A stretch of DNA of 64,000 nt, taken from positions 27,140 to 91,139 of IMG/VR virus record IMGVR_UViG_3300017717_002521, one strand, 5' to 3'. Made by a program: the position numbers and the translations under genes. Origin of the DNA: a virus. Positions 1-64,000 of the stretch are shown here, one piece after another. Positions within the stretch are counted from its first letter, which is position 1. The number at the start of each line of letters is the position of its first letter. The notes beneath the pieces are model-generated. The model was not told the DNA's origin, did not search any database, and saw nothing but the letters and a program-made list of their open reading frames with translations.

Positions 1-221
1 TAGCCGAAGATGATCCTTTTAAAGAATCTTTTCTTAAAATGAATGAAGCAGGTGTAGCTCAAGTAAGAATAGTACCTGCTACAGGAGCTGAAAGATTTTC
101 TCAATTTATTTACGATAAAGTAAATCCCTTTATAAAAGAAGAAACTCAAGGTAGAGTAAAAATATCAAAAGTAGAATTTAGAGAACACGGTAAAAACTCA
201 GCAATATATGAGCCTAGGTAG
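1..221 (+). CDS. queD: 6-carboxytetrahydropterin synthase, C-terminal part (5'-truncated by window edge)
   Basis: Frame open from base 3 (AEDDPF...VPATGAERF...VEFREHGKNSAIY), typical of phage-type QueD C-termini; overlaps queE. Confidence 0.8.
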   Translation, partial: AEDDPFKESFLKMNEAGVAQVRIVPATGAERFSQFIYDKVNPFIKEETQGRVKISKVEFREHGKNSAIYEPR

Positions 222-984
222 AATAGAAGACTACAATAAAAATTTACCAATAGTAGAAGTATATACTGCAGTACAATCGGAAGGTTCAAGACAAGGTTTT
301 CCTACTATTGTTATTAGAACTACTGGTTGCACTCATAGGTGTTACTTCGGTGAAGGTGGCTGGTGTGATAGCTGGTATACAAGTATTCATCCAGAAAAAG
401 GTAAGTTTAATTTTAATGACATTATTAAAGCATATGATGATAATCCTCATATATCAGAAATGATGTTAACTGGTGGTTCTCCTACTATGCATGGTAAACT
501 TGTAAATGAACTTACACATTTTGCTAATGAAAGAGATATCTTTATTACAATAGAGAATGAAGGTAGTCATTTTTTACCTACTGACTATCCTATAGATTTA
601 CTTTCTATTAGTCCTAAGTTTAGTAACTCTATTCCTCAACTAGGAGTAGAAACTCCTCAAGGTAAGATTGTAGATGAAAAAATGATTAAACAGCATAATA
701 AGTTTAGACTTAATAAAGATGCTATAAAAAAGTCAATAGAGTATCATAAGGATTATCATATTAAACCTGTATTAGATAAAGATTTAAGGATTTATGGTGA
801 AGTTTATAAATTCTTAGAAGAGTTAGAGATACCTAATGAAAAAGTTTGGTGTATGCCTGCAGGTGATGATAGAGAATCTTTAATGGAAAGCTACCCAGTT
901 GTTATGGACTTTGTTAGAGATAAAGGATATAGATTTACTGGTAGAGCACATATTATGGCGTTTAATACTGAAAGAGAAGTATAA
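208..984 (+). CDS. queE: 7-carboxy-7-deazaguanine synthase (radical SAM)
   Basis: VQSEG..G, RTTGCTHRC..CDS (extended CxxxC..C), LTGGSP, SISPK motifs. Confidence 0.9.
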   Translation: MSLGRIEDYNKNLPIVEVYTAVQSEGSRQGFPTIVIRTTGCTHRCYFGEGGWCDSWYTSIHPEKGKFNFNDIIKAYDDNPHISEMMLTGGSPTMHGKLVNELTHFANERDIFITIENEGSHFLPTDYPIDLLSISPKFSNSIPQLGVETPQGKIVDEKMIKQHNKFRLNKDAIKKSIEYHKDYHIKPVLDKDLRIYGEVYKFLEELEIPNEKVWCMPAGDDRESLMESYPVVMDFVRDKGYRFTGRAHIMAFNTEREV

Positions 985-1155
985 ATGGAAGATACGTGGA
1001 ACGAAATAGAAGAGCATCTATCAGTTATACACGGTAATTTAGGTATATGCTGTCAGGAGTATTGCGATGCCCCTAATGCAATATACAGTTTAGAAAAATT
1101 AACAGAATTATTAATAAAAATTAGAGAAAAAGATGGCACAATACACGGTGATTAA
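985..1155 (+). CDS. small hypothetical protein (56 aa)
   Basis: ATG directly after queE stop; fills the gap; translated by hand. Confidence 0.55.
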   Translation: MEDTWNEIEEHLSVIHGNLGICCQEYCDAPNAIYSLEKLTELLIKIREKDGTIHGD

Positions 1156-1345
1156 AATGCTTAAGAAGGAATTCGAAGCAAACAGAGAAAAAGCTTTACT
1201 CACACTAGAGTTACTAACTCAACATCCTGCTGGTATTGGTGATCACTCTACAGAGGATTTCTATAAAAATGCAACTGAAGCTATTGTAGCTTTGGCCGAG
1301 GCTGAAGACGTATTAGAGACCATAGAAAGACATTTTGCAGAATGA
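1133..1345 (+). CDS. hypothetical phage protein
   Basis: ORF track; PAGIGDH motif. Confidence 0.6.
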   Translation: MAQYTVIKMLKKEFEANREKALLTLELLTQHPAGIGDHSTEDFYKNATEAIVALAEAEDVLETIERHFAE

Positions 1346-1584
1346 AACTACCAGTAATAAGAAAATTAAGTGAGTTCTCGTTAACTGAAATCAATAACTC
1401 AATTAAGTTATTAGAATCTATAACAGATTCAAGAGGAATTACTGAAAATGAGCTTGATGCATTAGGAGAAATTTTATCTAATCTTTATGGAGCTCAAAAC
1501 GTAAGAGAGTCTGTAATGAGAGGTTTAAAAAGAACTGATGCATTAAATAATTTTATGAAACGTGTAACATCAGTAGGTAAATGA
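1342..1584 (+). CDS. Bacteroidota-type conserved small protein
   Basis: MKLPVI...ELDALGEILSNLYGA...ALNNFMKRV resembles a small Flavobacteriia family. Confidence 0.6.
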   Translation: MKLPVIRKLSEFSLTEINNSIKLLESITDSRGITENELDALGEILSNLYGAQNVRESVMRGLKRTDALNNFMKRVTSVGK

Positions 1585-1889
1585 GTTATATTATAGGTAA
1601 ACCATGTGAAGCAACTTGTGATACTGCCTGTGTAGCAGTTTGCCCAGTTAACTGTATACATGGTCCTATAGATATTGATGGAGCAGGTCAAGAAGTATCA
1701 GGTATGGAAATAGGTCCTACCGATATGCTTTACATCAATCCAGACGAATGTATTGACTGTGGAGCTTGTTTGCCGGAATGTCCAGTTGAAGCTATTTATG
1801 ATAGTGAAGAAGAGGCTATTGAAAAAGATGGTACTGACACATACGTAAAGAGAAATTATAACTTTTTTGGCTTACAATATAATGTATAA
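1581..1889 (+). CDS. dicluster (7Fe/8Fe-type) ferredoxin
   Basis: ACVAVCPVNCI and ECIDCGACLPECP motifs. Confidence 0.9.
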   Translation: MSYIIGKPCEATCDTACVAVCPVNCIHGPIDIDGAGQEVSGMEIGPTDMLYINPDECIDCGACLPECPVEAIYDSEEEAIEKDGTDTYVKRNYNFFGLQYNV

Positions 1890-2247
1890 GTATAAAGCAA
1901 AATTAGTAAGGGTTGTAGACGGCGACACTGCCGATGTTATGATAGACCTTGGGTTTAACGTTTGGACTAAACAAAGATTAAGGTTCAAAGGAGTTGATAC
2001 TTGGGAAAAAAGAACTCGAGATAAAGAAGAAAAAATAAGAGGTCTAGCTGCTACTGCATTTACTACAGAATATTTAGAAAAAAATAATGGACTGTTTACT
2101 ATTCAATCATATGGAGTGGGTAAATATGGAAGAGTATTAGCAGAAATTTTTATAGAAGGAGAAAAGAAATCTCTAAATGAGTTATTATTAGAAAATGGCC
2201 ACGCTTATGTCTACGATGGTGGCAAGAAAAAAGTATTTCAAGGATGA
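1882..2247 (+). CDS. thermonuclease (SNase-like)
   Basis: RVVDGDT, RLRFKGVDT, KYGRVLA, LLENGHA; ATG at 1882 preferred. Confidence 0.85.
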   Translation: MYKYKAKLVRVVDGDTADVMIDLGFNVWTKQRLRFKGVDTWEKRTRDKEEKIRGLAATAFTTEYLEKNNGLFTIQSYGVGKYGRVLAEIFIEGEKKSLNELLLENGHAYVYDGGKKKVFQG

Positions 2248-2357
2248 CAAAACCAGAAATAGTTCAACTTATAGAAGAAAAGCTACAAAAAGTTGAATGT
2301 TCGAATTCATTTCCTTACATTATTGATGAAAGGATATGGACAACTACTGTAGCCTAA
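2244..2357 (+). CDS. small hypothetical protein (37 aa)
   Basis: ATGA overlap with nuclease stop; translated by hand. Confidence 0.4.
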   Translation: MTKPEIVQLIEEKLQKVECSNSFPYIIDERIWTTTVA

Positions 2358-2403
2358 AATGTTATGTTAATGTTTAACCTTAATTTAATCTAAATCAACG
2401 AAA

Positions 2404-4878
2404 ATGAGAAAACTCGTTACAGTGCTGTTAATGTTTTTAGCAGTTGGAGCTTACGCTCAAGAAACGAGTACTGATTCTAAGACCATCTTAGATGTAAACT
2501 TAGAAGAAGTTGTTGTATCGTCTAGAGTTATTGATGTCGCAAAAGAAAGAGAGACACCAATTGCAGTTAGTACGATCTCAGCACAAGAAGTACTCCTTAA
2601 AGTAGGAAACCAAGAGTTTCCAGAAATTATGAACAAGACACCTGGAGTGTATGCTACTAAACAAGGAGGAGGATACGGTGATAGTCGTATTTCTTTAAGA
2701 GGTTTCGATCAGCGTAATACTTCTTTCCTTATTAACGGTCAACCCGTTAATGATATGGAAAATGGTTGGGTTTATTGGTCAAACTGGCAAGGATTGACAG
2801 ACGTGACGTCTAGCATCCAAATCCAACGTGGTCTTGGTGCCACATCGTTAGCAGTTCCTTCAGTCGGTGGAACTGTTTCTATTTTCACTAAGAGTGCAGA
2901 GAAAGCTCAAGGTGGGTCTATTACTCAAATGGTAGGTAACGACGGTTACATTAAAACAACCGCTCTTTACAATACTGGAGTAAATGACAAAGGATGGTCT
3001 TCTTCTTATTTATTGACTAAATGGTCTGGTAACGGATATATTTACAATACTTCAGGAGCTGGTTGGACTTATTTTGCATCTGTTGGTTACACACCAGAAG
3101 GTTCAAAACATAGCCTAAACTTATCAGTTTTAGGTGCTGGACAATGGCATCATCAAAGAGATGTTTGGGTATCTATTAGAGATTACCAGAACTTTGGTAA
3201 AGCCGGTATTGATCAGAGATGGAATACTAACGGTGGAACGTTAAATGGTAGTGAGTATAACTTACGTAGAAACTTCTACAATAAACCTCTTGCTACTCTA
3301 AACTGGGATTGGGATATTTCAGAAAACGTTCAATTAAATACATCTGTATACGGTTCAGCCGGAAGAGGTGGAGGAACAGGTCCTAGAGGTAGAAACTATT
3401 ATGAAGGATCTATCGATATGTTACCTTTCCGTAAGGATCTAACAGAACACTACCTAGAAGATGGTAAAGGAACTAGAAATGCTGATGGTACTATTAACTA
3501 TGACGCAGTAGTTGCTCATAACTCACAATACGAAGTAGGGTCTCATAATGATAAAGATTACGCTAGAAACGTATTAGTACGAAGAGCATCTATGAACTCT
3601 CATAACTGGATTGGAGCTATCTCTAAGCTTAATATCCAGAAAGGTAGTATGAGATATTCATTAGGATTAGATCTTAGGGATTACACAGGTTATCACTACA
3701 GAGCAATGAATGATCTATTAGGTCTTAATCAATATGCTTCTACTGGTAACCAAAACTTAAGTACTCAACTATATAATTCATCTGATTTAATATCAGCTAA
3801 CCCATTTAGAGGTACTAATATTGGTGATAATGAAGCAAAGATTGCTTATTATAATATTGGATTTGTAAAATGGGCTGGATTTAACGGATTAGTAGAATAT
3901 GCTGGTGATAAGATTACTGCAGTACTACAAGCCGGAGCATCTAACCAACAGTTCCAAAGAGAAGATAGATTTGCAAACGTAGATAATCCTATTTCTGATA
4001 AAGCTAACTTAGGTGGTGGATATCTTAAAGGAGGATTAAACTATAACTTTACTGAAAAATCTAACGTATTTGTAAACGCTGGATTTATTGACCGTCAGCC
4101 TTTATTTGACGCAGTATTCCCTAACTTTGGAAATGACGTTAATCCAGACCTACAAAATGAACGTATCGAATCATTTGAGATTGGGTATGGTTATATAGGT
4201 AAGAGATTAAGACTAAATGTTAATGCATATAACACTAACTGGGGTAATAGATTTGTTTCTAGAAGTTTATCTAACCAACAAGGTGTAGATGGTACAGCTC
4301 AGTTTAGAAATATTGATGTAACACATAAAGGTTTCGAAGCTGAAGGTACTTACACAGTAGGAGGTACTAAGCTTAGAGGTATGCTATCTATTGGGGATTG
4401 GACTTATACTAAAGACTTTGAAGCAGAGTTATTTGATGAGAATCAACAATCTATCGGTACTGGTAAACTTTACTTAAAAGGAGCTAAAGTAGGAGATGCT
4501 GCACAAACTACAGCATTATTAGGTATTGATCAGAAGATTGGGTCGAACATTAGAGTTGATCTAGATTACAGATTTGTAGATAACCTATACGCTGACTATA
4601 GTATTACTGATTCAGCTTTTACTTCTCCTGATAATGATGGAGCGTTAAAACTACCTTCATTCGGTTTATTAGATTTAGGAGCTACATTTTATGCTAATAA
4701 TGGATGGTCGTTAAGAGCGAATATTAATAACTTATTAGATGAAACTTATATTGCAGAGTCTAATAGTAATATTCATACAGATGCTGATTCCACTACTTGG
4801 AACGGTGTTGATGTTAGAAATAGTGTTTGGTTCGGCTTCGGTAGAACTTGGAACGTTTCTCTCAAATATAAATTTTAA
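2404..4878 (+). CDS. TonB-dependent outer-membrane receptor
   Basis: Signal peptide AYA|Q, TonB box LEEVVV, plug (TPGV, LRGFD, INGQP, IQIQRG), C-terminal NNLLD...GRTWNVSLKYKF. Confidence 0.92.
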   Translation: MRKLVTVLLMFLAVGAYAQETSTDSKTILDVNLEEVVVSSRVIDVAKERETPIAVSTISAQEVLLKVGNQEFPEIMNKTPGVYATKQGGGYGDSRISLRGFDQRNTSFLINGQPVNDMENGWVYWSNWQGLTDVTSSIQIQRGLGATSLAVPSVGGTVSIFTKSAEKAQGGSITQMVGNDGYIKTTALYNTGVNDKGWSSSYLLTKWSGNGYIYNTSGAGWTYFASVGYTPEGSKHSLNLSVLGAGQWHHQRDVWVSIRDYQNFGKAGIDQRWNTNGGTLNGSEYNLRRNFYNKPLATLNWDWDISENVQLNTSVYGSAGRGGGTGPRGRNYYEGSIDMLPFRKDLTEHYLEDGKGTRNADGTINYDAVVAHNSQYEVGSHNDKDYARNVLVRRASMNSHNWIGAISKLNIQKGSMRYSLGLDLRDYTGYHYRAMNDLLGLNQYASTGNQNLSTQLYNSSDLISANPFRGTNIGDNEAKIAYYNIGFVKWAGFNGLVEYAGDKITAVLQAGASNQQFQREDRFANVDNPISDKANLGGGYLKGGLNYNFTEKSNVFVNAGFIDRQPLFDAVFPNFGNDVNPDLQNERIESFEIGYGYIGKRLRLNVNAYNTNWGNRFVSRSLSNQQGVDGTAQFRNIDVTHKGFEAEGTYTVGGTKLRGMLSIGDWTYTKDFEAELFDENQQSIGTGKLYLKGAKVGDAAQTTALLGIDQKIGSNIRVDLDYRFVDNLYADYSITDSAFTSPDNDGALKLPSFGLLDLGATFYANNGWSLRANINNLLDETYIAESNSNIHTDADSTTWNGVDVRNSVWFGFGRTWNVSLKYKF

Positions 4879-4880
4879 TT

Positions 4881-4907
4881 AAAGGGGGCTTCGGCCCCTT
4901 TTTTTTT
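4881..4907 (+). terminator. intrinsic terminator
   Basis: GGGGC-TTCG-GCCCC plus T9. Confidence 0.9.
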
Positions 4908-4912
4908 CTTAT

Positions 4913-5158
4913 ATGGATTGGGATATAGTATTTACGTTTATAATAGTAGGAACGGTTTTATTCTTCTATCAATTTGGACAAGATATTTTTGAGAAAAGTA
5001 AAATGTTCAAACGTCATAAAGCTAAAGGAGAAGATAGATGGAAATGGGCAACTACCCCGCCTTATTTTACTTTTAAAAAAATTTTATATTGGGTATTTCT
5101 AGCTATAGTTTTAACAGTTACCCTATACTTAGGGTTTAAAATAGAAACAGAATTTTAA
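4913..5158 (+). CDS. small two-TM membrane protein
   Basis: two hydrophobic segments. Confidence 0.55.
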   Translation: MDWDIVFTFIIVGTVLFFYQFGQDIFEKSKMFKRHKAKGEDRWKWATTPPYFTFKKILYWVFLAIVLTVTLYLGFKIETEF

Positions 5159-5950
5159 ATGAAAAAATTAAATTTTGCAGATTGGGTAGGAATGGGTTTT
5201 ATTATTATAATGATAATAGTATTTCTTCTTATACCTTCTCCCGCCAAAGCAGATTGGGGTAAAACAGGACATAGGGTTATAGGACAAATAGCACAAGATA
5301 ACTTAACTCCCAAAGCCCAAAAAGAAATATCAGATTTACTATACGGCGAAACATTAGCTACAGTTAGTACATGGGCAGACGAGATTAGATCTGACTCTTC
5401 TTATGACAGTTACAAAGTATGGCATTACGTTAATATGCCTTTAGATAAAAAATATGAAGAAGTAGAACATACTCAAGACAATGTAGTTATAGGTATTCAA
5501 AAATGTATAGCAGTTTTAAAAGATAATTCAGCAAGTAAAGAAGAAAAAATTTTTCATTTACGATTTTTAGTACATTTAGTTGGTGATATTCATCAACCTT
5601 TACACGTAGGTAGAGCAGAAGACTACGGCGGAAATAAAATATATGTAGAGTTTTTTAAAGACGGAACTAATATACATAGAGTATGGGATACCGATATGAT
5701 TGAAAACTTTAATATGAGTTATACTGAAATATCCGAATATCTACAGTCATATAAAAAACAAGATTTTGCTCAAGGAGACGCAATATGCTGGGCGAACGAA
5801 TCTCAACAAATAGTTAAGAAAGTTTATGAAATAGAAGTTGGAGAACAGCTTTCATATTCTTATATTTACAGTAACTTCTATATAGTAAAAGATAGGTTAT
5901 ATAGAGCAGGTATCAGATTAGCTAATTTATTAAACTCAATATATGTCTAA
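5159..5950 (+). CDS. S1/P1 nuclease, exported
   Basis: signal peptide then WGKTGH; WADEIR, WHYVN, HLVGDIHQPLH, HRVWD. Confidence 0.92.
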   Translation: MKKLNFADWVGMGFIIIMIIVFLLIPSPAKADWGKTGHRVIGQIAQDNLTPKAQKEISDLLYGETLATVSTWADEIRSDSSYDSYKVWHYVNMPLDKKYEEVEHTQDNVVIGIQKCIAVLKDNSASKEEKIFHLRFLVHLVGDIHQPLHVGRAEDYGGNKIYVEFFKDGTNIHRVWDTDMIENFNMSYTEISEYLQSYKKQDFAQGDAICWANESQQIVKKVYEIEVGEQLSYSYIYSNFYIVKDRLYRAGIRLANLLNSIYV

Positions 5951-6161
5951 AGAACTACTTTACAAGATTTTCGTTGTCTTCATCGGTACAGGTTGCATGA
6001 TGGTCGGACCATTTTTCGTTAACTTCCTACTAGGTAAAATATTATCTGTTATTGGGTTAGCATTACTAACAGTTCAAACTCAAAGAACTAAATCTTATAA
6101 TCTATCTCTACTTAATGTAGTAGGTATATGCGGTTACCTATATAGCATCTTTACTCAATGA
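5943..6161 (+). CDS. small membrane protein
   Basis: hydrophobic throughout. Confidence 0.55.
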   Translation: MSKELLYKIFVVFIGTGCMMVGPFFVNFLLGKILSVIGLALLTVQTQRTKSYNLSLLNVVGICGYLYSIFTQ

Positions 6162-6691
6162 GCAAGTTAATTAATTTATTTGGAGGCCCCGGAATAGGAA
6201 AAAGTGGAATTGCAGCAGGTTTAACATATGAATTAAAAAGGAAGCATATAAGTTGTAACAACCCTTATGAGTTCCCTAAAAAACTGGCATGGGATAAAAA
6301 CTATCCAGCTATACAAGATCAGTTATATGTATTTGCTAATCAACATAGAGGTATAGCAGAGTGTTACAATAAAGTAGACTATATTATCATTGACTCTCCC
6401 GTAATGTTTTCTACTATCTATCATAGCTACTATACAAAAGGATACCCAGCAGAAAACTATGGACAATCGTTTCATAATATGGTAGTTGATCTTCATAATA
6501 CTTACGATAATCTTAACATACTACTAAAGAGATCGAATACAGAGATTAATGAAGCAGAAAGATTTCAAGATCTTAAACAATCTATAGAGATTGATGAATT
6601 ATGTAAAGCTAAGTTAGAGGAACATAATTTACCGTACGTTGAAATAGAGGTAAATGATGATACAGTAAATGAAATATTAAAATTGTTATAA
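6158..6691 (+). CDS. P-loop NTPase / nucleotide kinase-like (AAA_28/NadR-like)
   Basis: GGPGIGKS Walker A; IIDSP. Confidence 0.75.
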   Translation: MSKLINLFGGPGIGKSGIAAGLTYELKRKHISCNNPYEFPKKLAWDKNYPAIQDQLYVFANQHRGIAECYNKVDYIIIDSPVMFSTIYHSYYTKGYPAENYGQSFHNMVVDLHNTYDNLNILLKRSNTEINEAERFQDLKQSIEIDELCKAKLEEHNLPYVEIEVNDDTVNEILKLL

Positions 6692-7110
6692 TGGAAAAAA
6701 ATAAGTTATATTTAAGTTGGAAATGGGTAGACGATCAAATTAATAAAATAGGAGATAAACTTGAAAGTATAGATTTAGAATTTGTATCTGGTATACCCAG
6801 AGGAGGATTAATACCTGCAGTTATGATGTCACATGCATACGGTATTAAGTATATTAGCTACTCTTCAGCTAAAATGCTACCATTAGAATTAAGAAAGAAA
6901 ACCATAGTAATAGATGATATATCAGATACTGGGTTGACTATGTCTGAAGCTGATAAATTAAAATTTATTACATCTAGTCTCACCACAAGAGTAGGTACTA
7001 AAACGTTGCCTAGGCTTACGGGTGAATTGATAAGTGACGATCGCTGGTTAGTATTTCCTTGGGAAACTTTAGATAGTATTCCTGTTCAAGATTATTTGAT
7101 GAATTCATAA
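6691..7110 (+). CDS. type I purine phosphoribosyltransferase-like
   Basis: GIPRGGL, VIDDISDTGLT, WLVFPWE as in Gpt-like enzymes. Confidence 0.85.
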   Translation: MEKNKLYLSWKWVDDQINKIGDKLESIDLEFVSGIPRGGLIPAVMMSHAYGIKYISYSSAKMLPLELRKKTIVIDDISDTGLTMSEADKLKFITSSLTTRVGTKTLPRLTGELISDDRWLVFPWETLDSIPVQDYLMNS

Positions 7111-7116
7111 TGAATA

Positions 7117-7836
7117 ATGAAAAATGCTGTAGTAGTTGTTGATATTAAACAGAAAGGCATACATTCTCTTTTACAGTATAACATAAATGCACTTAAACAA
7201 TATAGTCAACGAACCAGATCTGAATTAATTATTATCAGTTCTAAAATACTTGACCAGAAGTATAATCTTCATAAACAAGCTCCATATCCGTATCTTAGGT
7301 TTGAAAAAAATCAAATTTACCGTCTTTTCAAAGAATATGATCGAATATTAAGATTGGACAGTGATACTATGATAATGCAGAACTGCCCTAATTATTTTGA
7401 TTTAGATCCTAAGAATATGTATGTCACAAGAGAAGATGTTGGAAGTAGAAAAGAACCTAGGTTAAGACAAATAAAAACTATACAATCACAACTGGGTACT
7501 GTAGAAGGCTGGAATAGTTTCTACTTTAATAGCGGTGTCATATTAGCTTCTAGCATACATAAAGAAGCATTTAATTTAGATAATGTTGACCTGTCAAAAG
7601 TAAAAGGTGGACTTCAAGAACAAACGGTTCTTAACTGGCTTACTTTTAAATTAAAATTAAGTATCGTAGATTTAGGTCCTTATTTTAATTTTATTGAATT
7701 TTTTGAAACTGAAAATTTCGGTTTAAGAAAAAACTCCAATATAATACATTATGCTGGTAAAACAAACGATAAAAAAGTAAAAGATTTAAAAAGAGATATA
7801 ACCAACTTTAACAGTAAAAATAAAGAATTAATTTAA
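7117..7836 (+). CDS. glycosyltransferase, GT8-like
   Basis: LDSD, YFNSGV, EQTVLN, IIHYAG. Confidence 0.8.
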   Translation: MKNAVVVVDIKQKGIHSLLQYNINALKQYSQRTRSELIIISSKILDQKYNLHKQAPYPYLRFEKNQIYRLFKEYDRILRLDSDTMIMQNCPNYFDLDPKNMYVTREDVGSRKEPRLRQIKTIQSQLGTVEGWNSFYFNSGVILASSIHKEAFNLDNVDLSKVKGGLQEQTVLNWLTFKLKLSIVDLGPYFNFIEFFETENFGLRKNSNIIHYAGKTNDKKVKDLKRDITNFNSKNKELI

Positions 7837-7837
7837 A

Positions 7838-8530
7838 GTGGATAAAAAATCAATTCTTATTGTTGGCGTTCATAGATCCGGTACAACCTTTTTAGGTGGC
7901 AAACTTGGGAAACAAATAGGAAAGTTTATATCGGAACCTTGGAACTCTTGGGTTCATATTGATTCCTACAAAGCTAGTACCTATCCTATCGATAGTTATA
8001 TCAGTAAATCTGATACTGTTATTAAAACTTTTCCTGATCAATTACCTATTAATTATACAGGGAGTAAGTTAGATTGGTTATTAGAGGTAGTAGAGTATAT
8101 AGGGGTAAGTAGGACTATATTAATTAGTAGAAAAAACTTCAAGGAGCATCTAACAAGTTACACAAACCTAATGTACAGAGTATATAAGCATAGACAGTTT
8201 TATAAACATACTGGAATATTCGACTCCAGCCTAAAACTACCCGTTCATTCTGAATGGAGAGAAGAAGATATTCCAGAATGGTATTTAAATCTTAAGGACG
8301 AGGAGAAAAAAAATAAGAATGACCTTACTAAAAATAGAGATTTGCTATTTAATCTTTCTACTACAATTGATAAGAAAATAACTTGGTATGAGGATTTATT
8401 TGGTGGGGATCGAGAAAAATCTCTAGAGATTATCAAGTCGTGGAATTTTAATATTAACGAAAATAAACTTAATACTGACCTAAATCCTAAGTACAAAAAA
8501 AAGAAATCTAATCGAACTGAAATAATATGA
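7838..8530 (+). CDS. sulfotransferase-like protein
   Basis: GVHRSGTT PAPS loop, EPWN, WYEDL. Confidence 0.7.
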   Translation: MDKKSILIVGVHRSGTTFLGGKLGKQIGKFISEPWNSWVHIDSYKASTYPIDSYISKSDTVIKTFPDQLPINYTGSKLDWLLEVVEYIGVSRTILISRKNFKEHLTSYTNLMYRVYKHRQFYKHTGIFDSSLKLPVHSEWREEDIPEWYLNLKDEEKKNKNDLTKNRDLLFNLSTTIDKKITWYEDLFGGDREKSLEIIKSWNFNINENKLNTDLNPKYKKKKSNRTEII

Positions 8531-8558
8531 ATCAAAATATAAAAAAAATATTTTTAGT

Positions 8559-8588
8559 TTGTAGTTTTAAATTTTATTCTTATATTAA
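8559..8588 (+). promoter_or_regulatory. class 1 promoter (TTG-N19-TATATTAA) for folE
   Basis: matches motif repeated 16 times; spacing as in Bacteroidota -33/-7 promoters. Confidence 0.75.
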
Positions 8589-8594
8589 TAATAA

Positions 8595-8624
8595 TGAGTC
8601 GTAGAACCTCAATAAAAACAAAAG
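8595..8624 (+). ncRNA. candidate preQ1-I riboswitch aptamer in the folE leader
   Basis: TGAG-TCGTAGAAC-CTCA-ATAAAAACAAAAG: short P1, U-C-G-y-A-G loop ending in C, A-rich tail with AAAAC; directly upstream of a preQ pathway gene. Confidence 0.62.
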
Positions 8625-8627
8625 TAA

Positions 8628-9341
8628 ATGCCTAAAAAATTTATAGAAGGAACTGAATTAGTTCGTGCCGGTTTTGCTAACGGTATATCAAGTCAACTAG
8701 CAAAGAAACAACAAACTGAAGGACCTGAAGCAAGGTTAGATTCAGAAGAAAAACAAGTTATAATAGAAAATGCTGCTAAAGCATATGGAGACTTCTTAAC
8801 TGCTCTAGGATGTAATTATAAAGAAGATCCTAACTCTTCAGATACTCCAATGAGAGTAGCAAAAGCATACGTTAACGATTTATGGGCTGGAAGATATAGT
8901 CCACTAGACCGTATTACAGCATTTCCATCAGACGGTTATGACGGTATAGTTCAAGAGAGTAACATACCTGTAACGTCTATGTGTTCTCACCACCATCAAG
9001 CTATTAGAGGTACAGTAAGTATTGCTTATATAGCATCTCAAGATGGTAAAGTAGTAGGTTTATCTAAACTAAATAGAATAGTAGAGCAGTTCGGTAGAAG
9101 AGGTGCTATACAAGAACAGCTGACTGTAGCTATACATAATGCTGTAGATAAGATATGTGAAGGTAACTTAGGAGTAGCAGTACAAGTGAATGCAACTCAT
9201 GCATGTGTATCATGTAGAGGAGTAAAGCATCATAGTGCTTCAATGCAAACAGCTAAACTTACAGGTGCTTTCTTAGATGAAGATTCTGCTAAAGCAGAGT
9301 TCTACAAGAATATAGAATTAGCAAGTATATGCAAACATTAA
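8628..9341 (+). CDS. folE: GTP cyclohydrolase I
   Basis: TPMRVAK, SMCSHHH, GLSKLNR, IQEQLT, HACVSCRGV. Confidence 0.95.
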   Translation: MPKKFIEGTELVRAGFANGISSQLAKKQQTEGPEARLDSEEKQVIIENAAKAYGDFLTALGCNYKEDPNSSDTPMRVAKAYVNDLWAGRYSPLDRITAFPSDGYDGIVQESNIPVTSMCSHHHQAIRGTVSIAYIASQDGKVVGLSKLNRIVEQFGRRGAIQEQLTVAIHNAVDKICEGNLGVAVQVNATHACVSCRGVKHHSASMQTAKLTGAFLDEDSAKAEFYKNIELASICKH

Positions 9342-9345
9342 TATT

Positions 9346-9918
9346 ATGAAAGGTAAACAATTATCACTATTTCCAGAAGAAGCAGATAACGTATGGGTTA
9401 ACGATTACGTACCGTTTGTATCTGAAGTAGAAACATTTAACGAAACATTTAACAAACCGAACAACTATGAACCAACCATCCCATCTGAAAAAGAGTGGAA
9501 ATTCGTTTATAACTTTATCCTCGAAGAACTCGAAGAATATAGAGAAGCTTGCGAACGAGGCGACATTGTGGAAGTTCTGGACGCTTTGTGCGACATTGCT
9601 TATGTTTCCATTGGGAACGGGACTATGTTACATGGCCTTAAAAATAAGATATGGCCGGCATATCAAGAGGTACAAGCTTCAAATATGTCGAAAGCTTGTT
9701 CGACTGAAGAAGAGGCCATACAGAGTGTCAGCAAAAGAAGTAAGGAACAAGGTGAGGCCTGTCATTTTGAGAAGGTTGCGGAGGGACGGTACATTGTCTA
9801 TCGTACAAGAGACAGAAAAGTAATGAAGAGTAATAATTACTTTAGACCAGACTTACAGCAGTTCTTTAGCGGTGATGATATTGTAAGAACAAGACCCCAA
9901 CAACATTCAGGAATATGA
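9346..9918 (+). CDS. MazG-like / PRA-PH-like NTP pyrophosphohydrolase
   Basis: EELEEY, EVLDALCD, EVQASNMSK, KVMKS. Confidence 0.85.
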   Translation: MKGKQLSLFPEEADNVWVNDYVPFVSEVETFNETFNKPNNYEPTIPSEKEWKFVYNFILEELEEYREACERGDIVEVLDALCDIAYVSIGNGTMLHGLKNKIWPAYQEVQASNMSKACSTEEEAIQSVSKRSKEQGEACHFEKVAEGRYIVYRTRDRKVMKSNNYFRPDLQQFFSGDDIVRTRPQQHSGI

Positions 9919-10124
9919 TTAAAATAGAAGATTTTAAAAAAGAATTTAACGGAGAATTTTACGTACCCCTCTCTATCGCTAACCAAGCAGTTAAAGAAGC
10001 TTACCAAAGCAATAAAGAGTATAATCAAATGAACAATAAGTTAGAAGATCTTAATAAACAATTAAATGATGCTATGAAAGAAATAGGAGAAGGGTTTAAA
10101 GATATGAAAAATTTAAAGTTATAA
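9915..10124 (+). CDS. hypothetical coiled-coil protein
   Basis: ORF track, coupled overlap. Confidence 0.55.
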   Translation: MIKIEDFKKEFNGEFYVPLSIANQAVKEAYQSNKEYNQMNNKLEDLNKQLNDAMKEIGEGFKDMKNLKL

Positions 10125-10127
10125 TGT

Positions 10128-10922
10128 ATGATTAAAATAGCTCATGAAGCTCCTATAGATATTTTTGACGAAGTTCAAAGGTTAACTGATTACGATTACG
10201 CTTTAGTTCATTTATTAGAGCAAAATGGTAGATATAGAGATACGTTTGAAAGAGCAGTTAAAAGAGGTAGAGAAGTTATTTTAGATAACTCTATTTTTGA
10301 GTTAGAAGAAGCATTTGAAGCTGATAGATTTGCATTATGGGTTGAAAGATTAAAACCTACTTGGTATATAGTTCCAGATGCATTGGAGAATGCTGAAAAG
10401 ACTATGGAACAAGCACTTGATTGGGTTAAAAGTTATAAAAGTATACCTGGGAAAAAAATAGGTGTTGTTCAAGGTAAAAACTATCACGAGATTGTAGCTT
10501 GTTATAAGTTTATGGACACTAGAGATATTGATATGATAGCTATTTCATTCGATTATTCGTATTATAGTGATTCTATTCCTCATCCTAACAAGTATGTTAG
10601 CTGGATGCTAGGACGTGTTAAGCTACTAGGAGATTTAGAGAGAGACGGTATAATTAATAAAGATAAACCTCATCACTTACTAGGTTGTGGATTACCTCAA
10701 GAATTTAGTTTTTATAAAAATGCTAACTATAAATGGCTCTACTCTTTAGATACTTCTAACCCAGTAGTCCACGGTCTAAAAGGTATAGAGTATGACAGAG
10801 AAGGACTTTGGTCTAAAGAATCTCAAAAGTTACATGAATTAATTAATGTACCTATAGAAGAGATTGATATTGAGAAAGTAACTAGTAATATAGAGAAGTT
10901 TAGATGGCTAACAAATGGATAA
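10128..10922 (+). CDS. dpdA: TGT-fold deazaguanine transglycosylase-like protein (DpdA-like)
   Basis: ILDNS..E, IVPD, IGVVQG, HHLLG, SLDTS TGT-like motifs; que-gene context. Confidence 0.72.
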   Translation: MIKIAHEAPIDIFDEVQRLTDYDYALVHLLEQNGRYRDTFERAVKRGREVILDNSIFELEEAFEADRFALWVERLKPTWYIVPDALENAEKTMEQALDWVKSYKSIPGKKIGVVQGKNYHEIVACYKFMDTRDIDMIAISFDYSYYSDSIPHPNKYVSWMLGRVKLLGDLERDGIINKDKPHHLLGCGLPQEFSFYKNANYKWLYSLDTSNPVVHGLKGIEYDREGLWSKESQKLHELINVPIEEIDIEKVTSNIEKFRWLTNG

Positions 10923-11431
10923 CATTCTTCAGTCAAACTGGAGCTGAGATAGCTGATTTATCTGAAAATATTGGAAGATGGCCTGATATTATTATTACTA
11001 ATAGTAGACCAGACCACTTAAGAACTATAGATCCTAGAATAGTAGAATACGGTTATACTGAAGTACCTAATAAACCTACAGTAAGTGATTTAGATGCTGT
11101 ATTACAAGATAATGCTGTTATAACATTACATGGTTGGTTGAGGATAATGCCTGAAGTAATATGTAATAAGTATTTGATTTATAATGGTCATCCTGGACTT
11201 ATTACTAAATATCCTGAACTTAAGGGTAAAGATCCTCAAGTAAAAGCTCATAAACTTGGACATGAAGTAGCAGGTGCAGTTATACATAAAGTAACAGCAG
11301 GAGTAGATGAAGGTAGGATTATTATGGAGGAATATTTCAATGCTACTCAGTTGGATCTTGATAGTTTATTTCGTATATTAAGAGATAGATCATTGTATAT
11401 GTGGTCTAATCTACTTAAACAGGTTTTATGA
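10904..11431 (+). CDS. PurN-like formyltransferase (DpdN-like)
   Basis: GWLRIM, NGHPGL..YP, IHKV..GVDEG; coupled to the dpdA-like gene. Confidence 0.82.
   Translation: MANKWITFFSQTGAEIADLSENIGRWPDIIITNSRPDHLRTIDPRIVEYGYTEVPNKPTVSDLDAVLQDNAVITLHGWLRIMPEVICNKYLIYNGHPGLITKYPELKGKDPQVKAHKLGHEVAGAVIHKVTAGVDEGRIIMEEYFNATQLDLDSLFRILRDRSLYMWSNLLKQVL
11351..11381 (+). promoter_or_regulatory. class 1 promoter inside formyltransferase 3' end
   Basis: TTG-N20-TATATTAA. Confidence 0.6.
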
Positions 11432-11943
11432 TAAAAAGAATAGCTTTAGTTGGAGCAAGTAGTACTGGTAAGACTACTGTTTTTGAATTACTTAAGAATA
11501 AATTACCTAAGTATGAGTTCGTAAACGAATCTACTCGTAATGTAGCTAAGTACGGATTTCCTATTAATGAGTTTGGTACTGATGCTACTCAACTTGCTAT
11601 TAGTAGCTTTCATTTAGAAGCTTTACTTAAACCTTATAATCTTATTCTAGATAGATGTTATATGGATCTTATAGTCTATACTAATCATATGGATGTTGAT
11701 GATTCTACTAAAGATTATATAGAAGAGACTTGGCATAGAGTAAAAGGAGAGTATACTCATTATATTTATTTTCCTATTGAATTTTAATCTGTAGATGATG
11801 GAGTAAGAAGTGTTAATGAGGATTGGAGAAAAGATATAGATAATGAATTTAAAAAGTATCTTGAGACTGTAAGAAAGCCTTACTTAACTATAACTGGTTC
11901 TCCTATGCAAAGGGTTAACCAAATATTAGAGTTTATAAAATGA
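11428..11943 (+). pseudogene. P-loop kinase-like (AAA_28) gene interrupted by in-frame TAA at 11785-11787
   Basis: GASSTGKTT, LDRC..D; the same frame continues SVDDGVR...ITGSPMQRV to TGA 11941-11943, overlapping the next ATG. Confidence 0.75.
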
Positions 11944-12293
11944 GAGTATGTAATGTCTGTCATGAAGAAAAGAGAGATGTTAAATATAAACATGAAAGTA
12001 AAAAAACATGTATTAAATGCGAAACCAGATGGTGGAGAGTATTCCTCAGAGCTTTAGTTAAGGAACGTAGACTTACACCTATAGAGAGAATAGCTAATAG
12101 AGCAGGGTATATGGGATCAGCTTTTATTATGATGTCTCCTTACTTATTAAAATACGATAATATAGGAGCATACACATATGTTCTAGGAGCCTTACTTACC
12201 ATACCTCAAGTATGGATTGCAAAGCAATGGAATATAGTAGCATTGAATATTAACCTTTTAGTCGGGTATGGACTATACATAATTAATTCTTAA
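11940..12293 (+). CDS. zinc-ribbon plus membrane-domain hypothetical protein
   Basis: CxxC...CxxC followed by hydrophobic helices. Confidence 0.55.
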   Translation: MRVCNVCHEEKRDVKYKHESKKTCIKCETRWWRVFLRALVKERRLTPIERIANRAGYMGSAFIMMSPYLLKYDNIGAYTYVLGALLTIPQVWIAKQWNIVALNINLLVGYGLYIINS

Positions 12294-12295
12294 AT

Positions 12296-13201
12296 ATGAG
12301 TGAAGTTAAAAATTATGAAGCAGTAAAAGAAATTGCTTCTAAACATTTAGGTAAAGTAGGCGGTGATGGTTATAGTGATCAATACAACGCTGAATTATTA
12401 GTTAAAATACCTCGAGTATTAAATCGAGAGGGGTATGGATTAACCGGTAAAGAATTTAAAGGTGTTGATACCTGGAACGCCTATGAAGTATCAGCTATAA
12501 CTACTAAAGGTCAACCCGTTGCTGGGATGTTAAAAATAGTTTGTCCTTCTGATAGTGAATATCATGTAGAGTCAAAATCTATTAAACTATACCTTAATTC
12601 ATTTAATATGACTGAGATTGGAGATACAGCAGCTGATTGTATTACCGGCATAGAAGCTAGAGTAAAAAGAGATTTAGATGAGTTATTGGAAACTATTACT
12701 ACCATAAGCTTTTATGCTTCAGAATTTGAAACTGAACCTCTTTCTTTTGCTAATGATTATAAAGATCTAGGTGAGGAAGTTAACTTAGATTTGATAGACT
12801 TTACTGCATTTAAGTCAGATGCTACTCAATTAGAGGTAAAAGAAGAAGAAGGTGAAATAAAATTTAGATCTAATCTATTAAGGTCTAACTGTAGAGTAAC
12901 TAATCAGCCGGATTGGGGAGATGTATTTATTTATATGAAAGGAAGTAAATTACCTGTAGCTGATTCGTTAGCTAAATATATAGTAAGTCATAGGACAGTT
13001 AGTCATTTTCATGAGGAGATATGCGAAATGATATTTGCTCATCTAAGTGAAAGATTTGAACCTGAGCAATTAATGGTGTCGTGTTTGTATACTCGTAGAG
13101 GAGGAATAGATATTAATCCTATTAGAGCTACTCATAGTTATTTAATACCAGAGTTTTTTACTAACCCCGATTTTACTATTAGAAAAACTTTAAGACAGTA
13201 A
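12296..13201 (+). CDS. queF: NADPH-dependent preQ0 reductase, bimodular type
   Basis: VESKSIKLYLNSF, RSNCRVTNQPDWG, FHEEICE, YTRRGGIDINP. Confidence 0.95.
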   Translation: MSEVKNYEAVKEIASKHLGKVGGDGYSDQYNAELLVKIPRVLNREGYGLTGKEFKGVDTWNAYEVSAITTKGQPVAGMLKIVCPSDSEYHVESKSIKLYLNSFNMTEIGDTAADCITGIEARVKRDLDELLETITTISFYASEFETEPLSFANDYKDLGEEVNLDLIDFTAFKSDATQLEVKEEEGEIKFRSNLLRSNCRVTNQPDWGDVFIYMKGSKLPVADSLAKYIVSHRTVSHFHEEICEMIFAHLSERFEPEQLMVSCLYTRRGGIDINPIRATHSYLIPEFFTNPDFTIRKTLRQ

Positions 13202-13473
13202 TGAATAAGTTTACATCAACCTACATAGTTTCATTATTAGCTATAATTTTAATATGGAATATAAGCCCAGATATCGATAACGAACCTATGTTGATGGAAC
13301 AAATCTCAGAAAACGAAAGAGTTGCAGAATCTATAGTACAGTACATTCAAGCTCCAAAAGGATTTTTTGGATACATTAATGAGATACTTACAACTGTAAT
13401 AGGTGTAGTGAACATAATAACATTTGGTTATCAAATGAAAGATAGAAAAAGAAAAACATTAAGACAGTAATGA
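13181..13473 (+). repeat. 24-bp direct repeats (13181-13204, 13450-13473) flanking one ORF
   Basis: AGAAAAAC(T/A)TTAAGACAGTAATGA, 23/24 identical. Confidence 0.85.
13201..13470 (+). CDS. small membrane protein on a repeat-flanked insert
   Basis: two hydrophobic segments; ends RKTLRQ like QueF. Confidence 0.6.
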   Translation: MNKFTSTYIVSLLAIILIWNISPDIDNEPMLMEQISENERVAESIVQYIQAPKGFFGYINEILTTVIGVVNIITFGYQMKDRKRKTLRQ

Positions 13474-13619
13474 TAGAAAAAGTAGAAGCATACATAATAC
13501 AGCATTATAAAAGAATGTATGGTGATAAACCTCTAATTATTGAAGAATTCGATTCTCATTTTACAGTTAAGTCAAATAAGGATGAATCTCCTCTTATATT
13601 AGGCAAAAGTATAGTATAA
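13470..13619 (+). CDS. small hypothetical protein (49 aa)
   Basis: TAATG coupling at both ends. Confidence 0.55.
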   Translation: MIEKVEAYIIQHYKRMYGDKPLIIEEFDSHFTVKSNKDESPLILGKSIV

Positions 13620-13879
13620 TGGCTGAAAAAGAAATATTAGAACAAAACGAACTTATAGCAGAAAGAGTTCCTCCAGGAGACAATTGGAAGTTAGTTATAG
13701 ACCAAACTAATACTATCGAAGGGTTAGTAATGGCATTAACGATGTATATGCGTAAAACTAAATTTAAAGGTCACTATAGATTAGAACCTTTAAATGGTAA
13801 GTTATATGCTATTATAACTGAAGAAATTGAAATCGAAGAACCTGAACCAATGAAATTCGATTTATATGGAGAGTACTAA
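13619..13879 (+). CDS. hypothetical protein
   Basis: ORF track. Confidence 0.6.
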   Translation: MAEKEILEQNELIAERVPPGDNWKLVIDQTNTIEGLVMALTMYMRKTKFKGHYRLEPLNGKLYAIITEEIEIEEPEPMKFDLYGEY

Positions 13880-14451
13880 TGCAAATATCGCTCAAAAAAT
13901 ATGCGCATAAATACGAATATCTTAAATTAGAGTTGGAAGAAACTCAACAAAAGGTTACTGATTATACTAAGTTATGGAATACTGAAATAGGTAAGTTTTA
14001 TTTAGATCAAAAAATCACAGCCTGGGAAAATACAGATACTGGAGAAATAAGATTTAATAACCCTAAAAATAAGAGCAAAAAAATTAAACCTGAAAAGTTA
14101 AAAAAACTCTATAGAACTCTTTCATCTATTACTCACCCAGATAAAGGAGGTTCAGAAGAAGAATTTTATTTAGTAAAAACTGATTACGAATCAGGAGATT
14201 TTATAGGATTACTTAAACATGCTGATAGTAAGAATATTAATGTAGATTTAGACGAACAAGATATTTTTCTTTTTGAGGAAACCTGTAATGATATTGAAAG
14301 TGAAATTGAAGAAAATAAAAAATCTACTGTATGGAAATATTTTAACGGAGATCTACTTCAAAAAAAAGCTATTTTAAAAGGAATAGAAAAAGAATTTAAA
14401 TTTACTTTTGAACAAAAAGATTATGATAAAATACTTAATTTAGTAGGTTAA
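13879..14451 (+). CDS. J-domain-containing protein
   Basis: LKKLYR...THPDKGG. Confidence 0.7.
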   Translation: MQISLKKYAHKYEYLKLELEETQQKVTDYTKLWNTEIGKFYLDQKITAWENTDTGEIRFNNPKNKSKKIKPEKLKKLYRTLSSITHPDKGGSEEEFYLVKTDYESGDFIGLLKHADSKNINVDLDEQDIFLFEETCNDIESEIEENKKSTVWKYFNGDLLQKKAILKGIEKEFKFTFEQKDYDKILNLVG

Positions 14452-14474
14452 CAGAGAAAATATTCTTATATTTA
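14444..14474 (+). promoter_or_regulatory. class 1 promoter for DNA polymerase
   Basis: TAG-N20-TATATTTA. Confidence 0.6.
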
Positions 14475-14493
14475 TTTTTATAAAAGGTTATAT

Positions 14494-16866
14494 ATGCAGT
14501 TAGAAAAAAAGTACTATACCGTCCAAGACTCAGAGACGTTAAAGTTAATGTTCCAACACATTGAAGAGTCAGATACTCTAGCAGTCGATACTGAAACGAC
14601 TGGTCTTAACCCTCGTAAGGATAAAATTATTGGATGGTCTATATCAGGAGATGAAGGTATTGGCTTTTATCTACCTACTCTAGTATGGAACTTCGAGCAA
14701 GGTACTTTAGACTTACAGACTATTGATGGTACTTCAACTGAAGTATTATCTAAAAACTTACTTAAGATGTTATTAGGTAAGAAGCTAGTATTTCACAACG
14801 CTTCGTTTGATGTTCAGTTTATAAAAAACTATTTCGGAGTTAATCTACTACCTGATGTTTGGGTCGATACTGGACTACTTGTTCATACAGTTTATGAAGA
14901 AGGAGCATTTGGATTTGGTAATCCATTTGGTTTGAAATCTATTGCTATAATGAATCAAGAAGCATTAGGTTTAGATGTTGAGAAAGCTGCTAACGAAGAA
15001 CAAGTTGAACTAAAAGAAAGTATTAAACGAAATGGTGGAAGCGTTACTAAAGAGAGTTTTGAAATATATAAAGCAGATTTGGATATCCTTTCTAAATATG
15101 CTAGTGCTGATACTGACCTCACACTTCGCATTTGTAATCTATATCTGGCTAAACTTAAGGAAGAAGGATTAGAAGATTTCTTTTTCAAAGATGAAGTTAT
15201 GCCTATCTATCGTGAGGTTACCGTTCCTATGGAAGCTCATGGTGTAGACTTAGATACTGAATTAATAGAGAAGATACATGGAGAGATTGTAGAAGATCAG
15301 AAAAAGAATAAAGAGATAGTAATGAAGTCTCTCTTAGCTATACCTGAAGTTAAAGAATGGGTAGTAGCTACGTCTATTGAAGCATACCCTTTTTCCCATA
15401 AAGGTAATTGGGCTCAGAGATTAGTACAAAGGTATTCTTTACCTTTACCTAAATCTGAAAAAACTGGTAAGTATTCTCTTACTGCAAAGTATATTAATGA
15501 ACTAGAAGAATCAAACGTCAAGCAATTCCTACTAACCGGGGACCATACCCTTATTGAAGACGTTGAAAAATATAGAATCTCTATGTCTCTTTGGAAAGAA
15601 TCTAATGATGGAGATTATATCAATATACAATCTAAAAAGCACTTGGGTGAAATAGTCTTCGGTTACATGGGAATTCAACCTAAAGTATCAGGTGCTAATA
15701 CTAAGTCCGGTAGAGATAAGTTCGATATGAAAATGGTTGAAGAGTTAGCGAAAACGTATCCCTGGGCAGAGAATCTTAGAGTCTATAATAAGTTACTTAA
15801 GATTAAATCTACTTACGTAGACAGGTTTAGAGACCGTCAGGAAGATGGTAGATATTACTTCTACTTTAAACAAAATGGTACTGTATCTGGTAGATATGGT
15901 TCTGACGCTCAACAGCTACCTAAACCTCTTGAAGAAGGAGAAGATGCTCCTGTGATTATGAAGTACGTTAATATTGTTAGACGTTTCTTGGTTGCCGGAA
16001 ATGGTAGGAAGGTTATTGATGCAGATTACGAATCGTTAGAGCCTCACTGCTTTGCTTCAGTAACAGGAGATAAAAAACTACAAGAGATCTTTAATAATGG
16101 ATGGGACTTTTATTCTACTGTTGCTATACAGACTGAAAAGCTAGAAGGAGTATCAGCAGATAAAAAAGCTGATAACTATCTAAAGAAACTTGATCCTGTT
16201 AAACGTAATAAAGCTAAGGCATACTCATTAGGTATTGCTTATGGAATGGAAGCTTATGCTCTTAAAATGTCTCTTAACGTAGATCAAAAGACTGCTGAAG
16301 GATTAGTAAAAGGTTACTTAGATGGGTTTCCTCAACTCAAGGAATGGAGAGAAAGATCAAGAGAACAAGTCAAAGCTAATGGTAGAATACAGAACTATGT
16401 AGGACGTATTCGTCACTTACCTAAAGTTCAAAGACTCTATGATAAGTTTGAAGATCGTATGATGGATTGGAGATTTAGAAAAGAGTTAGAGACTAGGATA
16501 CCTCCTAAATATATTAAGAAAGACGGTGAGATAGTTAAGACTGTATCTCCTAGGGATCAAGTAACTCAAGCATATAGAGATTACCGTAACGGACTTAATA
16601 ACTGTCTTAACTTTCAGTTACAGTCATTAGCAGCAGCGGTAGTTAACAGGGCTGCATTAAAGATAAACTTGAAAGCTAAAGAGTTAGGTATAGATGCTCT
16701 ATGTCAAGCACAAGTACATGACCAGTTGATTATAAACGTAGATGAGAAAGATGCAGAAATGTTTGCTCCTTACGTACAAGAGATAATGGAGAATACTACT
16801 AAGTTACCTGGAGTAACTTTGAAAGCACCTCCTGAGATAGCTAATAACTGGGCAGAAGGACATTAA
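14494..16866 (+). CDS. polA: family A DNA polymerase with 3'-5' exonuclease
   Basis: DTETTG, FHNASFD, YASAD; GTVSGR, DADYESLE, RNKAKAYSLGIAYG, QVHDQ. Confidence 0.95.
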   Translation: MQLEKKYYTVQDSETLKLMFQHIEESDTLAVDTETTGLNPRKDKIIGWSISGDEGIGFYLPTLVWNFEQGTLDLQTIDGTSTEVLSKNLLKMLLGKKLVFHNASFDVQFIKNYFGVNLLPDVWVDTGLLVHTVYEEGAFGFGNPFGLKSIAIMNQEALGLDVEKAANEEQVELKESIKRNGGSVTKESFEIYKADLDILSKYASADTDLTLRICNLYLAKLKEEGLEDFFFKDEVMPIYREVTVPMEAHGVDLDTELIEKIHGEIVEDQKKNKEIVMKSLLAIPEVKEWVVATSIEAYPFSHKGNWAQRLVQRYSLPLPKSEKTGKYSLTAKYINELEESNVKQFLLTGDHTLIEDVEKYRISMSLWKESNDGDYINIQSKKHLGEIVFGYMGIQPKVSGANTKSGRDKFDMKMVEELAKTYPWAENLRVYNKLLKIKSTYVDRFRDRQEDGRYYFYFKQNGTVSGRYGSDAQQLPKPLEEGEDAPVIMKYVNIVRRFLVAGNGRKVIDADYESLEPHCFASVTGDKKLQEIFNNGWDFYSTVAIQTEKLEGVSADKKADNYLKKLDPVKRNKAKAYSLGIAYGMEAYALKMSLNVDQKTAEGLVKGYLDGFPQLKEWRERSREQVKANGRIQNYVGRIRHLPKVQRLYDKFEDRMMDWRFRKELETRIPPKYIKKDGEIVKTVSPRDQVTQAYRDYRNGLNNCLNFQLQSLAAAVVNRAALKINLKAKELGIDALCQAQVHDQLIINVDEKDAEMFAPYVQEIMENTTKLPGVTLKAPPEIANNWAEGH

Positions 16867-16874
16867 CTTTAAAA

Positions 16875-17573
16875 ATGAATATAAAATTAATTTGTTGCAT
16901 AGGGCTAGATTATGACTTAAATTTAGTTCCTCATTTTAGTAAACATTATTCTCAATATAATATAGATTCGTTTCATTTTATATTAAATAAAAAAGATGAA
17001 TTTAATACTACTGATTATAAAAAGTACTTCACCAACTTAATTTCAAATGGAGTAACGTTTCATAGCTGGGTAGGAGAATTTAATACTGTAGATAAGATTA
17101 ATAAATTTAATAAAGTAATAGAAAGCTCCTCTGAATCTCATATTCTATTAGCAGATGTTGACGAATTTCAAATACATAAAGGAGGAATTTATAAGGACTA
17201 TGTATGGGGAAATTTAATTGATAGAGTACCTAATAATAACTTAACAAAAAAAGTAACTAATAGAGATTTAAATAAACAGTTTCCTTTAAAAAGTAATTTA
17301 ACTAATTGGGATAATACTATTAAACCTTGTGTATTTCCTTCTTCGGAAAGATTGCAAACATCCCATTATATTACCACCCCGTATAATAATGAAGATACTA
17401 TAGAAGTTAACCATTACCGATGGACTAACACAAGATTACAAAAATCTAAAGATAGATATCGTATTTATTCTAGACTTAATAAAGAAGGTAAACGATGGCC
17501 ATCTGGTCATAAATTTGACTCACAAGACAGTTTACATGTTATTAGTAAACTACAACCTAAGTCTATTATATGA
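16875..17573 (+). CDS. GT2-like glycosyltransferase
   Basis: LADVDEF, NHYRW. Confidence 0.6.
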   Translation: MNIKLICCIGLDYDLNLVPHFSKHYSQYNIDSFHFILNKKDEFNTTDYKKYFTNLISNGVTFHSWVGEFNTVDKINKFNKVIESSSESHILLADVDEFQIHKGGIYKDYVWGNLIDRVPNNNLTKKVTNRDLNKQFPLKSNLTNWDNTIKPCVFPSSERLQTSHYITTPYNNEDTIEVNHYRWTNTRLQKSKDRYRIYSRLNKEGKRWPSGHKFDSQDSLHVISKLQPKSII

Positions 17574-18298
17574 ATCAAATAACCTCTGTACTTACCGTAG
17601 TTGAAAGACCCGAATACTTAAATACTCAAATAGACTGTATAAAAAATCAAAGTATAAACTCAGATATATTCATAGTTTGGAGGAATAAACAGCAATATGA
17701 TCTTAAATACCCAGCTATACTATATTTTAATGAATCTAGTCATTTTAATTCATTATATGGTAGATTTTATAATTCTTTACATATTAAAACTCCTTATGTG
17801 TTTATTTGCGACGACGATTTATTACCCGGCAAAAAATATTTAGAAAGATGTATAGAATTTAGTAAATCTAAAAACGATAAAGTAGTTATATCTTCATATG
17901 GTATGAAATTTAAAGAAGGAGAAAAAAAATATAATGTTAATAAAAGAATAAATCATAATACCTTTCCAAAAGTTCCTGTTAAAGTTGATATGGGAGGTCA
18001 AGGATGGTTTATGAAAACCGAATTACTTAAACTCTTTACTTCTTACCCTTATCTTTTAGATGATTCAGGAGAAGATATACATTTTTCATTTTGTTTGTTT
18101 AAAAATAGTATAGATATTTTTGTATTGGATAAAGATATTGATAATAAAGATACATGGCAAGATACTTGCAGAGGATCAAGAGGTAATGATGAAAAAGCTC
18201 AATGGAAAAATACTACTCATAAAATAGTAAGAGATAAACTTATAGATAAGTATACGTCTTTAGGTTGGAAATTTAACATAAATAAGTCTTTTTTGTAG
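17570..18298 (+). CDS. GT2-like glycosyltransferase
   Basis: ICDDD, GEDIHFS. Confidence 0.7.
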   Translation: MNQITSVLTVVERPEYLNTQIDCIKNQSINSDIFIVWRNKQQYDLKYPAILYFNESSHFNSLYGRFYNSLHIKTPYVFICDDDLLPGKKYLERCIEFSKSKNDKVVISSYGMKFKEGEKKYNVNKRINHNTFPKVPVKVDMGGQGWFMKTELLKLFTSYPYLLDDSGEDIHFSFCLFKNSIDIFVLDKDIDNKDTWQDTCRGSRGNDEKAQWKNTTHKIVRDKLIDKYTSLGWKFNINKSFL

Positions 18299-18329
18299 TT
18301 GTCTATTAATTATTTTTTTCGTATATTTA
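18299..18329 (+). promoter_or_regulatory. class 1 promoter for hsp20
   Basis: TTG-N20-TATATTTA. Confidence 0.7.
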
Positions 18330-18407
18330 TAATAAAGAAGATCGACCTCAGAGCGAACTTAATTTTTTTTAACCCGAGTAGCTTAGGCACTCACAAATAT
18401 AAATGAT

Positions 18408-18818
18408 ATGAATACATTTTTAACAGAACGTAATCCGTTCGACATTTTAGTAAGGAATTTCTTCCAAGACGCAGGAGCATACAGACCTCTTGCAGAATCC
18501 AAATTACCCCACCCAGTAGATATTTACGAAAGAGACAACGGTCTAGGACTAGACATAGCTTGTACCGGAATCTCAAAAGAAGATATTGAAATTCTTATTG
18601 AGGGTAATATAATCAGAGTTAATTACGATAAACCTAAAGAGGATGATTTAGGCGAATATATCCATAGAGGTATCGCTAAAAGATCATTTAACCTAGGTTG
18701 GAAAATTGATAGTAGATTTAATCTATCTAAAGCAACAGCCGAATTTAAAAACGGACTGTTACAAATAGTTATACCTTTTGCTAAAGGGTTAGAACCAAAA
18801 ACTTTAACAATTAGCTAA
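18408..18818 (+). CDS. small heat shock protein Hsp20
   Basis: PVDIYE, YIHRGIAKRSF, AEFKNGLLQI. Confidence 0.92.
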   Translation: MNTFLTERNPFDILVRNFFQDAGAYRPLAESKLPHPVDIYERDNGLGLDIACTGISKEDIEILIEGNIIRVNYDKPKEDDLGEYIHRGIAKRSFNLGWKIDSRFNLSKATAEFKNGLLQIVIPFAKGLEPKTLTIS

Positions 18819-18836
18819 ATAAACCAGCTCTGAGGT

Positions 18837-18866
18837 TTGCTCTTCTATTAATTTATCTTATATTAA
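18837..18866 (+). promoter_or_regulatory. class 1 promoter for groES-groEL
   Basis: TTG-N19-TATATTAA. Confidence 0.7.
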
Positions 18867-18883
18867 TTAAAAACGTTATATAA

Positions 18884-20928
<2,045 letters not shown>

Positions 20929-20936
<8 letters not shown>

Positions 20937-21099
20937 ACAAGAATTATTTGAAGCAATCGCAACACAGTTTGCAATCTTAGAAGAAAACAATGAAGGAGCT
21001 ACTAAAGCTTCACAAGCAAGAGCTCGTAAAGCAGCAGGAGAGATTAAGAAATTAATTACTCCCTACAAGAAAGCGAACATGGACGCTGTGAAGGGGTAG
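20929..21099 (+). CDS. histone H1-like (Hc1-type) small basic protein (56 aa)
   Basis: KASQARARKAAGEIKKL matches the Hc1-like pattern; translated by hand. Confidence 0.7.
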
Positions 21100-21136
21100 G
21101 GCGTTTCCTCCTCTCACGAAGTGCCACGCGCATTTT
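21088..21136 (+). ncRNA. candidate two-hairpin kissing-loop RNA element over the Hc1-like stop codon
   Basis: hairpin 21088-21117 (loop GCGTTT) and hairpin 21118-21136 (loop CACGC) have complementary loops. Confidence 0.45.
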
Positions 21137-21142
21137 CAACTA

Positions 21143-21171
21143 AGCCCTGCCGGAAACGGTGGGGTTTTTTT
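21143..21171 (+). terminator. intrinsic terminator
   Basis: CCCTGCCG-GAAA-CGGTGGGG plus T7. Confidence 0.88.
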
Positions 21172-21208
21172 ATATATTTATATTTACATTACAGATATAA
21201 GAGAAAAA

Positions 21209-22021
21209 ATGAAGATAACTCATAGATTTAACCACTATACAGCTCATGAAGCTAATAAGACTCTTAAATGGGTACCTAACGATTTAGAAGAACTTTTTAA
21301 AGAAAGGCTAAAAAATGAACCTACAAATCCTAGTCTTAATTATTATTTAAAAAATCCTATAATTTATAAACTAAATAATTATGGATTTAGAAGTCCTGTT
21401 GATTATGTTGAAGGAATAGAAGGTAATGTATTTTTAGGGTGCAGCCATACTTTTGGTATAGGGCATCATCTGGAGAATACTTGGTCTTGGAAGCTTAATG
21501 AGTATGTTGGGGGTAATTTTATAAATTTATCAGTCGGTGGTACCGGTATCGGAACTGGGTTTCGCTTATTATATGGGATGAAGGATATAGTAAAGCCAAA
21601 AAATGTTTTTCTATTCTACCCTCATGTATATAGATATGAATATTTTGATCAGCGTTATCAAACTTGGGCTAATGTGTGTATCACTCAACTTTATAAAATA
21701 GAAACGAGAAATAAAAAATTTCTTTTAGAACAGAACAATGCTGAGATGTTTTATTATTTACATTATACTGCTATTAAAAATTTATGTTATGAATTAGACA
21801 TTCCTCTCTATAATGTTACCGAGTTTAATAAGTTCTGGGAAGATCCAGATGAAAATTCTCCTTTACCGCTTTGTGCAAGAGATGATCACCCTAATCCCAA
21901 GTTTCATGTTAATGTTTTTGAAAAATTTAAACAAATTTATGATAATAAAATAAACATTTATAAAAGACCTGAAGAATTATGTGATTTAAAATATAACAAA
22001 GGACTAAAGCCAATTTTGTAA
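21209..22021 (+). CDS. SGNH-like hypothetical (GCSHT family)
   Basis: NNYGFRS, LGCSHTFG, INL..GG, DDHP. Confidence 0.6.
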   Translation: MKITHRFNHYTAHEANKTLKWVPNDLEELFKERLKNEPTNPSLNYYLKNPIIYKLNNYGFRSPVDYVEGIEGNVFLGCSHTFGIGHHLENTWSWKLNEYVGGNFINLSVGGTGIGTGFRLLYGMKDIVKPKNVFLFYPHVYRYEYFDQRYQTWANVCITQLYKIETRNKKFLLEQNNAEMFYYLHYTAIKNLCYELDIPLYNVTEFNKFWEDPDENSPLPLCARDDHPNPKFHVNVFEKFKQIYDNKINIYKRPEELCDLKYNKGLKPIL

Positions 22022-22093
22022 TTCATTTAAAAGTTCGTATATTAATAGAACATTAAGGCAAGTTCAAGAGAACATTAAGAACTACCTATTTAT
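22016..22093 (+). promoter_or_regulatory. class 1 promoter, three 11-bp-period repeats and a CTATTTAT motif
   Basis: TTG-N19-TATATTAA; GAACATTAAG at 22048 and 22070; CTATTTAT at 22086. Confidence 0.6.
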
Positions 22094-22112
22094 TAATATA
22101 AAAACATCCAAT

Positions 22113-22322
22113 ATGAAGAGAGCGCTAATACTAGGCTTGCTGTTATTCGGGATGAATGCACAAGCCCATATCGGTAAAAGCGATAACAAACTGGAGCTAC
22201 AAAAGAAAGCAGTTTATTTCGAGATTAAAGCTCAACTCGCGGCCGGTGTGATTACATTAGAAGAGGCACAACGCCTCTGGAAGATTAAAGTTAAACATTT
22301 AAGGAAAGAAGAGGCTATTTAA
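22113..22322 (+). CDS. small exported protein
   Basis: signal peptide ending AQA. Confidence 0.6.
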   Translation: MKRALILGLLLFGMNAQAHIGKSDNKLELQKKAVYFEIKAQLAAGVITLEEAQRLWKIKVKHLRKEEAI

Positions 22323-22336
22323 GCCTCTTTTTTTTT
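22306..22336 (+). terminator. intrinsic terminator
   Basis: AAGAGGCT-ATTTA-AGCCTCTT plus T run. Confidence 0.75.
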
Positions 22337-22358
22337 CTCATATTTATTATAAAGAGTT

Positions 22359-23426
22359 ATGGGTATTCTAGAGGACTTAAGGTGGATAGATATACCACCT
22401 AGTAATCTGTTTATTATTTCCGGTATAATTGACTTTTCTCGTCCATCAGATCATTGGTATAAAGAGTTTCAAAAGAATAAGTCTTCAATAAGAAGTAGTA
22501 AATATATAAATAATTTAAAGCAACTTATATTACAAGGTACAAAAATTATTCTAGATTGTACAATGGAGGGTTCTTTAATCAAAGATGATATAAGAGAGTA
22601 TATAGGAATACTCACCAAACACAGAGTTGACTTTAATAGTATTTTTTTAGCATTTAATAATTCATATTTATCTTCTAGTAATATTATTTCATACAGTGGA
22701 TACAATATTAAATGTGTTTACTTTCCTCATTTTTTTATTTCTACTTTATTTGAATTTCAAAAACATATTAAACCTATGTCTTCAGATAATCCTTCATATG
22801 ACTTTTTATGTCTTAATCGTAGAATGAGAATAGGAAAGTATTTACTACTTAAAGAACTTAAAGAAAGAAATTTGTTGGAAAAAACACTTTATACTTATGT
22901 AAAGACTCTTGTAGAATCTGATGTTGATGGTTCAGTTTCTAAAAATCAATTGGAAGGAGATAAAGAATATGGAGAGCATATTTCTGAAGACGATGAAAAT
23001 TTTTTATATTGGCTTAATACAGACTGGTATTCTGATACAAAAGTAGATATAGTTAACGAAACATATTATTTAGAAGATGACCAATGTCATTTAACTGAAA
23101 AGATATTCAAACCTATGATGTTAGAAAAACCTTTTGTAGTTAATGGTACTAAAGGGTATTTGAAAGAACTTAAAAGATTAGGGTTTAAAACTTTTTCTGA
23201 CGTTATCGATGAATCATATGATGATGCTAGTAATGAAATAAGATATAAATTAGTAGTAGACGCTGCAATTGAACTTGCTGGTAAATATAATACTGATAAA
23301 GTTAAACAGATATGTAAATACAATAAAAAACTTTTTTTCAATATTTCTCATAAAAAAGATATAGTAAAAAAATTATTTATTTCTCAATTAAAAACTGATG
23401 GACTACTTCAACCTAAACAGATATAA
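22359..23426 (+). CDS. glycosyltransferase-like protein (GT-B, GT10-like C-terminus)
   Basis: FLCLNRR, IVNET, LTEKIFKP, LGFKTF..IDESYD. Confidence 0.6.
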   Translation: MGILEDLRWIDIPPSNLFIISGIIDFSRPSDHWYKEFQKNKSSIRSSKYINNLKQLILQGTKIILDCTMEGSLIKDDIREYIGILTKHRVDFNSIFLAFNNSYLSSSNIISYSGYNIKCVYFPHFFISTLFEFQKHIKPMSSDNPSYDFLCLNRRMRIGKYLLLKELKERNLLEKTLYTYVKTLVESDVDGSVSKNQLEGDKEYGEHISEDDENFLYWLNTDWYSDTKVDIVNETYYLEDDQCHLTEKIFKPMMLEKPFVVNGTKGYLKELKRLGFKTFSDVIDESYDDASNEIRYKLVVDAAIELAGKYNTDKVKQICKYNKKLFFNISHKKDIVKKLFISQLKTDGLLQPKQI

Positions 23427-23428
23427 GT

Positions 23429-23458
23429 TTGTATATTGATTTTTTTTTCCTATATTAA
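23429..23458 (+). promoter_or_regulatory. class 1 promoter (near-leaderless transcript)
   Basis: TTG-N19-TATATTAA ending 3 nt before ATG. Confidence 0.65.
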
Positions 23459-23461
23459 GAT

Positions 23462-24031
23462 ATGGACGTTATAGAATATGGTGGGCTGTTAAATAAAGCA
23501 TTTTGTGATTTACTTATAGAAAAAGCTAAACCTAAAATGTTCCAAGCCGATGTAATCGGTGAAACAAAAGATAATAGAATAGCTTCTAACTGTTGGTTTG
23601 ATAATAATGAATTCCCAGAACTGCATCACCTTAAAGAATGGATTGCTGGTACAACTTCAACACCAATTGAAAATCAAGAAAACGGGACAGTTGTAAGGTA
23701 TGATGTAGGAGGTAAATATGAAGCTCATTTTGATTACTTTGATAGTAGTGTTCCTGCTCAAGCTGAAGAATTTAAAAACGGCGGCAATAGAGTGTGGTCC
23801 TTTTTAGTATATTTAAATGATGACTATGAAGGGGGTAGTACTTTTTTTCCTGAACATGATTTAAATGTACAACCTGATATGGGGAAAGGAGTATTATGGA
23901 GAAATACTTTAGACGGAGCTTTATTAGAAGAATCAATACATGCAGGTAATCCTGTAACTAAAGGAACTAAATGGATTTTTATCACTTGGATACGAGAAAG
24001 TAAATTTTATAATGAAACCGAAAATCCCTAA
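23462..24031 (+). CDS. prolyl 4-hydroxylase-like 2OG-Fe(II) oxygenase
   Basis: HFD, RVWSFLVYLND, GGSTFF, HAG.PV..G.KW. Confidence 0.9.
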   Translation: MDVIEYGGLLNKAFCDLLIEKAKPKMFQADVIGETKDNRIASNCWFDNNEFPELHHLKEWIAGTTSTPIENQENGTVVRYDVGGKYEAHFDYFDSSVPAQAEEFKNGGNRVWSFLVYLNDDYEGGSTFFPEHDLNVQPDMGKGVLWRNTLDGALLEESIHAGNPVTKGTKWIFITWIRESKFYNETENP

Positions 24032-24137
24032 ATTATCGAATGAAGTATTACGTTCCATATGGGAAGCATCTAGGCATACAGTAGAAAAAAATAAGAAGAA
24101 ATATACACGCAAAAATAAACATAAAAAAAATGAGTGA
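24012..24137 (+). CDS. small basic protein (41 aa), ArfA-like KKKYTRKNKHK motif
   Basis: translated by hand; overlaps both neighbours. Confidence 0.5.
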   Translation: MKPKIPKLSNEVLRSIWEASRHTVEKNKKKYTRKNKHKKNE

Positions 24138-24282
24138 TTCAATTAAAAAGTGGCATGAAATGCAAGAGGATAAACACTTAAGAGAGAAAGCAGAAATTAA
24201 AAAGAAAGCATATAGATTGCTAACTGAGTATGATGCTGAAACTATTCGAGTAGCTTCTAGAATTTTAAATGAAAAAGAATAA
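24130..24282 (+). CDS. small hypothetical protein (50 aa)
   Basis: MSDSIKKWHEMQE...; fills the gap. Confidence 0.55.
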   Translation: MSDSIKKWHEMQEDKHLREKAEIKKKAYRLLTEYDAETIRVASRILNEKE

Positions 24283-24940
24283 ATATTGGCCTTTATCATC
24301 TAGAGTTAATAAATCGTTTAAAACATCCGGCTCAGACGATACAGGAATAAATACATATACTTATAATGAGTTAGGGTATCGAGGGGATTCTATATCTAAA
24401 AATATAGATATCTTATCTGTAGGTTGTTCTCATACTGAAGGCATAGGAGTTAATGATAATGAGACTTGGCCGCATTATGTAGCTGAAGCATTAAACATGA
24501 CTCATATTAATATGGGCTTTACTGGTCGTTCTAATGACTATATTTCAAGAACAGTAACCTCTTATGTAAGACAGTTTAATCCTAAATATGTATTCGTTAT
24601 GTACACATACCCCAGCCGTAGAGAGTACTGGACTGACGAAGGTCCTCAACCCTATGCTAGTCAACAGTGGGGATACTTTGAAGATAATCCCGATAAGTGG
24701 GATGCTTTTACAAAATTAAGTTCTGTTGAAAGTGACAAACATAACTTTATTAAGAATCATTTGATGGTTATGATGGCTTGTGAGTTAGCTAGTACTACTC
24801 TTATATGGAATGGTTCTTTTACTGGGTATGAATATAAAGATAGTAAAAGGTTTGACGGAGAGTATAATGTAGAATACGGTAAACATGCAACTGCAGAACA
24901 AAATAAAAAATACGCTACTAATCTAGTTGGATACCTGTAA
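24269..24940 (+). CDS. SGNH-like hypothetical (GCSHT family)
   Basis: NELGYRG, VGCSHTEG, NMG..G.SND. Confidence 0.6.
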   Translation: MKKNKYWPLSSRVNKSFKTSGSDDTGINTYTYNELGYRGDSISKNIDILSVGCSHTEGIGVNDNETWPHYVAEALNMTHINMGFTGRSNDYISRTVTSYVRQFNPKYVFVMYTYPSRREYWTDEGPQPYASQQWGYFEDNPDKWDAFTKLSSVESDKHNFIKNHLMVMMACELASTTLIWNGSFTGYEYKDSKRFDGEYNVEYGKHATAEQNKKYATNLVGYL

Positions 24941-24957
24941 GATTTTTCTTATATTTA
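24927..24957 (+). promoter_or_regulatory. class 1 promoter
   Basis: TTG-N20-TATATTTA. Confidence 0.65.
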
Positions 24958-24962
24958 ATTAT

Positions 24963-25487
24963 ATGAATAAACTTCCTTACATTCCTAAAGAATCTCGTAA
25001 GTCGATAGAAAAAGAACTTAAGAAGAGGTATTTTAAAAAACCTTATGATAGGTTTATGTGGTGGAGAAGCTATACTCTTAAGAATAAACCTTTAAATAAA
25101 AAATCACCTTTCAGAGATAAAATACTAAATGGTGATTTCGATCATGGTCCTTACTTATGGGAAATAGAATTAGCTAAACATACTATCAACGAAAAATATT
25201 TAAATAGTATTACAAGTAATGGAGAACCTGATCATGGAGTCTTTACTGCTGAAACCTCAGTAGATAGAGCCAGAATAAAAAGGCTTAACGAGGATTATGA
25301 AAAAGATGAAAGAGGCAAATTAGAAGAGATAAAGAAAGGTTTTTTGTTAAATATAAAAATTAATTCTAAACAGTATGAAAAAGAAGTTACCAATACTGGA
25401 GCAAAAGATTTGATCACTTTCTACGATAGAATGTGCGATAGGTACGGTACATACTGGAAACCTTTATCTACTGTTAGTAAAACATAG
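24963..25487 (+). CDS. hypothetical protein
   Basis: ATG at 24963 downstream of the promoter preferred. Confidence 0.6.
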   Translation: MNKLPYIPKESRKSIEKELKKRYFKKPYDRFMWWRSYTLKNKPLNKKSPFRDKILNGDFDHGPYLWEIELAKHTINEKYLNSITSNGEPDHGVFTAETSVDRARIKRLNEDYEKDERGKLEEIKKGFLLNIKINSKQYEKEVTNTGAKDLITFYDRMCDRYGTYWKPLSTVSKT

Positions 25488-25527
25488 ATATTTATATATA
25501 TTAACGTTAATTAAAAACAAATTTTAA

Positions 25528-25818
25528 ATGAAGACAATTCTAATTATTGTACTGGTTTTAGCAGCGATTGCTGGAGCAGTATGGGTAGGTACGAAGTTTT
25601 TCGGACTTGCTAAAGATGACGACAAAGATGGTATTCCTGACGAGGTTGAGGATACTGTTAAAGAAGTCAAAAGAAGAGCTAAAAGAGTAAAAGAAGAGCT
25701 CGGAGATATTGCTGATGCAGCTAAAGATGTTATAGATCAAGCAGGCGATATAGGTGAAGCCGTAAAAGGTAAACCAAGAAAAGGACGTAAACCAAGAGCT
25801 AAAAAAGCTTCTAAGTAA
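25528..25818 (+). CDS. membrane-anchored protein with DxDxDG motif and basic tail
   Basis: N-terminal TM; DDDKDGIPD. Confidence 0.6.
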   Translation: MKTILIIVLVLAAIAGAVWVGTKFFGLAKDDDKDGIPDEVEDTVKEVKRRAKRVKEELGDIADAAKDVIDQAGDIGEAVKGKPRKGRKPRAKKASK

Positions 25819-26039
25819 TGCAGGGTAATCCAAATGTCGATATATCACAAACTACTGCGGTTTTATGCGAAGAGTGCAACGGAACCTTCTTTGAACAAGC
25901 ACTTGTTCTTAGGAGAGTCTCAGCCATTCTTACCGGAACAAGTAAGCCGGGATTTATTCCAATCCCAGTCTTTAAATGTTCTGAATGCGGACACGTCAAC
26001 GGAGAATTTATCCCAAAGGAAGTTCAATCCCTTGACTGA
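25818..26039 (+). CDS. zinc-ribbon protein
   Basis: CEEC...CSECG. Confidence 0.65.
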   Translation: MQGNPNVDISQTTAVLCEECNGTFFEQALVLRRVSAILTGTSKPGFIPIPVFKCSECGHVNGEFIPKEVQSLD

Positions 26040-26068
26040 TACTCATTCAGGTTTACATGATTATGAAT

Positions 26069-26097
26069 AACGGGGTCCAAGTGACCCTGTTTTTTTT
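26069..26097 (+). terminator. intrinsic terminator
   Basis: ACGGGGTC-CAAGT-GACCCTGT plus T7. Confidence 0.85.
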
Positions 26098-26165
26098 GCC
26101 TATTTATTAAATGCAATTGCCAAAGTTCGGACAGTTTTCTTATGTCTAATTAAACTTTAAATCAC

Positions 26166-26405
26166 ATGAACATTTTGGAAACCGTTAGCTCTTGGGCTAA
26201 CAAATTAACAGAAGTAGGAGTAAGTGTCATTGCTCTCGGTATAGTACTTGAAGTACTTTTCAAAGGAGCAGTAATTCCATTCTGGCCTGAAGTTTCAGTA
26301 ATTGACAATGTAATGGGAATCATAGGTTCCCTAAGTAATGAAGGACTACTAGGTTTAGTAGGTGCTTTTGTACTTTATCATATTTTAAAGAAAAAAGCAG
26401 TTTAA
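26166..26405 (+). CDS. small membrane protein, probably monocistronic
   Basis: two TM segments; CTATTTAT at 26100 and its own terminator. Confidence 0.65.
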   Translation: MNILETVSSWANKLTEVGVSVIALGIVLEVLFKGAVIPFWPEVSVIDNVMGIIGSLSNEGLLGLVGAFVLYHILKKKAV

Positions 26406-26411
26406 TAAATT

Positions 26412-26437
26412 AAGGGGCCTTCGGGCCCTTTTTTTTT
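26412..26437 (+). terminator. intrinsic terminator
   Basis: GGGGCC-TTCG-GGCCCT plus T run. Confidence 0.88.
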
Positions 26438-26554
26438 GTTTCTTACTGTATTTTTTTACTTTTAATACCATATTTATTTACGAAGGTTTTATATAACTGT
26501 TTTACAATCGTCTTGTAAATGTTAACATAACGGTTGCGCAATAAATCGCAGTAT

Positions 26555-27025
26555 ATGAAACTTTTACTCTTTTTGTATAGTCTCCTATTAAGCTTAACTC
26601 TAGTAGCACAAGAAGTTAAGATAGGAAATGTAGAAAATAAGATCTTACTTGGCAACTTAGCCGGTAACAGAGATCTTGCGTTTGGAGTACAGAATGTACT
26701 TGAAGAAGTAATTCAAGACGCAGGATATGATCTTAATCCAAAGAGTTCTACTGAAATTACTGTCGATCTATTATTTTTTGACGTTAAAAAAAGTAACGTT
26801 CAACTAGCTGTATATAGTAAAAATACTGACGTATATACTATTATAGCAAGAGCTACTTTATTAAAAAAAGGTAAAAAGAAAAAACAGGTTACTGCTAAAG
26901 GCCAAGCTAAGTCTGTTTCGACTGCAACCTTAGTAGTAGATAAAGGAGGAAAATTTTCTCAAGCAAATGTTTCAACAGCAATAAAGAAATTATGTGAGCA
27001 ATTGGTCACAAAATTAAAAATATGA
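26555..27025 (+). CDS. exported protein, possibly CsgG-fold related
   Basis: signal peptide LVA|Q; alpha/beta pattern and C-terminal helix like 30163. Confidence 0.5.
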   Translation: MKLLLFLYSLLLSLTLVAQEVKIGNVENKILLGNLAGNRDLAFGVQNVLEEVIQDAGYDLNPKSSTEITVDLLFFDVKKSNVQLAVYSKNTDVYTIIARATLLKKGKKKKQVTAKGQAKSVSTATLVVDKGGKFSQANVSTAIKKLCEQLVTKLKI

Positions 27026-28752
27026 ATAGAATAAAACAATTTTTTCAAAAGATAGAAGACTTCTTAATGGAGCTCTACGGTATGGATAAGCATATGAAAA
27101 AAATCATATTGATTATTCTAATACCTTTCATTTCTTTTGGCCAAGATCTAGTATCATCTGAGGATGGTATTGATATTGATCTTGACTTTATAGGTACTAC
27201 AGCAGGAAATGATAATTTATCTAAAGTACAAGTAAACGATACTATAATGGTAGGTATAGATTTGAATAACCTATCAGATTATGAAATAACTTATATACAT
27301 GTAGATATAGAATACAATACAGCAGCATTTTCATTAGTAGATCAAGAATGGGATATACCAGATGGTGCTCAAGAATCATTATTTTCATGGACTAATACTA
27401 AATGGACCCCAGACCCAGACCACCCTGAAAGTAATTTATGGGCTCAGTGGAGCAATGGGGGAGGAAGTTATGGTCAGACAGATGGATGGAATGTAGATCA
27501 CTGGCAGGCAGTATCTACCTCAGGGTTTGATGGTACTTATGTTACTATGTACTTTAAAGTTAAAGATGCAGACGTAGCAAATTTTGAAGAAGCCATAAAT
27601 ATAACAATGGCAAGAGCAGCTGATAATACTGGAGACCAAGAATACGTTTACCCTGTTGGATCAGTTTTAGCATATCCTAATCAATATATAGAATTTGAAC
27701 CTCTAGAAGATTTAGATAGTAATATTTACGTTAGAGTTGATTTTAATGAAAATATAGATCCTACTAAAGTAAAATTAGTAGTAAAAGAAATAGTAGAAGA
27801 AGACGAAACTATAGTAGGTACTATGGTATTAGATCAAAACGGTGATGCTAATATTACAGAGTTCATTACAAAAAGCGATGTAGATTATGCATACGAGTTT
27901 GTATGGAATGGTACTGAGGAAGAATTACAAGACCTAAAAGATCAAATAGTAACTATATCAGATGTAGTAATAACATTAGAGGAAGCAGGAGAATTTGAGC
28001 ATGGAGGAGTAGGAGAAGTATTTGGACCTATTCAATATATAACTGCTGATGTAGATCAGAATCAAGAAATAACTGGTCAAGATGCCTTTATGTTATTAGC
28101 TCATGTATTAGAAGAAAGTAATTTATATTCTGAATATGATACCTTCGACGAATTTGCAGCAGTAATACCTGCTAAATTTTATGATAGTGTTAGTGTAGAG
28201 ACTTTATTTGATGATAACTTTGGAGAAGACGAAGAGGAACCTGATATCGATTTTAGTGAATCAACAATTGAATTAGAATTTAGATCAGCTATGTTCGGGG
28301 ATGCTAACTTATCTCATTCAGTAGAACAAGATGATCAAGAAAATTTATCTTTATCTGCTAAAGGATATCAATACGGATTATCAGCTAGAGGTGAATCATT
28401 TATAGATGCTAACTATTCAGTTGCATTAGAGAGTGGTAATGTTGTTGCTACGTTGGAAGTACTATCTGACGATACATCAGCACTACAATTAAAATTAGAT
28501 TATGATAATACTAGAATATTATTTAAAGAAGTAGTATTCGATACTGGCAATACAACTACTAATTTTGGTTCTGCTAAAAATGGTAGAGTAAATTTAGGTA
28601 GTATAAATTCAAATAGAGAAGCTATTCCTCGAAACTCTACTATAAAAGTAGTATTTGAAGGTAACGTTAGCTCTACAGTTGGATTAGTAAACATTTTTAA
28701 CACTGACGCAGCAAGCATATCAGGATTACAACAAATATTAAGACTAAAATAA
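27022..28752 (+). CDS. exported acidic protein with cohesin-like and dockerin-like segments (start possibly 27094)
   Basis: SFG|Q signal; DIEYN and LQLKLDYD cohesin-like strands; ADVDQNQEITGQDA and GDANL Ca-loops. Confidence 0.55.
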   Translation: MNRIKQFFQKIEDFLMELYGMDKHMKKIILIILIPFISFGQDLVSSEDGIDIDLDFIGTTAGNDNLSKVQVNDTIMVGIDLNNLSDYEITYIHVDIEYNTAAFSLVDQEWDIPDGAQESLFSWTNTKWTPDPDHPESNLWAQWSNGGGSYGQTDGWNVDHWQAVSTSGFDGTYVTMYFKVKDADVANFEEAINITMARAADNTGDQEYVYPVGSVLAYPNQYIEFEPLEDLDSNIYVRVDFNENIDPTKVKLVVKEIVEEDETIVGTMVLDQNGDANITEFITKSDVDYAYEFVWNGTEEELQDLKDQIVTISDVVITLEEAGEFEHGGVGEVFGPIQYITADVDQNQEITGQDAFMLLAHVLEESNLYSEYDTFDEFAAVIPAKFYDSVSVETLFDDNFGEDEEEPDIDFSESTIELEFRSAMFGDANLSHSVEQDDQENLSLSAKGYQYGLSARGESFIDANYSVALESGNVVATLEVLSDDTSALQLKLDYDNTRILFKEVVFDTGNTTTNFGSAKNGRVNLGSINSNREAIPRNSTIKVVFEGNVSSTVGLVNIFNTDAASISGLQQILRLK

Positions 28753-29129
28753 TGAGCTATAATTTTCAGAAATGGTATTACTTTTGGTTGTTCGTTCTAT
28801 TTTTAGCATGTGCTCGAGATGACGAATATATTACTTATAGTACTAATTACGATACAAGACTTGAGATAGCTGATCTCGAAGGATTACAATTTAAAAATAG
28901 TAACATTACTGATGGTACTAAATTTAATTTTAAGACTCAAACAGCTGGAGACTATACTTTAGAAATAAGAGATCATTTTAAAACTCTCATATCTAAAAGT
29001 ATTATTACCGCACAAGTAGGAGATAACGTATTAAATTTTTATACGAAGGCGCTTCAAGACGGAGATTATTATATATCGATTCACAGTAAATTCAAAAAAG
29101 TCCAAGAGACTAAAATGACAATCCAATGA
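28752..29129 (+). CDS. putative lipoprotein with Ig-like C-terminal domain
   Basis: FLAC lipobox; LQDGDYYISI. Confidence 0.55.
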   Translation: MSYNFQKWYYFWLFVLFLACARDDEYITYSTNYDTRLEIADLEGLQFKNSNITDGTKFNFKTQTAGDYTLEIRDHFKTLISKSIITAQVGDNVLNFYTKALQDGDYYISIHSKFKKVQETKMTIQ

Positions 29130-29605
29130 AAAAACTTATATTCGCAGTATTAAGTTTTATTTTAGTTGCGTGTTCTAATCAATCTATTGAAGACGGATTA
29201 GATGATTTAAATGCTAGACTAGTAGAACTAGAGCAAGAAATAGTCGCTTTTGATGCACAATCTTTACTAAGTGACATTAGTGAAATTGCTGATCAAGTAG
29301 CAGCTTTTGAAGCTCAAAATGAAGAAAACCAAGCTACTATTGCTGAAGTAATGGCTACGTTAGATTCGTTAAACTTACAGTTAGCTGAGATAAATGAAGC
29401 AATCGAGGCAGCTGGTACCATGGAGCAAATTCAAGCTATCAAAGTAAAATTGCAGGAAGTAAACGAAGGAATCGCTTTACTAGTATTTGCTTCAGATTAT
29501 GATCTAGATGGGATTATAAATGGGTTAGATCAATGCCCTAATACTCCTATAACTGAAATAAGTCTGATAGATACTAACGGATGTGGTCCATCTGAAATAG
29601 ACTAA
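29126..29605 (+). CDS. coiled-coil lipoprotein with thrombospondin type-3-like repeat
   Basis: LVAC lipobox; DYDLDGI...DQCPNTP...NGC. Confidence 0.65.
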   Translation: MKKLIFAVLSFILVACSNQSIEDGLDDLNARLVELEQEIVAFDAQSLLSDISEIADQVAAFEAQNEENQATIAEVMATLDSLNLQLAEINEAIEAAGTMEQIQAIKVKLQEVNEGIALLVFASDYDLDGIINGLDQCPNTPITEISLIDTNGCGPSEID

Positions 29606-29607
29606 TT

Positions 29608-29865
29608 ATGAATGACATTAAAAAAGCAATTATTGGAGTTATCACTCTAGCTATCACAACAGGAGGGGGATTATTGATTAAGAGCCTTTTTGAAGGAGAT
29701 AAAGAAGAAGTAGTGAAAGAAGTAACTACCCCAGCTCCAACTAATGTCATTATTAATATACCTCAGCAAGAAGTAAAAAAAGATACCATAGTAAAGAAGG
29801 TATATGTTAAACCTAAACCCAAACTATCTGAAACTGAAAAAAGAAAGAAGAAGATAGATTGGTAG
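29608..29865 (+). CDS. single-TM hypothetical protein
   Basis: N-terminal TM. Confidence 0.55.
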   Translation: MNDIKKAIIGVITLAITTGGGLLIKSLFEGDKEEVVKEVTTPAPTNVIINIPQQEVKKDTIVKKVYVKPKPKLSETEKRKKKIDW

Positions 29866-29877
29866 TTATATCGCAGT

Positions 29878-29913
29878 AAAAAAAAGAGACCGAAGGCGGC
29901 AACCCTCGATCTC
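29878..29913 (-). terminator. minus-strand intrinsic terminator
   Basis: reverse strand GAGATCGAGGG-TTGCCG-CCTTCGGTCTC-T8; fully paired only on this strand (two G-U). Confidence 0.7.
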
Positions 29914-29954
29914 CGGTAAATAAAATGAATTTAGTAACTTTTAAAACAAAAACA

Positions 29955-30170
29955 ATGAACAATTACATTAACCCATTTCTTATAATTAAAGAAGAATTAT
30001 CCGAAGCGACAACTATTTCGCAAAAAAGTTTAGTAATTTTTGTATCTTTATGGGCAGCAATGCTTTCTACATTAGTAGTTAGCGGTGTTACCTTTATAAT
30101 TTATGAATTAATTACTAGTCCTTCAACATTTTCTAACGCAACTTGGGGTATTTTCGATACCCTTGGGTAA
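29955..30170 (+). CDS. small membrane protein
   Basis: one long hydrophobic helix; ATG 29955 after an A-rich leader. Confidence 0.55.
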   Translation: MNNYINPFLIIKEELSEATTISQKSLVIFVSLWAAMLSTLVVSGVTFIIYELITSPSTFSNATWGIFDTLG

Positions 30171-30879
30171 AAAAGTATTAGCTCTACTATTATTAGTAAG
30201 TAGCTATACCTCAGCTCAAGTTATTGGTAAGACAACCACAGAGGATTATCAAGCGGATTTCGAGAAAAGAACCTCAATTCTTTCGATCCCTGAATACAAT
30301 GGTGATCCTGTACCAGTTGCATTACTCAATATAGGTGTTACAGAAGATGTATTAACTCAATACCCAGAACTCAGAGATAATAGAGTAGGCTTAGGTCTAA
30401 CTAATATAACTGTAGCTTTCTTAGACGAAACATGGAGATTTGAGTTTGTAGAGACTAGAGATGCTATTAAAGACCGTATGGTAAAACAATACGAAGCATC
30501 TCAAAAAGGTTTTACAGCTAATCAGACAGATATCATGGGCAAGATTACTCTTGCTAAATACTTCATTTATGTAGAAGTGTATGACTATTCTGTATCTGAA
30601 GATGAAACGGTAAACTTAAAAGATGGAGTAAAAAATACTTTAGTAACTCGATTAGGTTTACAAATTAGAGCAGTAGATGCCGAATCAGGACTTTATATGA
30701 CAGGTTCTGGATTAGGTAAAGCTGTTACTACTAGAGAACTTACCTTATCAAACTCAGACAACTTAGACGAAGTAAAGTTTAACGGATCTTCAATTGGTGT
30801 AACTACTAGAAAGGCTTTAGAGACTGCTGTAGCTAAGATTGTCAAAAGAATGATACGAAAGGGTATATTTGATCATTAA
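30163..30879 (+). CDS. CsgG-like (curli assembly/transport family) protein
   Basis: signal TSA|Q; RFEFVE.R, LQIRAVDAESG, ALETAV. Confidence 0.7.
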   Translation: MGKKVLALLLLVSSYTSAQVIGKTTTEDYQADFEKRTSILSIPEYNGDPVPVALLNIGVTEDVLTQYPELRDNRVGLGLTNITVAFLDETWRFEFVETRDAIKDRMVKQYEASQKGFTANQTDIMGKITLAKYFIYVEVYDYSVSEDETVNLKDGVKNTLVTRLGLQIRAVDAESGLYMTGSGLGKAVTTRELTLSNSDNLDEVKFNGSSIGVTTRKALETAVAKIVKRMIRKGIFDH

Positions 30880-30886
30880 GTAGGTT

Positions 30887-32716
30887 ATGAAAAAGTTACT
30901 ACTAGTTTTATTTTTTACTGCGATGGGGATGTTCGAGGGTCATTCACAGGCCCTCGTTCAAACCTATGTTGATAGATGCACTGGGCAAGTAAGTGTCTTT
31001 AGTGTGCCTATGAACGGCAGTACTGTAGTAGCTTTTTACAATAGGTCTAGAGTATTTACTTCTCAAGATTTCCAAAATGGAACTCTTCAGGCTTGGTTGG
31101 AAGAGACCTATTTATGGTGGATAAGTCTTAGTCCTTGCTCCTCAACAACAACTGGAGCTCAAGCTACTCAACAGACTACTCAACAAACCACGCAACAGGC
31201 AACTCAGGCAGCTACTAATGCTGCCTCAACTGCTGCTGCTAATACGACAACTAATGTTCCATCTACCCCTGTTAGTCCTCCCCCAACTACTCAAACACCT
31301 CAACCTACTACTACAGCTCCAGATACTTCGAGTACGAATACTGCTGCTCAAAATACGACTGCTACCGGAGGAAATACTACTAGCCAAGGAAACAATACGT
31401 CAACATCCGCAGGATCTACAAACAGCCAAGGTAGTAACGAACCGAATACGAGCTCAAATAACTCTTCGTCTGGAACAGAAAATACAAGTACAGAAGCAAC
31501 TACTGAAGCTTCTTCAACCGAAACATCAAACACTGAATCAGGATCTTCAGGAAGTGAGGGATCTACAACTGAAGAATCAACAACAGAATCAACTCAAGAA
31601 AGCTCATCAGAGTCAACATCAGAAGAATCCTCTACTGAAGAAGTAAGTACTGAGGAAAGTTCTACTGAAGAGACTACTACCGAAGAATCAACTGAAGAAA
31701 CTTCTACCGAAGAATCTACAGAAGAATCTAGTTCAGAAGAAAGTACTGAAGAAAGTACTGAAGAAAGCTCTGAAGAAACTACTGAAGAAACTACCGAAGA
31801 AGAGTCTACAGAAGAATCAACTGAGGAGGAGTCTACAGAAGAAGAAACTGAAACAGAAGAAGCAGATGAAGAATCAAGTGAAGAAGAATCTGACGAGAGC
31901 TCAGAGGAGGAATCAGAAGAAGAGGATACTGAAGAAGAATCAGAATCCGATGAAGAGGAAGAAACTGAAGAAGAAGAGTCAGAAGAGGAAAGCAGCAACG
32001 AGGATGAAGAGGAAGACGATAAGAAGAAAAAGAAAAAGCGAAACCTTGCTCCTCCTATCGTTACAGCCAATGTACTATCTCAAGAAATGCCTACAGGAGG
32101 ATTCTCTCAGGCAGCAATGTTTGGTGTAAGTCAATCTTCCTTAATGGGGACTGAAACTTATGGACTTAATGTTATGGTATATGATAACTTAAAGCAGTTT
32201 ATGTTAAATGCTAACTACTCAAAAGTTCATATAAACAAAGAAGGAAGAGTGAGTAGAGTATATTCAGCATCATTAGGAGCTATGAAAATGTTTACTACCT
32301 ATATGGGTATGATGAATCATAGCTGGACTTTCTTAGGACAAAAAGGATCAGTAGCAGGTATAGCAGTAGGTTCTAGTGTTACTATGTTAGATATTGATTC
32401 AATTAAAGGACAGTTGTATTTAGATACTATTCTATTAGGTTTTTCTTTAACTAGTTTTTATACTAAACCTTTACAGTATAGTCCTAAGCTTACTATAAGT
32501 CCTATGGTAGCAGTATCTTCTCCTTTTGTTCAATATGAAATGTTTACCAAAGAATCTATATGGAATAAGGACTTAATGGTAATAGCAGGAGCATCTTTTA
32601 GTTACAAACTTACTCAAAGGTTTGGTATTAACGTTGGAGCTAATATAATAGAATCTACAGCTCCTAATTTTCCTACTATGAAAACATTTACGATTGGCGG
32701 TAGATTAAGTTTCTGA
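30887..32716 (+). CDS. exported protein with Thr/Ser/Glu-rich stalk and C-terminal beta-barrel-like domain
   Basis: GHS|Q signal; long STEE repeats; amphipathic strands ending GGRLSF. Confidence 0.7.
   Translation: MKKLLLVLFFTAMGMFEGHSQALVQTYVDRCTGQVSVFSVPMNGSTVVAFYNRSRVFTSQDFQNGTLQAWLEETYLWWISLSPCSSTTTGAQATQQTTQQTTQQATQAATNAASTAAANTTTNVPSTPVSPPPTTQTPQPTTTAPDTSSTNTAAQNTTATGGNTTSQGNNTSTSAGSTNSQGSNEPNTSSNNSSSGTENTSTEATTEASSTETSNTESGSSGSEGSTTEESTTESTQESSSESTSEESSTEEVSTEESSTEETTTEESTEETSTEESTEESSSEESTEESTEESSEETTEETTEEESTEESTEEESTEEETETEEADEESSEEESDESSEEESEEEDTEEESESDEEEETEEEESEEESSNEDEEEDDKKKKKKRNLAPPIVTANVLSQEMPTGGFSQAAMFGVSQSSLMGTETYGLNVMVYDNLKQFMLNANYSKVHINKEGRVSRVYSASLGAMKMFTTYMGMMNHSWTFLGQKGSVAGIAVGSSVTMLDIDSIKGQLYLDTILLGFSLTSFYTKPLQYSPKLTISPMVAVSSPFVQYEMFTKESIWNKDLMVIAGASFSYKLTQRFGINVGANIIESTAPNFPTMKTFTIGGRLSF
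31555..32020 (+). repeat. low-complexity (S/T)(S/T)EE coding repeats
   Basis: repeated ACTGAAGAA/TCAGAAGAA-type units. Confidence 0.85.
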
Positions 32717-32724
32717 CTATTTAT
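32717..32724 (+). promoter_or_regulatory. class 2 (CTATTTAT) motif before the lysis cassette
   Basis: same 8-mer at 22086, 26100, 36838, 51505, 54318, 59617, all intergenic. Confidence 0.55.
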
Positions 32725-32743
32725 ATGAATATAACTACTTATT

Positions 32744-33070
32744 ATGGCAATAGAAGATCGTAAACTACAAAAACAAAAAAATACTAGCAGAAATAGATTT
32801 GTAATCACTTCTGTAGTATTATTAACTTTTCTACTAATAATGTTAGGCATAGGTTCAGCTATCTTAAAAGGAGGTGAACAACCAAACATTAATCAAGAGT
32901 GGAAAGAAATATTATTATTAGTACTAGGAGCATTTTTAGGTTCTTATTCTCGTATTATTGATTTCTGGTTTAACGGAAACGATATGAATATGGATGGAGT
33001 ACCAGATGCAGCACCAGCTGAACCGTGTGACTGTGACGAACCAGATGACGAACTAGATAACTTATACTAA
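32744..33070 (+). CDS. holin-like two-TM protein
   Basis: two TMs, IIDFWF; precedes the amidase. Confidence 0.55.
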   Translation: MAIEDRKLQKQKNTSRNRFVITSVVLLTFLLIMLGIGSAILKGGEQPNINQEWKEILLLVLGAFLGSYSRIIDFWFNGNDMNMDGVPDAAPAEPCDCDEPDDELDNLY

Positions 33071-33071
33071 T

Positions 33072-33563
33072 ATGCCTATCAGACCAAAAGGAATAATAGT
33101 ACACTCTATGAGTGAGTACTTAATGTGGAAAGGTAAGAAGCTATATGCTAAAGACTTTCTTAAAGAGTTAGGATTGAGTGTACATGGGTTTATTAAACCT
33201 GACGGTACATACGATAAAATGATCTCATCTCCAGGAAAAGCATTTCATGCAGGAAAATCTCTTCATGAAGGTGTATCTGGATTAAATTCTCACTATCTTG
33301 GTATAGAGTTATTAGTACCAGGAGTAAATGACTACGGATCTTTTAGTAAGAAAATCAATCAAAAAGGAACTTACTCTAAAGCTCAGTTTGATACAACAGT
33401 AGAGGTATTTAAGTATTGGATGAAACAGTATAACATACCTGTATCTAAAGTAGTTAGACATTCTGATTGCTCTGGTGATCATGTTAGGGGTAAAGGCAAA
33501 GGTAAAACTGATCCTGGCAGTGCTTTTAACTGGAAAGCTTTTCAACTAGCTTTAGTTGCGTAA
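33072..33563 (+). CDS. N-acetylmuramoyl-L-alanine amidase (endolysin)
   Basis: IIVHS, AFHAG, GIEL, RHSD, KTDPG (Amidase_2). Confidence 0.88.
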   Translation: MPIRPKGIIVHSMSEYLMWKGKKLYAKDFLKELGLSVHGFIKPDGTYDKMISSPGKAFHAGKSLHEGVSGLNSHYLGIELLVPGVNDYGSFSKKINQKGTYSKAQFDTTVEVFKYWMKQYNIPVSKVVRHSDCSGDHVRGKGKGKTDPGSAFNWKAFQLALVA

Positions 33564-33590
33564 TAAATATTAAATTACTATATTAGTTAG

Positions 33591-33944
33591 ATGAAACAAT
33601 TTATCCCATATATAATAATAATAATACTTATATCAGTAATATATTGGGTATTTATAACACCTTCTATTAAGACTGATGTAGGAAAATACGAAGATCTTAT
33701 AGATCAATTAGAAAAGAAAGTAGATTCGTTACATACTAAAAATAACTTTTTAATTGACGAAGCTGACTCCTTACAGACGAGAATAGAAGAATATGACCAA
33801 AAAATAGTAAAATTAAATTCTAGAATATATGTTATTAAAAAGCAGACTCAAAAACAGCTTGATGCTGTTGACCTTTTCGGTGATGATGAGTTGGAACAGT
33901 TTTTCGCAGACCGCTACAGACAGTACGCAGATTCAATTAATTAA
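33591..33944 (+). CDS. TM plus coiled-coil protein, i-spanin-like
   Basis: N-terminal TM, coiled coil, follows the endolysin. Confidence 0.55.
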   Translation: MKQFIPYIIIIILISVIYWVFITPSIKTDVGKYEDLIDQLEKKVDSLHTKNNFLIDEADSLQTRIEEYDQKIVKLNSRIYVIKKQTQKQLDAVDLFGDDELEQFFADRYRQYADSIN

Positions 33945-34257
33945 ACCTATAGCTAGGTTAGTTATAAAAGATCTAATACAGTTTGATGGTTTATCTAAAG
34001 AGATGCAAACCATGCAGACAATCTTAACTGAGACTAATAACAAACTTCTCACTCAAGGTACGTTAGTTACAAACTTAAAAACTCAGGTAGAAAACTACCA
34101 GAAAATTATTGATAAACAGGAAACTCAATTAGATACATCTGAAGAACTATCAGATCAGTTGCAGAAAGAGCTTAAAAGACAAGCTAGGACTCAAAAACTT
34201 TATAAAGTAGGTTCTATTGTTGGTGCAGCAGCACTAGGTTTATTAATTGTAAAATGA
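33829..34257 (+). CDS. exported coiled-coil protein overlapping the previous gene (spanin-partner-like)
   Basis: SFS|Q signal, C-terminal hydrophobic helix, 116-nt overlap. Confidence 0.5.
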   Translation: MLLKSRLKNSLMLLTFSVMMSWNSFSQTATDSTQIQLIKPIARLVIKDLIQFDGLSKEMQTMQTILTETNNKLLTQGTLVTNLKTQVENYQKIIDKQETQLDTSEELSDQLQKELKRQARTQKLYKVGSIVGAAALGLLIVK

Positions 34258-35357
34258 TCAATAGAATAAAAAGAAATCTATTTCCGTTTATTATTGCACT
34301 CTCTGCATTATCAGTTAGTGCATCAGCTGCTTTCTATTCAGTAAGCGGGCTATCCAAACTGTTTGCTGGAGCTAGCTTTGAAGTTATAATAATGGCTGGT
34401 TCATTAGAGGTAGCTAAATTAGTTATAGCTTCTCTTCTTTATCAATACTGGGATACTATTAATAAGCTTCTCAGAGCGTATCTCTCTATTGCTGCCGTAG
34501 TATTAGTATTGATTACTAGTATGGGTATATACGGATTTTTAAGTGCAGCATATCAAGATACTTATAGACAGTTAACAGTAAAGAATAATCAAGTAGCATT
34601 TCTAGAACAAAAGACAGATTTTTATGGAAAGGATGTGGCAAGGTATGATGAGGAACTTGAAAGAATCTCTAATAACATTTCTACTCTATCTGGTGCGAAA
34701 GCGACCTCGATTCAAGTACGAGACACGACATCATCTACAGGCTTTAGATCAACAGTTAGTACTGCCGAACTTAGATTATCCCAAAGTCGTATTAATGTTG
34801 AAGAAGAAAATAGAGCATCTATTCAAGCAAAAAGAGAGCAAGTAGCTGATAGCCTTCAGAAATATCAGTTAGCTATATTAGATTTAGAAAACAATACAGA
34901 TGTGGCAGGAGAGTTAGGGCCATTAGAGTATCTATCAGGCTTAACTGGAACTCCAATGGATAAGATAATAAATATTCTTTTATTAGTAATCATATTTGTA
35001 TTTGATCCTTTAGCTATTTCATTAGTAGTCGCTGCAAACTTTGCTTTTGATCAGGCTAATAAGAAAAACTTGTACGGTGAAGTAGTATCTAAAAAAGATA
35101 TTTTCGATGAACTTGATGAAGAAGATTATCCTCCTATATTTACTCCTCCTGTTACAGGCTCAGTTCCTGATGGAAAGGAATTCAACGTTGAGTATGATAT
35201 AGTAGAACCAGAAGAAGACTGGAAGGTTGTAGATAGTGAAATTGATCCCAAACCAGTTAAGATAATTCAAAAAGGTCCATCAAGACATAGAGTCTTATTT
35301 GATGATGGACAGCAAAGAAGAGTAGATAAAGACGACAATATTATAAAATATTTGTAG
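34254..35357 (+). CDS. multi-TM coiled-coil membrane protein
   Basis: three N-terminal TMs (LEVAKLV, GIYGFLS), coiled coil, IFVFDPLA. Confidence 0.7.
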   Translation: MINRIKRNLFPFIIALSALSVSASAAFYSVSGLSKLFAGASFEVIIMAGSLEVAKLVIASLLYQYWDTINKLLRAYLSIAAVVLVLITSMGIYGFLSAAYQDTYRQLTVKNNQVAFLEQKTDFYGKDVARYDEELERISNNISTLSGAKATSIQVRDTTSSTGFRSTVSTAELRLSQSRINVEEENRASIQAKREQVADSLQKYQLAILDLENNTDVAGELGPLEYLSGLTGTPMDKIINILLLVIIFVFDPLAISLVVAANFAFDQANKKNLYGEVVSKKDIFDELDEEDYPPIFTPPVTGSVPDGKEFNVEYDIVEPEEDWKVVDSEIDPKPVKIIQKGPSRHRVLFDDGQQRRVDKDDNIIKYL

Positions 35358-35385
35358 GTAATCTCAGATATTTTTCGTATCTTTA
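35355..35385 (+). promoter_or_regulatory. class 1 promoter
   Basis: TAG-N20-TATCTTTA. Confidence 0.6.
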
Positions 35386-35402
35386 TTTAAATAAGTTATG
35401 CT

Positions 35403-35738
35403 ATGAGTGCTAAAGAAATACTTAAAAAAGAATACCCTACAATATATAACGCCTACAAAGAGATAGTAGATGAACAGTTAGAACTGTTTGCAAAGAAGCA
35501 TCTTGACTACGGTATGGGTAATGTAGCAGCTGGTACACAATTAGTAAATGAGGAAGAGAAAGAATTTGCTATGACAGGGTTATGGTATAGGTTATCAGAT
35601 AAGATTAATAGGTGGAAAAATATTATACTTACTGGCCGAAAAACTCAAAACGAAACTCTCATTGATACTTTTCAAGATATTACTAATTATGGTATTATTA
35701 GTCAAATAGTATATAAAGATAAATGGAAAGACAATTGA
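35403..35738 (+). CDS. DUF1599-like nucleotide-modification-associated alpha-helical protein
   Basis: KHLDYG, RLSDKINR, ETLIDTFQDITNYGII. Confidence 0.75.
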   Translation: MSAKEILKKEYPTIYNAYKEIVDEQLELFAKKHLDYGMGNVAAGTQLVNEEEKEFAMTGLWYRLSDKINRWKNIILTGRKTQNETLIDTFQDITNYGIISQIVYKDKWKDN

Positions 35739-35739
35739 T

Positions 35740-35937
35740 GTGGGCAGAAAAATCATCATGTGCAGCCAATGCAATGAGGAGTTTGAAAACGGTTATGATT
35801 ACCGCATGCACTGGGAGAAAAAACACTTTTATCCTTATATAGGACCAGCATCATTTGATTACGAAAGAGCAAAAAAAGACTTAAAAAGAGATTATGCCAA
35901 AGAAGATTTACCCAGAAGGTCAGAAGAAAAAAACTAA
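35740..35937 (+). CDS. C2H2 zinc-finger small protein
   Basis: CSQC...HWEKKH. Confidence 0.55.
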   Translation: MGRKIIMCSQCNEEFENGYDYRMHWEKKHFYPYIGPASFDYERAKKDLKRDYAKEDLPRRSEEKN

Positions 35938-36829
35938 TCCTTTAGTAAAGAATGTCTGGGAGAGTAAGATCAAACAATCTCCTAAGAATAATAAACATAT
36001 TTCATATAGCTCTATCAGTACATTTAATAAATGTCCTAAGTTATGGGAGATGCAATACTTAAGAGGTCTAGTTCCTTTTAAGCAGAATATCTATACTTGC
36101 TTTGGTACTGCTATGCATGAGACTATGCAAACTTGGTTGGAAGTTATGTATCATGATAAAGTTAAAAATGCTAATGAACTTGATAAGCACAAATTATTAT
36201 ATGTAAATATGATTAAAGCTTATAAGCAAGGTAAAGCTCAAAATGGTCATAAGCATTTTTCTACTCAAGATGAACTTACTAAGTTTTGGATCGAAGGTAA
36301 ACATATTTTAGACTTTTTGGAAAAGAAAAGAGGAGGTTACTTTAGTACTAAGTCTATGCAATTGGCTGGTATAGAGACGCTCTTATACCAAGAGATACGA
36401 CCTGGCGTTATGTTTAAAGGACTTGTTGATTTAGTATTTTATCATCCTAATACTGATAGATGGACTATAATGGACATAAAGACTTCCACTTCAGGTTGGA
36501 GAGATAATCAAAAAAAGAATCCTAACTTAACTGCTCAGGTTATACTGTATAGAGAGTTTTTTGCAAAGCAATTTAATATTGATAAAGATAAAATAGATGT
36601 AGAGTTTTTTATTGTTAAGAGAAGAGTACCAGCTGATGCTGAATTTGCTTCTATGCAAAAAAGAGTTCAGCAGTTTAGCCCATCATCAGGACCTAGAAAA
36701 ACTAAACAAGTTATGGAGTCTATGAACAGTATGATATCTGAGGTTTTAGATGAAGATGGAAACTATTTAGATAAAGATTATAAATGCTCTAATCCTTTTG
36801 GAAAATGTCAATACTGTTCTAGTTTTTAA
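35894..36829 (+). CDS. PD-(D/E)XK exonuclease (RecB/Cas4-like)
   Basis: SYSS...CP, GTAMHE, GLVDL, DIKTS, C-terminal Cys cluster. Confidence 0.85.
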   Translation: MPKKIYPEGQKKKTNPLVKNVWESKIKQSPKNNKHISYSSISTFNKCPKLWEMQYLRGLVPFKQNIYTCFGTAMHETMQTWLEVMYHDKVKNANELDKHKLLYVNMIKAYKQGKAQNGHKHFSTQDELTKFWIEGKHILDFLEKKRGGYFSTKSMQLAGIETLLYQEIRPGVMFKGLVDLVFYHPNTDRWTIMDIKTSTSGWRDNQKKNPNLTAQVILYREFFAKQFNIDKDKIDVEFFIVKRRVPADAEFASMQKRVQQFSPSSGPRKTKQVMESMNSMISEVLDEDGNYLDKDYKCSNPFGKCQYCSSF

Positions 36830-36871
36830 ATTAAAGCCTATTTATATATAAATATATAAGTATATATAGTT

Positions 36872-37063
36872 ATGATAGTAAAACATGAAAAGCTTACTTC
36901 GGTTAAAATTACTCAACCTCTTTTCGATAAATTTAAAATGGCAGCTTTAGAAGATAATTTTTCTTTTAAAAAACTTGCTGATCGTGCCATTTTTCTTTAT
37001 CTTACAGATATAGAGTTTAGAAAAAGAATCCATAACCAAAGTAATATTAAGATTAGAAAATGA
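36872..37063 (+). CDS. ribbon-helix-helix-like small protein
   Basis: LTSVKI strand then two helices; heads the glycosylation operon after CTATTTAT at 36838. Confidence 0.55.
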   Translation: MIVKHEKLTSVKITQPLFDKFKMAALEDNFSFKKLADRAIFLYLTDIEFRKRIHNQSNIKIRK

Positions 37064-38499
37064 GTAAATTAAAAGGTTATATCAAAAAGGAAAATAGAAA
37101 AAGAATCTTATTCCTTTGCGACGATATTAGAGTTCATTCAGGCATAGCTACTATGGCAAGAGAAATAGTATGCAATTCTGCTCATCACTTCAACTGGTTT
37201 AATTTAGGAGCTGCTATTCAACATCCTGATTTAGGTAAATTAATAGACATATCAGATGATATGAATAAAAGGTTAGATATTACCGATGCAGAGGTTAGAA
37301 TACTACCTAATAATGGTTACGGTGATACTACTATAGTTCGTAGAATATTAAAAGAACAAGATATCGATGCAATATTAATTTTTACTGATCCTCGTTATTG
37401 GGTGTGGTTATTCGAAATAGAAAGAGAAATTAGAAGTAAAGTTCCTATTATTTGGTATAATATATGGGACGATTATCCTGCTCCTTTATACAATAAAGAT
37501 TACTACAGATCAGTAGATACTTTGCTAGCTATATCTAAAGTAACAGAGAACATAAATAAGTTAGTTTTAAATGAATATGCTGATGATAAACTTATTAAGT
37601 ATGTTCCTCATGGTATAGATGAAAAAGTATTTTATCCTATTAATTCTGAAGATAAAAACTTTAAGCAATTTAGAAAAGATACTCTTAAAGGTAACGATTA
37701 CGAATTCGTAGCTTTTTTTAATTCAAGAAATATAAGTAGAAAACATCCTCATGATTTAGTATTAGGATATAGATTATTTTGTGATAAGATTGGGAAAGAA
37801 AAAGCTAAAAACTGTGGTTTAATAATGCACACCTCAGTTGTAGACCAACACGGTACTGATTTAAAAGCTCTTAAAGAGGCTTTGTGTGATCCTTCTTATG
37901 TTAATTTATTATTTTCTAGTTCTAAATTATCTGCTGCTCAACTAAACTGCTTGTATAATATTGCTGACGTAACAGTTCTTCCTTCATCTAACGAAGGATG
38001 GGGGTTATCACTTACTGAGTCAATGTTAGCAGGTACTATGATAGCAGCTAACGTTACAGGGGGTATGCAAGATCAGATGAGATTTAAAAACGATAAAGGA
38101 GAATGGATAGATTTCGATGCAGATTTTCCTTCTAATCATAAAGGTACATATAAAAAATGTGGGGAGTGGGCGATACCTATTTTTCCTTCTAATATAAGTT
38201 TACAAGGTTCTCCTAAGACTCCTTATATTTTTGACGATAGATGTACTCCAGAAGACATAGCAGAAGCTCTTTTTAAAAGCTATAGTATGAAACCATCAGA
38301 TAGAAAACAAAAAGGTTTAAAAGGTAGAGAATGGGCTTTATCTAAAGAAGCTGGTTTTACTTCATCTAAAATGACTCAAGGTATAGTAGATGGAATAAAC
38401 GAAACGATAGATAACTTTAATCCTAGATCTCCTTTTGATCTTATAGAAGCAACTGAAACTAAACCTAGGTACGTAGAGCATAAATTAACAGATTATTAA
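37060..38499 (+). CDS. GT4-like glycosyltransferase
   Basis: VPHGID, RNISRK, SSNEGWGLSLTE. Confidence 0.88.
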   Translation: MSKLKGYIKKENRKRILFLCDDIRVHSGIATMAREIVCNSAHHFNWFNLGAAIQHPDLGKLIDISDDMNKRLDITDAEVRILPNNGYGDTTIVRRILKEQDIDAILIFTDPRYWVWLFEIEREIRSKVPIIWYNIWDDYPAPLYNKDYYRSVDTLLAISKVTENINKLVLNEYADDKLIKYVPHGIDEKVFYPINSEDKNFKQFRKDTLKGNDYEFVAFFNSRNISRKHPHDLVLGYRLFCDKIGKEKAKNCGLIMHTSVVDQHGTDLKALKEALCDPSYVNLLFSSSKLSAAQLNCLYNIADVTVLPSSNEGWGLSLTESMLAGTMIAANVTGGMQDQMRFKNDKGEWIDFDADFPSNHKGTYKKCGEWAIPIFPSNISLQGSPKTPYIFDDRCTPEDIAEALFKSYSMKPSDRKQKGLKGREWALSKEAGFTSSKMTQGIVDGINETIDNFNPRSPFDLIEATETKPRYVEHKLTDY

Positions 38500-38500
38500 A

Positions 38501-39298
38501 ATGAATTTAGTTTTTAACGGTTGTAGCTTTGTTAAAGGTAATGCTCTCAGGACGCATCACGATACTGGAGGACATGAAAATCTTTCTTGGGAAGAAAAAG
38601 AGCCATTTAACTTTACTACTTTATTATCTAATAAGTTAAATGGTAAACAAATTAATATTGCATCTGCAGGAGGATCAAATGATAGAATAATAAGATCAAC
38701 GTATGAATGGATTAAGCAAAATCCTAATGAAGTTAAAGATAGTATATTTGTTATAGGTTTAACTGAAATATTAAGAAGCGAAAAGTTTTGTGCTAATACA
38801 AAAACTTATGTAAAATGGAGGTATACTACTTTTGCTAATAATGCTAGAAATTTTAAGAAAGAAGCATTAATGTTATTAGATACTAAATTTTATGAGTTTG
38901 TTAAGAAAAATTATTTAGAAGAAAAGGTATTAGAGTATGCTAAAATGGATCTACTTTTATTCTCTGATTTTGAAAATGAGTATAAAAAACTTAATCAACA
39001 GTTAGATATGCTTCAAGGTTATATAGATAATTTAGGAGGTAAACTATTAGTTTTTGCAGCTATGTTAGAACTTGAAAATACTTACTACAATAGAAATGAA
39101 GACTTTGCTACTGAAGGAGCATCTTTAGATACTTCTAACTTTAATTTTCTTACGTTTCCCGAACAAGGTTCTAATTGTTGGAGATCATATATTAAAAGTT
39201 ATAATGCTAATTATCATGCTTATGATCACCCTGCAATAGATGATCAACCTGTATTAGTTGATATACTATTAAATTATATAAATAAAAATTTTAAATGA
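38501..39298 (+). CDS. SGNH-like hypothetical
   Basis: NGCSF, NIA..GGSNDRIIR, DHP. Confidence 0.6.
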   Translation: MNLVFNGCSFVKGNALRTHHDTGGHENLSWEEKEPFNFTTLLSNKLNGKQINIASAGGSNDRIIRSTYEWIKQNPNEVKDSIFVIGLTEILRSEKFCANTKTYVKWRYTTFANNARNFKKEALMLLDTKFYEFVKKNYLEEKVLEYAKMDLLLFSDFENEYKKLNQQLDMLQGYIDNLGGKLLVFAAMLELENTYYNRNEDFATEGASLDTSNFNFLTFPEQGSNCWRSYIKSYNANYHAYDHPAIDDQPVLVDILLNYINKNFK

Positions 39299-40584
39299 AT
39301 AAAGATATAATGGTTATTAGCGCTCCTGTAGATACCTACTCAGGGTATGGAGCTAGAGCTAGAGATTTAATCAAAGCTATAATTAATTTAGACAGGTATG
39401 AGATAAAGATACTTTCTCAAAGATGGGGTAATACTAGATTCGGGTACTTAAAAGATCATAATGATACTGAGTTAAGTTCTAGAATAGTAGATAAGTTACA
39501 ATCAAAACCAGATATATGGATACAAATTACTGTTCCTAATGAATTTCAACCTATGGGAAAATATAACATAGGAGTAACTGCTGGTATAGAAACTACTATA
39601 TGTCATGGTAGTTGGTTAGAGGGTTGTAATAGAATGAATCTTGTAATTACTTCTTCACAACACAGCAAAAACGTATTCGAAAAAACTGTATTTGAAAAAA
39701 TAAATAATCAAACTAAACAAAAAGAAGGAGATTTAAAAGTTACTACTCCTGTAGAAGTATTATTAGAAGGAGCTGATTTATCTAAATACTTTGTTACTAA
39801 AGTAAATTCTAATACAGAAATAGTTAAGTCAGTAGATTCTATTAAAGAATCATTTTGTTATCTATCTGTAGGACATTGGATGCAAGGCAATTTCGGGGAG
39901 GATAGAAAAAATATAGGTTATTTAATTAAAGCTTTTACTGAAGTATTTAAAAATAAAATGAAGAAACCTGCTTTAATACTTAAAACTCAAAAAGTAGGAA
40001 GCTCAATAATCGATCAAGAATATTTACTTAGACAGATAAATGCTATTAGAAGAGAGACTAAAGGAACATTACCTAAAATTTATATACTTCACGGAGAAAT
40101 ATCAGACTATGAAATGAATCAATTATATAATCATCCTAAAGTTAAAGCGATGGTTAGCTTTACAAAAGGAGAAGGTTTTGGAAGGCCATTACTTGAATTT
40201 AGTTTAACCGGTAAACCAATAGTAGCATCAGGATGGTCAGGACAAGTTGATTTTTTAGATAAAGATAAAGCTATTCTCATAGGAGGTTCATTAGAAAACG
40301 TTCATGAGTCAGCAAGTATGAAAGATATGATACTTACTGAAGCGAAATGGTTTAAACCTGATGATAATCAAGTAGGGCATGCTTTTAAAGAAACTTATAA
40401 GAATTATAAAAATTATATTCAACCTGCAAAATCTTTAGCTCATAGAAATAAAAAACTATTTAGCTTTGAAGCTATGGAAGAAATTATAAAGAGTTTATTT
40501 GATAAATATATCCCTGAATTTCCAAAGCAAGTGGAACTGAAACTTCCTTCTCTAAAATTACCTAAATTAGTAAAAAATGGATAA
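39295..40584 (+). CDS. GT4-like glycosyltransferase
   Basis: SGYG, DRKN, KGEGFGRPLLE. Confidence 0.88.
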   Translation: MNKDIMVISAPVDTYSGYGARARDLIKAIINLDRYEIKILSQRWGNTRFGYLKDHNDTELSSRIVDKLQSKPDIWIQITVPNEFQPMGKYNIGVTAGIETTICHGSWLEGCNRMNLVITSSQHSKNVFEKTVFEKINNQTKQKEGDLKVTTPVEVLLEGADLSKYFVTKVNSNTEIVKSVDSIKESFCYLSVGHWMQGNFGEDRKNIGYLIKAFTEVFKNKMKKPALILKTQKVGSSIIDQEYLLRQINAIRRETKGTLPKIYILHGEISDYEMNQLYNHPKVKAMVSFTKGEGFGRPLLEFSLTGKPIVASGWSGQVDFLDKDKAILIGGSLENVHESASMKDMILTEAKWFKPDDNQVGHAFKETYKNYKNYIQPAKSLAHRNKKLFSFEAMEEIIKSLFDKYIPEFPKQVELKLPSLKLPKLVKNG

Positions 40585-41047
40585 CTTAATACAAAGCCCA
40601 GTCAGTGATAGTAATGCTTGTTATGTTACTGAACTAAACGATGGAATTACTTCTTATTTAGATTTCGGGAGTGGTTTTACTACTACTACTTTAATGATTG
40701 AAAAATCGCAACAAGTAGCTAATGCAATAGAATCATCACCAGAACTTTTTAAAGATATTAGGAAGATTGATAAAGATGGGTTAATATGGTTTCCTGCTAC
40801 TATATCTATTCCTAATTCCGGAATGGTTTTTGCTGATGGTACTTCTAAAGATGACTGGAAATGGTCGGCTGTTAAATCTATTTCTCTTACAGAAGATGAA
40901 ATTCAATCTGGTAAGTTTCCTGCTGGTCAGGCTACTAAAATGGATATGAATAATGCAAAAAGTTTTCCAAGAGAAAAAGGATTTATAGATGCTTTAGAGG
41001 AAATAGGATTCTTTGGTATTGATTTTACTAAACCAACAGTTAAATGA
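40577..41047 (+). CDS. hypothetical protein
   Basis: ORF track. Confidence 0.6.
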   Translation: MDNLIQSPVSDSNACYVTELNDGITSYLDFGSGFTTTTLMIEKSQQVANAIESSPELFKDIRKIDKDGLIWFPATISIPNSGMVFADGTSKDDWKWSAVKSISLTEDEIQSGKFPAGQATKMDMNNAKSFPREKGFIDALEEIGFFGIDFTKPTVK

Positions 41048-41673
41048 AAATAACCTTCGCTATAACAGTATGTAACGAACAATTTGAGATAATCAGGTTA
41101 GTTGAAATGATTTTAGCTAATAAAAGGACACAAGACGACATAGTGGTGTTGTATGATCAAACTAACGGTAATTCTGAAATACCTACTTGGTTAACAAAAA
41201 AATCTAATCTTCCTGGTTTTCAATTTTGGAGAGGAGCTTTTAAAGGTAACTTTGCTGATTGGAAAAATAAATTAACTGAGTACTGTTCTGGGGATTATAT
41301 ATTTCAGATAGATGCTGATGAATATCCTAATAAAGAATTATTTACTTATCTTCCTATGATATTAGAATCTAATCCTAACAATGAAGTTTATTTAGTTCCT
41401 AGAGTAAATACTGTAGAAGGTCTTACTGAAGGTCATACTAAAAAATGGGGATGGAATGTAAGTAATAAAGGTTGGATAAACTGGCCGGACTATCAATGGC
41501 GTATATGGAAAAATAAACCTGAGATCAAATGGAAAAATAAAGTACATGAAGTACTTACTGGTTTTAAAGCTTACGCTCCATTACCAGCGGAAGAAAAATT
41601 AGCATTGTATCATCCAAAGACGATTGACCGTCAAGAAATACAGAATAAATATTATGAATCTCTCATTAATTAA
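41044..41673 (+). CDS. GT2 glycosyltransferase
   Basis: AITVCNE, QIDADE, VHE. Confidence 0.85.
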   Translation: MKITFAITVCNEQFEIIRLVEMILANKRTQDDIVVLYDQTNGNSEIPTWLTKKSNLPGFQFWRGAFKGNFADWKNKLTEYCSGDYIFQIDADEYPNKELFTYLPMILESNPNNEVYLVPRVNTVEGLTEGHTKKWGWNVSNKGWINWPDYQWRIWKNKPEIKWKNKVHEVLTGFKAYAPLPAEEKLALYHPKTIDRQEIQNKYYESLIN

Positions 41674-42256
41674 TAACTATTTTGATCCTAAAACAGTATT
41701 AGATATAGGAGCGAATGTAGGGCAGTTTCATTCTAATGCTAAAAGCATTTGGCCAGAAAGCTATATTTTTTCTATAGAAGCTTCAGATGCTTGTGAACCA
41801 TATTTAAATGAAATTACTAATGACTATCTTATTTGCCTATTGACTAAAGATGATACTAAGTATGAATTTTTTAGTCGCAAAAATGATCCAACCTGTACTG
41901 GTAATTCAATATATAGAGAACTAACTGAATTTTACTCTGACGATCAATTAGATGTAATTAAAAAGGACGGTATTAAACTTGACGATTTATTTACTAAAGA
42001 TTCGATGTTTGATCTAATAAAAATTGACACCCAGGGATCAGAGCTAGATATTTTAGAAGGAGGAAAAGAATTATGCAAAAAAGCAAAAGGTATTCTGTTA
42101 GAAGTTTCGTTTAATGAATATAATTTAAATGCTCCTTTGGTAGATCAAGTACTTAAATATATGGATAATTTTAAGTTTAAACCTGCTATAGTTTTGGACA
42201 TTCAGACTAATCATGGTTCACACCAAGAAGATATTTTATTTTTAAATGAAAGATAA
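41654..42256 (+). CDS. FkbM-family methyltransferase
   Basis: LDIGANVG, KIDTQGSELDIL.G. Confidence 0.9.
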   Translation: MNLSLINNYFDPKTVLDIGANVGQFHSNAKSIWPESYIFSIEASDACEPYLNEITNDYLICLLTKDDTKYEFFSRKNDPTCTGNSIYRELTEFYSDDQLDVIKKDGIKLDDLFTKDSMFDLIKIDTQGSELDILEGGKELCKKAKGILLEVSFNEYNLNAPLVDQVLKYMDNFKFKPAIVLDIQTNHGSHQEDILFLNER

Positions 42257-43016
42257 TTTACTTATAGGAGCTGTAAGCGGAAATTACGGTGTAGAAGATA
42301 TTAAAACTTGGGTAGATACCTCAGAGTATGGCTTTAGTAGAACTCTTATAGTATTTAATGCTAAAGACAACAATGAATTACTTCCATATTTAGAATCTAA
42401 AAATATAAAATACATTCTTCCTACTTTCGATTTTTGGGGTAACGAAAAAGATTTTTTTGAACATCACACAGGTAAAATGAATTTGCAGAATAGCTTTGAT
42501 CTTATACATAATATGAGATTTATGTATATTCATAAGTATCTACAAGAACAGAAGTATAATAAAGTATTAGTAACTGACGTAAAAGACGTTAAGTTTAATA
42601 GTGATCCTTTTACTATGCTTCCATCCGACAAGTTAGTAGCTACAGGAGAAGTTATAAAGTATAAAGATGATGAATGGAATATGCAGCATTTAATTTATAA
42701 TATCGGTATATTTGGATTTGATTTTAAAGAAGAAGAAGTACTTAACGTAGGAGTTTTTGGAGGTTCAGCTGATTTAGTTAGAGATTTAAGCAGAGATATA
42801 TTTTTACTATCCGCTGGTAAACCTAAAGTAGCTGATCAAACTTCATTTAATTACTTAGCTAGAACATTATATAAAGATAAGTTTATTTTTACCAGCATAC
42901 ATGATAAGATCGCTGTTCATCTTCAGGTTATAGTAAATGGGTTAGTTGAATTTGATTATAGTACTATTCCGTACTACCCAATAGTTCATCAATACGATAG
43001 AATAAAAGATGTATAG
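42246..43016 (+). CDS. GT-A-fold glycosyltransferase-like
   Basis: TDVKDV, LNVGVFGG, DQ..FN, VHQYDR. Confidence 0.65.
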   Translation: MKDNLLIGAVSGNYGVEDIKTWVDTSEYGFSRTLIVFNAKDNNELLPYLESKNIKYILPTFDFWGNEKDFFEHHTGKMNLQNSFDLIHNMRFMYIHKYLQEQKYNKVLVTDVKDVKFNSDPFTMLPSDKLVATGEVIKYKDDEWNMQHLIYNIGIFGFDFKEEEVLNVGVFGGSADLVRDLSRDIFLLSAGKPKVADQTSFNYLARTLYKDKFIFTSIHDKIAVHLQVIVNGLVEFDYSTIPYYPIVHQYDRIKDV

Positions 43017-43719
43017 TATTATAATATCATATAGAGATAGAGAGTCACATTTAGAAATGCTTCTTCCTAGACTAGAAGAACTTTTTGATAGTAAAGACTA
43101 TGAAATTATTATAGCTGAACAAGATAATAATGAAAAGTTTCAGAAGAATAGTTTATACAATTTAGCCGCAGTAAGAGCTAAAGGAGATATTTTTATATTT
43201 CATGATGTTGATTACTACCCTGTTGAAGATATTTCTTATGATACTAAAGTCGATGTTCCATTTTACCCAGTTGGTAAAGTTTTATTTTTAAATGAAAATA
43301 ATCAACCGAGAAAAATTGAAGATATTCCTGCTGGGTATAGAAATTTTCACGTTACAGTAGGAGATCATTCAGGAGGGGTATTTGTTCTTTCAAAAGAATT
43401 ATTTTTTAAAACTAATGGACTAAATCCTTTTTTCAAAGGTTGGGGTAAGGAAGATGATGCAACTAGAGATAGATTAAGATTTTTAGGATATAATTGGAAA
43501 AGAAATAACAAAGCTTTATTTTATGCTCTATACCATAAGGATAGTAAACCTGATGATAACGATAATGACTTTGTAAATAATAATAAACTCTATATGAATC
43601 TTACCTCAGATACTGAAGTAGGTTTAAATAATGTTAACGGTAAGGTAGAAGAGTTTGATATGCCTGATCATTCTAATGTAAGATGGTTAAAAATAAAAGA
43701 TTTTGAATATAAAAGTTAA
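43009..43719 (+). CDS. GT7-like galactosyltransferase
   Basis: YRDR, FHDVD, GG, GWGKEDD. Confidence 0.8.
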   Translation: MYSIIISYRDRESHLEMLLPRLEELFDSKDYEIIIAEQDNNEKFQKNSLYNLAAVRAKGDIFIFHDVDYYPVEDISYDTKVDVPFYPVGKVLFLNENNQPRKIEDIPAGYRNFHVTVGDHSGGVFVLSKELFFKTNGLNPFFKGWGKEDDATRDRLRFLGYNWKRNNKALFYALYHKDSKPDDNDNDFVNNNKLYMNLTSDTEVGLNNVNGKVEEFDMPDHSNVRWLKIKDFEYKS

Positions 43720-44092
43720 TATTTCACCAGGAGAGTTATTAGATAAAATTTCTATTATAGAACTCAAACTTCTTAAAATAAACGATACAGCTAAACTTAA
43801 TAATATTATGATTGAGTTTGAAGCTCTAAACCCTCAAGTAGTAGAATTATTAGAAAAATTTAAAGAACCTCTTAAACAAAAGTATTTGCATCTTTCAGAA
43901 GTTAATGAAACGTTATGGGATATAGAGGATGCTATTAGAGTAAAGGAAAAGAATAAAGAGTTTGATAGTAAATTTATAGAGCTTGCAAGATCAGTTTATA
44001 GACAAAATGATAAAAGAAGTATTATTAAAAAGTTTATAAATCAAATGACTGACTCTAGTTTAACAGAAGAAAAATCATATGAAGAATACTAA
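43703..44092 (+). CDS. DUF6165-like protein
   Basis: ISPGELLDKISI, LWDIED.IR, ARSVY.ND.R, EEKSY. Confidence 0.75.
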   Translation: MNIKVNISPGELLDKISIIELKLLKINDTAKLNNIMIEFEALNPQVVELLEKFKEPLKQKYLHLSEVNETLWDIEDAIRVKEKNKEFDSKFIELARSVYRQNDKRSIIKKFINQMTDSSLTEEKSYEEY

Positions 44093-44963
44093 AGTTCTAG
44101 TAATTACTTATGGTTACTTTGGGGATATAGCTTTTGCGTCTTCTTTAGCTGAGTTTCTAAAAAAAGAATACGATACTGTTGATTACCTGATAGGGTTTCC
44201 TCAAATGAGAAAATTAATAAATAATAATCCTTTTATAAACAAAGTATTCGTACCTCCTAATCCAGGTCCAGCTCCTTCAACTAGCGTTGAATTTCAGTTA
44301 ACGTATTCGAAAGTTATACAATTAGGTCCTTTATCGTTTACTAAACCTCCAGTGGTAGAATATAAACAGCAAGCAGGAATAAAGGATAAAAGCCCTGAAT
44401 ATAAACTTTATACCGATCCTGATTTGGATTCAGCTGTTCAGACTTTATTTACTGATTTGCCTAAAAATAAAAAAGTTATAGCTGTTATGAATAATTGGAA
44501 GGAGAAAACTTTTACTTTTACAGAAGAGCAATATAAAGCAGGAATAGATGTTCCAAATTTAGGTTATGGTGGGGCTCATAGAGATACAGATAAAATTATT
44601 TCGGTACTCTCAGATTATTTTACTATATTAACAGTAGGAGTAGATGGAAGCAATCAACATCAAACTGTTAATACTGATGATTACGATTCAAAATCTATTT
44701 TATTTGAAACTTCTATTATGAAATACTGTAATGCTTTTGTAGGTGCTGAAGGAGGTTTATGTAATTTAGCTGCAGGAGTTGGCACCAGTACCATTATTAC
44801 AGGAGATTTTATACATCAACTGTATGGATGGAATGGAGTAATAAAAAAAATTAATGAGCCTAAATTAGGACCCGAAAATTATTTTAAAGAGGGTAAGCAT
44901 AAAACATTAGACCCTTACCTATCAGATGAACAAGTTGTTGAACAAATAAAATTATTACTATGA
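44079..44963 (+). CDS. GT9-like glycosyltransferase
   Basis: GDI, NNPFI, FVGAEGG..NLAAGVG. Confidence 0.7.
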   Translation: MKNTKVLVITYGYFGDIAFASSLAEFLKKEYDTVDYLIGFPQMRKLINNNPFINKVFVPPNPGPAPSTSVEFQLTYSKVIQLGPLSFTKPPVVEYKQQAGIKDKSPEYKLYTDPDLDSAVQTLFTDLPKNKKVIAVMNNWKEKTFTFTEEQYKAGIDVPNLGYGGAHRDTDKIISVLSDYFTILTVGVDGSNQHQTVNTDDYDSKSILFETSIMKYCNAFVGAEGGLCNLAAGVGTSTIITGDFIHQLYGWNGVIKKINEPKLGPENYFKEGKHKTLDPYLSDEQVVEQIKLLL

Positions 44964-45676
44964 CTAAAAAATTAAATATACTTATTCCAATGGCTGGAGC
45001 TGGAAGTAGATTCCAAGAGGCAGGATATAATCTTCCTAAGCCATTGATAGATGTTAAAGGTAAACCTATGATTCAACACGTGGTCGAAAATATTGCTTTA
45101 GAAGGTAGATATATTTTTATAGTCCAAAAAGAACATTACGAAAAATATTCTTTAAAATATATTCTTAAATTAATTAAACCAGACTGTGAAATTATTATTA
45201 CGGATGGATTAACTGAAGGAGCAGCATCAACTACTTTACTTGCTAAAGATTTAATAAATACAGATGATGCTTTATTGATAGCTAATTCTGATCAATGGAT
45301 AGATTGGGCTCCTAATCATTTTTATGATTACGTTAACAGAAGAAATGCTGATGGAGCTATACTTTCTTTTATATCTAATTCTCCTAAACATAGTTACTCT
45401 AAAATAGAGAATGGTTATATAACTGAAGTAGCAGAAAAAAAAGTTATTAGTAATCATGCAACAGTAGGAATATACTATTGGAAAAAAGGAAGAGACTATA
45501 TAGACTGTACTAATAATATGATAGAAAAAAACATAAGGTATAATAATGAATTTTATGTCTGCCCAGTTTATAATCAACTGATAGAAAAAGGTGGGATGGT
45601 TCTTCCATACGCTATACCACAGATGCACGGTATGGGAACTCCTGAAGAATTAAATAAATTTCTTAGTATAAATTAA
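44960..45676 (+). CDS. sugar-phosphate nucleotidyltransferase-like
   Basis: IPMAGAGSRF...PKPLI, AEK, GTPEEL. Confidence 0.85.
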   Translation: MTKKLNILIPMAGAGSRFQEAGYNLPKPLIDVKGKPMIQHVVENIALEGRYIFIVQKEHYEKYSLKYILKLIKPDCEIIITDGLTEGAASTTLLAKDLINTDDALLIANSDQWIDWAPNHFYDYVNRRNADGAILSFISNSPKHSYSKIENGYITEVAEKKVISNHATVGIYYWKKGRDYIDCTNNMIEKNIRYNNEFYVCPVYNQLIEKGGMVLPYAIPQMHGMGTPEELNKFLSIN

Positions 45677-46860
45677 TGAATATATTTAAATTAGAATCTC
45701 AGATAAATAAAGATGAATATTTTATAGTGGAATACTATCTAGGTTCCTCTATTAATCTTAGAGAAGCATCATGGCAACTTGCTATAGGTCAAAGTGTCGG
45801 TAATCCTAACGTTCGTAATAGATGGGAAACTGATGAATTATTCGAAAAGTATTCATGTTTAATATTAGATACTGAAAAGAACTTAAGTCAAAAAAAAGAA
45901 GGTAAGGTTAAAATAGCTTTTCCTGTAATTAATATAGATTTTAAAACTGATGGTATTGCTCATTTGTTAGTTAACATTATGGGAGGTCAAATGGATATAG
46001 AATCAATTGATGTATGTCAAGTATTAAATATATACTTTCCTCAATCGGTTCATGATCTATTTTTAGGACCTAAATTTGGAATAGAAGGCATAAGAAAATT
46101 TACAGGAGTAAATAATAAACCTTTACTAGGTGCTATAGTTAAACCTAAAACTGGTATAAGTGCTAGTCTGCTCTTACAGATGGTAAAAGAATTAGTAGAA
46201 GGAGGAGTTAATTTTATTAAAGAGGATGAAATTATGTCTAACCCTTCTTTCTGTACTATAGAAGAAAGAGTTCCATTAATAATGGATTACTTGAAAGATA
46301 AAAATGTTATTTATTCTGTCTCTATCCATGCTGATCCTCATCAAGTACTAGAGAGAGTAAAACTTGTTCATAAGCTAGGAGGTAATAGCGTTCACGTTAA
46401 TTTCTGGTGTGGAATGGGTATATATAAATCTATAAGAGAACTTGATCTTCCATTATTTGTACATTTTCAAAAAAGTGGAGATAAAATACTTACTAACCGT
46501 AAACATAATTACTATATTGAATGGAAAGTTATTAGTAAACTAGCAGGTATGATGGGAGTAGACTTTATTCATGCAGGTATGATAGGAGGGTACTATAAAT
46601 GGGACGAAGACGAAGTATTAGATTCAGTAGACGAACTACATAAATATGGAGTAATGCCAGCTTTAAGTTGCGGGTTTCATCCTGGGCTAACTGATTTGGT
46701 TTGTAAAAAAGTTGGTAATGATTTTATGGCTAATGTTGGAGGAGCTATTCATGGACATCCCGAAGGTACTTTAGCAGGAGCTAAAGCAATGAGACAAAGC
46801 TTAGATAAAAAGTATGGAGTAGAATATTTTCAAGCTATATCTAAATGGGGTAAAGCATAA
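45676..46860 (+). CDS. RuBisCO-like protein (form IV-type)
   Basis: GPKFG, IVKPKTG, FIKEDE, DFIHAG, GGAIHGHP.G...GA.AMRQ; lacks E60, N123 and K334 equivalents. Confidence 0.9.
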   Translation: MNIFKLESQINKDEYFIVEYYLGSSINLREASWQLAIGQSVGNPNVRNRWETDELFEKYSCLILDTEKNLSQKKEGKVKIAFPVINIDFKTDGIAHLLVNIMGGQMDIESIDVCQVLNIYFPQSVHDLFLGPKFGIEGIRKFTGVNNKPLLGAIVKPKTGISASLLLQMVKELVEGGVNFIKEDEIMSNPSFCTIEERVPLIMDYLKDKNVIYSVSIHADPHQVLERVKLVHKLGGNSVHVNFWCGMGIYKSIRELDLPLFVHFQKSGDKILTNRKHNYYIEWKVISKLAGMMGVDFIHAGMIGGYYKWDEDEVLDSVDELHKYGVMPALSCGFHPGLTDLVCKKVGNDFMANVGGAIHGHPEGTLAGAKAMRQSLDKKYGVEYFQAISKWGKA

Positions 46861-46862
46861 TT

Positions 46863-47549
46863 ATGAAAAAAATAGCATTATGCATCTCAGGACAGCCTAG
46901 ATTTGTTGAGGAAGGTTATGAAAAAGTTTTAAAGCCATTTGTTTTAGATGGAAATGATGTAGATGTATTTATTCATAGTTGGATACCTGACGAAGAGCAA
47001 ATAGGTAAACCTTATATTAATGCTGGAGGACATCCTATGGGAAAAGAAGTTGAAGAAGGTATATTTGATACTGTATCTAAACTTTATAATCCTACTCGAA
47101 CTTTTTATGAGAAGCAAAGATTTTTTGAGTTCGGTAAATATGCTGAAAGAACTCTTCCTCATATAAGAAGTGATTACCTTTTTAGTATGTTTTATTCTAT
47201 CTGGAAGTCTAATAATATTCTAAATGATTATATAATAGAAACTGGTATAGAATACGATTGGGTAGTTAGATCTAGATTTGATGTTCAGCTAAATAAGAAA
47301 ATTGATTTTAATCTTAACGCTTCTTCTATCTTAGTTCCTTATGGGTGTTGGAGTGATGAAGGATTAGTAGATTGTTTTGCATATTCAAATAAATCTAATA
47401 TGGATATATACTGCAATCTTTATAATAATATTGATTATATAATGCATTCTTCTGACATTGGTTTTTGTTGTGAATTTATTCTTAAACAATATTTAGATAC
47501 TATGAAAATAGACGTTCAAGAACTATTCTGGCATTCTCTTTATAGATGA
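46863..47549 (+). CDS. glycan-cluster hypothetical (ALCISGQPR family)
   Basis: IALCISGQPR, FIHSW, YDWVVRSRFD. Confidence 0.6.
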   Translation: MKKIALCISGQPRFVEEGYEKVLKPFVLDGNDVDVFIHSWIPDEEQIGKPYINAGGHPMGKEVEEGIFDTVSKLYNPTRTFYEKQRFFEFGKYAERTLPHIRSDYLFSMFYSIWKSNNILNDYIIETGIEYDWVVRSRFDVQLNKKIDFNLNASSILVPYGCWSDEGLVDCFAYSNKSNMDIYCNLYNNIDYIMHSSDIGFCCEFILKQYLDTMKIDVQELFWHSLYR

Positions 47550-48004
47550 AAATAATATCACATAGAGGAAATTTATCAGGGCCTGATCCTAAACAAGAAA
47601 ACAAACCATCTCAAATTATAAGTGCTATTGAAAAAGGATATGAAGTTGAAATAGATGTATGGTTTAAAGATAAAAAGTTTTATTTAGGACATGATGAACC
47701 TCAGTACGATTTTCCGTTTGAATTATTAGAAAAGTTTTATACTAAATTATGGGTTCATGCTAAATCTTTTGATACTTTAAATAAACTAAAAGATATAGAT
47801 TATGATGGTAATTATTTAAATTATTTTTGGCATCAATCTGATGATTATGTTTTAACTTCTAAAGGATATATTTGGACTTTCCCTAATAAATTCTTATCTT
47901 ATAATAGTATTTGTGTCAAACCAGAAATACAGACAGAAAAAGTTTTTTTAGACTGTGCAGGTATATGTACGGATTTTCCTATTAAGTATGAAAATAATTT
48001 ATAG
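47546..48004 (+). CDS. GDPD/PI-PLC-like phosphodiesterase fold, short form
   Basis: ISHRGN, EN, VEIDVW, LGHD, GICTDF. Confidence 0.7.
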   Translation: MKIISHRGNLSGPDPKQENKPSQIISAIEKGYEVEIDVWFKDKKFYLGHDEPQYDFPFELLEKFYTKLWVHAKSFDTLNKLKDIDYDGNYLNYFWHQSDDYVLTSKGYIWTFPNKFLSYNSICVKPEIQTEKVFLDCAGICTDFPIKYENNL

Positions 48005-48680
48005 AATATCGGACGCAGGTTATAATAAAGTCAAACCCGATTTTATTACTAACGAAATATGTTTAAGGAATTTTGTAGATGTATTTCTTCCTAACGATTT
48101 TACTGTTATAGCTGATAATATATCTGAGGATACTAAAAAAATGATACTTGAGTATATTCCTGAAGATTGTATTGAATATGTAAAAGTAGGTCATGGAGCA
48201 GGTACTTTTAATCTAGCATTAGATAAAGCATTAACTTATAGTGATGAAGAAATAATTTACTTTATTGAGAATGATTATCTGCACACCCCAGATGCTAAAA
48301 AAATATTAAAAGAAGGTTTCGATATTGGAGCTTCTTTCGTATCTTTATATGATCATCCTGATAAGTATCTTTCTCCAGATAGAGGAGGTAATCCATACTG
48401 TCAAGGTGGAGCAGAAGATACTAGAGTGTATTTAACTAGTAACTCTCATTGGAAAATAACTAATAGTACTACTATGACTTTTGCCGCTAAGGTTAAAACT
48501 TTGAAAGAGACTGAAAGAACTTTAAGAGAATTTACTAATGGAACTCACCCTCATGATTTCCAAATGTTTCTTAAGCTAAGAGAGCAAAATCAATTATTAA
48601 TAACCCCTATACCAGGTAAGTCTACTCATGGAGAAACTGCTTGGTTGTCACCACTAATAGATTGGAATAAATATGCATAA
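47988..48680 (+). CDS. GT2-like glycosyltransferase
   Basis: YFIENDYLH. Confidence 0.65.
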   Translation: MKIIYRISDAGYNKVKPDFITNEICLRNFVDVFLPNDFTVIADNISEDTKKMILEYIPEDCIEYVKVGHGAGTFNLALDKALTYSDEEIIYFIENDYLHTPDAKKILKEGFDIGASFVSLYDHPDKYLSPDRGGNPYCQGGAEDTRVYLTSNSHWKITNSTTMTFAAKVKTLKETERTLREFTNGTHPHDFQMFLKLREQNQLLITPIPGKSTHGETAWLSPLIDWNKYA

Positions 48681-49758
48681 CAAAACAATTTTAATTACCG
48701 GAGTAGCTGGATTATTAGGAAGCAGATTAGCCGAATATATAATCGAAAAGAAACCTGGTAATACCGTTATAGGTATAGATGACCTTTCAGGAGGATATAA
48801 AAGTAATATACCTAAAGAGGTCAAATTTTACAAAGCAAATACTTTTGATGATAAGATTAAAGATATATTTGAATTAGAGCAACCTGATATAGTATATCAT
48901 TTTGCTGCTTATGCTGCTGAAGGTTTATCTCCCTTCATTCGTACTTTTAACTACGATAATAATTTAAAGAGTACTGCTTCTATAGTTAACGAATGTATTA
49001 AACATAACGTAGAAAGGTTAGTATTTACTTCTACTATGGCCGTTTACGGTAATGGATGGCAAGGTAAAAGACCTTTTGAAGAAATAGACCCTCCTCGTCC
49101 GATAGATCCATACGGTATTGCTAAGTATGCCTGCGAAATGGATATACAATGTGCCGGTGAACAGCATGAATTAGATTGGTGTATACTCAGACCTCACAAC
49201 GTTTACGGACGTAATCAAAATATATGGGATAAATATAGGAACGTTTTAGGTATTTGGATGTATCAATATATGAATAATATACCTCTAACTATCTTTGGTG
49301 ATGGTTCTCAAAGAAGAGCTTGGAGTAGTATAGATGATTGTTTAGAGCCAATGTGGAAGGCTGCATTTATTCCTAAAGCATCTAAAGAAATAATTAACCT
49401 AGGAGGTCCTGAGTTCACAACTATTAATGAAGCTTGTAGAGTAGTAAGAAATGTTATAGGTGGAGGAGATAAAGCTCTTATAGAAAAGATTGAGGTAGTA
49501 TATGAAGAAGCTAGACATGAAGTCAAAAATGCTTACCCAACATGGAAGAAGTCTGAATTAATATTAGGTTTTGAACATACTACTTCTTTAGAAGACGGAT
49601 TGACTGAGATGTGGAAATGGGCTCAGACTCAACCTAACAGAGAAAGATTTGTCTGGAAAAAATATGAATTAGAAAAAGGAATATATAATTTTTGGAAAAA
49701 TGATAAGTCTAATAATACCAACTTACCGCAACCCGAAGTATCTGGATATTTGTCTTAA
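48673..49758 (+). CDS. NAD-dependent sugar epimerase/dehydratase
   Basis: TGVAGLLG, YGIAK, RPHNVYG, GDGSQRR. Confidence 0.9.
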   Translation: MHNKTILITGVAGLLGSRLAEYIIEKKPGNTVIGIDDLSGGYKSNIPKEVKFYKANTFDDKIKDIFELEQPDIVYHFAAYAAEGLSPFIRTFNYDNNLKSTASIVNECIKHNVERLVFTSTMAVYGNGWQGKRPFEEIDPPRPIDPYGIAKYACEMDIQCAGEQHELDWCILRPHNVYGRNQNIWDKYRNVLGIWMYQYMNNIPLTIFGDGSQRRAWSSIDDCLEPMWKAAFIPKASKEIINLGGPEFTTINEACRVVRNVIGGGDKALIEKIEVVYEEARHEVKNAYPTWKKSELILGFEHTTSLEDGLTEMWKWAQTQPNRERFVWKKYELEKGIYNFWKNDKSNNTNLPQPEVSGYLS

Positions 49759-50497
49759 ATCTGCCGTAGAAGGTCAGATTAACTATAAGGATAAGAACGA
49801 AATAATAGTAGTTGTAGATGGCTTTGTAGAAGAAAGCAAAGATGTCTTAGAGAAATACAAGGGAAAAGTTCAAGTACTTCCTCTAGAAGGTAATCTTGGT
49901 ATGCAAATGGCTCTTAATTTAGGAGTTATGAATGCTACCAATGAACGAATAATGATTATTAATGATGATAATGTTCTATGTGTAGGTTGGGATTCTATAT
50001 GGGCAGATATGTCTGAAGGAGAAGTAATAACTATAAATCAAATTGAACCTACAGGACCAGGTATATTTAATTTTCCTGTGAAAGATCTTGGAAAGACCCC
50101 AGAGGAGTTTGACTATGATGATTTTGTTCTTTATGAAACCAGTATAAGTTCTAACGAAGTATCAGATGATGGAGGTATATTTCCTTTTGCCATATTTAAA
50201 AAGAATTATATGATGGTAGGGGGATTTGATACTGTTTACCAATCACCTTTTATTTGTGACTGGGATTTCTTTCTTAAGTTAGAATTAGCTGGGTGTACTT
50301 TTACTAGAACACATAGTCAACATTTTTACCACTTTGGTTCTACTGCTACTAAGAACGGCAAAGAGGGAGAAGCTTTCAAAGCTACTGAAGCACCAGCTGC
50401 TGAAACTTATATTTATAAATGGGGAACACCTCCAGGTATTTATGAAAATAATTCTCATATACCTAAAGGTAAATTAATTAAAGGAATACAATTTTAA
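49700..50497 (+). CDS. GT2 glycosyltransferase
   Basis: IIPTY, VVVDG, INDD, GGFD. Confidence 0.85.
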   Translation: MISLIIPTYRNPKYLDICLKSAVEGQINYKDKNEIIVVVDGFVEESKDVLEKYKGKVQVLPLEGNLGMQMALNLGVMNATNERIMIINDDNVLCVGWDSIWADMSEGEVITINQIEPTGPGIFNFPVKDLGKTPEEFDYDDFVLYETSISSNEVSDDGGIFPFAIFKKNYMMVGGFDTVYQSPFICDWDFFLKLELAGCTFTRTHSQHFYHFGSTATKNGKEGEAFKATEAPAAETYIYKWGTPPGIYENNSHIPKGKLIKGIQF

Positions 50498-50674
50498 ATG
50501 GAAAAGAAATACTTAATAGAATTTACTCATGCAGATGGGACTAAAGAAGAAGTAGAATTAGTTACTGATAGATTAAAATGGTCTATTGATCAGTGGTCTA
50601 GACATAGAGCTGTAGTAAGTCATAAAATTTTAGAAGAAGGAAGTTCTAACGCTAAAAATATGTTACTTGGATGA
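50498..50674 (+). CDS. small hypothetical protein (58 aa)
   Basis: fills the gap exactly; ATGA overlap downstream. Confidence 0.55.
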   Translation: MEKKYLIEFTHADGTKEEVELVTDRLKWSIDQWSRHRAVVSHKILEEGSSNAKNMLLG

Positions 50675-51504
50675 TAGGAATAATAGGTCAAGGTTTTGTT
50701 GGTAATGCAGTATATCAAAAGTTTAAAAATTTCTATGAAGTTTTAACTTACGATTTAGATAAAGAAAAATCTAATTCAACTTTAGATGATTTAATATTTA
50801 GAAGTGAAACTATATTCGTATGTCTTCCAACTCCTATGAATAAGAATGGGTCTTGCGATACTACTATACTTGAACAATCTTTATATAACTTAGATCTAGT
50901 TGCAGACAATTTAGAGACTAAAAGAACTATTATAATTAAATCTACTATACCTCCAGGAACAACAGATAAATTTAATAAACAATACCCAGCTCTAAATATA
51001 GTATTTAATCCTGAATTTTTAACTGAAAGGAATGCTGTAAAAGATTTTGAAAATCAAAATAGGATAATAATTGGAGGACCAAGACCTGTAACTACAGAGG
51101 TTAAGACTATTTTTAGTAAAGTTTTTCCTAAATCACATATTATTAAGACTGATTCTTCTCATGCAGAAATGATAAAGTATATGACTAATACATTCTTAGC
51201 AACTAAAATATCTTTTGCTAATGAAATATATCAGCTATGTAGTAAATTAAATATAGATTACGATAAGGTAGTAGAGTACGCAACTTTAGACGATAGATTA
51301 GGTGAATCACATTGGGGAGTTCCAGGTCATGATGGAGACTTGGGATTTGGTGGCCATTGTTTCCCTAAGGATTTGGCAGCGTTACTCTACTTATCTTATC
51401 AATATAATACAACTAACGGAGTACTTAAAGCTACACAAGAAACAAACAATAAAGTTAGAAGCGATAGAGATTGGGAAAGAATGAAAGGAAGAGCTGTCTC
51501 CTAG
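50671..51504 (+). CDS. UDP-glucose/GDP-mannose dehydrogenase family (short phage form)
   Basis: GQGFVG, CLPTP, KSTIPPG, NPEFL, GFGGHCFPKD. Confidence 0.9.
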   Translation: MIGIIGQGFVGNAVYQKFKNFYEVLTYDLDKEKSNSTLDDLIFRSETIFVCLPTPMNKNGSCDTTILEQSLYNLDLVADNLETKRTIIIKSTIPPGTTDKFNKQYPALNIVFNPEFLTERNAVKDFENQNRIIIGGPRPVTTEVKTIFSKVFPKSHIIKTDSSHAEMIKYMTNTFLATKISFANEIYQLCSKLNIDYDKVVEYATLDDRLGESHWGVPGHDGDLGFGGHCFPKDLAALLYLSYQYNTTNGVLKATQETNNKVRSDRDWERMKGRAVS

Positions 51505-51542
51505 CTATTTATAATGTAGTACCTATATTCTAATATACAATT

Positions 51543-51932
51543 ATGAGTAATAAAATCGAACAATACGTAAAAAAGTTAATAAGCGAAGCTGCTAGAATTA
51601 AATTTGCTGGTCACACGTTTGTATTAAAAGTGGATACTAACGAAGATCCACAGAAGAAAGGAGTAAAGGTTCAGTTTCTCCCTACTCAATTCGGCTCTAT
51701 TACTTCTACAGAGCAAAATGACATTGCTATAGAATTAGAAAAAAGACTATCGAAAGGATTAGAGCAATTCGATATGAAAGTTGAAAGAGATAGAAATCTC
51801 AAAGATAAGACTATTATAGGTTTCTTTATTTATATAGAATACTTTGATCGAATTATAAGAAAAGCTTTATCAGGAACTAATCCTGAATCTGAGTATCAAC
51901 CTAACGATGCTAATGATAACAAAGAGGTATAA
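51543..51932 (+). CDS. hypothetical protein
   Basis: ORF after CTATTTAT at 51505. Confidence 0.6.
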   Translation: MSNKIEQYVKKLISEAARIKFAGHTFVLKVDTNEDPQKKGVKVQFLPTQFGSITSTEQNDIAIELEKRLSKGLEQFDMKVERDRNLKDKTIIGFFIYIEYFDRIIRKALSGTNPESEYQPNDANDNKEV

Positions 51933-51935
51933 TAA

Positions 51936-52790
51936 ATGGCTTTATACGGTCTCTATTTCAAAGAAAAAAGTGAACGAGTATTTAAACGTACTAACATAGT
52001 TCCTGATGATCCTGAGGATAGAATTGAAGCTAATAGTCCAGTTGTAGCTCGTTTAAATTTTATTCGTAAGCTTAAATTACCTTTTAAACAATTTCAAAAA
52101 CTTTATTCAGTAAGAAAAATAGCCTCTTTAGATTCTTTAGATATTAAGCAAAAAGATAATATACTTTTAGCTGCTGCTATAGAAGAAGCTACTGTTGTTG
52201 CTTCTTATGAGGATAGAAGGAAAATAAGAACTGAAGAAGCAGTAAATCGAAATAAAGGTTTAGCTACACAATTAGTAGTTAAGGATTTTAATCCTCATAT
52301 GATGTATGATCCTGAGACTAGTGAAGGGATAATGGTTAAGACCTACGAAGATCATGTTAAATATAATGAACTTGGGTACACTCATGATAAACCAGTTATA
52401 AAAAGAATCCCAGAAGAAACAACGACAGTAAATTTGACTCCTATATCTGATGAAAAATTATCTAGAGATCAAGAATTAGAACGAAAGAGAATTGCTAATA
52501 GGAGTCCTAATAAAGATAAATTTAGAACTAAAGAAGATCAAAGAAAAAGAGCAGAGGAAAAGAAAAATGCCTTTTCCAAAGATACTAAATTTGGTCCTAG
52601 AAAAAGAATTAAATCTACAACAAGAACTATTCGACCTGATAAGCAAGAAGGACAACAAGAAGTAGATATAGTTCAAGAAGTCAGTACTGAAACTGTGGTA
52701 GAAGATCCAGGTAGAATATCTTACCCTTCAACAGGAGGTGGTTCAGTATCTGGAGGAGGATCCAGCGGCGGAGGCGGCGGTGGTTATTAG
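51936..52790 (+). CDS. hypothetical protein with HMMYDP motif and Gly/Ser tail
   Basis: ORF track. Confidence 0.6.
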   Translation: MALYGLYFKEKSERVFKRTNIVPDDPEDRIEANSPVVARLNFIRKLKLPFKQFQKLYSVRKIASLDSLDIKQKDNILLAAAIEEATVVASYEDRRKIRTEEAVNRNKGLATQLVVKDFNPHMMYDPETSEGIMVKTYEDHVKYNELGYTHDKPVIKRIPEETTTVNLTPISDEKLSRDQELERKRIANRSPNKDKFRTKEDQRKRAEEKKNAFSKDTKFGPRKRIKSTTRTIRPDKQEGQQEVDIVQEVSTETVVEDPGRISYPSTGGGSVSGGGSSGGGGGGY

Positions 52791-52821
52791 TTTTTTTTCT
52801 GAATAATTTTTCGTATATTTA
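52789..52821 (+). promoter_or_regulatory. class 1 promoter, near-duplicate of 53233-53265
   Basis: TTTTTCTGAATAATTTTTC(G/T)TATATTTATA shared. Confidence 0.65.
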
Positions 52822-52826
52822 TAGAT

Positions 52827-53234
52827 ATGAAGCATAAAAATACAGTTAGAAGGGTATTTAATAATTACTTTAACCTTAGGGTTAGAATTAGTGCTAAGGA
52901 AGTAGATCAATCTATTATGAAAAAAAGTTTGTTTTTAAATATAATCAAAAAACTTAAAGAGATAGAAGAAAGAAGAGATTTTATGCAAGATGAAATTGGC
53001 ATGGATATGACTACTTATGAAGATAAGTTTTTTCAAGTTATAGAAGATCTTTTTAAATTAAATTTTAATAAACCTCAGATAAGTTTAATCCAAGCATATA
53101 TTTATGAGGCTACTAGACCTGATGATTGGGATGGTACTGTAACTTTAGAAGTAAGTAAGAGTAGTACTAAAACTTATGATCTTAAAACTCCAGAACAGCT
53201 TTGGTCTGTAGTACAACTTTTAGGTAAAGAATAG
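52827..53234 (+). CDS. hypothetical protein
   Basis: ORF track. Confidence 0.6.
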   Translation: MKHKNTVRRVFNNYFNLRVRISAKEVDQSIMKKSLFLNIIKKLKEIEERRDFMQDEIGMDMTTYEDKFFQVIEDLFKLNFNKPQISLIQAYIYEATRPDDWDGTVTLEVSKSSTKTYDLKTPEQLWSVVQLLGKE

Positions 53235-53265
53235 TTGTTTTTCTGAATAATTTTTCTTATATTTA
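53235..53265 (+). promoter_or_regulatory. class 1 promoter
   Basis: TTG-N20-TATATTTA. Confidence 0.7.
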
Positions 53266-53287
53266 TATCTAATTAAAAAACGGTTAT

Positions 53288-53686
53288 ATGACTCAAACTA
53301 TGCAAAGTATTCAAATGTTAAAATGTCCATCATGCGGTGAAATGACTCTACATCCTAAGAGAAAGGAAATGGGCTATCACGTATGTGTTCATTGTTCAAC
53401 AGCTAAACCTGTAGTAGGTATAACTACTGTAGAAGGTTCTGGTGATCATACATACAACGATATTATTATTATGGATCAAGATAGAGCTAGGAAAATAGCA
53501 CAAAAACAAGCTGAGCTATCAGGTAGAGTAGTGCACTTGGAAATGTTAGACTTAGATGTAGACGAAACTGCTGTATCTCAGTCAGTAAAAGAAAAAGTTA
53601 ATAATGTATTAGAAGATGAAGAAACTCCTTTTAATACTTTTGATCCCAACGAAGAAAAACAAGGTATAGAAGGAATTGATTATTAA
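53288..53686 (+). CDS. C4 zinc-finger protein (DksA/TraR-like finger)
   Basis: CPSC...R......CVHC. Confidence 0.55.
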   Translation: MTQTMQSIQMLKCPSCGEMTLHPKRKEMGYHVCVHCSTAKPVVGITTVEGSGDHTYNDIIIMDQDRARKIAQKQAELSGRVVHLEMLDLDVDETAVSQSVKEKVNNVLEDEETPFNTFDPNEEKQGIEGIDY

Positions 53687-54315
53687 TGCCTCGCCCTACT
53701 AAAATATTAACTAAAGAAGATATTATTAGAGCTCAAAAAGTAACGAGATCTAATATGGCTGCTGCTAGGTATCTGCATGTATCTTATAATCATTATAAGA
53801 AGTATGCTAAAATGTATAAGAATGATGAAGGTAAAACTTTATTACAGTCTCATATGAATCAAGCAGGAGAAGGAATTCCTAAATTTACTGTTGCAGGTGA
53901 TAAAGAAGTACCGTTAGTAGATTTATTAGAAGGAAGAGTCCCAATTGAGCATTTCGATCCTAGAAAGATTAAAGCTAGATTATTAAGTGAAGGTAAATTA
54001 GTCGAAGTTTGTGATAAATGTGGCTTTGCTGAACGAAGAGTAGTTGATCAAAAAATACCTGTTATTCTTAATTTTAAAGATGGAAATAAAAAAAATTGGC
54101 ATTTAGATAATCTCGAGTTTCTCTGCTATAATTGTTCGTTTTTGTATGCAGCATCACCTATTGAAGAAAAACGTGCAGAGGCAATGGAAGACTACGTGAG
54201 AACAAAAGATCAAGAACCTGATTGGGAATTGGATGAACATCATATTGAGCATCTTAAAGAACTAGGCTTATATAACGAGGAAAATCCTGGAGATGAATAC
54301 ATCTCTAGACTCTAA
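53686..54315 (+). CDS. HTH plus degenerate HNH-like protein
   Basis: AAARYLHVSY; CDKC...DGNKKN...NLEFLCYNC. Confidence 0.65.
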   Translation: MPRPTKILTKEDIIRAQKVTRSNMAAARYLHVSYNHYKKYAKMYKNDEGKTLLQSHMNQAGEGIPKFTVAGDKEVPLVDLLEGRVPIEHFDPRKIKARLLSEGKLVEVCDKCGFAERRVVDQKIPVILNFKDGNKKNWHLDNLEFLCYNCSFLYAASPIEEKRAEAMEDYVRTKDQEPDWELDEHHIEHLKELGLYNEENPGDEYISRL

Positions 54316-54329
54316 ACCTATTTATACAC

Positions 54330-54479
54330 ATGGCAAAGAAAAAATTCGATAAATTTTCTACCTGGAAAAAGAAAAAGCCATTAGAAAGAAAGGTTGCAGA
54401 CGATCTAGTTAAGCAGTCAGAGCTCAATGATAAATTAAGAGAAAAAAATATAGGTAAAGGTTTCCTAGACTTATTTTAA
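54330..54479 (+). CDS. small basic protein (49 aa)
   Basis: ATG right after CTATTTAT at 54318. Confidence 0.55.
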   Translation: MAKKKFDKFSTWKKKKPLERKVADDLVKQSELNDKLREKNIGKGFLDLF

Positions 54480-54494
54480 TCAAAACATTTTTTT

Positions 54495-55085
54495 ATGAGA
54501 AACTTATTATTAACTGTTGCAGTGTCTTTGCTATCTACTGTTGTGATGGCATTTACAATGTATAGTCGACAACAAGTAGAACCAATAGAAGAACCTCCGT
54601 CGAGGCCCTTGGCCTTGATAGATAATACCCCAAAGATAGAAGCACCAAAAGTAGTGCTTGTTATAAAAAATCACAATCAATTTTTAGAAGACTTAGGAAT
54701 GAGAGAGTCTTCCGGAAAGTATAAAGCAGTCAATCAATTCGGTTACTTAGGTAAGTATCAGTTTGGTAGAAAGACTCTTAACGCATTAGGATATGATAAC
54801 GTATCTAATAGAGAGTTTTTAGCTAATGCTTCTATTCAAGAAGAAGCTATGTATGCTTTATTAAGTCACAATAAACATATATTAAGAAAACAGATTGAAA
54901 AATTTCATGGGGAAACTATCAATGGAATATTTATAACTGAATCAGGTATATTAGCAGCAGCTCATTTAGCTGGTGCTGGTAACGTAAAGAAATTTTTTAG
55001 AAAAGGTTACGAATTCAAAGACGGTAACGGTACTAAAATGACTTCTTATATGATTAAATTTAGTGACTATAAGTTAGAGTTTTAA
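54495..55085 (+). CDS. membrane-anchored lysozyme-like/lytic transglycosylase
   Basis: RESSG.Y...N..GYLGKYQFG, AAAHLAG. Confidence 0.75.
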   Translation: MRNLLLTVAVSLLSTVVMAFTMYSRQQVEPIEEPPSRPLALIDNTPKIEAPKVVLVIKNHNQFLEDLGMRESSGKYKAVNQFGYLGKYQFGRKTLNALGYDNVSNREFLANASIQEEAMYALLSHNKHILRKQIEKFHGETINGIFITESGILAAAHLAGAGNVKKFFRKGYEFKDGNGTKMTSYMIKFSDYKLEF

Positions 55086-55095
55086 GTAATAGTAA

Positions 55096-55836
55096 ATGAT
55101 TATAAATCACAAGTATAAGTTTATTTTTTTTAAGAGTAAAAAAGTTGGCGGAACTAGTATGGAACTAGCTCTTGGTAAATTTACTACTGATAGTGATATA
55201 GTCACAAGAATAAGAAGTGAGGAAGAAGAAGCATTGAGAGATAATTTAGGTATTAATAATAAAAATGCTGGTAGTCTAGTAAATCATAGTACAGCTGCAG
55301 ATTTATTAAAGTTTCTAGAAGCACCTCAATACAGAGATAAGGATATATTTAATTCTTATTTTAAATTTACTATTATTAGAGAACCAGTTGACCTTTTTAT
55401 TAGTAAATACTTTTTTCAAAAGAACTCAGGCCCTAAAAATCCACCCCCAGACCATATTAATGAATGGGTTAAATTATTAAAGGAACGAAGATTATACGGT
55501 AAGAAAAATGTAAGTGATGAAAACTGGAATATATATTCTTTAGATAATAAACTCATTACTGACGATTATATTACATACAGTAAGGATTCAGGACCAGGAT
55601 CTAAAATGTATGAAGACTGTTCAAGAATATCAGAAAAACTAAACTTTCCTGAAAATTTAGCAGATTTATTTTACAATACCAGAGCAAAAACTCAATATAG
55701 AGAAAAGGTCAAAGTAACTCTTTCTAAAGAATCTATAGATTTTATAGAAGAAGTTTCTAAACCTGAAAGAGAAGTTACTGGAATGAAAATAGCTCGCAAA
55801 GAATATGAGGGTACAATAACAAGGCCGTTTATATAA
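55096..55836 (+). CDS. sulfotransferase family 2-like
   Basis: KFIFF...KVGGTS, IREPVD.FIS. Confidence 0.75.
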   Translation: MIINHKYKFIFFKSKKVGGTSMELALGKFTTDSDIVTRIRSEEEEALRDNLGINNKNAGSLVNHSTAADLLKFLEAPQYRDKDIFNSYFKFTIIREPVDLFISKYFFQKNSGPKNPPPDHINEWVKLLKERRLYGKKNVSDENWNIYSLDNKLITDDYITYSKDSGPGSKMYEDCSRISEKLNFPENLADLFYNTRAKTQYREKVKVTLSKESIDFIEEVSKPEREVTGMKIARKEYEGTITRPFI

Positions 55837-55837
55837 A

Positions 55838-56539
55838 ATGAAAATAGATAGAGCTTTAATTATAAGAAGACTCCAAGTTCCTATTTCAATTGAGTATGCT
55901 GAAATGTGTGCTGCTTCATGCGAAGAGAATAATCTTCCTTATGAGTTTATAGATGCAGTTGAATTTCTATCTTGTGATGAAGCATTTAAATCTGTGGGTA
56001 CATTTAGACAGAAGAAGTATGTAAATAAGGATGGGCATTGTAATGTGCATGCATCTCATATAAAATGCTGGAAACGTATTATAGAGTTAGATAAAGCTTG
56101 CATTATATTAGAACATGATGCTATTGTAAAAGGTGATGTAACAGATGTAGATATATTAGATAATACCATTACTACTTTTGGACATAGAGTAACAGAGTTA
56201 GATGAATATACTCCTCCTTCTCCTGCTATCGGGTTAATCGAAATAGAACGTTCATTCGGAGTACATGCTTGTGGACTTACTCCTACTACAGCTAATACTT
56301 TATGGCAAGCTACAAAAGATAAAGGTATATTTACAGGAGTAGATAACCTATTAATGATTCATAAATCTTCAGGCTTACCTCTCTTTGTATGTGAACCTCC
56401 TCAAGTTGTATGTTGGACTAGAGTCTCTACTATAGAGATTGAAAAAGGTAACTTTAAATCCAACACTACTAACTTTAATGAATCTTTTACAGACGGTTGG
56501 TTAAAAGGTTCTAATAAAAACGTAAAACAAATTATTTAG
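55838..56539 (+). CDS. GT25-like glycosyltransferase
   Basis: FIDAV, SH..CW, IILEHDA. Confidence 0.7.
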   Translation: MKIDRALIIRRLQVPISIEYAEMCAASCEENNLPYEFIDAVEFLSCDEAFKSVGTFRQKKYVNKDGHCNVHASHIKCWKRIIELDKACIILEHDAIVKGDVTDVDILDNTITTFGHRVTELDEYTPPSPAIGLIEIERSFGVHACGLTPTTANTLWQATKDKGIFTGVDNLLMIHKSSGLPLFVCEPPQVVCWTRVSTIEIEKGNFKSNTTNFNESFTDGWLKGSNKNVKQII

Positions 56540-56550
56540 TAAAGTTTAAG

Positions 56551-56581
56551 TTGGAATTCTGATATTTTATTCTTATATTTA
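56551..56581 (+). promoter_or_regulatory. class 1 promoter
   Basis: TTG-N20-TATATTTA. Confidence 0.7.
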
Positions 56582-56602
56582 TAGTATATAAAAATAAAGG
56601 TT

Positions 56603-56920
56603 ATGGCAGAAAAAGGTGGACTAGAACAACAGAATCTTATTAACGAATATAACGTTGCAGGTTCTTTAGAAATTTTTATGGAAGGTGAATGGCGGAGAGT
56701 TACTTCGAAAGACTTTAGGTCATTTAATGGACCTCGTAAGATAACTCAACCTCAATATACTGAGTTAGGTAACGTAGATGTTCCCATGATGACTTATGAA
56801 TACTTTGGCCCAGTTTATGCTTGGGGTACTAATAACGTAATAGATTATTCAGATACTGGCTCATTAGAGAAAGGTAAGGTATGGGATAAAGCTAGAAAAA
56901 TATCTGAAAGCCGTGGTTAA
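56603..56920 (+). CDS. hypothetical protein
   Basis: ORF track. Confidence 0.6.
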   Translation: MAEKGGLEQQNLINEYNVAGSLEIFMEGEWRRVTSKDFRSFNGPRKITQPQYTELGNVDVPMMTYEYFGPVYAWGTNNVIDYSDTGSLEKGKVWDKARKISESRG

Positions 56921-57209
56921 ATTACATTTTAAAAACCCAGAAGAATTTGAATCTCTTTTTAAATCTAGAGATATTAGAATTACTAATTCAGTTGTAAAAG
57001 GTATTAAAGAAGCTATGCAAAAAAATGCTCGTTCTGCAAAACTATTTGAATTAAGTTTTGAAGGAGCTGAATTGGCTTATGAAATAGCTCTTCCTCAAAA
57101 GGAATGGTTAGGAGCTTTAAAAACAAGTTTAGATCATTATCATAAAAATAATTTAGTTAATGAGCAGATTGATACTTGGGAATTATTAGAAGTAGTTAAA
57201 ACTTGGTAA
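56913..57209 (+). CDS. hypothetical protein
   Basis: ORF track. Confidence 0.55.
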   Translation: MVKLHFKNPEEFESLFKSRDIRITNSVVKGIKEAMQKNARSAKLFELSFEGAELAYEIALPQKEWLGALKTSLDHYHKNNLVNEQIDTWELLEVVKTW

Positions 57210-57226
57210 AAAACTAAGAGATATAG

Positions 57227-57257
57227 TTGCTAGTTACAATTTTTATTCTTATATTTA
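57227..57257 (+). promoter_or_regulatory. class 1 promoter
   Basis: TTG-N20-TATATTTA. Confidence 0.7.
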
Positions 57258-57285
57258 TATTATATAAATTAAAAAGGTTATAATT

Positions 57286-58113
57286 ATGAAAGATGTTATG
57301 TTAAGTTTTGGTAAAGGTTTAGATGGGTACCTAACCAAAGATCAGATTAGAAACTCCTCTCCATTAGTATTTGCAGATGCACCTACTAACCCAGATGTTA
57401 GTAGTAAATACTTGTTTGTTAACACTGAAACTATTATTGATGATCTAGATAAGTTAGGATGGTTACCAGTTCAAGCTGCTCAAAGAAAGAGCAGAAAAGA
57501 AGGAGGTACTATCTTTTCAAAGCATATGGTTGCTTTCCAGAATCCAGATATTAAGATTACTTCAGCTGATGGTGATGATGCTTACCCTAGAATACTTCTT
57601 ACTAACTCTCATGATGGTATGCAATCGTTTAAATTCTCAGTAGGTATATTTAGACTAGTATGTAGTAACGGTTTAGTTGTTGCTGATGAGAAATTTAGTG
57701 ACTTTAATATTAAGCATAAGGGGTATACTTTTACTGAACTTAGAAATGTAGTTAAGCAAGCAGTAGAAGATCTTCCTAATAGAGTTCAGGTAATGAATGA
57801 TATGAAGAATAGAATCTTAACTGAAGAAGAGAAGAGAAAATTAGCTTTAGATGCTATGCTTATTAGAGCTGGAGTTAAAGAGCTTCAGTATGATGAAGAG
57901 ACTATTACTGATATTTTAGATCCTAAAAGAGATGCTGATAAAGGAAATGACCTTTGGAGAGTCTTCAATGTTGTTCAAGAGAAGATTACTCAAGGAGACT
58001 TTCATGCTGCTTTAACTGGAGCTAAAGTACGTAAGGTACGTAAGATTAAATCCTTTGAGAAGGATATGAAAGTTAATAAAGAGTTGTTTAAGTTAGCTAC
58101 AGCATTAGTTTAA
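57286..58113 (+). CDS. DUF932/DUF945-family protein
   Basis: NSHDG, FRLVCSNG, LWRVFNVVQE. Confidence 0.85.
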   Translation: MKDVMLSFGKGLDGYLTKDQIRNSSPLVFADAPTNPDVSSKYLFVNTETIIDDLDKLGWLPVQAAQRKSRKEGGTIFSKHMVAFQNPDIKITSADGDDAYPRILLTNSHDGMQSFKFSVGIFRLVCSNGLVVADEKFSDFNIKHKGYTFTELRNVVKQAVEDLPNRVQVMNDMKNRILTEEEKRKLALDAMLIRAGVKELQYDEETITDILDPKRDADKGNDLWRVFNVVQEKITQGDFHAALTGAKVRKVRKIKSFEKDMKVNKELFKLATALV

Positions 58114-58116
58114 AAG

Positions 58117-58147
58117 TTGGTAGTTACAAAGTTTTTTACTATATTAT
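58117..58147 (+). promoter_or_regulatory. class 1 promoter
   Basis: TTG-N20-TATATTAT. Confidence 0.65.
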
Positions 58148-58178
58148 AGAATATTAATTATTAAAAATAGGTTATATT

Positions 58179-58586
58179 ATGTATTCAATTGCAAACAAAC
58201 TACCTAGTGTAGAATTTTTAAAAGAAAGATATGAAGTTGATCCTTCATCACCTTCAGGGTTAAGACACAAATTTGATGTTAGAAATCGTTCTGCATTAGC
58301 AGGAGACCGTGCTGGTTCTAGAAACGGTAATGGTTATTACCATATCAGGGTTAATGGTTCTTATACTAATACTTCTAGAATTATTTGGAAAATAATTAAA
58401 GGTAAAGACCCAGATCAAGTTATAGATCATATAGATGGTAATCCGGCAAACAATAGAATCTCTAACTTAAGAGATGTTACTCAAAGAGAGAATTCGTTAA
58501 ACCGAAGAGATTTTAAATTAAGAAATACAAATGATAGAAGTTTTAAAACATATTTTAGGAATTTGTGGAGAGCATTGGCATCCTAA
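58179..58586 (+). CDS. free-standing HNH endonuclease
   Basis: IDHIDGNPANNRISNLR...EN. Confidence 0.85.
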   Translation: MYSIANKLPSVEFLKERYEVDPSSPSGLRHKFDVRNRSALAGDRAGSRNGNGYYHIRVNGSYTNTSRIIWKIIKGKDPDQVIDHIDGNPANNRISNLRDVTQRENSLNRRDFKLRNTNDRSFKTYFRNLWRALAS

Positions 58587-58701
58587 TATTTGGACTGCCG
58601 CTGCTGCTTCACCTTTTATAGCAACTACTACTTACTGGATTAAATGTAAGTGTGGAGGATGGTTTAATCATAAAATAAATTGTAATGAAAGAAAAAGCTA
58701 A
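58531..58701 (+). CDS. small His/Cys-rich protein (56 aa)
   Basis: MIEVLKHILGICGEHWHPN...; translated by hand; overlaps the HNH tail. Confidence 0.5.
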   Translation: MIEVLKHILGICGEHWHPNIWTAAAASPFIATTTYWIKCKCGGWFNHKINCNERKS

Positions 58702-58870
58702 AGATTTTTTATTAAAATGGAATGCTATTATTATAGCATTTATTTGTCTTCTTTATTCGGTTGGGCTAGGCCTTTCCGGAAATACAGAAGAAGCTCAGTA
58801 TTCGGCTCATTGGCCTGGTACTATTTTACTATTTAGTATAGCAATTAATCAGGTAATAAGACGGAGATGA
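58685..58870 (+). CDS. small membrane protein
   Basis: two hydrophobic segments. Confidence 0.55.
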   Translation: MKEKAKDFLLKWNAIIIAFICLLYSVGLGLSGNTEEAQYSAHWPGTILLFSIAINQVIRRR

Positions 58871-59133
58871 GTTTTGCATTTTTTATAGTAGGTGCAGCTA
58901 TTTTTAGTTTGTACGTATGGTTTACTCTTTGGATGATATTTGATCAAAATAAGAAGCAAAGAGAAGAGGGTAATGGTACTCAAGGCTATTATGAGCGTCA
59001 TCAACCAGACTCGATAGATTTGGATGGTATGGGTGATCAAGGAAGAATCCCTTATCGTCCTCGAGTAAAGGCTGTAAAGAGAAAGAAAGGTAGCCAGAGT
59101 AGAATGAAGAACTATAATTGGAAGGATAAATAA
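58867..59133 (+). CDS. single-TM hypothetical protein
   Basis: N-terminal TM; DLDGMG. Confidence 0.55.
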   Translation: MSFAFFIVGAAIFSLYVWFTLWMIFDQNKKQREEGNGTQGYYERHQPDSIDLDGMGDQGRIPYRPRVKAVKRKKGSQSRMKNYNWKDK

Positions 59134-59134
59134 A

Positions 59135-59326
59135 ATGTGCTTAAGCGGAGCAATGTATGAACAAGATATGGAAGAAGAATTTAACGAAGAAGAATTCGAT
59201 AGATGCGTAGTAACTGGTGAGTTAACCCCTTACCGTAAAACAGATCATATTGACTATAGAATGTTTTATGTTGAAGGTGTGGGTCAACTGTCAGAGAAAG
59301 CGTGGAGAGATATTTACGATAAATAA
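59135..59326 (+). CDS. hypothetical protein
   Basis: HIDYR.FYVEGVGQL motif. Confidence 0.6.
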   Translation: MCLSGAMYEQDMEEEFNEEEFDRCVVTGELTPYRKTDHIDYRMFYVEGVGQLSEKAWRDIYDK

Positions 59327-59333
59327 ATTTTAT

Positions 59334-59606
59334 ATGAGTTTTTTAGCAGGTATATCATTTATGATACCTTTAGCGTTATTCACTGTTATACTTTTTTACT
59401 TAAGTAAATTTATACCTAAAGAAGGAGTTCAACTACCAGTATTTTTAATGATTGCAGGGGATGGAATATTAGTAGCGTTGTGGTATTTTGGATTAAAAGA
59501 AATAGTAGATACTTTAAAGGAATTTAGATTAGGCATAGGGCTATCTTTTGTATCAGCATCGTTTGGTAGATCGATTTATTTCATGCTTCAGAATAAGGAA
59601 GTATAG
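59334..59606 (+). CDS. small membrane protein
   Basis: three hydrophobic segments; ATG 59334 preferred. Confidence 0.55.
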   Translation: MSFLAGISFMIPLALFTVILFYLSKFIPKEGVQLPVFLMIAGDGILVALWYFGLKEIVDTLKEFRLGIGLSFVSASFGRSIYFMLQNKEV

Positions 59607-59638
59607 TTATTCTGAGCTATTTATAATAAAATTATATA

Positions 59639-61468
59639 ATGAAAGGAACATTATTTTCAGCAGATTTTGTATTCGATTCGTCGAATAATGCTAGGTTATT
59701 AGAAATTAATACTGATACTTCTTTAACTACCCCCGGTAATGAAAATTTAGATTTTACAGATTTTGGCACTGTTTTATCAGATAGCTCTCTGGATACTCTT
59801 CATATTATCTTTAAGCCTTTTCACCAACTAATAGTAGATAAATTAGTAGATTTTGTAAATAATAATGTTTCAAACATTACTACAATAACATTTCAAGAAG
59901 AAGAAACATGTTCGCTTTATGTAGGTGCAGTTGAAGATGCTAGTAATAAGTTTATACTTAGAATGGCTTACGATGAAGCAGCTATATTAGATTCTGAATA
60001 CGCTAAATCTGAAATAAAATTATATAGTTTATTCAATACTAATAGTGATTTAGATTCTTTACCTCCCTCTTATCATTCTTCTTCTGTTCACGGTATAATA
60101 GATACTATTTCTCAATCGTTTAATGACCCTAATATTCCTGACTTTGTTAAAAAAACTGAAAACGCATCTGGAGCTACTTTATTATCTATAGGATTCTTAA
60201 AAGCAGGTCTTCCGGAAACAGGATCAGATTATAGACTTAATACTTTAATAGAAGAACAAAAAAAAGAAGATGTATTAATATCTAATTTTTTACCCAACCT
60301 ATCAGGTTCTTATACTACTTCAGTAAGATCTATGCAAATAGTATATGGTAATGATTTAGATTTATGTTTTGTTGGTGAACATCAACAAGTTTCTTTATTT
60401 GATATTCCTTCTTCTATTACTACTGGGAGTCTTGACGGTTCTGACAAAGTCTCTCACGAGGTCCATCAAAAACACAGACACGAATTTACAACGAATCATC
60501 CTAAGTATAAGGGAGGTTTAATTAAAACTACTAATATTCTCAGCTCATCAGGTGATGCGTTTAATATTCAAACACTTAACTCTGGATCTGATTACTTTTA
60601 CCAATCTTACTTTGTATCTGGTTCTCCGGATACTGATGCTGTAACTGAACTTAACGATTGGTTTTACTCAGGATCTAACTTTCCTTCAGGTTCCTATTTG
60701 ACTTCTTCTAATGTAATTTTAGTAGAAGAAAACCTTAATCCTGATTTAGACATATACAAATTAGAATTAGAATCTGGTGATACTTTCTTATTAGGAAGTG
60801 TATCTTTATTACCGGTATTAGATACTGGCTCTAATGTAATTACTTGGAAATCTACTGAAAAAGTTTTACCCGGTAATAAAGTATTTGACGAGAATAATAC
60901 TTCCTATTCAGTAGTTTCTAATACTTATCAAATTTCTGATACTAATGGGGAATATGATCTTTATCAACCTAATATGGAAGTAATAGATACTTATATACTT
61001 AAAGGCTCTAGTATGAATTTATTAGTTCATAACCCCTTTGGAGCGGGTAGAGGAGGATGCTTTATTAAAGGTACTGAAATTACTTTACCTAACGGTGATA
61101 ATAAAGCTATAGAAGATATAACTCAAGGTGAGGAAATATTAACTCACAATCATGATTCCGGATTAGACGAAGTAGGTGTAGTAGGTTTTATAGAAACTCT
61201 AGAAGCAAATAAAATAATTAAGATAACTACGGATGGTAAACATACAAAGGAAATTACCTGCACCCTTGAACATCCTTTTTATGCTAATGGTAAGTATATC
61301 CAAGCAGAATATTTAGAAGTTATGGATCTATTGCATACAAATTATGGTGAGGATGTATTTATAAGCAAAGTAGAAATTTTAGACGAAACTCATACAGTCT
61401 ATAATTTAAGAGACGTATCTGATAACCATAACTTTTATGCTAACAACATATTAGTTCATAATAAATAA
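59639..61468 (+). CDS. ATP-grasp-like N-terminal domain fused to two tandem Hint domains
   Basis: ADF...LLEINTD; Hint1 GLIKTTNI...LLVHN; linker PFGAGRGG; Hint2 CFIKGT...TLEHPF...VYNL...NFYANNILVHNK. Confidence 0.75.
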   Translation: MKGTLFSADFVFDSSNNARLLEINTDTSLTTPGNENLDFTDFGTVLSDSSLDTLHIIFKPFHQLIVDKLVDFVNNNVSNITTITFQEEETCSLYVGAVEDASNKFILRMAYDEAAILDSEYAKSEIKLYSLFNTNSDLDSLPPSYHSSSVHGIIDTISQSFNDPNIPDFVKKTENASGATLLSIGFLKAGLPETGSDYRLNTLIEEQKKEDVLISNFLPNLSGSYTTSVRSMQIVYGNDLDLCFVGEHQQVSLFDIPSSITTGSLDGSDKVSHEVHQKHRHEFTTNHPKYKGGLIKTTNILSSSGDAFNIQTLNSGSDYFYQSYFVSGSPDTDAVTELNDWFYSGSNFPSGSYLTSSNVILVEENLNPDLDIYKLELESGDTFLLGSVSLLPVLDTGSNVITWKSTEKVLPGNKVFDENNTSYSVVSNTYQISDTNGEYDLYQPNMEVIDTYILKGSSMNLLVHNPFGAGRGGCFIKGTEITLPNGDNKAIEDITQGEEILTHNHDSGLDEVGVVGFIETLEANKIIKITTDGKHTKEITCTLEHPFYANGKYIQAEYLEVMDLLHTNYGEDVFISKVEILDETHTVYNLRDVSDNHNFYANNILVHNK

Positions 61469-61471
61469 ACT

Positions 61472-61603
61472 ATGGCAATTTATAGAGAAAAAACTTCATT
61501 TGAAGTACAAAATAAACCAGTTCATCCTATTACTGCTGACCAGAAGACTAAAGTTCGTGCAATTGTTACAAATTTTATTACATACTTGAAAGCTTCTATT
61601 TAA
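61472..61603 (+). CDS. small hypothetical protein (43 aa)
   Basis: MAIYREK...LKASI; fills the gap between the Hint gene and the oxygenase. Confidence 0.55.
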   Translation: MAIYREKTSFEVQNKPVHPITADQKTKVRAIVTNFITYLKASI

Positions 61604-61607
61604 TTAA

Positions 61608-62105
61608 ATGTTAAAGGTTATAGATAATTTTCTTTCAGAAGAAATTTGTAATAAAATTATAAAAGATAATTTATCCAATTTTAAACCTATTCCTGAACTA
61701 CCTCATGTTAGAAGATGTACTTCTAAGTTTATAGAGGCCCCTAAAATTAGAGAAGAACTTATATTTATAGTTAACGAAATAAGAAAAGATCTTACTGTAG
61801 ATTCTACTTTCGAATTTATTCAATACAGTAAAGATGACCATTTTGAATGGCATAACGACGTTAGATTAAATAATCCTAAAACCGAAACTATTTCAGCTAT
61901 TATATTATTAAACAATAATTTTAAGGGGGGTGATTTGCTATATAGAGAAAATTTAAAGATAACTAAATCTAACATTAATGTTGGTTCTTTAATTATTTTT
62001 CCTTCTAAATTGCAACACAAAGTTAATAAAATTACAGAAGGTTTTAGATATAGTTTATGCTGCTGGTTCTATAAAGACAATACTAAATTTAAATCAATAA
62101 TATAG
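61608..62105 (+). CDS. 2OG-Fe(II) oxygenase
   Basis: WHND, FKGGDL, FPS..QHKV, G.RYSL. Confidence 0.9.
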   Translation: MLKVIDNFLSEEICNKIIKDNLSNFKPIPELPHVRRCTSKFIEAPKIREELIFIVNEIRKDLTVDSTFEFIQYSKDDHFEWHNDVRLNNPKTETISAIILLNNNFKGGDLLYRENLKITKSNINVGSLIIFPSKLQHKVNKITEGFRYSLCCWFYKDNTKFKSII

Positions 62106-62119
62106 CTTATAGGTTTCAT

Positions 62120-62908
62120 ATGAACGTCGCTATTATAGTTTGGGGGTTTTATAGACAGTTTGATGCTGCTGTAGAATTCTGGGATGAGAGTTATTCTGAA
62201 TATAACCCTGATTATTTTTTTTCTATATGGGAGGATAGTATGGAAAAATGTACTCTAACTGGTTTTAACTTTGATATTAGAAAAAAAGCTACTAGAAAAG
62301 ACATTACTAAACACTACCCAGATGCTAATATAAATATATTTAAAAATAAAGCTTGTAAATTAGTTGCTGCTGAAAGAATATGGTTTTTATTAGAAAAAGC
62401 AGTCGACTCTATTCTTGAAAGTAATAAGAAATATGACGTTATTATAGTTAAACGAGCTGATGCATTTGAATGGAGAGATTACAAAATAACTGACAATTTA
62501 AAAAATAATACAATCTATACTTACCAAGGTAGACAGAGAGATTCTTATGGGAACCCACATTACGATTTTGGGGATATTTTCTTTTATGGTCGTAGTGATA
62601 GTATGGTTAAATTTATTAAAGGTTTTGTTAACTCTAAATATCTTAAACTAAAAGATGAATTTTGCCCACACAAAAGCCCAGATCAGTTCTTATGGGAATC
62701 AGATTTAGATATAGAGATATTTCCTGGCAATCATCATGAGCAATTAGTTCGCCCTATACACTTATTTATGTTTCCTTCTAATAAACCTATTAAAGAGTTT
62801 TTAGATGAGAATGCATGGATGTTTAATGGGTTAGAAGGACTATGGCATTATATTAGAACAAATAGAAGACAGTACTACTTTATTAGTGAGGACGAAATAG
62901 GAGAATAA
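62120..62908 (+). CDS. glycan-modification-associated hypothetical (related to 46863)
   Basis: VAIIVWG..R, FSIW, YDVIIVKRAD, DIFFYG. Confidence 0.55.
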   Translation: MNVAIIVWGFYRQFDAAVEFWDESYSEYNPDYFFSIWEDSMEKCTLTGFNFDIRKKATRKDITKHYPDANINIFKNKACKLVAAERIWFLLEKAVDSILESNKKYDVIIVKRADAFEWRDYKITDNLKNNTIYTYQGRQRDSYGNPHYDFGDIFFYGRSDSMVKFIKGFVNSKYLKLKDEFCPHKSPDQFLWESDLDIEIFPGNHHEQLVRPIHLFMFPSNKPIKEFLDENAWMFNGLEGLWHYIRTNRRQYYFISEDEIGE

Positions 62909-62909
62909 G

Positions 62910-62940
62910 TAGATAGTCTGAAATATTTTTCGTATATTAT
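62910..62940 (+). promoter_or_regulatory. class 1 promoter
   Basis: TAG-N20-TATATTAT. Confidence 0.6.
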
Positions 62941-62956
62941 AATAAACATAAAAATT

Positions 62957-63145
62957 ATGAATGAGTTATATTACATTGCCGAATCAAAAATGAATTCAAG
63001 AATTTCAGCTACTATTATGGAAGGGGAACCTATAAGAGTAGATAATATCGTTTACGAGAGACTATGGAAGCGACCAGTTTATCGTAGTGAGAAACAAAGA
63101 TTAGTTAATACTGATCAAACTGAAAGGATAATTCTTTTCAATTAA
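62957..63145 (+). CDS. hypothetical protein
   Basis: ORF track. Confidence 0.5.
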   Translation: MNELYYIAESKMNSRISATIMEGEPIRVDNIVYERLWKRPVYRSEKQRLVNTDQTERIILFN

Positions 63146-63148
63146 AAG

Positions 63149-63179
63149 TTGGCTTACTGAGATATATTTCGTATATTAA
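63149..63179 (+). promoter_or_regulatory. class 1 promoter
   Basis: TTG-N20-TATATTAA. Confidence 0.7.
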
Positions 63180-63208
63180 GGTATAATAAAAAAGTAAAAA
63201 TAAAGGTT

Positions 63209-64000
63209 ATGACAAAATTAGAAATTATTACTCAAAAAGTTAAACAACTTGAAGATCAATTAGATGCTATTGACTACAGGTATGATAATTTACGTTTTAG
63301 ACGTAAACAAGAAACTATTAGAACTTTTAAAAAGTATATGACTCCTGATATTGAAGATATTACTGCTAAAAGAATAGATGATAGAAGAATGGAATTTAGA
63401 TTACTTTCAGATGAATATGCTTCTGTTACTATCGAAAGAATTAATGTTGAAGATATAGAAAGATCTTCTTGGGATGATACTTTAGTTGATTTTAAAGCTT
63501 ACTCTAATGGACTTTCATTGAAAAATGTAGAAGATCTTAAAAAAAGATCAGAATTGCAAGTTAAATTAGCTGAGCAGTTTGAAGACTTTAAAGATGATAT
63601 GATTGCTGAAGTTAATACTTTGCAAGAGAAATATGATGGATGGAAAAAGTCTGTTAGTGATTTAAGAAAACCTATTACTGATGTACTTAGACCTATGCAA
63701 TCTGAAATGAGTAAATTGCAACAAGAAGCTTTAGAAAATCAGTTGTTGAAAGGTATTACTCTTAAAAAAGAAACTTCTAGATGGCATGGAGCTAAATATC
63801 CTAGCGTAAGAGTTAAGTTTGATCATGAGATTAATAACGTAAAGAAAATTAAAGTATTAAGATTTTCTTCTACTAAAAAATCTGCTGACCTTGAATTAAC
63901 TCGAGAATGGAAAGGATACGAAGGAGATGTAATGGAAGATATTCAAACTATCGATAGAGTTAGAGTAGATAACTTTAGATCAGATATAAAACGTAACTTA
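63209..64000 (+). CDS. coiled-coil hypothetical protein, 3'-truncated by window edge
   Basis: ATG after AGGTT; frame open to the window end. Confidence 0.65.
   Translation, partial: MTKLEIITQKVKQLEDQLDAIDYRYDNLRFRRKQETIRTFKKYMTPDIEDITAKRIDDRRMEFRLLSDEYASVTIERINVEDIERSSWDDTLVDFKAYSNGLSLKNVEDLKKRSELQVKLAEQFEDFKDDMIAEVNTLQEKYDGWKKSVSDLRKPITDVLRPMQSEMSKLQQEALENQLLKGITLKKETSRWHGAKYPSVRVKFDHEINNVKKIKVLRFSSTKKSADLELTREWKGYEGDVMEDIQTIDRVRVDNFRSDIKRNL

Follow-up and report, generated by a model that had tools for sequence, protein, structure and literature searches.

A nucleoside-kinase-like companion of the transglycosylase DpdA3 in an uncultured relative of phage immuto tentatively suggests base exchange ahead of DNA replication

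Complete replacement of dG by a 7-deazaguanine has been measured in Flavobacterium phage immuto, where DpdA3 and DpdN give fdPreQ1 and dG is wholly lost (PMC10516641). Campylobacter phage CP220, which carries dADG, and Cellulophaga phage phiST, which carries dDG, also encode DpdA3 and reach 100% replacement, against the 0.1-30% reported for bacterial DpdA/DpdB and phage DpdA1/DpdA2 (PMC10516641). The authors who described fdPreQ1 concluded that the base is inserted post-replicatively; their attempts to show in E. coli that DpdA3 acts on DNA failed, and they noted ADG as a nucleoside in Campylobacter cells under infection (PMC10516641). The words "kinase" and "phosphoribosyl" do not occur in the main text of that paper, and neither gene is discussed there (PMC10516641).

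The DNA analyzed here, called the window, is a stretch of 64,000 nucleotides (positions 27,140 to 91,139) of the 91-kb viral contig IMGVR_UViG_3300017717_002521. Homology and synteny indicate that it belongs to an uncultured relative of immuto with the immuto-type fdPreQ1 gene set (Table 1). Nucleotide identity to immuto is 72% and the gene order is kept, both genomes sharing QueD-QueE-PRTase-FolE-MazG-DpdA3-DpdN-kinase-QueF-PolA. Amino acid identity is 54-76% for the que and dpd genes, the MazG-like gene, Kin2 and PolA (72% for QueD, 72% for QueE and 54% for DpdN), and 37% for the PRTase. The modification of immuto, fdPreQ1, is expected for the window phage too. Profile matches and a structure model of DpdA3 recovered, in place and on the plus strand, every gene named in an earlier sequence-only reading of this DNA, whose mention of a Flavobacterium phage making formylated dPreQ1 with DpdA3 and DpdN was also right, the phage being immuto (PMC10516641). 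The same reading had presumed queC to lie upstream, and it was found there when looked for; queD starts 246 nt ahead of the window. The window differs from immuto by a nonsense codon in the kinase gene, a direct overlap of dpdA3 and dpdN (19 nt) and insertions. The latter separate queE from the PRTase gene by 5.7 kb and the PRTase gene from folE by 1.5 kb, are missing from almost all relatives, and carry ferredoxin, SNase, TonB-dependent receptor, S1/P1 nuclease, Kin1, GT8 and one unknown gene.

Table 1. Features of the 7-deazaguanine cluster (window coordinates unless marked as contig)
Feature	Position	Strand	Match or remark
queD (6-carboxytetrahydropterin synthase), 3' part	1-221	+	phrog_2389 9e-14
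queE (7-carboxy-7-deazaguanine synthase, radical SAM)	208-984	+	phrog_2076 2e-47, Radical_SAM 2e-5
Kin1, AAA_28 P-loop kinase	6158-6691	+	AAA_28 1e-11, phrog_2107
Gpt-like 6-oxopurine phosphoribosyltransferase (PRTase)	6691-7110	+	PDB 1vdm 9e-13
folE (GTP cyclohydrolase I)	8628-9341	+	PF01227 7e-42
MazG-like all-alpha NTP pyrophosphohydrolase	9346-9918	+	PRA-PH 1e-9, phrog_671 2e-28
dpdA3, minimal TGT-fold guanine/7-deazaguanine transglycosylase	10128-10922	+	68% identical to immuto DpdA
dpdN, PurN-like formyltransferase	10904-11431	+	Formyl_trans_N 1e-9
Kin2, NadR/deoxynucleoside-kinase-like kinase	11428-11943	+	AAA_28 4e-10; in-frame TAA at 11785-11787
queF (preQ0 reductase, two-domain type)	12296-13201	+	QueF_N 5e-27, QueF 2e-17
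PolA, family A DNA polymerase with 3'-5' exonuclease domain	14494-16866	+	DNA_pol_A 5e-55, exo1 2e-12
queC	contig 19014-19805, about 7.3-8 kb upstream of the window, same 91-kb contig		PF06508 2e-41

[quoted passage not shown] Its aminomethyl group would be formylated by DpdN, a minimal enzyme of the PurN type, and DpdA3, a bare TGT-type barrel with catalytic aspartates, would swap guanine for the 7-deazaguanine base. In all 34 relatives folE and DpdA3 are no more than 10 kb apart, and QueF scores 229 bits against TIGR03138, under the cut-off of 293. DpdN matches GAR transformylases in the PDB (7e-7) and has the N-x-H and D catalytic motif. A Pfam search with DpdA3 returned no match; its AlphaFold2 model (pLDDT 97) matches archaeosine and bacterial TGT with Z 18 and an rmsd of 3.0 Å over 230-234 residues. 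Residues D53, D84 and D208 show little or no variation, and the HLLG and DTSNP motifs align with Leu236 and Asp256 of bacterial DpdA. The barrel, the aspartates and the HLLG and D-x-S/T-x-P motifs are common to bacterial DpdA/DpdB, phage DpdA1/DpdA2 and DpdA3. The crystal construct of bacterial DpdA (436 aa) is about 170 residues longer, however, and the large Ins8 insertion makes up 30% of that protein; DpdA3, with 264 aa (two cysteines, pI 5.4) and just 56 residues past the nucleophile Asp, has no room for it. No other protein of the cluster is as conserved as DpdA3 (77-89% identity over more than 100 clusters), and natural fusions of DpdA3 to QueF (P0272, P0274, P0275) and to DpdN (P0151, P0231) tie the free-base enzymes to it.

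Our best reading, which we hold tentatively and at somewhat below an even chance, is that the base is exchanged on a free nucleoside or nucleotide before the DNA is copied. That a nucleoside/nucleotide kinase travels with the base-swapping enzyme suggests such an order but does not prove it. Kin2 is the most faithful companion and, among the accessory genes, the sole core partner of DpdA3: it lies within 10 kb in 34 of 34 IMG/VR relatives with full flanks, nearly always one or two genes away, and has homologues in 21 of the 32 cultured DpdA3 records against 93 of about 50,700 others, counts that overstate the evidence because the relatives share ancestry and are not phylogenetically independent. 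A Kin2 orthologue adjoins DpdA3 in CP220 and its relatives, even though DpdA3 is only 39% identical there (28% in phiST), and the order DpdA3-Kin2-QueF recurs in contigs binned with Spirochaetia, Rhodobacteraceae and Bacilli; the role suggested earlier for this kinase gained support. Non-homologous P-loop kinases adjoin DpdA3 in phiST (AAA_18) and Bacillus phage BSTP12, and in Brevundimonas phage StAshley a T4-type dNMP kinase adjoins FolE and the PRTase; against the reading, four DpdA3 loci of the Clostridia type lack a kinase in the surrounding 6 kb. The model of an intact Kin2 orthologue (L007, pLDDT 91.6) matches the RNK domain of NadR (Z 17.6), dCK/dGK (Z about 16) and TMPK (Z about 15.4), so that Kin2 is, as modeled, a small-molecule kinase nearest to nucleoside kinases. 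The shortness of DpdA3, which leaves no room for Ins8, the failed E. coli attempts and the ADG nucleoside likewise count in favor of this reading.

Under this preferred reading, DpdA3 would act on a free deoxynucleoside or deoxynucleotide instead of finished DNA, Kin2 would next phosphorylate the exchange product or its monophosphate, general kinases would finish the triphosphate, and the neighboring DNA polymerase would incorporate it, which, if true, would account for the full replacement of dG. The window PolA is 68% identical to the immuto polymerase, the other cultured-phage matches listed being at most about 28% identical. DpdA3 directly adjoins DNA polymerases of families A, B or C in six lineages, an arrangement that would suit a co-replicative DNA enzyme equally well. 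Pre-replicative pathways are known for hydroxymethyl-dC in T4 (dCTPase, dCMP hydroxymethylase and dNMP kinase) and for 2-aminoadenine in S-2L/phiVC8 (MazZ, PurZ, DatZ and DpoZ). The logic of the window is alike, in that the modifying enzyme has a dedicated kinase and a polymerase as neighbors and replacement is complete, but no enzyme removing the canonical dNTP, here dGTP, was identified in the cluster. To our knowledge, all characterized TGT-superfamily enzymes work on a polynucleotide (tRNA or DNA), and we know of no member acting on a nucleoside or nucleotide; a transglycosylase as modifier at that level would be unprecedented. The state of Kin2 in the window contig itself, where the gene is broken, also speaks against exchange at the nucleoside level.

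CP220 and phiST resemble the window in having a kinase next to DpdA3 and a Gpt-like PRTase in the genome, and phiST also in the order FolE-MazG-x-kinase-DpdA3, after which comes a polymerase. Unlike the window, both make another final base and lack QueF and DpdN; the kinase (AAA_18) and MazG (PF03819) of phiST belong to other families, and CP220, which encodes a trimeric dUTPase, carries an HD + AAA_33 protein where the window has the MazG-like gene.

The MazG-like enzyme, for which removal of dGTP had been suggested, is probably a stand-in for dUTPase and not a dGTPase. Among 33 related records, 23 have the MazG-like gene without dUTPase, 9 have dUTPase without the MazG-like gene and 1 has neither; the two are mutually exclusive, with the same split in cultured lineages, and this perfect complementarity to trimeric dUTPase favors dUTP over dGTP as the substrate. 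The PRTase matches Sulfolobus GpT-2 (1e-7) and E. coli XGPRT (about 1e-3) and scores 35.7 bits against the NCBIfam xanthine PRTase, below the cut-off of 138. Among 50,697 cultured phage records, all 22 with a PRTase homologue, in four lineages, carry 7-deazaguanine genes, and the gene sits directly upstream of FolE in 25 of 34 relatives. However, several relatives hold a canonical Hpt in its slot (2e-29 to solved HGPRTs), and two nearly complete genomes that encode DpdA3 (94% complete; 100% with terminal repeats) yielded no PRTase. Guanine salvage is therefore more likely than an obligatory step, and the PRTase may act as a helper, returning expelled guanine through GMP and GTP to FolE.

The published model has DpdA3 as a DNA transglycosylase that replaces guanine after replication with fpreQ1, or with preQ1 later formylated by DpdN, in replicated or nascent phage DNA, perhaps next to the polymerase at the fork; the sole part of the PRTase and kinases would be to recycle the guanine, expelled in stoichiometric amounts, to GTP for FolE, or they would serve ordinary nucleotide metabolism. 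We regard this as quite possible, if not the reading we would choose. Bacterial DpdA works on DNA via Asp95 and Asp256, both kept in DpdA3, adjacency to the polymerase suits coupling to the replisome, the interchangeable or empty PRTase slot is what a salvage helper would show, and the MazG-like gene looks like a replacement for dUTPase. Members of the Kin2 family, annotated as thymidylate kinase, also occur in 89 records of Streptomyces phages that have no dpd genes, so Kin2 could be a housekeeping kinase. Yet Kin2 is nearer to nucleoside kinases and TMPK than to guanylate kinase. It is also still present in genomes without the PRTase, so guanine recycling fails to account for it. The inactivity in E. 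coli and the missing Ins8 also count against the model, as does the fact that, unlike with bacterial DpdA/DpdB, the locus showed no DpdB-like ATPase; complete replacement through base exchange on DNA is not known from experiment.

A route along the lines of the sequence-only reading appears unlikely. In it the PRTase would join preQ1 or fpreQ1 to PRPP, giving a ribonucleotide, kinases would make the diphosphate and the phage RNR would reduce it to the deoxy form; dGTP would be destroyed by the MazG-like enzyme, the modified dNTP would be built in by PolA, and DpdA3 would only patch residual G. ToyH and TubE, PRTases from the pathways to toyocamycin and tubercidin, accept 7-deazaguanine bases, the contig codes for an RNR large subunit, and the PRTase keeps company with 7-deazaguanine genes and FolE, all in its favor. 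Against it stand the genomes with Hpt or no PRTase, the complementarity of the MazG-like gene to dUTPase and the near redundancy it would impose on DpdA3. Its first kinase, Kin1, was not supported either: of 80 related loci, just one, L006, has this sporadic accessory gene (95% identical), and its homologues in cultured phages are in jumbo phages without dpdA3. The pre-replicative idea thus keeps Kin2 and the polymerase neighbor, is weakened as to the PRTase and MazG-like gene, and loses Kin1.

Kin2 is not a 119-aa gene, as was considered, but a 171-codon frame cut by the stop, through which the alignment with the immuto kinase continues (60-70% identity beyond it). That the cluster is defective, the contig being a non-viable or decaying variant with an impaired pathway, is very unlikely: the stop stands against 62 of 62 intact relatives and no tRNA, hence no suppressor, was found in the 91-kb contig, but the remaining pathway genes are all intact, Kin1 is on hand as a second AAA_28 kinase, and the 51 post-stop codons show much the same conservation as the remainder of Kin2 and no second lesion, which argues that the stop is very recent, belongs to a minority variant or stems from an assembly error. 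In the window contig, Kin1, whose stop overlaps the PRTase start, may replace the broken Kin2, or the stop may be an assembly variant.

The window forms the final 64 kb of a 91,139-bp IMG/VR viral contig with an estimated completeness of ~55% (CheckV); its GC content is ~31% and nearly all ORFs of at least 100 aa lie on the + strand. [quoted passage not shown] The reading had also pointed, correctly, to a DpdA3 plus DpdN pair in a Flavobacterium phage: both the transglycosylase DpdA3 and the formyltransferase DpdN are named in PMC10516641, where fdPreQ1, the formylated preQ1 deoxynucleoside, was measured in place of virion dG for phage immuto only. The que/dpd region is 72% identical to that of immuto at the nucleotide level. 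At the protein level, the que/dpd genes, the MazG-like gene, the second kinase (Kin2) and PolA share 54-76% identity with immuto (68% for the polymerase itself), the PRTase 37%. DpdA3 is 68% identical to immuto DpdA; DpdN, whose gene overlaps dpdA3 by 19 nt, is 54% identical to its immuto counterpart, matches PF00551 (1e-9) and keeps the N-x-H and D motif. Judged by sequence, the contig is a further uncultured member of the published immuto-type fdPreQ1 system, with a predicted pathway to the base fpreQ1 and a competent base-exchange enzyme shown by homology.

Positions of the features discussed and, for pathway genes, the number of related loci (of 34 with full 10-kb flanks) with a tblastn match
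Feature	Position	Strand	Related loci
FolE			34/34
QueF			34/34
QueE			29/34
QueD			28/34
QueC	contig 19014-19805		20/34
PolA			27/34
DpdA3	window 10128-10922	+	
DpdN	window 10904-11431	+	32/34
Kin2, AAA_28 kinase	window, from 11428		34/34
In-frame TAA in Kin2	window 11785-11787		
End of the conserved Kin2 frame	window 11943		
Kin1, AAA_28 kinase	window 6158-6691		0/34
PRTase	window 6691-7110		20/34
MazG-like gene	window 9346-9918		27/34
Insertions relative to relatives	window 985-6690 (block); 7117-8530 (genes)		
Staphylococcal-nuclease (SNase) homologue	window 1867-2247	+	
S1/P1 nuclease	window 5159-5950	+	
TonB-dependent receptor	window 2404-4878	+	
Scattered glycosyltransferases	window 7117-7836; 17570-18298; 37060-40584		
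RuBisCO-like protein	window 45676-46860	+	
609-aa HINT protein	window 59639-61468	+	
Short family A polymerase-like ORF	L004:1648-2973		
Glycosyltransferases and carbamoyltransferases, RNR gene to queC	L004:11332-13886; L005:1021-4412, 10093-11826		
DpdA3/polymerase adjacencies	L097:6001-9640; L099:5983-9332; L095:786-4391; L090:5896-8692; L003:665-4068; L086:8548-13298		
Intein-interrupted family B polymerase	L099:6876-9332		
Kinase with C-terminal extension	L006:6123-7079		
GNAT protein between DpdN and Kin2	L096:6139-7359		

DpdA3 has no Pfam match. As a sequence-only search of solved structures (PDB) found nothing and a profile search gave a marginal match to bacterial DpdA only (E 0.47), a fold search was needed. 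The AlphaFold2 model (pLDDT 97, built from an alignment of 47 diverse homologues) superposed on archaeosine TGT 1iq8 (Z 18.1, rmsd 3.0 Å, 234 aligned residues) and on the Z. mobilis TGT (Z 17.9), with 230-234 of the 264 residues aligned, which points to a TGT-type (beta/alpha)8 barrel. Of the conserved aspartates, D53 and D84 do not vary in the 47 sequences, and D208 varies little if at all. D208, within DTSNP, aligned to the SIDS motif of 7ui4 that contains Asp256; in Salmonella DpdA, the HLLG and DTSNP motifs correspond to Leu236 and to Asp256, the nucleophile, and D53 and D84 are probably the counterparts of Asp95 and Asp130. The three would supply the nucleophile, general acid/base and base-recognising Asp of the superfamily. 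The precedent of the TGT/DpdA family speaks for the published conclusion that DpdA3 exchanges the base in DNA. DpdA3, however, is an acidic protein (pI 5.4) with two cysteines and just 56 residues beyond the nucleophile Asp, and has neither the zinc subdomain of TGT nor the large Ins8 insertion of bacterial DpdA, features used to hold a polynucleotide; in bacterial DpdA the insertion makes up 30% of the protein, and DpdA3 is too short to contain one of that kind. The test of DpdA3 in E. coli by the authors of PMC10516641 failed, with no DNA activity seen. In metagenomes the family is very common, with 3,643 proteins among 90% clusters (E <= 1e-3) and 1,571 representatives at 50% identity, while a search of 185,579 prokaryotic species, one genome each, gave only 10 matches, all on contigs of metagenome-assembled genomes.

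To place these genes in context, 80 IMG/VR loci were fetched around DpdA3 homologues of 51-77% identity. An iterated profile search raised the tblastn counts to 29/34 for QueD, 31/34 for QueE and 25/34 for the PRTase, and the commonest gene order was QueD-QueE-PRTase-FolE-MazG-DpdA3-DpdN-Kin2-QueF-PolA. The counts mark Kin2 as a core gene and Kin1 as sporadic; taken over related contigs, they do not represent independent events and so are no proof of either mechanism. Within the insertions that set the window apart from its relatives, a ferredoxin and the SNase do have counterparts among relatives, the SNase often at another place and, in about a dozen relatives, directly after Kin2. This SNase and the S1/P1 nuclease (1e-65) could degrade host DNA to mononucleotides or nucleosides feeding the pathway. 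The cluster also holds a full-length TonB-dependent outer-membrane receptor (824 aa, Plug and beta-barrel), an unusual phage cargo with a 71%-identical copy in one related phage contig (L008).

Both kinases had been proposed as members of the pathway. Kin1 loses that place, being found in 1 of the 80 loci and having its cultured homologues in jumbo phages without dpdA3, whereas the proposal is supported for Kin2, present throughout the relatives and next to DpdA3 in Campylobacter phages. CP220-group Campylobacter phages, in which dADG replaces dG fully, have the Kin2 orthologue immediately after a DpdA3 39-41% identical to ours. Cellulophaga phage phiST, with dDG at full replacement, has the order FolE-MazG-x-AAA_18 kinase-DpdA3-x-DNA polymerase III alpha; in Bacillus phage BSTP12 the gene before a DpdA3-like one, which overlaps PolA, encodes a P-loop protein; and in Brevundimonas phage StAshley the genes after a DpdA3-like one (hhalign 96.9%) are PolA, RNR, a T4-type dNMP kinase, FolE and the PRTase. 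The order DpdA3-(DpdN)-Kin2-QueF recurs in contigs from Spirochaetia, Rhodobacteraceae and Bacilli bins; no kinase was found within 6 kb of DpdA3 at four Clostridia-type loci. A Kin2 profile matched deoxynucleoside kinases and, at 6e-7, NadR ribosylnicotinamide kinase. A model (pLDDT 91.6) made from an intact orthologue ranked the NadR kinase domain (Z 17.6) above human dCK/dGK (~16) and thymidylate kinases (~15.4), which marks Kin2 as a small-molecule kinase with more likeness to nucleoside kinases than guanylate kinase. In having a kinase of its own tied to the modifying enzyme, the system resembles pre-replicative base-replacement pathways of the T4 hmC / S-2L Z type. Members of the Kin2 family are also encoded in 89 Streptomyces phage records that have no dpd genes, and such relatives in unmodified phages favor exchange in DNA. 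The Kin2 frame of the window is interrupted by an in-frame TAA, beyond which the conserved frame runs on; the gene is intact in 62/62 relatives examined, and a suppressor tRNA was rejected as the 91-kb contig has no tRNA genes.

In six lineages DpdA3 or a DpdA3-like gene immediately precedes the gene for a phage DNA polymerase, be it of family A, B or C. Among the cultured-phage matches listed for the window polymerase, none but immuto exceeds ~28% identity, so that asking whether the accessory genes are equally common in relatives lacking dpd genes rests on collection-wide counts. Near the contig start, a second, short family A polymerase-like ORF (441 aa) was noticed beside the 790-aa PolA of the window. 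Among DpdA3 homologues, natural fusions join DpdA3 to DpdN (P0151, P0231) or to QueF (P0272, P0274, P0275). Since QueF acts on the free base, the latter imply that DpdA3 receives a free base, and this holds under every model. None of the long forms retrieved was a kinase fusion: apart from fusions with DpdN or QueF, they had an intein, a motif of homing endonucleases or extensions without an assignment. The intein (LAGLIDADG and intein splicing domains) lies inside homologue P0273, and a family B polymerase neighboring DpdA3 in a Clostridia-type phage is intein-interrupted as well.

The MazG-like enzyme had been read as a remover of dGTP. Our analysis of 33 related DpdA3 records uncovered instead a mutual exclusion with the trimeric dUTPase (PF00692): the MazG-like gene alone was found in 23 records, PF00692 alone in nine (two of the nine matches being below the family cut-off) and neither in one, a fragment rated 24% complete. 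Thus 9/10 records without the MazG-like gene have the dUTPase, and the two were never seen together. Among cultured lineages, immuto and phiST are of the MazG type without dUTPase and CP220 and StAshley the reverse. Given this complementarity in 33 records and four cultured lineages, dGTP removal was rejected as the leading reading; the simplest one is that the enzyme would hydrolyze dUTP, feeding the phage ThyA. Homologues were also found in Tenacibaculum and many jumbo phages that lack dpdA3, and profile and sequence searches of solved structures gave no significant relative. That no dGTP-removing enzyme was identified is a further point for exchange in DNA.

The PRTase is Gpt-like, matching P. 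horikoshii purine PRTase (1vdm, 9e-13) and E. coli XGPRT (~1e-3), with the type I PRPP-binding motif V-I-D-D-I-S-D-T-G kept across five lineages; at 35.7 bits it falls well short of the cut-off (138) of the xanthine-guanine PRTase equivalog NF006613 and belongs to a divergent phage-specific branch. Its association with 7-deazaguanine phages is striking, as all 22 matches in 50,697 cultured phage records have 7-deazaguanine genes (immuto, 4; phiST group, 5; CP220 group, 11; and two Brevundimonas phages, in which it adjoins FolE). Guanine salvage would be an obvious benefit, as DpdA3 frees one guanine per base inserted, each new 7-deazaguanine costs one GTP and replacement is total. An ordinary Hpt (2e-29 to solved HGPRTs) fills the slot upstream of FolE in several relatives, and whole-record searches found no PRTase in a 94%-complete genome nor in a terminal-repeat-bounded genome rated 100% complete. 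Together with the salvage benefit, this argues against an obligatory biosynthetic step and for a predicted salvage-type enzyme, frequent yet dispensable, which again suits exchange in DNA.

Base exchange on a free nucleoside or nucleotide, to which we give close to an even chance, is favored by a kinase that faithfully accompanies DpdA3, the adjacent polymerase, replacement that is total, the minimal build of the enzyme and the failed E. coli test. The fuller model, contrary to the published conclusion, is that DpdA3 is not a DNA transglycosylase but the first TGT-fold enzyme to swap guanine for 7-deazaguanine on a free deoxynucleoside or deoxynucleotide. The product would be phosphorylated by the co-inherited NadR/dNK-like kinase Kin2 and then polymerized, so that the full replacement of G seen in immuto-, phiST- and CP220-type phages would be pre-replicative; we propose this tentatively, as somewhat under an even chance. 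Exchange in DNA by DpdA3, with the four points in its favor, is a serious contender that we judge well possible but not probable. The PRTase-first route is the least supported and improbable. Of the earlier pre-replicative inference, which is partly supported, the Kin2 linkage gains support, Kin1 drops out, and the PRTase step and the MazG-like enzyme as dGTP remover are weakened. A pre-replicative route for DpdA3 was discussed nowhere in the literature searched, in which DpdA3 as this enzyme appeared only in PMC10516641. The comparative pattern, in which DpdA3 travels with a nucleoside or nucleotide kinase and adjoins the replicative polymerase, the PRTase is optional and the MazG-like gene behaves as a dUTPase substitute, reduces the question of 100% G replacement by 7-deazaguanine in any phage to a few direct enzyme assays. 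If true, the free-substrate model would offer a new enzymatic route to 7-deaza-dGTP analogues.

Variants were noticed around DpdN. It is absent from the closest relative (L006), where the kinase has a C-terminal extension with a weak GNAT match (E 0.002, below the Pfam cut-off), and in a Bacilli-bin contig (L096) a gene for a GNAT protein (3e-6) separates DpdN from Kin2. In DpdA3 homologue P0226 a GNAT-like motif was seen in the C-terminal extension by eye only, Pfam finding no family there. The three occurrences hint at an N-acyl-preQ1 variant of the modification; a GNAT domain common to this extension and that of the L006 kinase was rejected, as the two show no similarity.

Elsewhere in the window, a 609-aa protein matches Hint/intein/pretoxin-HINT over its C-terminal 130 residues, with no family match for the N-terminal 470. 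A RuBisCO-like large-subunit protein, which scored 190 bits with the type III model (cut-off 497) and matched OiaX and MtnW more weakly, is encoded within a 15-kb island together with glycosyltransferases, a sugar nucleotidyltransferase, an epimerase/dehydratase and a UDP-glucose dehydrogenase. Further glycosyltransferases (GT8, GT64-like and two GT1/GT4) are scattered, one of them between the PRTase and folE. Upstream of the window, the stretch that separates the RNR gene from queC encodes two GlcNAc-type glycosyltransferases, a pair of NodU/CmcH-type carbamoyltransferases and an HtrL/GT2 protein, which may be part of a second pathway of glycan or DNA decoration.

Follow-up and report, generated by a model that had tools for sequence, protein, structure and literature searches.

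Short portable terminal peptides on unrelated enzymes, whose genes lie next to that of the recruiting structure, are known from encapsulin cargo loading and from encapsulation into microcompartments. Strictly C-terminal addresses of 3–5 residues also mark many unrelated enzymes in the case of PTS1 (-SKL-COOH, read by the Pex5 TPR) and of class I PDZ ligands (x-[S/T]-x-hydrophobic-COOH), and RiPP pathways follow a leader/RRE logic in which one recognition peptide brings many tailoring enzymes, typically of the radical SAM/SPASM, 2OG and ATP-grasp classes, to one short peptide. The Tetrahymena BUBL loci are built as BIL – ubiquitin-like – BIL; there, the C-terminus of the bracketed unit can be turned into an activated thioester without any ATP, and BIL2 is a known case of a Hint domain transferring the polypeptide upstream of it (PMC8616854). 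Among phages, a cyanophage carbamoyltransferase/2OG-oxygenase cluster is predicted to make a secondary metabolite (Iyer et al. 2021, PMC7824862).

The window analysed here is a stretch of 64,000 nucleotides within a 91-kb contig (G000; 32% GC, rich in K, I and L) from an uncultured relative of a Flavobacterium phage. Roughly a dozen unrelated modifying enzymes on this contig end in the same tail, approximately Lys-x-Leu/Ile-Ile, and the invariant member of the tagged accessory module is a protein with the order ATP-grasp/Hint/short peptide/Hint, called the hub below (Table 1). The tail resembles encapsulin and microcompartment peptides in being a short, portable, protein-level terminal peptide on unrelated enzymes, but its consensus, K-[ST]-L-I-COOH, differs in sequence, is shorter and stands strictly at the terminus, and the gene that co-occurs with it encodes the ATP-grasp/twin-Hint protein and not a linked shell. 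With PTS1 and PDZ ligands it shares the free carboxylate, the basic or hydroxyl residue upstream and the aliphatic end, whereas it belongs to a prokaryotic virus. PTS1 itself was rejected, as the consensus K-[STKN]-[LI]-[IL] is not [SAC]-[KRH]-[LM]-COOH and SKL-like ends are rare. Regarding class I PDZ ligands, I or L is terminal in ~90% of tails and S or T stands at -2 in ~30–50% (39% in the sulfotransferase-like family, 50% in the 2OG family); a search for the PDZ domains PF13180 and PF17820 found neither in G000 or four relatives and both in 14/14 control genomes, and a PDZ protein of the host would be compatible with this result. The cyanophage cluster likewise combines phage carbamoyltransferases and 2OG oxygenases with enzymes that modify sugars or amino acids; a C-terminal tag and an ATP-grasp/Hint protein are both missing from the portion of its description that we consulted (PMC7824862).

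Table 1. Coordinates of tagged enzymes, hub and candidate reader in the window (hub domains in residues)
Feature	Position	Strand	C-terminus	Basis and remarks
GT8 glycosyltransferase	7117..7836	+	...NSKNKELI, tag	Pfam PF01501, E 6e-9; PSSM 5.6, passes 1% threshold
Sulfotransferase-like P-loop protein	7838..8530	+	...KKKKSNRTEII, degenerate tag	without Pfam match; family tagged
232-aa enzyme with DVDEF motif	16875..17573	+	...LQPKSII, tag	PSSM 9.9; without Pfam match
GT64/GT2-like glycosyltransferase	17570..18298	+	...NINKSFL, tag	Pfam PF09258
Small heat-shock protein (HSP20)	18408..18818	+		Pfam PF00011; candidate reader, not favoured
270-aa protein with GCSHTFG (SGNH-like) motif	21209..22021	+	...GLKPIL, tag	without Pfam match
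355-aa protein	22359..23426	+	...LLQPKQI, weak tag	PSSM -1.3; without Pfam match; family partly tagged
Sulfotransfer_2 enzyme	55096..55836	+	...GTITRPFI, tag, Arg replacing Lys	Pfam PF03567, E 2e-10; PSSM 5.9
GT25 glycosyltransferase	55838..56539	+	...GSNKNVKQII, tag on 6-residue extension	Pfam PF01755
Hub, 609 aa	59639..61468	+		ATP-grasp, degenerate Hint, octapeptide, Hint/BIL
Hub, ATP-grasp domain, glutathione-synthetase class	residues 1-288			VIA Z 9.4-8.3 to YgiC, GspS, glutathione synthetases
Hub, degenerate Hint	residues ~293-465		VHN	VIA Z ~15 to mini-inteins
Hub, octapeptide PFGAGRGG	between the two Hint domains
Hub, Hint/BIL domain	residues 474-609		Cys1 ... VHNK	Pfam PT-HINT at 489-608
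2OG-Fe(II) oxygenase (P4H-like), hub +2 gene	61608..62105	+	...NTKFKSII, tag	Pfam PF13640 (2OG-FeII_Oxy_3)

The C-terminal tail is a conserved peptide feature

Translation of every open reading frame returned exactly the nine C-termini on which the original prediction had built a shared terminal tag. As claimed, their bearers have different folds. Pfam assigns five of them to GT8, GT64/GT2-like, Sulfotransfer_2, GT25 and 2OG-FeII_Oxy_3, and BLASTP found no paralogy among the tagged proteins. The consensus is K/N-K-[S/T/K/N]-[L/I]-[I/L]-COOH, represented here by KSII, KQII, KELI, KSFL, KPIL and RPFI. Across the 91-kb contig as a whole, [KR]x[ILVFM][IL]$ closes 12 of 124 proteins, far above the 0.81 expected from the internal 4-mers of the same proteins (p = 5e-11), while three unrelated viral contigs of 31–36% GC, used as a control, gave 3/401. 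A 5-residue PSSM, trained on database homologues of one family which was then excluded from the counts, flagged 13 proteins of this contig at the 1% false-positive threshold versus 1.2 expected. Five further tagged enzymes lie upstream of the window: one ending in RPFI, a GT2 in KSTI, two 2OG enzymes in KKTI and KHLI, and a carbamoyltransferase in QKTLL.

Seven of the nine tails first noted pass the PSSM. RTEII (2.0) and PKQI fail it; both are degenerate members of families that are tagged in relatives. The two exceptions that had been named as tag-bearing outside the scattered enzymes, KQVL (10904) and KLLL (44079), do end as described but both fail the PSSM, and neither is a tag; KQVL closes a helix at a position that is not conserved in orthologues. 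The main sugar cluster at 37-51 kb and the core genes lack the tag, as had been claimed for most of them.

Identical tails are written with differing codons in the tagged genes of G000, and no shared DNA motif was found at their stop codons. The tail is retained in homologues at 25–67% identity while the linker before it drifts in length and sequence, which settles the question of conservation in orthologues raised by the original prediction. Thus, approximately 50 homologues of the GT64/GT2-like enzyme, at 50–67% identity, all share the end ..K/N-[ST]-x-[ILVM], behind linkers of differing length, and in the family of the 7838 protein, whose likeness to sulfotransferases comes from its RSGTT and R-x8-S motifs alone (both invariant in the family), I or L is terminal in 73/83 full-length database homologues, with the consensus K-K-[ST]-[LI]-[IL]. 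The 16875 protein has a homologue at 42% identity ending in ...KPGKLI, and orthologues of the 2OG oxygenase (44–82% identity) end in KSVL, KSIL, KSAI, KTIL, NVI or NLI. The terminal residue is hydrophobic in 111/112 members of the 2OG family, and the end is hydrophobic in 13 of 14 distinct tails of the 22359 family. The extension is missing from GT25 homologues (50–60% identity) of unrelated viral contigs, which terminate in ...GWKKGKKI, ...GLKK or ...NHNAV. In the AF2 model of the 2OG oxygenase, the one family modelled, pLDDT is 90 overall and below 50 for the last four residues (162-165), which form a free tail.

Because codons differ, BLAST paralogy is lacking and the end is kept while the linker drifts, the tail is a feature of the peptide: a short linear C-terminal motif maintained by protein-level selection, marking client enzymes of the accessory module. 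That it should be a pattern without function, arising from AT-rich composition, from common ancestry of C-terminal strands or from a DNA signal at gene ends, is hardly credible; the composition of the genome would lend itself to such an origin, but the excess over internal composition, the background level in matched contigs and the spread of the tag over at least 22 BLAST families speak against it. As for the terminal docking signal on interchangeable enzymes that had been put forward, a real, conserved and free tail on different folds is what stands, while nothing points to the virion or protease named among its targets.

Tagged enzymes and their association with the hub gene

The tagged share near hubs reaches 82% for 2OG oxygenases, 79% for sulfotransferase-like proteins, 65% for radical SAM/SPASM enzymes, 62% for the SGNH-like family (present at 50/81 hub loci) and 57% for the 22359 family. 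APS kinase, sulfurylase-like, HAD and sugar-nucleotide enzymes are untagged, as is the hub itself. Enzymes acting on peptides or glycans are tagged and those supplying cofactors are not. LPS glycosyltransferases such as WaaJ and LgtC associate with membranes through basic and hydrophobic C-terminal regions, and the tail could in the same way anchor enzymes peripherally, by a basic patch and a hydrophobic end, at the inner membrane, the site of lipid-linked glycan assembly. Several of the clients belong to GT8, GT25 or GT2, and hubs repeatedly have a DUF2061 membrane protein nearby. We nevertheless regard an anchor as very improbable: two aliphatic residues beside a free carboxylate would hold poorly, membrane binding needs no exact terminal placement, the glycosyltransferases of the main glycan cluster do without a tag, which argues against a general need, and the link to the hub is left unexplained.

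This link between tag and hub gene was absent from the original prediction. At a 0.2% threshold, 31/1194 proteins are tagged in seven hub-bearing relatives versus 4/1017 in five hub-less ones (Fisher p = 2e-5), these genomes being related and not phylogenetically independent. The hub-less genomes thus stand at background and lack the tagged families altogether. The close relatives G008 and G010 have neither hub nor tag, and the more distant G036 has both. A carbamoyltransferase co-occurs with the tag equally perfectly (7/7 hub genomes versus 0/5 hub-less). At 80 further hub loci on diverse viral contigs, 349/1924 neighbouring proteins are tagged versus 3.8 expected, with a share of 44% at 0–2 kb downstream of the hub and ~1% beyond 4 kb upstream. 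In the relatives and at these 80 loci, the ATP-grasp/twin-Hint gene is immediately followed by a block of tagged genes. The linkage is weak in G000 itself, where most tagged genes lie 4–80 kb away from the hub and where 3/16 genes within 8 kb are tagged, versus 12/107 elsewhere. The description of the tagged genes as scattered singles or pairs comes in part from this lineage and from the contig ending 2.5 kb past the hub.

These associations also bear on two readings in which the tail is recognized by a chaperone or an unfoldase. The MuA-type ClpX signal RRKKAI places basic residues before an aliphatic end, much like the tail, and in E. coli non-polar C-termini destabilise proteins; with its exposed position in the AF2 model, the tail could be a degron or remodelling signal for a host AAA+ machine of the ClpX type, limiting enzyme lifetime during infection. 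This is unlikely, since a signal read by the host should not hinge on one phage gene, and hub-less relatives, presumably in similar hosts, are at background; the operon-like block of tags after the hub and the partition between substrate-acting and cofactor-supplying enzymes would both go unexplained. A phage sHSP or phage GroES/GroEL could instead be the reader, with the tail docking as does the C-terminal IxI motif of sHSPs. The sHSP gene directly follows the tagged pair 16875/17570, lies within 10 kb of the hub in 23/81 loci and is found in 7/7 hub genomes. It is, however, also found in three of the five hub-less, tag-poor genomes, and GroEL in all five of them, while the tag has a polar residue (S, T, K or N) at -2 and adjacent aliphatics at -1 and 0, which differs from the I-x-I spacing, making such a reader quite unlikely.

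Hub architecture and candidate roles of the tail

The hub was modelled with a pLDDT of 88. Residues 1-288 have an ATP-grasp fold in this model: all top non-Hint VIA matches belong to the glutathione synthetase/GspS class, with Z values of 9.4 (YgiC+ADP), 8.9, 8.8 (GspS), 8.6 and 8.5 over 200–225 residues, and Foldseek retrieves YjfC (E 5e-5). The similarity is modest (rmsd 4.3 Å for the best match), and LysX/ArgX, RimK and TTLLs are weaker structural neighbours. Residues E22, N24, D9, K59, R108, K123, K188 and R230 are invariant in an alignment of 51 sequences and may include the E-x-N Mg-ATP ligands and the phosphate-binding Lys/Arg of this class; judged from this conservation, the domain may be catalytically competent as a ligase. 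In the same 51 sequences, H464/N465 of the first Hint and C474 of the second are invariant, and H607/N608 nearly so. The homologue alignment has no conserved Cys/Ser1 at the start of the first Hint, for which only C-terminal cleavage is therefore plausible. The second Hint is structurally closest to BIL2 of Tetrahymena BUBL1 (VIA Z 21.6), with a C. thermocellum BIL at 21.2. The hub is thus reminiscent of BUBL loci in that two Hint domains bracket a unit, which in G000 ends in RGG as does ubiquitin. It differs from them in the bracketed unit, which has 0–17 residues and no ubiquitin fold, in a first Hint without Cys1, in the fused ATP-grasp domain, in its viral origin and in its link to tagged enzymes. 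No tblastn match to the hub was found among 50,697 GenBank phage records.

Such a domain raises the possibility that the tail is a substrate of the hub, whose ATP-grasp would activate the terminal alpha-carboxylate and join it to an amine such as the N-terminus that the first Hint would free, leaving the enzymes covalently tethered or capped. The motif is strictly C-terminal, where the free carboxylate is the sole unique feature; the N-domain has carboxylate-amine ligases, acting on peptide or protein C-termini, as its structural neighbours, and E22/N24 are conserved together with several Lys and Arg residues. Against this, conserved residues are the whole basis for the putative competence of the hub, a peptide encoded in cis and closing with Gly-Gly would suit this class of ligase equally well, and we know of no precedent for the covalent capture of more than ten different enzymes. 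We therefore consider ligation of the tail doubtful.

We give an even chance to the tail being a docking address that brings its clients, through a common reader, to one substrate. This reader would bind the free peptide end, which offers an alpha-carboxylate and two aliphatic side chains, so that hydroxylases, sulfotransferases, glycosyltransferases, esterase-like and radical-SAM enzymes would meet on a single macromolecular substrate. The likeliest reader would be the hub itself, because its N-domain is structurally nearest to glutathione synthetase, glutathionylspermidine synthetase and YgiC, each of which binds a short peptide at the free C-terminal carboxylate. The likeliest substrate would be the short peptide between the two Hint domains, which could afterwards be released by Asn cyclisation at its upstream end and thioester formation at its downstream end. 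This segment is absent or has 2–3 residues in many hub homologues, and therefore cannot be the universal substrate.

Docking of this kind would reverse the leader-peptide logic of RiPPs: tailoring classes are shared, as is the use of one recognition peptide to gather many enzymes on a short peptide, but the common peptide is carried by the enzymes, and the receptor would be on the precursor. We tentatively suggest, at somewhat less than even odds, that large uncultured phages employ such ‘reverse-leader’ tailoring, in which a self-processing hub precursor serves as receptor or ligase for an acquirable C-terminal address of 4–5 residues and assembles exchangeable enzymes on one substrate. If true, this would be a way of organising a biosynthetic pathway without earlier description; our literature search found no paper describing the tag and the hub. 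Certain hub homologues themselves have tag-like ends (RKGFI, ...LTKHL), as might be expected if another protein were the reader.

A selected C-terminal peptide on unrelated enzymes

The tail shared by the tagged enzymes is an exposed, strictly C-terminal peptide under selection, and it marks the enzymes of a module centred on a single gene, here called the hub. The original prediction held that scattered enzymes of different folds share the C-terminal tag [K/R]-x-hydrophobic-[I/L]. Translation of the ORFs (longest-ORF calls were used throughout) gave the nine listed C-termini exactly as claimed (Table). The fold assignments stood in part: Pfam confirms GT8, GT64/GT2-like, Sulfotransfer_2, GT25 and 2OG-FeII_Oxy_3, and finds no match for the genes starting at 7838, 16875, 21209 and 22359, for which sequence searches against solved structures, with and without a profile, gave no useful match. 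The motif [KR]-x-[ILVFM]-[IL] terminates 12 of the 124 proteins of the contig, versus 0.81 expected from internal 4-mers (p = 5e-11), and chance is excluded as an explanation. Three viral contigs of similar GC, which share GT25 with the contig under study and proved to be unrelated phages, carry the same motif at the end of 3 of 401 proteins.

Because the motif would otherwise be tested on the data that suggested it, we scored the last five residues with a matrix (PSSM) trained on 82 database homologues of the 7838 family, from which the contig's own 7838 protein was excluded; this family was omitted from every PSSM count. At a 1% false-positive threshold, 13 proteins of the contig score above it versus 1.2 expected. 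Seven of the nine predicted termini pass, and the two below threshold, RTEII (7838) and PKQI (22359), come from families whose members in relatives carry the tag. KLLL at 44079 falls under the threshold and has no homologues in relatives against which to test it; KQVL at 10904, on a formyltransferase, also scores too low and was likewise rejected, being a helix end whose position shifts in orthologues (LLKKFE, KLLGIHK, FLKN).

The tagged set of the contig includes glycosyltransferases (GT8, GT25, GT2 and a GT64-like enzyme), two or three sulfotransferase-type proteins, an SGNH-like protein, three P4H-like 2OG oxygenases, one carbamoyltransferase and two proteins without assignment. As predicted, the tag is lacking in the main 37-51 kb cluster, on GT1, GT2 and GT7 enzymes, an FkbM methyltransferase, a nucleotidyltransferase, a RuBisCO-like protein and an epimerase. 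Because a fourth 2OG oxygenase, also P4H-like, has no tag, the tail does not come with the fold.

Homologues retain the tag, as the prediction implied, while the preceding sequence drifts (7838, GT64-like and 2OG families). Members of the 7838 family, at 25-32% identity, end in KRTLI, ERKLI or KRSMI; among 83 representatives from 1.8 billion proteins, the terminal residue is I or L in 73, position -1 is L or I in 53, and position -3 is K in 43. In some 50 homologues of the GT64-like enzyme (50-67% identity), a variable linker of 6-9 residues precedes the end K/N-[ST]-x-[ILVM], and orthologues of the 2OG oxygenase at 61608 (44-82% identity) end in KSVL, KSIL, KSAI, KTIL, NVI or NLI. The GT25 tail sits on a six-residue extension that viral homologues from unrelated contigs (50-60% identity) lack. 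In an AlphaFold model of the same 2OG oxygenase the pLDDT is 90 overall and below 50 for the final four residues, which are thus a free tail. Neither of two other sources of the likeness was borne out: codons for the same tails differ and nothing common lies 3' of the stop codons, and BLASTP finds no matches among the tagged proteins at 1e-2, even between both RPFI proteins or among the three 2OG oxygenases.

Across several families, constraint is strongest at the terminal (I > L) and penultimate (L > I) residues; position -2 is polar (S, T, K or N) and K is usual at -3. This lysine is not obligatory, and its role as an obligatory acceptor is disfavoured, since arginine substitutes for it (RPFI, RTLI) and the last six residues are lysine-free in 8-20% of the members of the larger tagged families. 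A membrane anchor formed by the tail is the most improbable of the readings that we retain, ranking ahead of chance only.

Features of the contig (window coordinates unless stated; single numbers are gene starts)
Feature	Location	C-terminus	Remark
GT8	7117	KELI	
7838 protein	7838	RTEII	
Tagged protein	16875	KSII	
Tagged protein	17570	KSFL	
Tagged protein	21209	KPIL	
22359 protein	22359	PKQI	
Sulfotransferase	55096	RPFI	
GT25	55838	KQII	
2OG oxygenase	61608	KSII	
248-aa protein	upstream of window	RPFI	tagged
GT2	upstream of window	KSTI	tagged
Two 2OG oxygenases	upstream of window	KKTI, KHLI	tagged
Carbamoyltransferase	upstream of window	QKTLL	tagged
Fourth 2OG oxygenase	23462-24031	...ETENP	PF13640, E 1e-15; untagged
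Hub	59639-61468 (+)		609 aa
Hub N-domain	residues 1-288		putative ATP-grasp; ligases of YgiC/glutathionylspermidine-synthetase/glutathione-synthetase class, Z 9.4-8.3 over 200-225 residues
Hub Hint1, degenerate	residues 293-465		Hint fold, Z ~15
Hub Hint2	residues 472-609		closest BIL2 of Tetrahymena BUBL1 locus, Z 21.6; Clostridium BIL domain, Z 21.2
Small ORF	61472-61603	...YLKASI	43 aa
Family-A DNA polymerase	14494-16866		
HSP20, GroES, GroEL	18408-20832		HSP20 at 18408-18818
824-aa protein	2404-4878	...SLKYKF	
APS kinase, HAD phosphatase, cytidylyltransferase/ATP-sulfurylase-like gene	contig 22166-23289, upstream of window		untagged
Two NodU/CmcH-type carbamoyltransferases	contig 14820-16523 and 23892-25625, upstream of window		

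Co-distribution of the hub gene and the tag

Homologues of the hub are present in six related genomes (G006, G007, G009, G026, G030 and G036), and none was found in G008, G010, G042 (phage immuto), G050 and G054, relatives whose genomes are complete or almost so. At a PSSM threshold of 0.2%, 31 of 1194 proteins are tagged in the seven hub genomes, versus 4 of 1017 in the five hub-less genomes and 2 of 401 in the three unrelated contigs. The excess of hub over hub-less genomes gives a Fisher p of 2e-5, a statistic that is not phylogenetically independent, the genomes being related. The link is not simply phylogeny, because G008 and G010, whose polymerases are 80-82% identical to that of the contig, have neither hub nor tag, whereas the more distant G036 (71%) has both. 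The tagged families are mostly missing altogether from hub-less genomes, and carbamoyltransferases co-occur with the hub as perfectly as the hub gene itself (7/7 hub genomes versus 0/5 hub-less). Genes ending in KTLI flank the hub, five in G036 and four each in G026 and G030.

These distributions bear on two alternative readings. That the tail is a degron for a host AAA+ machine is hard to reconcile with dependence on a phage gene, and we consider it quite unlikely, ranking second among the alternatives. A reader supplied by the small heat-shock protein (sHSP) or the chaperonin comes third and is slightly less probable again: the sHSP is found in 7/7 hub genomes but also in 3/5 hub-less ones, and GroEL in 5/5 hub-less genomes, so that neither tracks the tag. 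HSP20, GroES and GroEL are encoded one after another, immediately downstream of the DNA polymerase gene and a pair of tagged genes, and most relatives keep the trio.

As an independent replicate, a scan of diverse viral contigs with the hub alignment supplied 80 hub loci, whose hubs share 31-60% identity with that of the contig under study; near-duplicates are among them, so that the loci amount to 59 different hub sequences and 239 different tagged proteins. The tag is found on 349 of 1924 neighbouring proteins versus 3.8 expected, in at least 22 BLAST families. Downstream of the hub the tagged share is 44% at 0-2 kb, then 33%, 26% and 17% per 2-kb bin; upstream it is 14% next to the hub and about 1% beyond 4 kb. 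On the contig under study the linkage is loose. The sequence ends 2.5 kb past the hub, with window positions 61469-64000 left, and since tagged enzymes elsewhere lie mainly 0-8 kb downstream, its hub-proximal tagged block was probably cut off. A 43-aa ORF between the hub and a tagged 2OG oxygenase appears tag-like by eye; it scores about 0 in the PSSM and was left uncounted, and it could encode a small partner or precursor.

Near hubs elsewhere, the tag is carried by radical SAM/SPASM enzymes, further 2OG families, a GNAT and DUF6445, and is lacking on APS kinase, a sulfurylase-like protein, HAD phosphatase, DUF2061, the sHSP and most carbamoyltransferases. This partition suggests that tagged enzymes are those that must meet a macromolecular substrate and untagged ones the makers of diffusible co-substrates. 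In the contig, two tagged 2OG oxygenases enclose genes for an APS kinase, a HAD phosphatase and a cytidylyltransferase/ATP-sulfurylase-like protein, a trio that looks like a PAPS supply for the sulfotransferases; members of these families are found near the hubs of other phages too. Two NodU/CmcH-type carbamoyltransferases are also encoded upstream of the window.

Hub architecture and a candidate reader

The hub has a Pfam PT-HINT match and belongs to a family of at least 524 homologue clusters in metagenomes, none of them named; tblastn found no match among 50,697 GenBank phage records. The AlphaFold model (pLDDT 88, 51-sequence alignment) consists of three parts (Table). The N-terminal part has weaker structural matches to LysX/ArgX, RimK and TTLLs. 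Invariant residues include E22 and N24 (an E-x-N motif), the pair H464 and N465 that closes Hint1, and C474 at the start of Hint2. The segment between the Hints spans about 0-17 residues across hubs (24 in G036). It reads PFGAGRGG in the contig under study, in one clade consists of P[FY]GAGR and a Tyr-rich stretch, is Cys-rich in G036 (PCWCSGYNCGWWSCYNSCWTCQAQ), and in other hubs is absent or 2-3 residues long; G006- and G007-type hubs lack Hint2. In BIL2, the C-terminus of the upstream polypeptide is reportedly passed to a lysine and no ATP is needed (PMC8616854), and an arrangement like that of the hub can thus hand on the bracketed unit.

We propose that the tail is an address through which the enzymes would dock to a common reader. 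The favoured candidate is the hub's ATP-grasp domain, since proteins structurally related to it bind short peptides at their free C-terminal carboxylate; docked enzymes would then modify the hub-borne peptide before its release by the Hints. The balance of probability for this model as a whole, with tail as address, hub as reader and bracketed peptide as substrate, is about even. Weighing against it, the ATP-grasp match is modest, the bracketed peptide is nearly absent in many hubs, and some hubs themselves carry tag-like tails (HN-RKGFI; ...PKELTKHL and ...ELIKHL, in G026 34943-36343, P0064, P0086, P0127 and others). Alternatively, the same domain could ligate the tail covalently, which we hold to be unlikely, though it ranks first among the alternatives to docking. 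A phage-encoded PDZ domain was sought as reader in the contig and four relatives, and none was found.

Related systems and phage lineage

The docking logic resembles that of encapsulin cargo-loading peptides, PTS1 with Pex5, and PDZ ligands, and the scheme that of RiPP leaders with their RRE, although reversed here; none of these families fits the tag well. A cyanophage cluster in a jumbo-phage survey (Iyer et al. 2021, PMC7824862) is similar in its carbamoyltransferases and 2OG oxygenases, with neither tag nor hub mentioned in the portion of that report bearing on it. Full-text literature searches (ATP-grasp + Hint + phage; BIL + glutathionylspermidine; C-terminal motif + tailoring enzymes) found no description of the system. 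The present analysis contributes the fold assignment of the hub's three domains, the partition of tagged and untagged enzymes by role, and evidence against an sHSP reader and a lysine-acceptor role. If the tail is indeed an address, a simple rule (a K-[ST]-L-I end, encoded after a hub) would place hundreds of phage proteins now called 'hypothetical' in a single pathway. Phages would then be seen to encode a widespread module for tailoring peptides or glycans, and the tail itself would offer a very small and portable means of bringing enzymes to a scaffold. The product of the ATP-grasp/twin-Hint protein, and how phages exchange tailoring enzymes, would become testable questions.

The window is the final 64 kb of a 91-kb IMG/VR viral contig (G000:C1:27140-91139), which is about 55% complete, has 32% GC and carries nearly all genes on the + strand. 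Its family-A DNA polymerase shares 68% identity with the enzyme of Flavobacterium phage vB_FspM_immuto. Uncultured viral contigs as long as 190 kb encode at least 80 relatives of this polymerase (63-96% identity). The lineage thus comprises relatives of a cultured phage, with natural hub-plus and hub-minus genomes; immuto, the closest cultured relative, lacks the module, which makes these genomes ready-made comparisons. Searches of the phage collection with window 26534-32716 (DNA) and the 27022-28752 ORF (protein) returned AT-rich noise or no match, and a viral-contig scan with the 2OG oxygenase protein gave no match. The C-terminus of the 824-aa protein is a beta-barrel outer-membrane protein signature, and a GC-rich hairpin follows its gene. 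In another contig, G001 (IMGVR_UViG_3300040960_001631), 120 kb hold just 90 ORFs of at least 60 aa, far below the other contigs, which may reflect stop-codon recoding or very long genes.

Follow-up and report, generated by a model that had tools for sequence, protein, structure and literature searches.

Does the short leader of folE in a Flavobacterium-type phage hold a preQ1-I riboswitch by which the phage controls its own folE, as an initial annotation of this DNA had proposed, and if so, of what kind? The window analyzed here is a 64-kb stretch, bases 27140-91139 of a 91-kb IMG/VR virus record, and positions refer to this window unless another record is named. We found that the leader contains a conserved, covarying RNA motif that is specific to phage 7-deazaguanine genes. 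From its bases and its position, the element is probably a sensor confined to phages that holds down production of the modified guanine put into phage DNA.

The folE leader, its twin and their gene neighborhoods

The plus strand reads UGAG-UCGUAGAAC-CUCA-AUAAAAACAAAAG at 8595-8624, followed by UAA and the folE ATG (8628-8630), so that both the string and its end 3 nt before the start codon are exactly as initially annotated. The first stem, P1, is formed by UGAG (8595-8598, +) and CUCA (8608-8611, +), a pairing drawn from covariation and RNAalifold, and is closed by G8598 and C8608, the equivalents of G5 (the pocket floor) and C16 in the T. tengcongensis (Tte) aptamer. The whole loop, UCGUAGAAC (8599-8607, +), has 9 nt with C8607 as its last base, a placement that we confirmed. 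Its first six bases, UCGUAG (8599-8604, +), comprise L1 and the P2 5' strand and correspond to Tte U6, C7, G8, C9, A10 and G11 (PMC7641330); the remaining AAC (8605-8607, +) is L2, in which a variable base precedes the counterparts of A14 and of the specificity base C15 (C8607). Beyond the P1 3' arm the tail AUAAAAACAAAAG (8612-8624, +), read from the sequence, begins with L3, AUAAAAA (8612-8618, +), whose last four A residues correspond to Tte A26-A29, the residues of minor-groove docking and ligand edge readout. It continues with the P2 3' strand CAAA (8619-8622, +), equivalent to Tte C30, A31, A32 and G33, and runs into the linker AGUAA and the folE AUG (8623-8630, +; AUG at 8628-8630).

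Folded by itself, the folE leader has a minimum free energy of −2.7 kcal/mol (z 0.66) and thus no stable structure, as expected for an aptamer that needs its ligand and tertiary contacts. Reading of the leader revealed neither a purine run resembling a Shine-Dalgarno (SD) sequence nor a terminator, a scan for sigma-70 promoters and terminators being uninformative here. In almost all of the 57 instances of the motif described below, the C30 equivalent lies 5-13 nt from the ATG, a spacing that would place the folded aptamer within the 30S binding site.

The gene that follows, folE (GTP cyclohydrolase I; 8628-9341, +; Pfam PF01227, E 6.6e-42), is the first of its unit and shares 74% nucleotide identity with folE of Flavobacterium phage immuto, the immuto phages being the nearest isolates. 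Downstream on the same strand are a MazG-like gene (9346-9918; Pfam), DpdA3 (10128-10922; 68% identical to the immuto protein), a DpdN-type formyltransferase (10904-11431; 54% identical to the immuto protein), a P-loop kinase (11428-11787; Pfam) and QueF (12296-13201; Pfam). Being co-directional with folE, the genes from 9346 to 13201 may share its transcript. In immuto phage DNA every G is replaced by formyl-preQ1, and the study that reports this makes no mention of a riboswitch (bioRxiv 10.1101/2023.04.13.536721).

A twin of the motif, AGUG-UCGUAGCAC-CACU-UUAAAAACAC, is located upstream of the window (G000:C1:26580-26612, 527-559 nt before window base 1; L134:1501-1533) and scores 43.6 bits with R1, a covariance model that we built from the phage motif family. 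After 7 nt it is followed by the start codon (ATG) of a 92-aa ORF and then by queD (Pfam PTPS) and queE (208-984, +; Pfam Radical_SAM), the last recognized gene of this second unit. No Pfam family was found for the 92-aa ORF; its counterparts in relatives show little conservation, range from 77 to 107 aa and look membrane-like in some versions. The phage queC gene (G000:C1:19026-19703) is without a copy of the motif. Between the two deazaguanine units lie an 824-aa ORF (2404-4878) and a glycosyltransferase family 8 gene (7117-7836; Pfam 6.2e-09).

Upstream of the element we read a promoter-like region (8558-8588, +) consisting of TTTG (8558-8561), a 19-nt spacer and TATATTAA (8581-8588), a pair that resembles the Bacteroidota −33/−7 promoter consensus. 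From this spacing and the consensus, the mRNA 5' end is predicted at about 8593-8595, so that P1 would start within a few nucleotides of it. In RNA runs, coverage of 7800-9400 is limited to short Logan contigs over parts of it, of which one ends near 8589 and another spans the promoter; such contigs show neither transcript starts nor strand. The decamer TTCTTATATT is found seven times in the window, against 1.7 expected, always on the plus strand (5857, 8577, 14463, 24946, 53254, 56570 and 57246), and probably serves as the −7 box of a promoter that recurs in the phage. The motif follows only the folE copy, which, with the distribution described below, marks the element as pathway-specific rather than a general leader signal of the phage.

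A covarying motif of phage 7-deazaguanine genes

The immuto folE leader reads GGAG-UCGUAGAAC-CUCC-AUAAAAACAA, with loop and tail identical to those of the window, and the sole change in the stem is a compensatory one, from a U-A to a G-C pair, despite the 74% identity of the coding sequences. The motif stands directly 5' of the ATG in most of the best 80 folE loci from IMG/VR, where its stems include UGAG/CUCA, GGAG/CUCC, UGUG/CACA, AGUG/CACU, GGUG/CACC and UAAG/CUUA; the initial annotation had counted a lack of stem or loop conservation in these leaders as part of what would refute its proposal, and the element is indeed conserved. Altogether, 57 distinct instances were collected from IMG/VR relatives.

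In 30 distinct aligned instances, 99.1% of the cells of the 4-bp P1 helix are paired and three of its four pairs change on both sides (UA12/GC9/AU7, AU17/UA12 and GC28/AU1). None of 500 shuffles did as well, slid controls reached at most 53%, and RNAalifold predicts the P1 helix unprompted. P1 contains no G-U pairs, so that a helix at the level of RNA rather than DNA is argued from strand and position only. Its length is 4 bp in every instance, with A/A or U/U flanks that cannot extend it.

With the R1 model the folE leader scores 49.2 bits, and the next best site in the window 13.6 bits. Searching 0.8 Mb of related 10-kb loci gave 82 matches, all 82 on the gene strand, the weakest at 24.9 bits (E 0.13) with nothing between it and E 5. 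All of them fall either in the folE leader or in that of the small ORF-queD-queE unit 2-3.6 kb upstream, and no record has more than two copies, including six CheckV-complete genomes of 160-190 kb. Several loci (L183, L185 and L186 at 1845; L188 and L216 at 1935; L194 at 1734; L147 at 2194) have a folE leader in which the promoter is followed by the ATG without the motif and retain the copy before the queD operon, which makes the queD copy the more widely retained of the two. The exact loop-plus-tail pattern occurs at 47 loci in IMG/VR, of which 13, in unrelated phages, are stemless, lie within coding sequence and were rejected as chance.

The motif is associated with QueF. Each of the 21 motif-bearing records tested, our own genome among them, encodes QueF, and five of nine motif-free records are without it, including Cellulophaga phages phiST and phi13:1, which make 7-deazaguanine (dDG) and not preQ1 (bioRxiv 10.1101/2023.04.13.536721). 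The hypergeometric probability of such a split is about 9e-4, a value that ignores shared ancestry. The four motif-free records with QueF comprise two fragments without queD, one record with queD and without the motif, and one variant (G172, locus L203) that is described below.

Relation to preQ1-I riboswitches

In the Tte aptamer, the ligand is held by pairing with C15 and by contacts of its other edge with U6 and A29, and the A-rich L3 docks into the minor groove of the stem. A base triple joins C7, G11 and C30; G8 pairs non-canonically with A31, as does A10 with A32, the anti-SD/SD interaction is C9-G33, and U12 and A13 flip out (PMC7641330). We took residue roles from that work and the Tte and Bsu aptamer sequences from PMC10639078, and scored conservation of the phage motif on 45 unique aligned rows and that of its tail on the 57 distinct instances. 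The equivalents of the closing G5-C16 pair, U6, A10, G11, C15 (45/45), A26-A29, C30 and A31 are invariant, C30 being required by the 57-instance descriptor itself, and those of C7 (43/45), G8 (40/45) and A14 (44/45) are nearly so. Only the equivalents of C9 (U, A, G or C), U12/A13, A32 and G33 vary freely, and the 1-5 nt before the invariant AAAA vary in both length and sequence. All of the ligand-contacting bases of preQ1-I and its closing G-C floor are therefore present and invariant (45 rows, 57 instances), in line with the initial annotation, which had listed the U6, G11, C15 and A-tract-C30 equivalents for the window. It is the pocket that is conserved, and the SD-pairing and flipped-out parts that vary. 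Moreover, the motif is associated with preQ1-pathway genes, occurring only before folE and small ORF-queD-queE. A descriptor derived from Tte and Bsu alone, composed after the candidate was known, matches both of these aptamers and has a single match in the window, at 8595, where 0.003 would be expected (a match in 1 of 300 simulated windows).

In the proposed P2 pseudoknot, the G11-C30 pair is invariant in the R1 family, and covariation therefore cannot test it. For the outer P2 pair, the initial annotation had read C9-G33 as a compensatory U-A pair; that pair exists in the window, but across the family the N9-N33 pair is of standard type in 40 of 57 instances, about the background for an A-rich tail, and shows no clear covariation. 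A loop variant, UCACAG, in which G8 is changed to A and position 9 is C, is confined to queD copies (L165:1859, L160:2619, L147:2194, L194:1734 and L179:2572). All five of these variants carry the tail CACGAA and hence a Watson-Crick C9-G33 pair as in T. tengcongensis.

The folE leader of L203 (L203:4966-5000; IMGVR_UViG_3300020048_000027) reads AGUG-UUUUAACAC-CACU-AAUAAAAAU, with the tail given as AAUAAAAAUU over 4966-5000. Here the equivalents of C7, G11 and C30 have jointly become U, A and U, and those of G8 and A31 are both U, with P1, U6, A10, A14 and C15 kept. The resulting U·A-U would be an isosteric form of the C+·G-C triple, as the Tte structure predicts. The L203 queD leader lacks the hairpin, its queD copy having been lost, and L203, a single lineage, may instead represent a decaying copy. 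Among the at least 115 loci listed in a search for more copies of this variant, none besides the L203 contig combines a complete stem with a start codon close by, and no further variant was found among relatives of the L203 folE.

Membership in the catalogued family is another matter. The Rfam preQ1-I model RF00522 found nothing in the whole 64-kb window at its gathering threshold (39 bits), and at E≤10 it matched neither 221 nt nor 45 nt of the folE leader, nor 47 nt of the twin, so that the Infernal check suggested in the initial annotation came out negative even on the shortest stretch. Other Rfam models gave matches in E-value mode on these 221, 45 and 47 nt (CrcZ, SpR10 and a viral pseudoknot), which we consider to be chance. 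Two places in our genome reach 16 bits with RF00522 (G000:C1:3726-3759 and window 57186-57223) and were also judged to be chance, since they fall inside coding sequence or at its end, with no que context. P1 has 5-6 bp in all three known preQ1-I types (PMC10622847), and the 3' end of the phage aptamer overlaps neither an SD sequence nor a terminator that could serve as its expression platform. Given the lack of an RF00522 match, the 4-bp P1 and the absence of an SD to sequester, the element is not a catalogued preQ1-I member by the current definition.

The closest likeness is to type II preQ1-I aptamers (Tte, Bsu queC; RF00522), with which the element shares a hairpin closed by G-C, a loop of the form U-C-G-N-A-G...A-C, an A-rich L3 followed by C-A, and a place in the leader of preQ1-pathway genes adjoining the start codon. 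It differs from them in its P1 (4 vs 5 bp), L2 (3 vs 4-6 nt) and L3 (7 vs 8-9 nt), in having no SD/anti-SD pair, the C9-G33 equivalent not being conserved, and in drawing no RF00522 score; moreover, it is found in phages of a phylum that does without SD sequences and belongs to a DNA- and not a tRNA-modification pathway. With type III, represented by the E. coli yhhQ leader (PMC10622847), it has in common a compact loop of the 9-nt class and a 3-nt L2 ending in (C)AC. A type III 30-mer from which one P1 pair had been removed binds preQ1 at 52 nM (PMC10622847), which demonstrates that so small an aptamer can work. The type III loop, however, is pyrimidine-rich and pairs with the SD sequence GGA, a long variable linker precedes its A-tract, and it controls a transporter in Gammaproteobacteria.

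The original identification as a preQ1-I riboswitch thus stands in part. A covarying motif, the pocket bases and a position suited to translational repression agree with it, whereas the RF00522 result, the 4-bp P1 and the C9-G33 pair do not. That the element works like a preQ1-I aptamer is well supported by this pattern of bases, and it is most likely a new, phage-only miniature subtype of preQ1-I that would repress translation.

A possible feedback mechanism and competing explanations

We consider it probable, though well short of certain, that the folE leader forms a miniature H-type pseudoknot aptamer of ~28 nt (8595-8622), preQ1-I-like minus the SD-pairing part, that exerts feedback on folE. 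Its architecture would comprise the 4-bp P1 closed by G-C, the 9-nt loop, the 7-nt A-rich L3 and the CA that closes a minimal P2. Free preQ1 (or preQ0) from the phage FolE-QueD-QueE-QueC-QueF pathway would pair with C8607 and be contacted at its other edge by U8599 and by the A that ends the A-tract, lying between the G8598-C8608 floor and a C8600/G8604-C8619 ceiling. With the ligand bound, the A-tract would settle into the minor groove of P1, and mRNA nucleotides −34 to −6 would be gathered into a compact knot at the 30S landing site. Bacteroidota ribosomes leave the SD sequence unused, initiation being tuned by leader structure and upstream A residues (PMC6847099). Where SD-independent initiation needs an unstructured, A-rich leader, a folded aptamer would lower initiation at the folE AUG. 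The twin would do likewise for small ORF-queD-queE, so that the first three steps from GTP would be throttled together, with feedback setting in once accumulation of the base outpaces its insertion into DNA by DpdA3. We infer the identity of the ligand, the pseudoknot and the OFF direction of this switch.

A short hairpin with a conserved loop beside a start codon is also the anatomy of a protein operator, and the motif could be a translational operator or an mRNA-stability hairpin through which a protein of phage or host origin co-regulates both operons, its likeness to preQ1-I being coincidental. Covariation in P1 around an invariant loop would fit recognition of that loop by a protein, Rfam sees no riboswitch, and the pseudoknot pair is a predicted one. 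Such an operator would, however, leave unexplained the coincidence of the 13 conserved unpaired positions with the preQ1 pocket, and of the variable ones with non-pocket positions, as well as the invariant A4-C-A tail at a fixed distance and the concerted change of C7, G11 and C30 in L203. Nor does a candidate RNA-binding gene travel with the motif, the small ORF being poorly conserved and without a Pfam family, and we regard this explanation as unlikely, if worth weighing. An element at the level of DNA, an operator or inverted repeat beside the promoter to which a transcription factor would bind, seems to us scarcely credible. The element does lie 7-15 bp downstream of the promoter-like −7 box, and the G-U pairs that would mark an RNA helix are missing from P1, but the arms vary freely and yet keep their complementarity, which protein-DNA recognition would not tolerate. 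Moreover, the element is asymmetric, with a conserved loop and a one-sided A tail; it is in the sense orientation in 82 of 82 cases, and its distance to the ATG is held at 5-13 nt whereas that to the −7 box varies.

The same fold might also serve another ligand, namely formyl-preQ1, CDG or the guanine freed from DNA by DpdA3. The specificity C together with the edge-reading U and A would recognize only guanine-like faces common to all these bases, and sequence does not tell how the 7-substituent is recognized. In immuto-type phages, formyl-preQ1 is the end product and takes the place of every G (bioRxiv 10.1101/2023.04.13.536721), and both L2 and P1 are shorter than in any characterized preQ1-I aptamer (PMC10622847). 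If guanine were the ligand, the switch would report the progress of genome modification and not a surplus of precursor. A change of ligand is nonetheless quite improbable in our estimate: motif-bearing phages all encode QueF, as would best suit preQ1, the pocket is built from the very residues found in aptamers with a preference for preQ1 or preQ0, and whether formylation takes place on the free base or on DNA was left open in the immuto study (bioRxiv 10.1101/2023.04.13.536721). None of these alternatives explains the pocket-specific conservation as well as a preQ1-I-like aptamer would.

Riboswitches are rare in phages (PMC9004378), and our literature search found no paper describing this element, a phage preQ1 riboswitch or a riboswitch associated with DpdA. 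The nearest precedent is that of the glnA RNA riboswitches of marine myophages (PMC9004378), which are likewise carried by phages, are missing from the host lineage and regulate the phage's own genes. Unlike the folE element, they have an unrelated fold and ligand, are recognized by existing models and have no part in control of DNA modification. If ligand binding by the folE element is borne out, it would be the first riboswitch known for a DNA hypermodification pathway, would undercut the smallest natural aptamer known so far, and would represent a metabolite-sensing RNA that gates translation in a phylum that ignores Shine-Dalgarno sequences. It would also offer a compact, testable handle on how GTP is budgeted between replication and base synthesis in phages that replace every G. 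The boldest version of the proposal would be a phage-born, phage-only fourth type of preQ1-I, free of the SD sequence and, at ~28 nt, the smallest natural aptamer, whose ligand might be formyl-preQ1 or guanine expelled by DpdA3, and which would gauge the rewriting of the genome and then shut the pathway. We regard this full combination as a long shot.

Beyond phages, the R1 model gave zero matches in 151 sampled Bacteroidota genomes, among the part of the first-look candidates that was scored, and the single RF00522 match there (25 bits) is antisense inside an 825-aa ORF and was dismissed as chance. If ligand binding is borne out, then, with the family models missing the element and the sampled genomes of the host phylum lacking it, phage metagenomes may hold riboswitch types beyond the reach of comparative genomics of bacteria. 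A strict pattern scan of one genome per species (185,579) returned four loci, three of which were rejected as chance, their arms not being complementary. The other is a 5.9-kb contig (L140; NYWG01000135.1) from a 'Verrucomicrobiales' metagenome-assembled genome that contains both motif copies together with queD, queE and folE and is evidently a fragment of a phage of the motif-bearing group that was binned into a bacterial assembly.

What the first reader, a model, noticed from the sequence alone, without database searches (positions are those of the whole stretch)
44960..49758. RuBisCO-like protein embedded in a phage sugar-nucleotide and glycosylation operon
Seen: an RLP with K175/K177, a KEDE carbamylation motif and phosphate-binding glycines, but Gln at the E60 position and no N123 or K334. 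It is translationally coupled to a nucleotidyltransferase and followed by a phosphodiesterase-fold protein, GTs and an epimerase. Established: form IV RLPs catalyse enolase, isomerase or (trans/de)carboxylase steps on sugar phosphates, including branched-sugar catabolism, and do not fix CO2. Inference: a biosynthetic RLP making an unusual, possibly branched, sugar for NDP activation and transfer to virion or surface glycans.
Basis: partly seen in the sequence, partly recalled or inferred. Interest (0 to 1): 0.8.

Follow-up and report, generated by a model that had tools for sequence, protein, structure and literature searches.

The report
Phage RuBisCO-like enzyme in sugar-activation cassette
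A large phage, probably of a Flavobacterium-type host, carries an intact RuBisCO relative that cannot fix CO2 and is wired to a sugar-activating enzyme, a miniature phosphodiesterase and a transferase inside a glycan gene island, so it most likely prepares an unusual activated sugar, a job never shown for this enzyme family.

Summary
Window 45676-46860 (+) encodes an intact 394-aa RuBisCO-like protein. It keeps K175, K177, K201, D203, E204, H327 and the phosphate-binding glycines, and has E60Q, N123G, H294Q and K334Y. Its start overlaps the stop of a nucleotidyltransferase (TAATG).

A GT-A-fold transferase comes next, then a 152-aa miniature GDPD-fold phosphodiesterase, a weak GT2, and an SDR epimerase.

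The protein belongs to the published 'form IV-like' phage/Beckwithbacteria clade (Jaffe et al. 2019), whose function is unknown. It does not group with methionine-salvage RLPs.

Linkage to the nucleotidyltransferase is conserved in 79 of 80 viral loci and in bacterial genomes. Natural RLP-nucleotidyltransferase(-cupin) fusions exist.

New here: this window is a cupin-less variant. In cultured cyanophages that lack the RLP, the same nucleotidyltransferase family sits with the mini-GDPD and the GT-A transferase. There it is fused to DHBP synthase, RpiB or a HAD domain.

So the RLP looks like one interchangeable ketose- or pentose-phosphate 'front end' of a portable sugar-activation module. The substrate, the 'branched sugar' idea and the glycan target remain untested.

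This scan has already noted the cassette on other DNA many times.

The parts
44079..44963 (+). 294-aa protein, a lead for a GT9-like (GT-B) glycosyltransferase. Its stop overlaps the nucleotidyltransferase start (ATGA).
   Evidence: No Pfam, NCBIfam or PDB sequence match. ESM Atlas nearest clusters carry PF01075 Glyco_transf_9 in 36-45% of members, and the structure match to GT9 has TM 0.70. Junction read.
44960..45676 (+). Sugar-phosphate nucleotidyltransferase, 'type A' of the family that travels with the RLP.
   Evidence: PF00483, 48.9 bits against a cut-off of 21.2. Best solved relative is 4evw (Vibrio cholerae NDP-sugar pyrophosphorylase), 1e-17 over the full length. Below every NCBIfam equivalog cut-off. 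Matches phrog_3980, 'unknown function'. Found within 8 kb of the RLP in 79 of 80 viral loci. Subfamily placement.
45676..46860 (+). RuBisCO-like protein of the 'form IV-like' phage clade. The metal and carbamate core is intact; the carboxylation residues are replaced.
46863..47549 (+). GT-A-fold transferase (p228 family, phrog_13607). Invariant G10, R138 and D140: an R-x-D motif where the GT-A DxD motif would be expected.
   Evidence: AF2 model pLDDT 90.8. Foldseek top matches are GT6, GfsA and B3GalT5 at E about 1e-5. The family is present in 59 of 89 RLP loci, often in several copies. It is fused to the mini-GDPD in L005:8206-9276.
47546..48004 (+). Miniature (152-aa) GDPD-fold phosphodiesterase with HRG, EN, ExD, GHD and HxK motifs.
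   Evidence: Alignment A1 invariants H6, R7, G8, E18, N19, E35, D37, H49, H71, K73. AF2 pLDDT 95.2. VIA-align: the top 22 rows are GDPD/PLD-type enzymes, Z 8.8-11.8, about 145 residues aligned. Foldseek top matches are GDPDs 1v8e and 1vd6. No Pfam hit even at E 10. Present in 69-73 RLP loci.
47955..48680 (+). 241-aa ORF with a weak GT2-like match. It is not a conserved partner.
   Evidence: PF00535 at 8e-4, 19.8 bits, below the cut-off. Found in only 5 loci.
48673..49758 (+). NAD-dependent NDP-sugar epimerase/dehydratase (SDR).
   Evidence: PF01370 1e-43. GalE-like, 101 bits, below the cut-off. phrog_540. A relative is present in 28-31 RLP loci.
49700..50497 (+). GT2 glycosyltransferase.
   Evidence: PF00535 7e-16.
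37060..44092 (+). Upstream part of the same co-directional glycan island: two GT1, DUF6071, GT2, FkbM methyltransferase, GT7-like galactosyltransferase domains, DUF6165.
62120..62908 (+). Second, divergent paralogue of the p228 GT-A-fold transferase family.
   Evidence: jackhmmer 8e-29. phrog_13607 at 1e-4.

Best explanation
The RLP is a working, non-carboxylating enolising enzyme, an isomerase, epimerase or dehydratase type. It most likely uses its retained Mg2+/carbamylated-lysine centre and P1 phosphate pocket to rearrange a ketose phosphate, most plausibly one derived from a pentulose phosphate. The abutting nucleotidyltransferase then converts the product into an NDP-linked donor. GT-A-fold transferases of the p228 family pass that unit on to a glycan built by the surrounding island. 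The miniature GDPD handles a phosphodiester somewhere in the transfer step.

The RLP is one of several interchangeable 'front ends' of a portable module made of nucleotidyltransferase, mini-GDPD and GT-A transferase, with or without a cupin.

Shown: intactness, the conserved altered active site, conserved linkage, the fusions, and the module without the RLP.

Inferred: catalysis, the kind of substrate, the order of steps, and the role of the GDPD.
For: 1. The active-site pattern is invariant in 75 distinct family members: Q39, N43, P44, G104, I154, K156, K158, K182, D184, E185, Q265, Y306, S331, C332, G333, G355, G356. In all, 77 positions are at least 97% conserved. That indicates purifying selection on a remodelled but functional site. 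The P1-site glycines and the metal ligands are kept, while P2-site positions vary (R295 to K/S/R, H327 to H/Q).

2. Linkage. The nucleotidyltransferase lies within 8 kb in 79 of 80 IMG/VR loci, usually adjacent. It is also linked in a complete Verrucomicrobiae chromosome and in Balneola, Sphingobacteriales, Planctomycetales and Beckwithbacteria contigs, down to 35% RLP identity. By contrast, the nucleotidyltransferase family occurs in only 22 of 50,697 GenBank phage records.

3. Natural fusions. P0122 is RLP plus nucleotidyltransferase. P0123 is RLP plus nucleotidyltransferase (32% identical to the window's) plus cupin. There are also nucleotidyltransferase-cupin and GDPD-GT-A fusions.

4. The same nucleotidyltransferase family, with mini-GDPD and p228-type GT-A, occurs in cultured cyanophages that have no RLP. 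There it is fused to other sugar-phosphate enzymes:
- DHBP synthase in S-SKS1 (PF00926, 5e-65)
- RpiB in Bellamy (4e-32)
- a HAD_2 domain in S-CAM9
Class II aldolases, a PfkB-like kinase and phosphoheptose isomerases lie nearby. DHBP synthase and RpiB both act on ribulose 5-phosphate by enediol chemistry; this is established knowledge of those families.

5. The window's 'type A' nucleotidyltransferase groups with the HAD-fused ones. The RLP and a HAD sugar-phosphate enzyme therefore serve the same nucleotidyltransferase subtype.

6. The surroundings are a co-directional island of at least 8 glycosyltransferases, methyltransferases, an SDR and a sulfotransferase. Across related loci, O-methyltransferases, aminotransferases and radical-SAM enzymes recur.
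Against: - No substrate, product or activity has been measured for any member of this clade.
- Neighbourhood and fusion show cooperation, not the order of steps. The RLP could act on the NDP-linked compound rather than before activation.
- The small cupin that accompanies the RLP in about 60 of 89 loci is absent from this whole 91-kb record. The pathway here may be shortened or different.
- The record is only about 55% complete.
- The role proposed for the GDPD is a guess.
- The pentulose-phosphate idea rests on analogy with the fusion partners of homologous nucleotidyltransferases that are only 32-57% identical.
Confidence: 0.55

Rival explanations
1. Same module, opposite order. The nucleotidyltransferase first activates a ketose phosphate. 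The RLP then rearranges the NDP-linked ketose, with its P1 pocket holding the beta-phosphate and the remodelled residues 60-66 and loop 6 holding the nucleotide.
For: In the fusions the RLP comes first, then the nucleotidyltransferase, then the cupin; domain order does not fix reaction order. The invariant changes E60Q, T65N, W66P and K334Y all surround the P1 site. The nucleotidyltransferase gene precedes the RLP gene in most loci.
Against: No RuBisCO-superfamily member is known to take a nucleotide-linked substrate (my own knowledge). In RLP-less versions the fused partners (RpiB, DHBP synthase, HAD) are enzymes of free sugar phosphates.
Confidence: 0.2
2. The activated unit is used to decorate phage DNA bases, as a hypermodification against restriction, rather than a protein or polysaccharide glycan.
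For: T4-like phages attach arabinose or another pentose to cytosine using their own NTP-transferases and glycosyltransferases (PMC12838424). The window also carries a GTP cyclohydrolase typical of base-modification pathways.
Against: The island holds eight or more glycosyltransferases of several folds, methyltransferases and a sulfotransferase, which fits a multi-sugar glycan. The cassette also sits in bacterial chromosomes. The nucleotidyltransferase search of GenBank phages matched only cyanophages, Ralstonia phage phiRSL1 and one unnamed record, and no Escherichia or Shewanella phage such as RB69 or Thanatos. No hydroxymethylase was seen, but none was searched for systematically.
Confidence: 0.07
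3. The RLP is an auxiliary metabolic gene for host salvage (methylthio- or 5-deoxy-pentose, or nucleotide salvage). It merely sits in a variable island and has no functional tie to its neighbours.
For: Known RLPs work in methionine salvage and sugar-acid catabolism (NCBIfam family names). By score, the nearest sequences outside the clade are form III-type RuBisCOs.
Against: All curated cut-offs are missed by wide margins. The MtnW-type Lys at the N123 position is Gly here, and MtnW-like sequences form a separate clade. Linkage and fusion to the nucleotidyltransferase are conserved across viruses and bacteria. No salvage partners (MtnA/B/X/D-like) appear in the loci.
Confidence: 0.05
4. The protein is a catalytically dead scaffold or a decaying remnant.
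For: Four residues essential to RuBisCO are lost.
Against: It is full length with no stops. There are 77 near-invariant positions, including the metal ligands, across 75 diverse members. The library holds 2760 homologues at E<=1e-10.
Confidence: 0.03

Closest known systems
'Form IV-like' RuBisCO-related proteins of phages and Beckwithbacteria (Jaffe, Castelle, Dupont & Banfield 2019, PMC6389311)
   Same: The origin is the same: IMG/VR phage contigs, some from myoviruses. The clade is highly divergent, lacks key RuBisCO residues, groups with Beckwithbacteria sequences and lies outside the other RLPs. Here a Beckwithbacteria contig encodes a 54%-identical member, and the clade splits from all other forms with 99-100 SH-aLRT support.
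   Different: The paper left the function open and, in the passages I read, says nothing of gene neighbourhoods, the nucleotidyltransferase, the GDPD or the fusions. This window is also a cupin-less arrangement.
DK-MTP-1-P enolase MtnW/YkrW and the Rhodospirillum rubrum MTRu-1-P isomerase RLP (methionine salvage)
   Same: Same fold. K175, K201, D203 and E204 are kept. The chemistry is enolisation of a 1-phospho-ketose without CO2.
   Different: Scores are 145 and 119 bits against cut-offs of 409 and 514. Gly replaces the catalytic Lys at the N123 position. The clades are separate. The context here is biosynthetic, not salvage.
3-oxo-isoapionate-4-phosphate decarboxylase OiaX (apiose catabolism RLP)
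   Different: 151 bits against a cut-off of 700. Plasmid OiaX genes are at most 31% identical. Their context is catabolic.
Bifunctional or clustered NDP-sugar pathways: PMI-GMP (cupin plus nucleotidyltransferase) and the GmhA-HldE-GmhB-HddC NDP-heptose route
   Same: The logic is an isomerase, then phosphate handling, then a nucleotidyltransferase. Nucleotidyltransferase-cupin fusions are seen here. SIS isomerase, kinase and HAD neighbours accompany relatives of the nucleotidyltransferase.
   Different: No RuBisCO-fold enzyme and no GDPD take part in those pathways (my own knowledge). The nucleotidyltransferase here is below every curated equivalog cut-off.
Cyanophage modules without the RLP (S-CAM9, S-SKS1, Bellamy, S-SM2)
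   Same: They share the nucleotidyltransferase family (29-58% identity), the mini-GDPD, the p228-type GT-A transferases, a cupin in Bellamy, and a glycan-island setting.
   Different: The RLP's place is taken by DHBP synthase, RpiB, HAD domains or class II aldolases. These genes are annotated as hypothetical, 'phosphatase' or 'glycosyltransferase', and no function has been reported for them that I could find.

Membership tests
RuBisCO large-subunit superfamily | N-terminal domain plus C-terminal barrel domain (PF02788 and PF00016) above the Pfam cut-offs | tested here: met
   PF00016 124.2 bits (cut-off 30.1); PF02788 21.8 bits (cut-off 20.7).
Bona fide RuBisCO (forms I-III) | Full catalytic set: E60, N123, K175, K177, K201, D203, E204, H294, R295, H327, K334 | tested here: not met
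   E60Q, N123G, H294Q, R295K and K334Y. rubisco_III scores 190 bits against a cut-off of 497.
MtnW/YkrW DK-MTP-1-P enolase | Score above the equivalog cut-off, and Lys at the position of N123 | tested here: not met
   145 bits against 409 and 119 bits against 514. Gly at that position. Sequences with Lys there form a separate clade with 99 support.
OiaX 3-oxo-isoapionate-4-phosphate decarboxylase | Score above the equivalog cut-off | tested here: not met
   151 bits against a cut-off of 700.
'Form IV-like' phage/Beckwithbacteria clade (Jaffe et al. 2019) | Phage-borne, groups with Beckwithbacteria sequences, and branches apart from all other RLPs and RuBisCOs | tested here: met
   179 IMG/VR relatives. 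A Beckwithbacteria contig is 54% identical with the same cassette. The signature clade is monophyletic at 99 and split from the rest at 100.
'Form IV-like' phage/Beckwithbacteria clade (Jaffe et al. 2019) | Direct grouping with the sequences used in that paper | not testable with these tools
   The paper's sequences were not at hand. Membership is inferred from the shared source (IMG/VR), the shared Beckwithbacteria relative and the tree position.
Sugar-phosphate nucleotidyltransferase (PF00483) | Domain above the cut-off, and the N-terminal G-x-G-x-R loop | tested here: met
   48.9 bits against a cut-off of 21.2. The motif PMAGAGSRF aligns with 4evw.
BcbE (Pasteurella multocida type B capsule, needed for the fructose side chain) | Sequence homology to BcbE | not tested
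   Earlier notes of this scan call the nucleotidyltransferase 'BcbE-like'. No BcbE sequence was available to me. The paper (PMC13552107) gives a function but no domain description.
Glycerophosphodiester phosphodiesterase (GDPD, PF03009) | Catalytic motifs (HRG, E..D metal ligands, second His) and the barrel fold | tested here: met
   Invariant H6, R7, G8, E35, D37, H49 and H71. Z 11.8, rmsd 3.2, 145 residues aligned to 1o1z, and the top 22 rows are all GDPD/PLD enzymes.
Glycerophosphodiester phosphodiesterase (GDPD, PF03009) | Pfam model match and a full-size (about 220-250 aa) barrel | tested here: not met
   No Pfam hit at E<=10. The protein is 152 aa against 217-330 aa for the solved GDPDs. 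I therefore call it GDPD-fold and miniature, not a family member by the curated model.
GT-A-fold glycosyltransferases | GT-A Rossmann-like fold | tested here: met
   Model pLDDT 90.8. There are 217 Foldseek matches at E<=1e-3, led by GT6, GfsA and GT31 enzymes.
GT-A-fold glycosyltransferases | DxD metal- and nucleotide-binding motif | tested here: inconclusive
   The invariant motif is R138-x-D140, and D170 is nearly invariant. No curated family is matched: weak DUF7796 at 23 bits against a cut-off of 27; weak hhalign to a WavE-family protein, E 0.018.

The most novel reading that the evidence does not exclude
This clade is the first anabolic branch of the RuBisCO superfamily. It would be an enediol-forming enzyme that converts a common pentulose or ketose phosphate into a rare ketose-type phosphate. 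That product is nucleotide-activated and installed on glycans. The RLP would be a plug-in alternative to DHBP synthase, RpiB or HAD front ends in a widespread and so far undescribed viral and bacterial sugar-donor module that also needs a miniature GDPD.
Probability: 0.4. Interest if true: 0.8.

Novelty: new variant of a known kind. Interest (0 to 1): 0.62.

Why it matters
Every RuBisCO-like protein with a known function works in salvage or catabolism. A branch dedicated to building an activated sugar would widen the chemistry of one of the best-studied enzyme folds.

The clade is large: 2760 homologues at E<=1e-10, and 179 IMG/VR loci. Its function has been open since it was described in 2019.

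The conserved partners, the natural fusions and the RLP-less versions in cultured cyanophages make the question directly testable in vitro. They also point to an undescribed nucleotide-sugar module in abundant aquatic phages, where such glycans may affect host recognition or defence.

Tried and rejected
- Methionine-salvage or OiaX membership was rejected on curated scores, residues and the tree.
- No RLP was found in 50,697 GenBank phage records and PHROGs has no family for it, so no cultured phage model carries it.
- The search for related loci with the mini-GDPD alignment failed because no stretch was conserved enough.
The contexts of the fusion proteins P0122-P0124 could not be read, and the C-terminal 330 residues of P0124 stay unassigned; they show no similarity to the window's nucleotidyltransferase.
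- The cupin profile found nothing in the whole 91-kb record. Against solved structures it gives only generic small-cupin and quercetinase matches, so the cupin's chemistry is not settled.
- The p228 profile has no sequence match in the PDB.
- The variable P2-site residues of the RLP do not track cupin presence.
- A frameshifted full-length UDP-glucose dehydrogenase was considered for 50498-51932. It was rejected because the upstream 58-aa frame is unrelated.
- Four full-text searches for a published link between this RLP clade and nucleotidyltransferases, capsules, glycosyltransferases or glycerophosphodiesterases found nothing relevant.
- Homology of the nucleotidyltransferase to BcbE could not be checked.

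Full report
**What is there**

The window is part of a 91-kb IMG/VR virus record that is about 55% complete. All genes lie on the + strand and GC is about 31%. The DNA polymerase is 68% identical to that of Flavobacterium phage vB_FspM_immuto, a 160-kb myovirus. GroEL, an exonuclease and a GTP cyclohydrolase match phage families. It is therefore a large tailed phage, probably of a Bacteroidota host.

From about 37060 to at least 50497 runs a co-directional island of tightly packed or overlapping genes. It holds two GT1, a GT2, an FkbM methyltransferase, a GT7-like protein, a GT9-like lead, the cassette discussed here, an SDR epimerase/dehydratase and another GT2. Further glycan genes, a sulfotransferase and a GT25, lie at 55096-56539.

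**The RLP**

ORF 45676-46860 encodes 394 residues with both RuBisCO large-subunit domains. It aligns over its whole length with solved form III RuBisCOs and RLPs.

- Kept: K175, K177, K201, D203, E204, H327, S379, G381, G403, G404.
- Replaced: E60Q, T65N, W66P, N123G, T173I, H294Q, R295K, K334Y, G380C.

The protein misses every NCBIfam cut-off: form III 190 against 497, OiaX 151 against 700, MtnW 145 against 409 and 119 against 514.

The pattern QNPG-I-K-K-K-D-E-Q-(K/R/S)-(H/Q)-Y-S-C-G-G-G is invariant, apart from the two bracketed positions, in 75 distinct relatives taken from viral and bacterial loci. Across the protein, 77 positions are at least 97% conserved. The changed site is therefore itself under selection.

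**Family placement**

The large library holds 2760 homologues at E<=1e-10, and IMG/VR holds 179 loci.

A full HMMER pass over 1.84 billion representatives shows that the signature is confined to about 21 full-length 50%-identity representatives. The next-best hits are true RuBisCO-type sequences or other RLPs.

A maximum-likelihood tree was built from 111 representatives (quick search, SH-aLRT only, midpoint root). It recovers the signature clade at 99. That clade plus one variant sister is split from everything else at 100. Sequences with the MtnW-type Lys form their own remote clade.

A Beckwithbacteria contig carries a 54%-identical member. This matches the 'form IV-like' phage/Beckwithbacteria clade of Jaffe et al. 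2019, who reported about 80 such phage sequences and left the function unclear.

No GenBank phage among 50,697 records has the gene, and PHROGs has no family for it.

**The partners**

- *Upstream nucleotidyltransferase* (44960-45676). It is a PF00483 enzyme whose best solved relative is the uncharacterised 4evw of Vibrio cholerae. Its stop overlaps the RLP start as TAATG.
- *First downstream gene* (46863-47549). It folds with high confidence as a GT-A transferase.
- *Second downstream gene* (47546-48004). It is a 152-aa protein with the HRG, ExD and GHD motifs and the fold of glycerophosphodiester phosphodiesterases, at about two thirds or less of their size.

**Conservation of the partners**

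In the 80 best viral loci:
- The nucleotidyltransferase lies within 8 kb in 79.
- The mini-GDPD lies within 8 kb in 69.

Profile searches over all 89 viral and bacterial loci, plus the window, add:
- The GT-A family in 59 loci, often in several copies.
- A 108-aa metal-site cupin in about 60.

The same linkage holds in bacterial genomes. A complete Verrucomicrobiae chromosome has GT-A, RLP, nucleotidyltransferase and cupin in a row, with no other glycan genes beside them. Balneola and Sphingobacteriales contigs keep RLP, nucleotidyltransferase and GT-A at only 35-38% RLP identity.

The nucleotidyltransferase family is rare in phages at large, in 22 of 50,697 records. The association is therefore far beyond chance.

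Natural fusions tie the parts together:
- RLP plus nucleotidyltransferase (P0122).
- RLP plus nucleotidyltransferase plus cupin (P0123).
- Nucleotidyltransferase plus cupin, in six loci.
- Mini-GDPD plus GT-A (L005).

**What is particular to this window**

The cupin is absent from the whole record.

A tree of the nucleotidyltransferase domains separates two types:
- *Type A* holds the window and about 20 other loci where the nucleotidyltransferase abuts the RLP with no cupin.
- *Type B* holds the nucleotidyltransferase-cupin-RLP order and the cupin fusions.

Some loci (L003, L025) hold both types.

**The module without the RLP**

Close relatives of the type A nucleotidyltransferase (55-58% identity) sit in cultured cyanophages that lack the RLP.

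- *S-CAM9*: the nucleotidyltransferase is fused to an N-terminal HAD_2 domain. A second HAD, the mini-GDPD and three p228-type GT-A genes surround it.
- *S-SKS1*: a type B relative is fused to 3,4-dihydroxy-2-butanone-4-phosphate synthase, PF00926 at 5e-65.
- *Bellamy*: it is fused to RpiB and followed by the cupin and a GT-A gene. A PfkB-like kinase, a class II aldolase and the mini-GDPD lie nearby.
- *S-SM2*: it has a double nucleotidyltransferase, a class II aldolase, phosphoheptose isomerases, the mini-GDPD and a GT-A gene.

Plasmid relatives in cultured bacteria sit with HAD phosphatases, a SIS isomerase, a kinase, WavE-family proteins and TagF-like or Stealth transferases.

The constant part is therefore nucleotidyltransferase plus mini-GDPD plus GT-A, with or without a cupin. 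The variable part is an enzyme of ketose or pentose phosphates.

DHBP synthase and RpiB both start from ribulose 5-phosphate through an enediol. Class II aldolase-family enzymes and RLPs also use metal-bound enediolates of ketose phosphates. Both statements are established knowledge of those families.

**Mechanism proposed**

I infer that the RLP uses its retained carbamate-Mg2+ centre and P1 phosphate pocket to enolise a ketose phosphate and reprotonate, shift the carbonyl or dehydrate it. The product is then taken up by the abutting nucleotidyltransferase.

The P2 phosphate site is not conserved, which argues against a bisphosphate substrate.

A concrete but unproven possibility follows the known MTRu-1-P to methylthio-xylulose-5-P isomerisation by the Rhodospirillum rubrum RLP. 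Carbonyl migration would turn a 5-phospho-pentulose into a 1-phospho-ketose, or the reverse.

The GT-A paralogues would transfer the unit. The GDPD, which is fused to a GT-A in one locus, would process a phosphodiester at the transfer step.

None of these chemical steps is shown. The order of the RLP and the nucleotidyltransferase is open. Nothing supports a branched product, CO2 use, or a choice between virion and cell-surface targets.

**A lead not tested**

Earlier notes of this scan call the nucleotidyltransferase 'BcbE-like'. A 2026 paper shows that BcbE and BcbG are needed to add the fructose (a ketose) side chain of the Pasteurella multocida type B capsule. If the homology holds, it would fit a ketose donor. 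I had no BcbE sequence to check it.

**Rivals**

- *Reverse order on an NDP-ketose* is a serious variant.
- *DNA base glycosylation* is possible in principle. It fits poorly with the many transferases and with the bacterial copies.
- *A salvage AMG* or *a dead protein* are both disfavoured by scores, the tree, linkage and conservation.

**Prior work of this scan**

The same cassette has been reported on other DNA more than a dozen times, with the same closest-known clade.

My tests agree with those notes on linkage, fusions and the GDPD. They add:
- The cupin-less type A arrangement.
- The GT-A fold of the p228 family.
- The GDPD-GT-A fusion.
- The DHBP-synthase, RpiB and HAD fusions in cultured cyanophages.

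Noticed in passing
window 50671-51504: The UDP-glucose/NDP-sugar dehydrogenase homologue is only 277 aa. It starts at about position 66 of the NAD-binding domain model, so the start of that domain (model positions 1-65, where I expect the dinucleotide-binding glycine loop) is missing, and it lacks the C-terminal domain. The flanking frames (50498-50674, 51534-51932) are unrelated, so it is a truncated remnant or a split gene, not a simple frameshift.
   Followed up: partly
window 55096-56539: A sulfotransferase (PF03567, 1.6e-10) and a GT25 LPS-type glycosyltransferase lie 5 kb beyond the island, after a transglycosylase-like gene. The glycan may be sulfated.
   Followed up: no
window 12296-13201 and 19195-20832: A phage GTP cyclohydrolase (phrog_5949, 7e-86), which may point to 7-deazaguanine-type DNA modification, and a phage GroEL chaperonin (phrog_5725, 2e-166).
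   Followed up: no
L093:6001-7428 (Synechococcus phage S-SKS1) and L094:5998-7155 (phage Bellamy): Cultured cyanophages encode fusions of this nucleotidyltransferase family to DHBP synthase (RibB) and to RpiB. GenBank annotates them only as 'DHBP synthase' and 'phosphatase'. They are tractable entry points to the module's chemistry.
   Followed up: partly
L089:7276-11437 (Verrucomicrobiae chromosome OY970364.1): A compact bacterial version of the cassette (GT-A, RLP, nucleotidyltransferase, cupin) is followed by a fatty-acid-desaturase-like membrane protein and has no other glycan genes nearby. The target there may be a lipid or another small acceptor.
   Followed up: no
P0124 (724 aa), P0127 (667 aa): Clade RLPs with C-terminal extensions of about 270-330 residues. 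Pfam recognises nothing in P0124's extension and it shows no similarity to the window's nucleotidyltransferase; P0127's extension was not examined. Other long RuBisCO-type representatives carry N-terminal extensions (P0161, P0178).
   Followed up: partly
L096, L097 (Azospirillum and Legionella plasmids): RefSeq/PGAP names many cellular relatives of this nucleotidyltransferase 'glycosyltransferase family 2 protein'. This looks like a systematic misannotation of an NTP-transferase-fold family.
   Followed up: no
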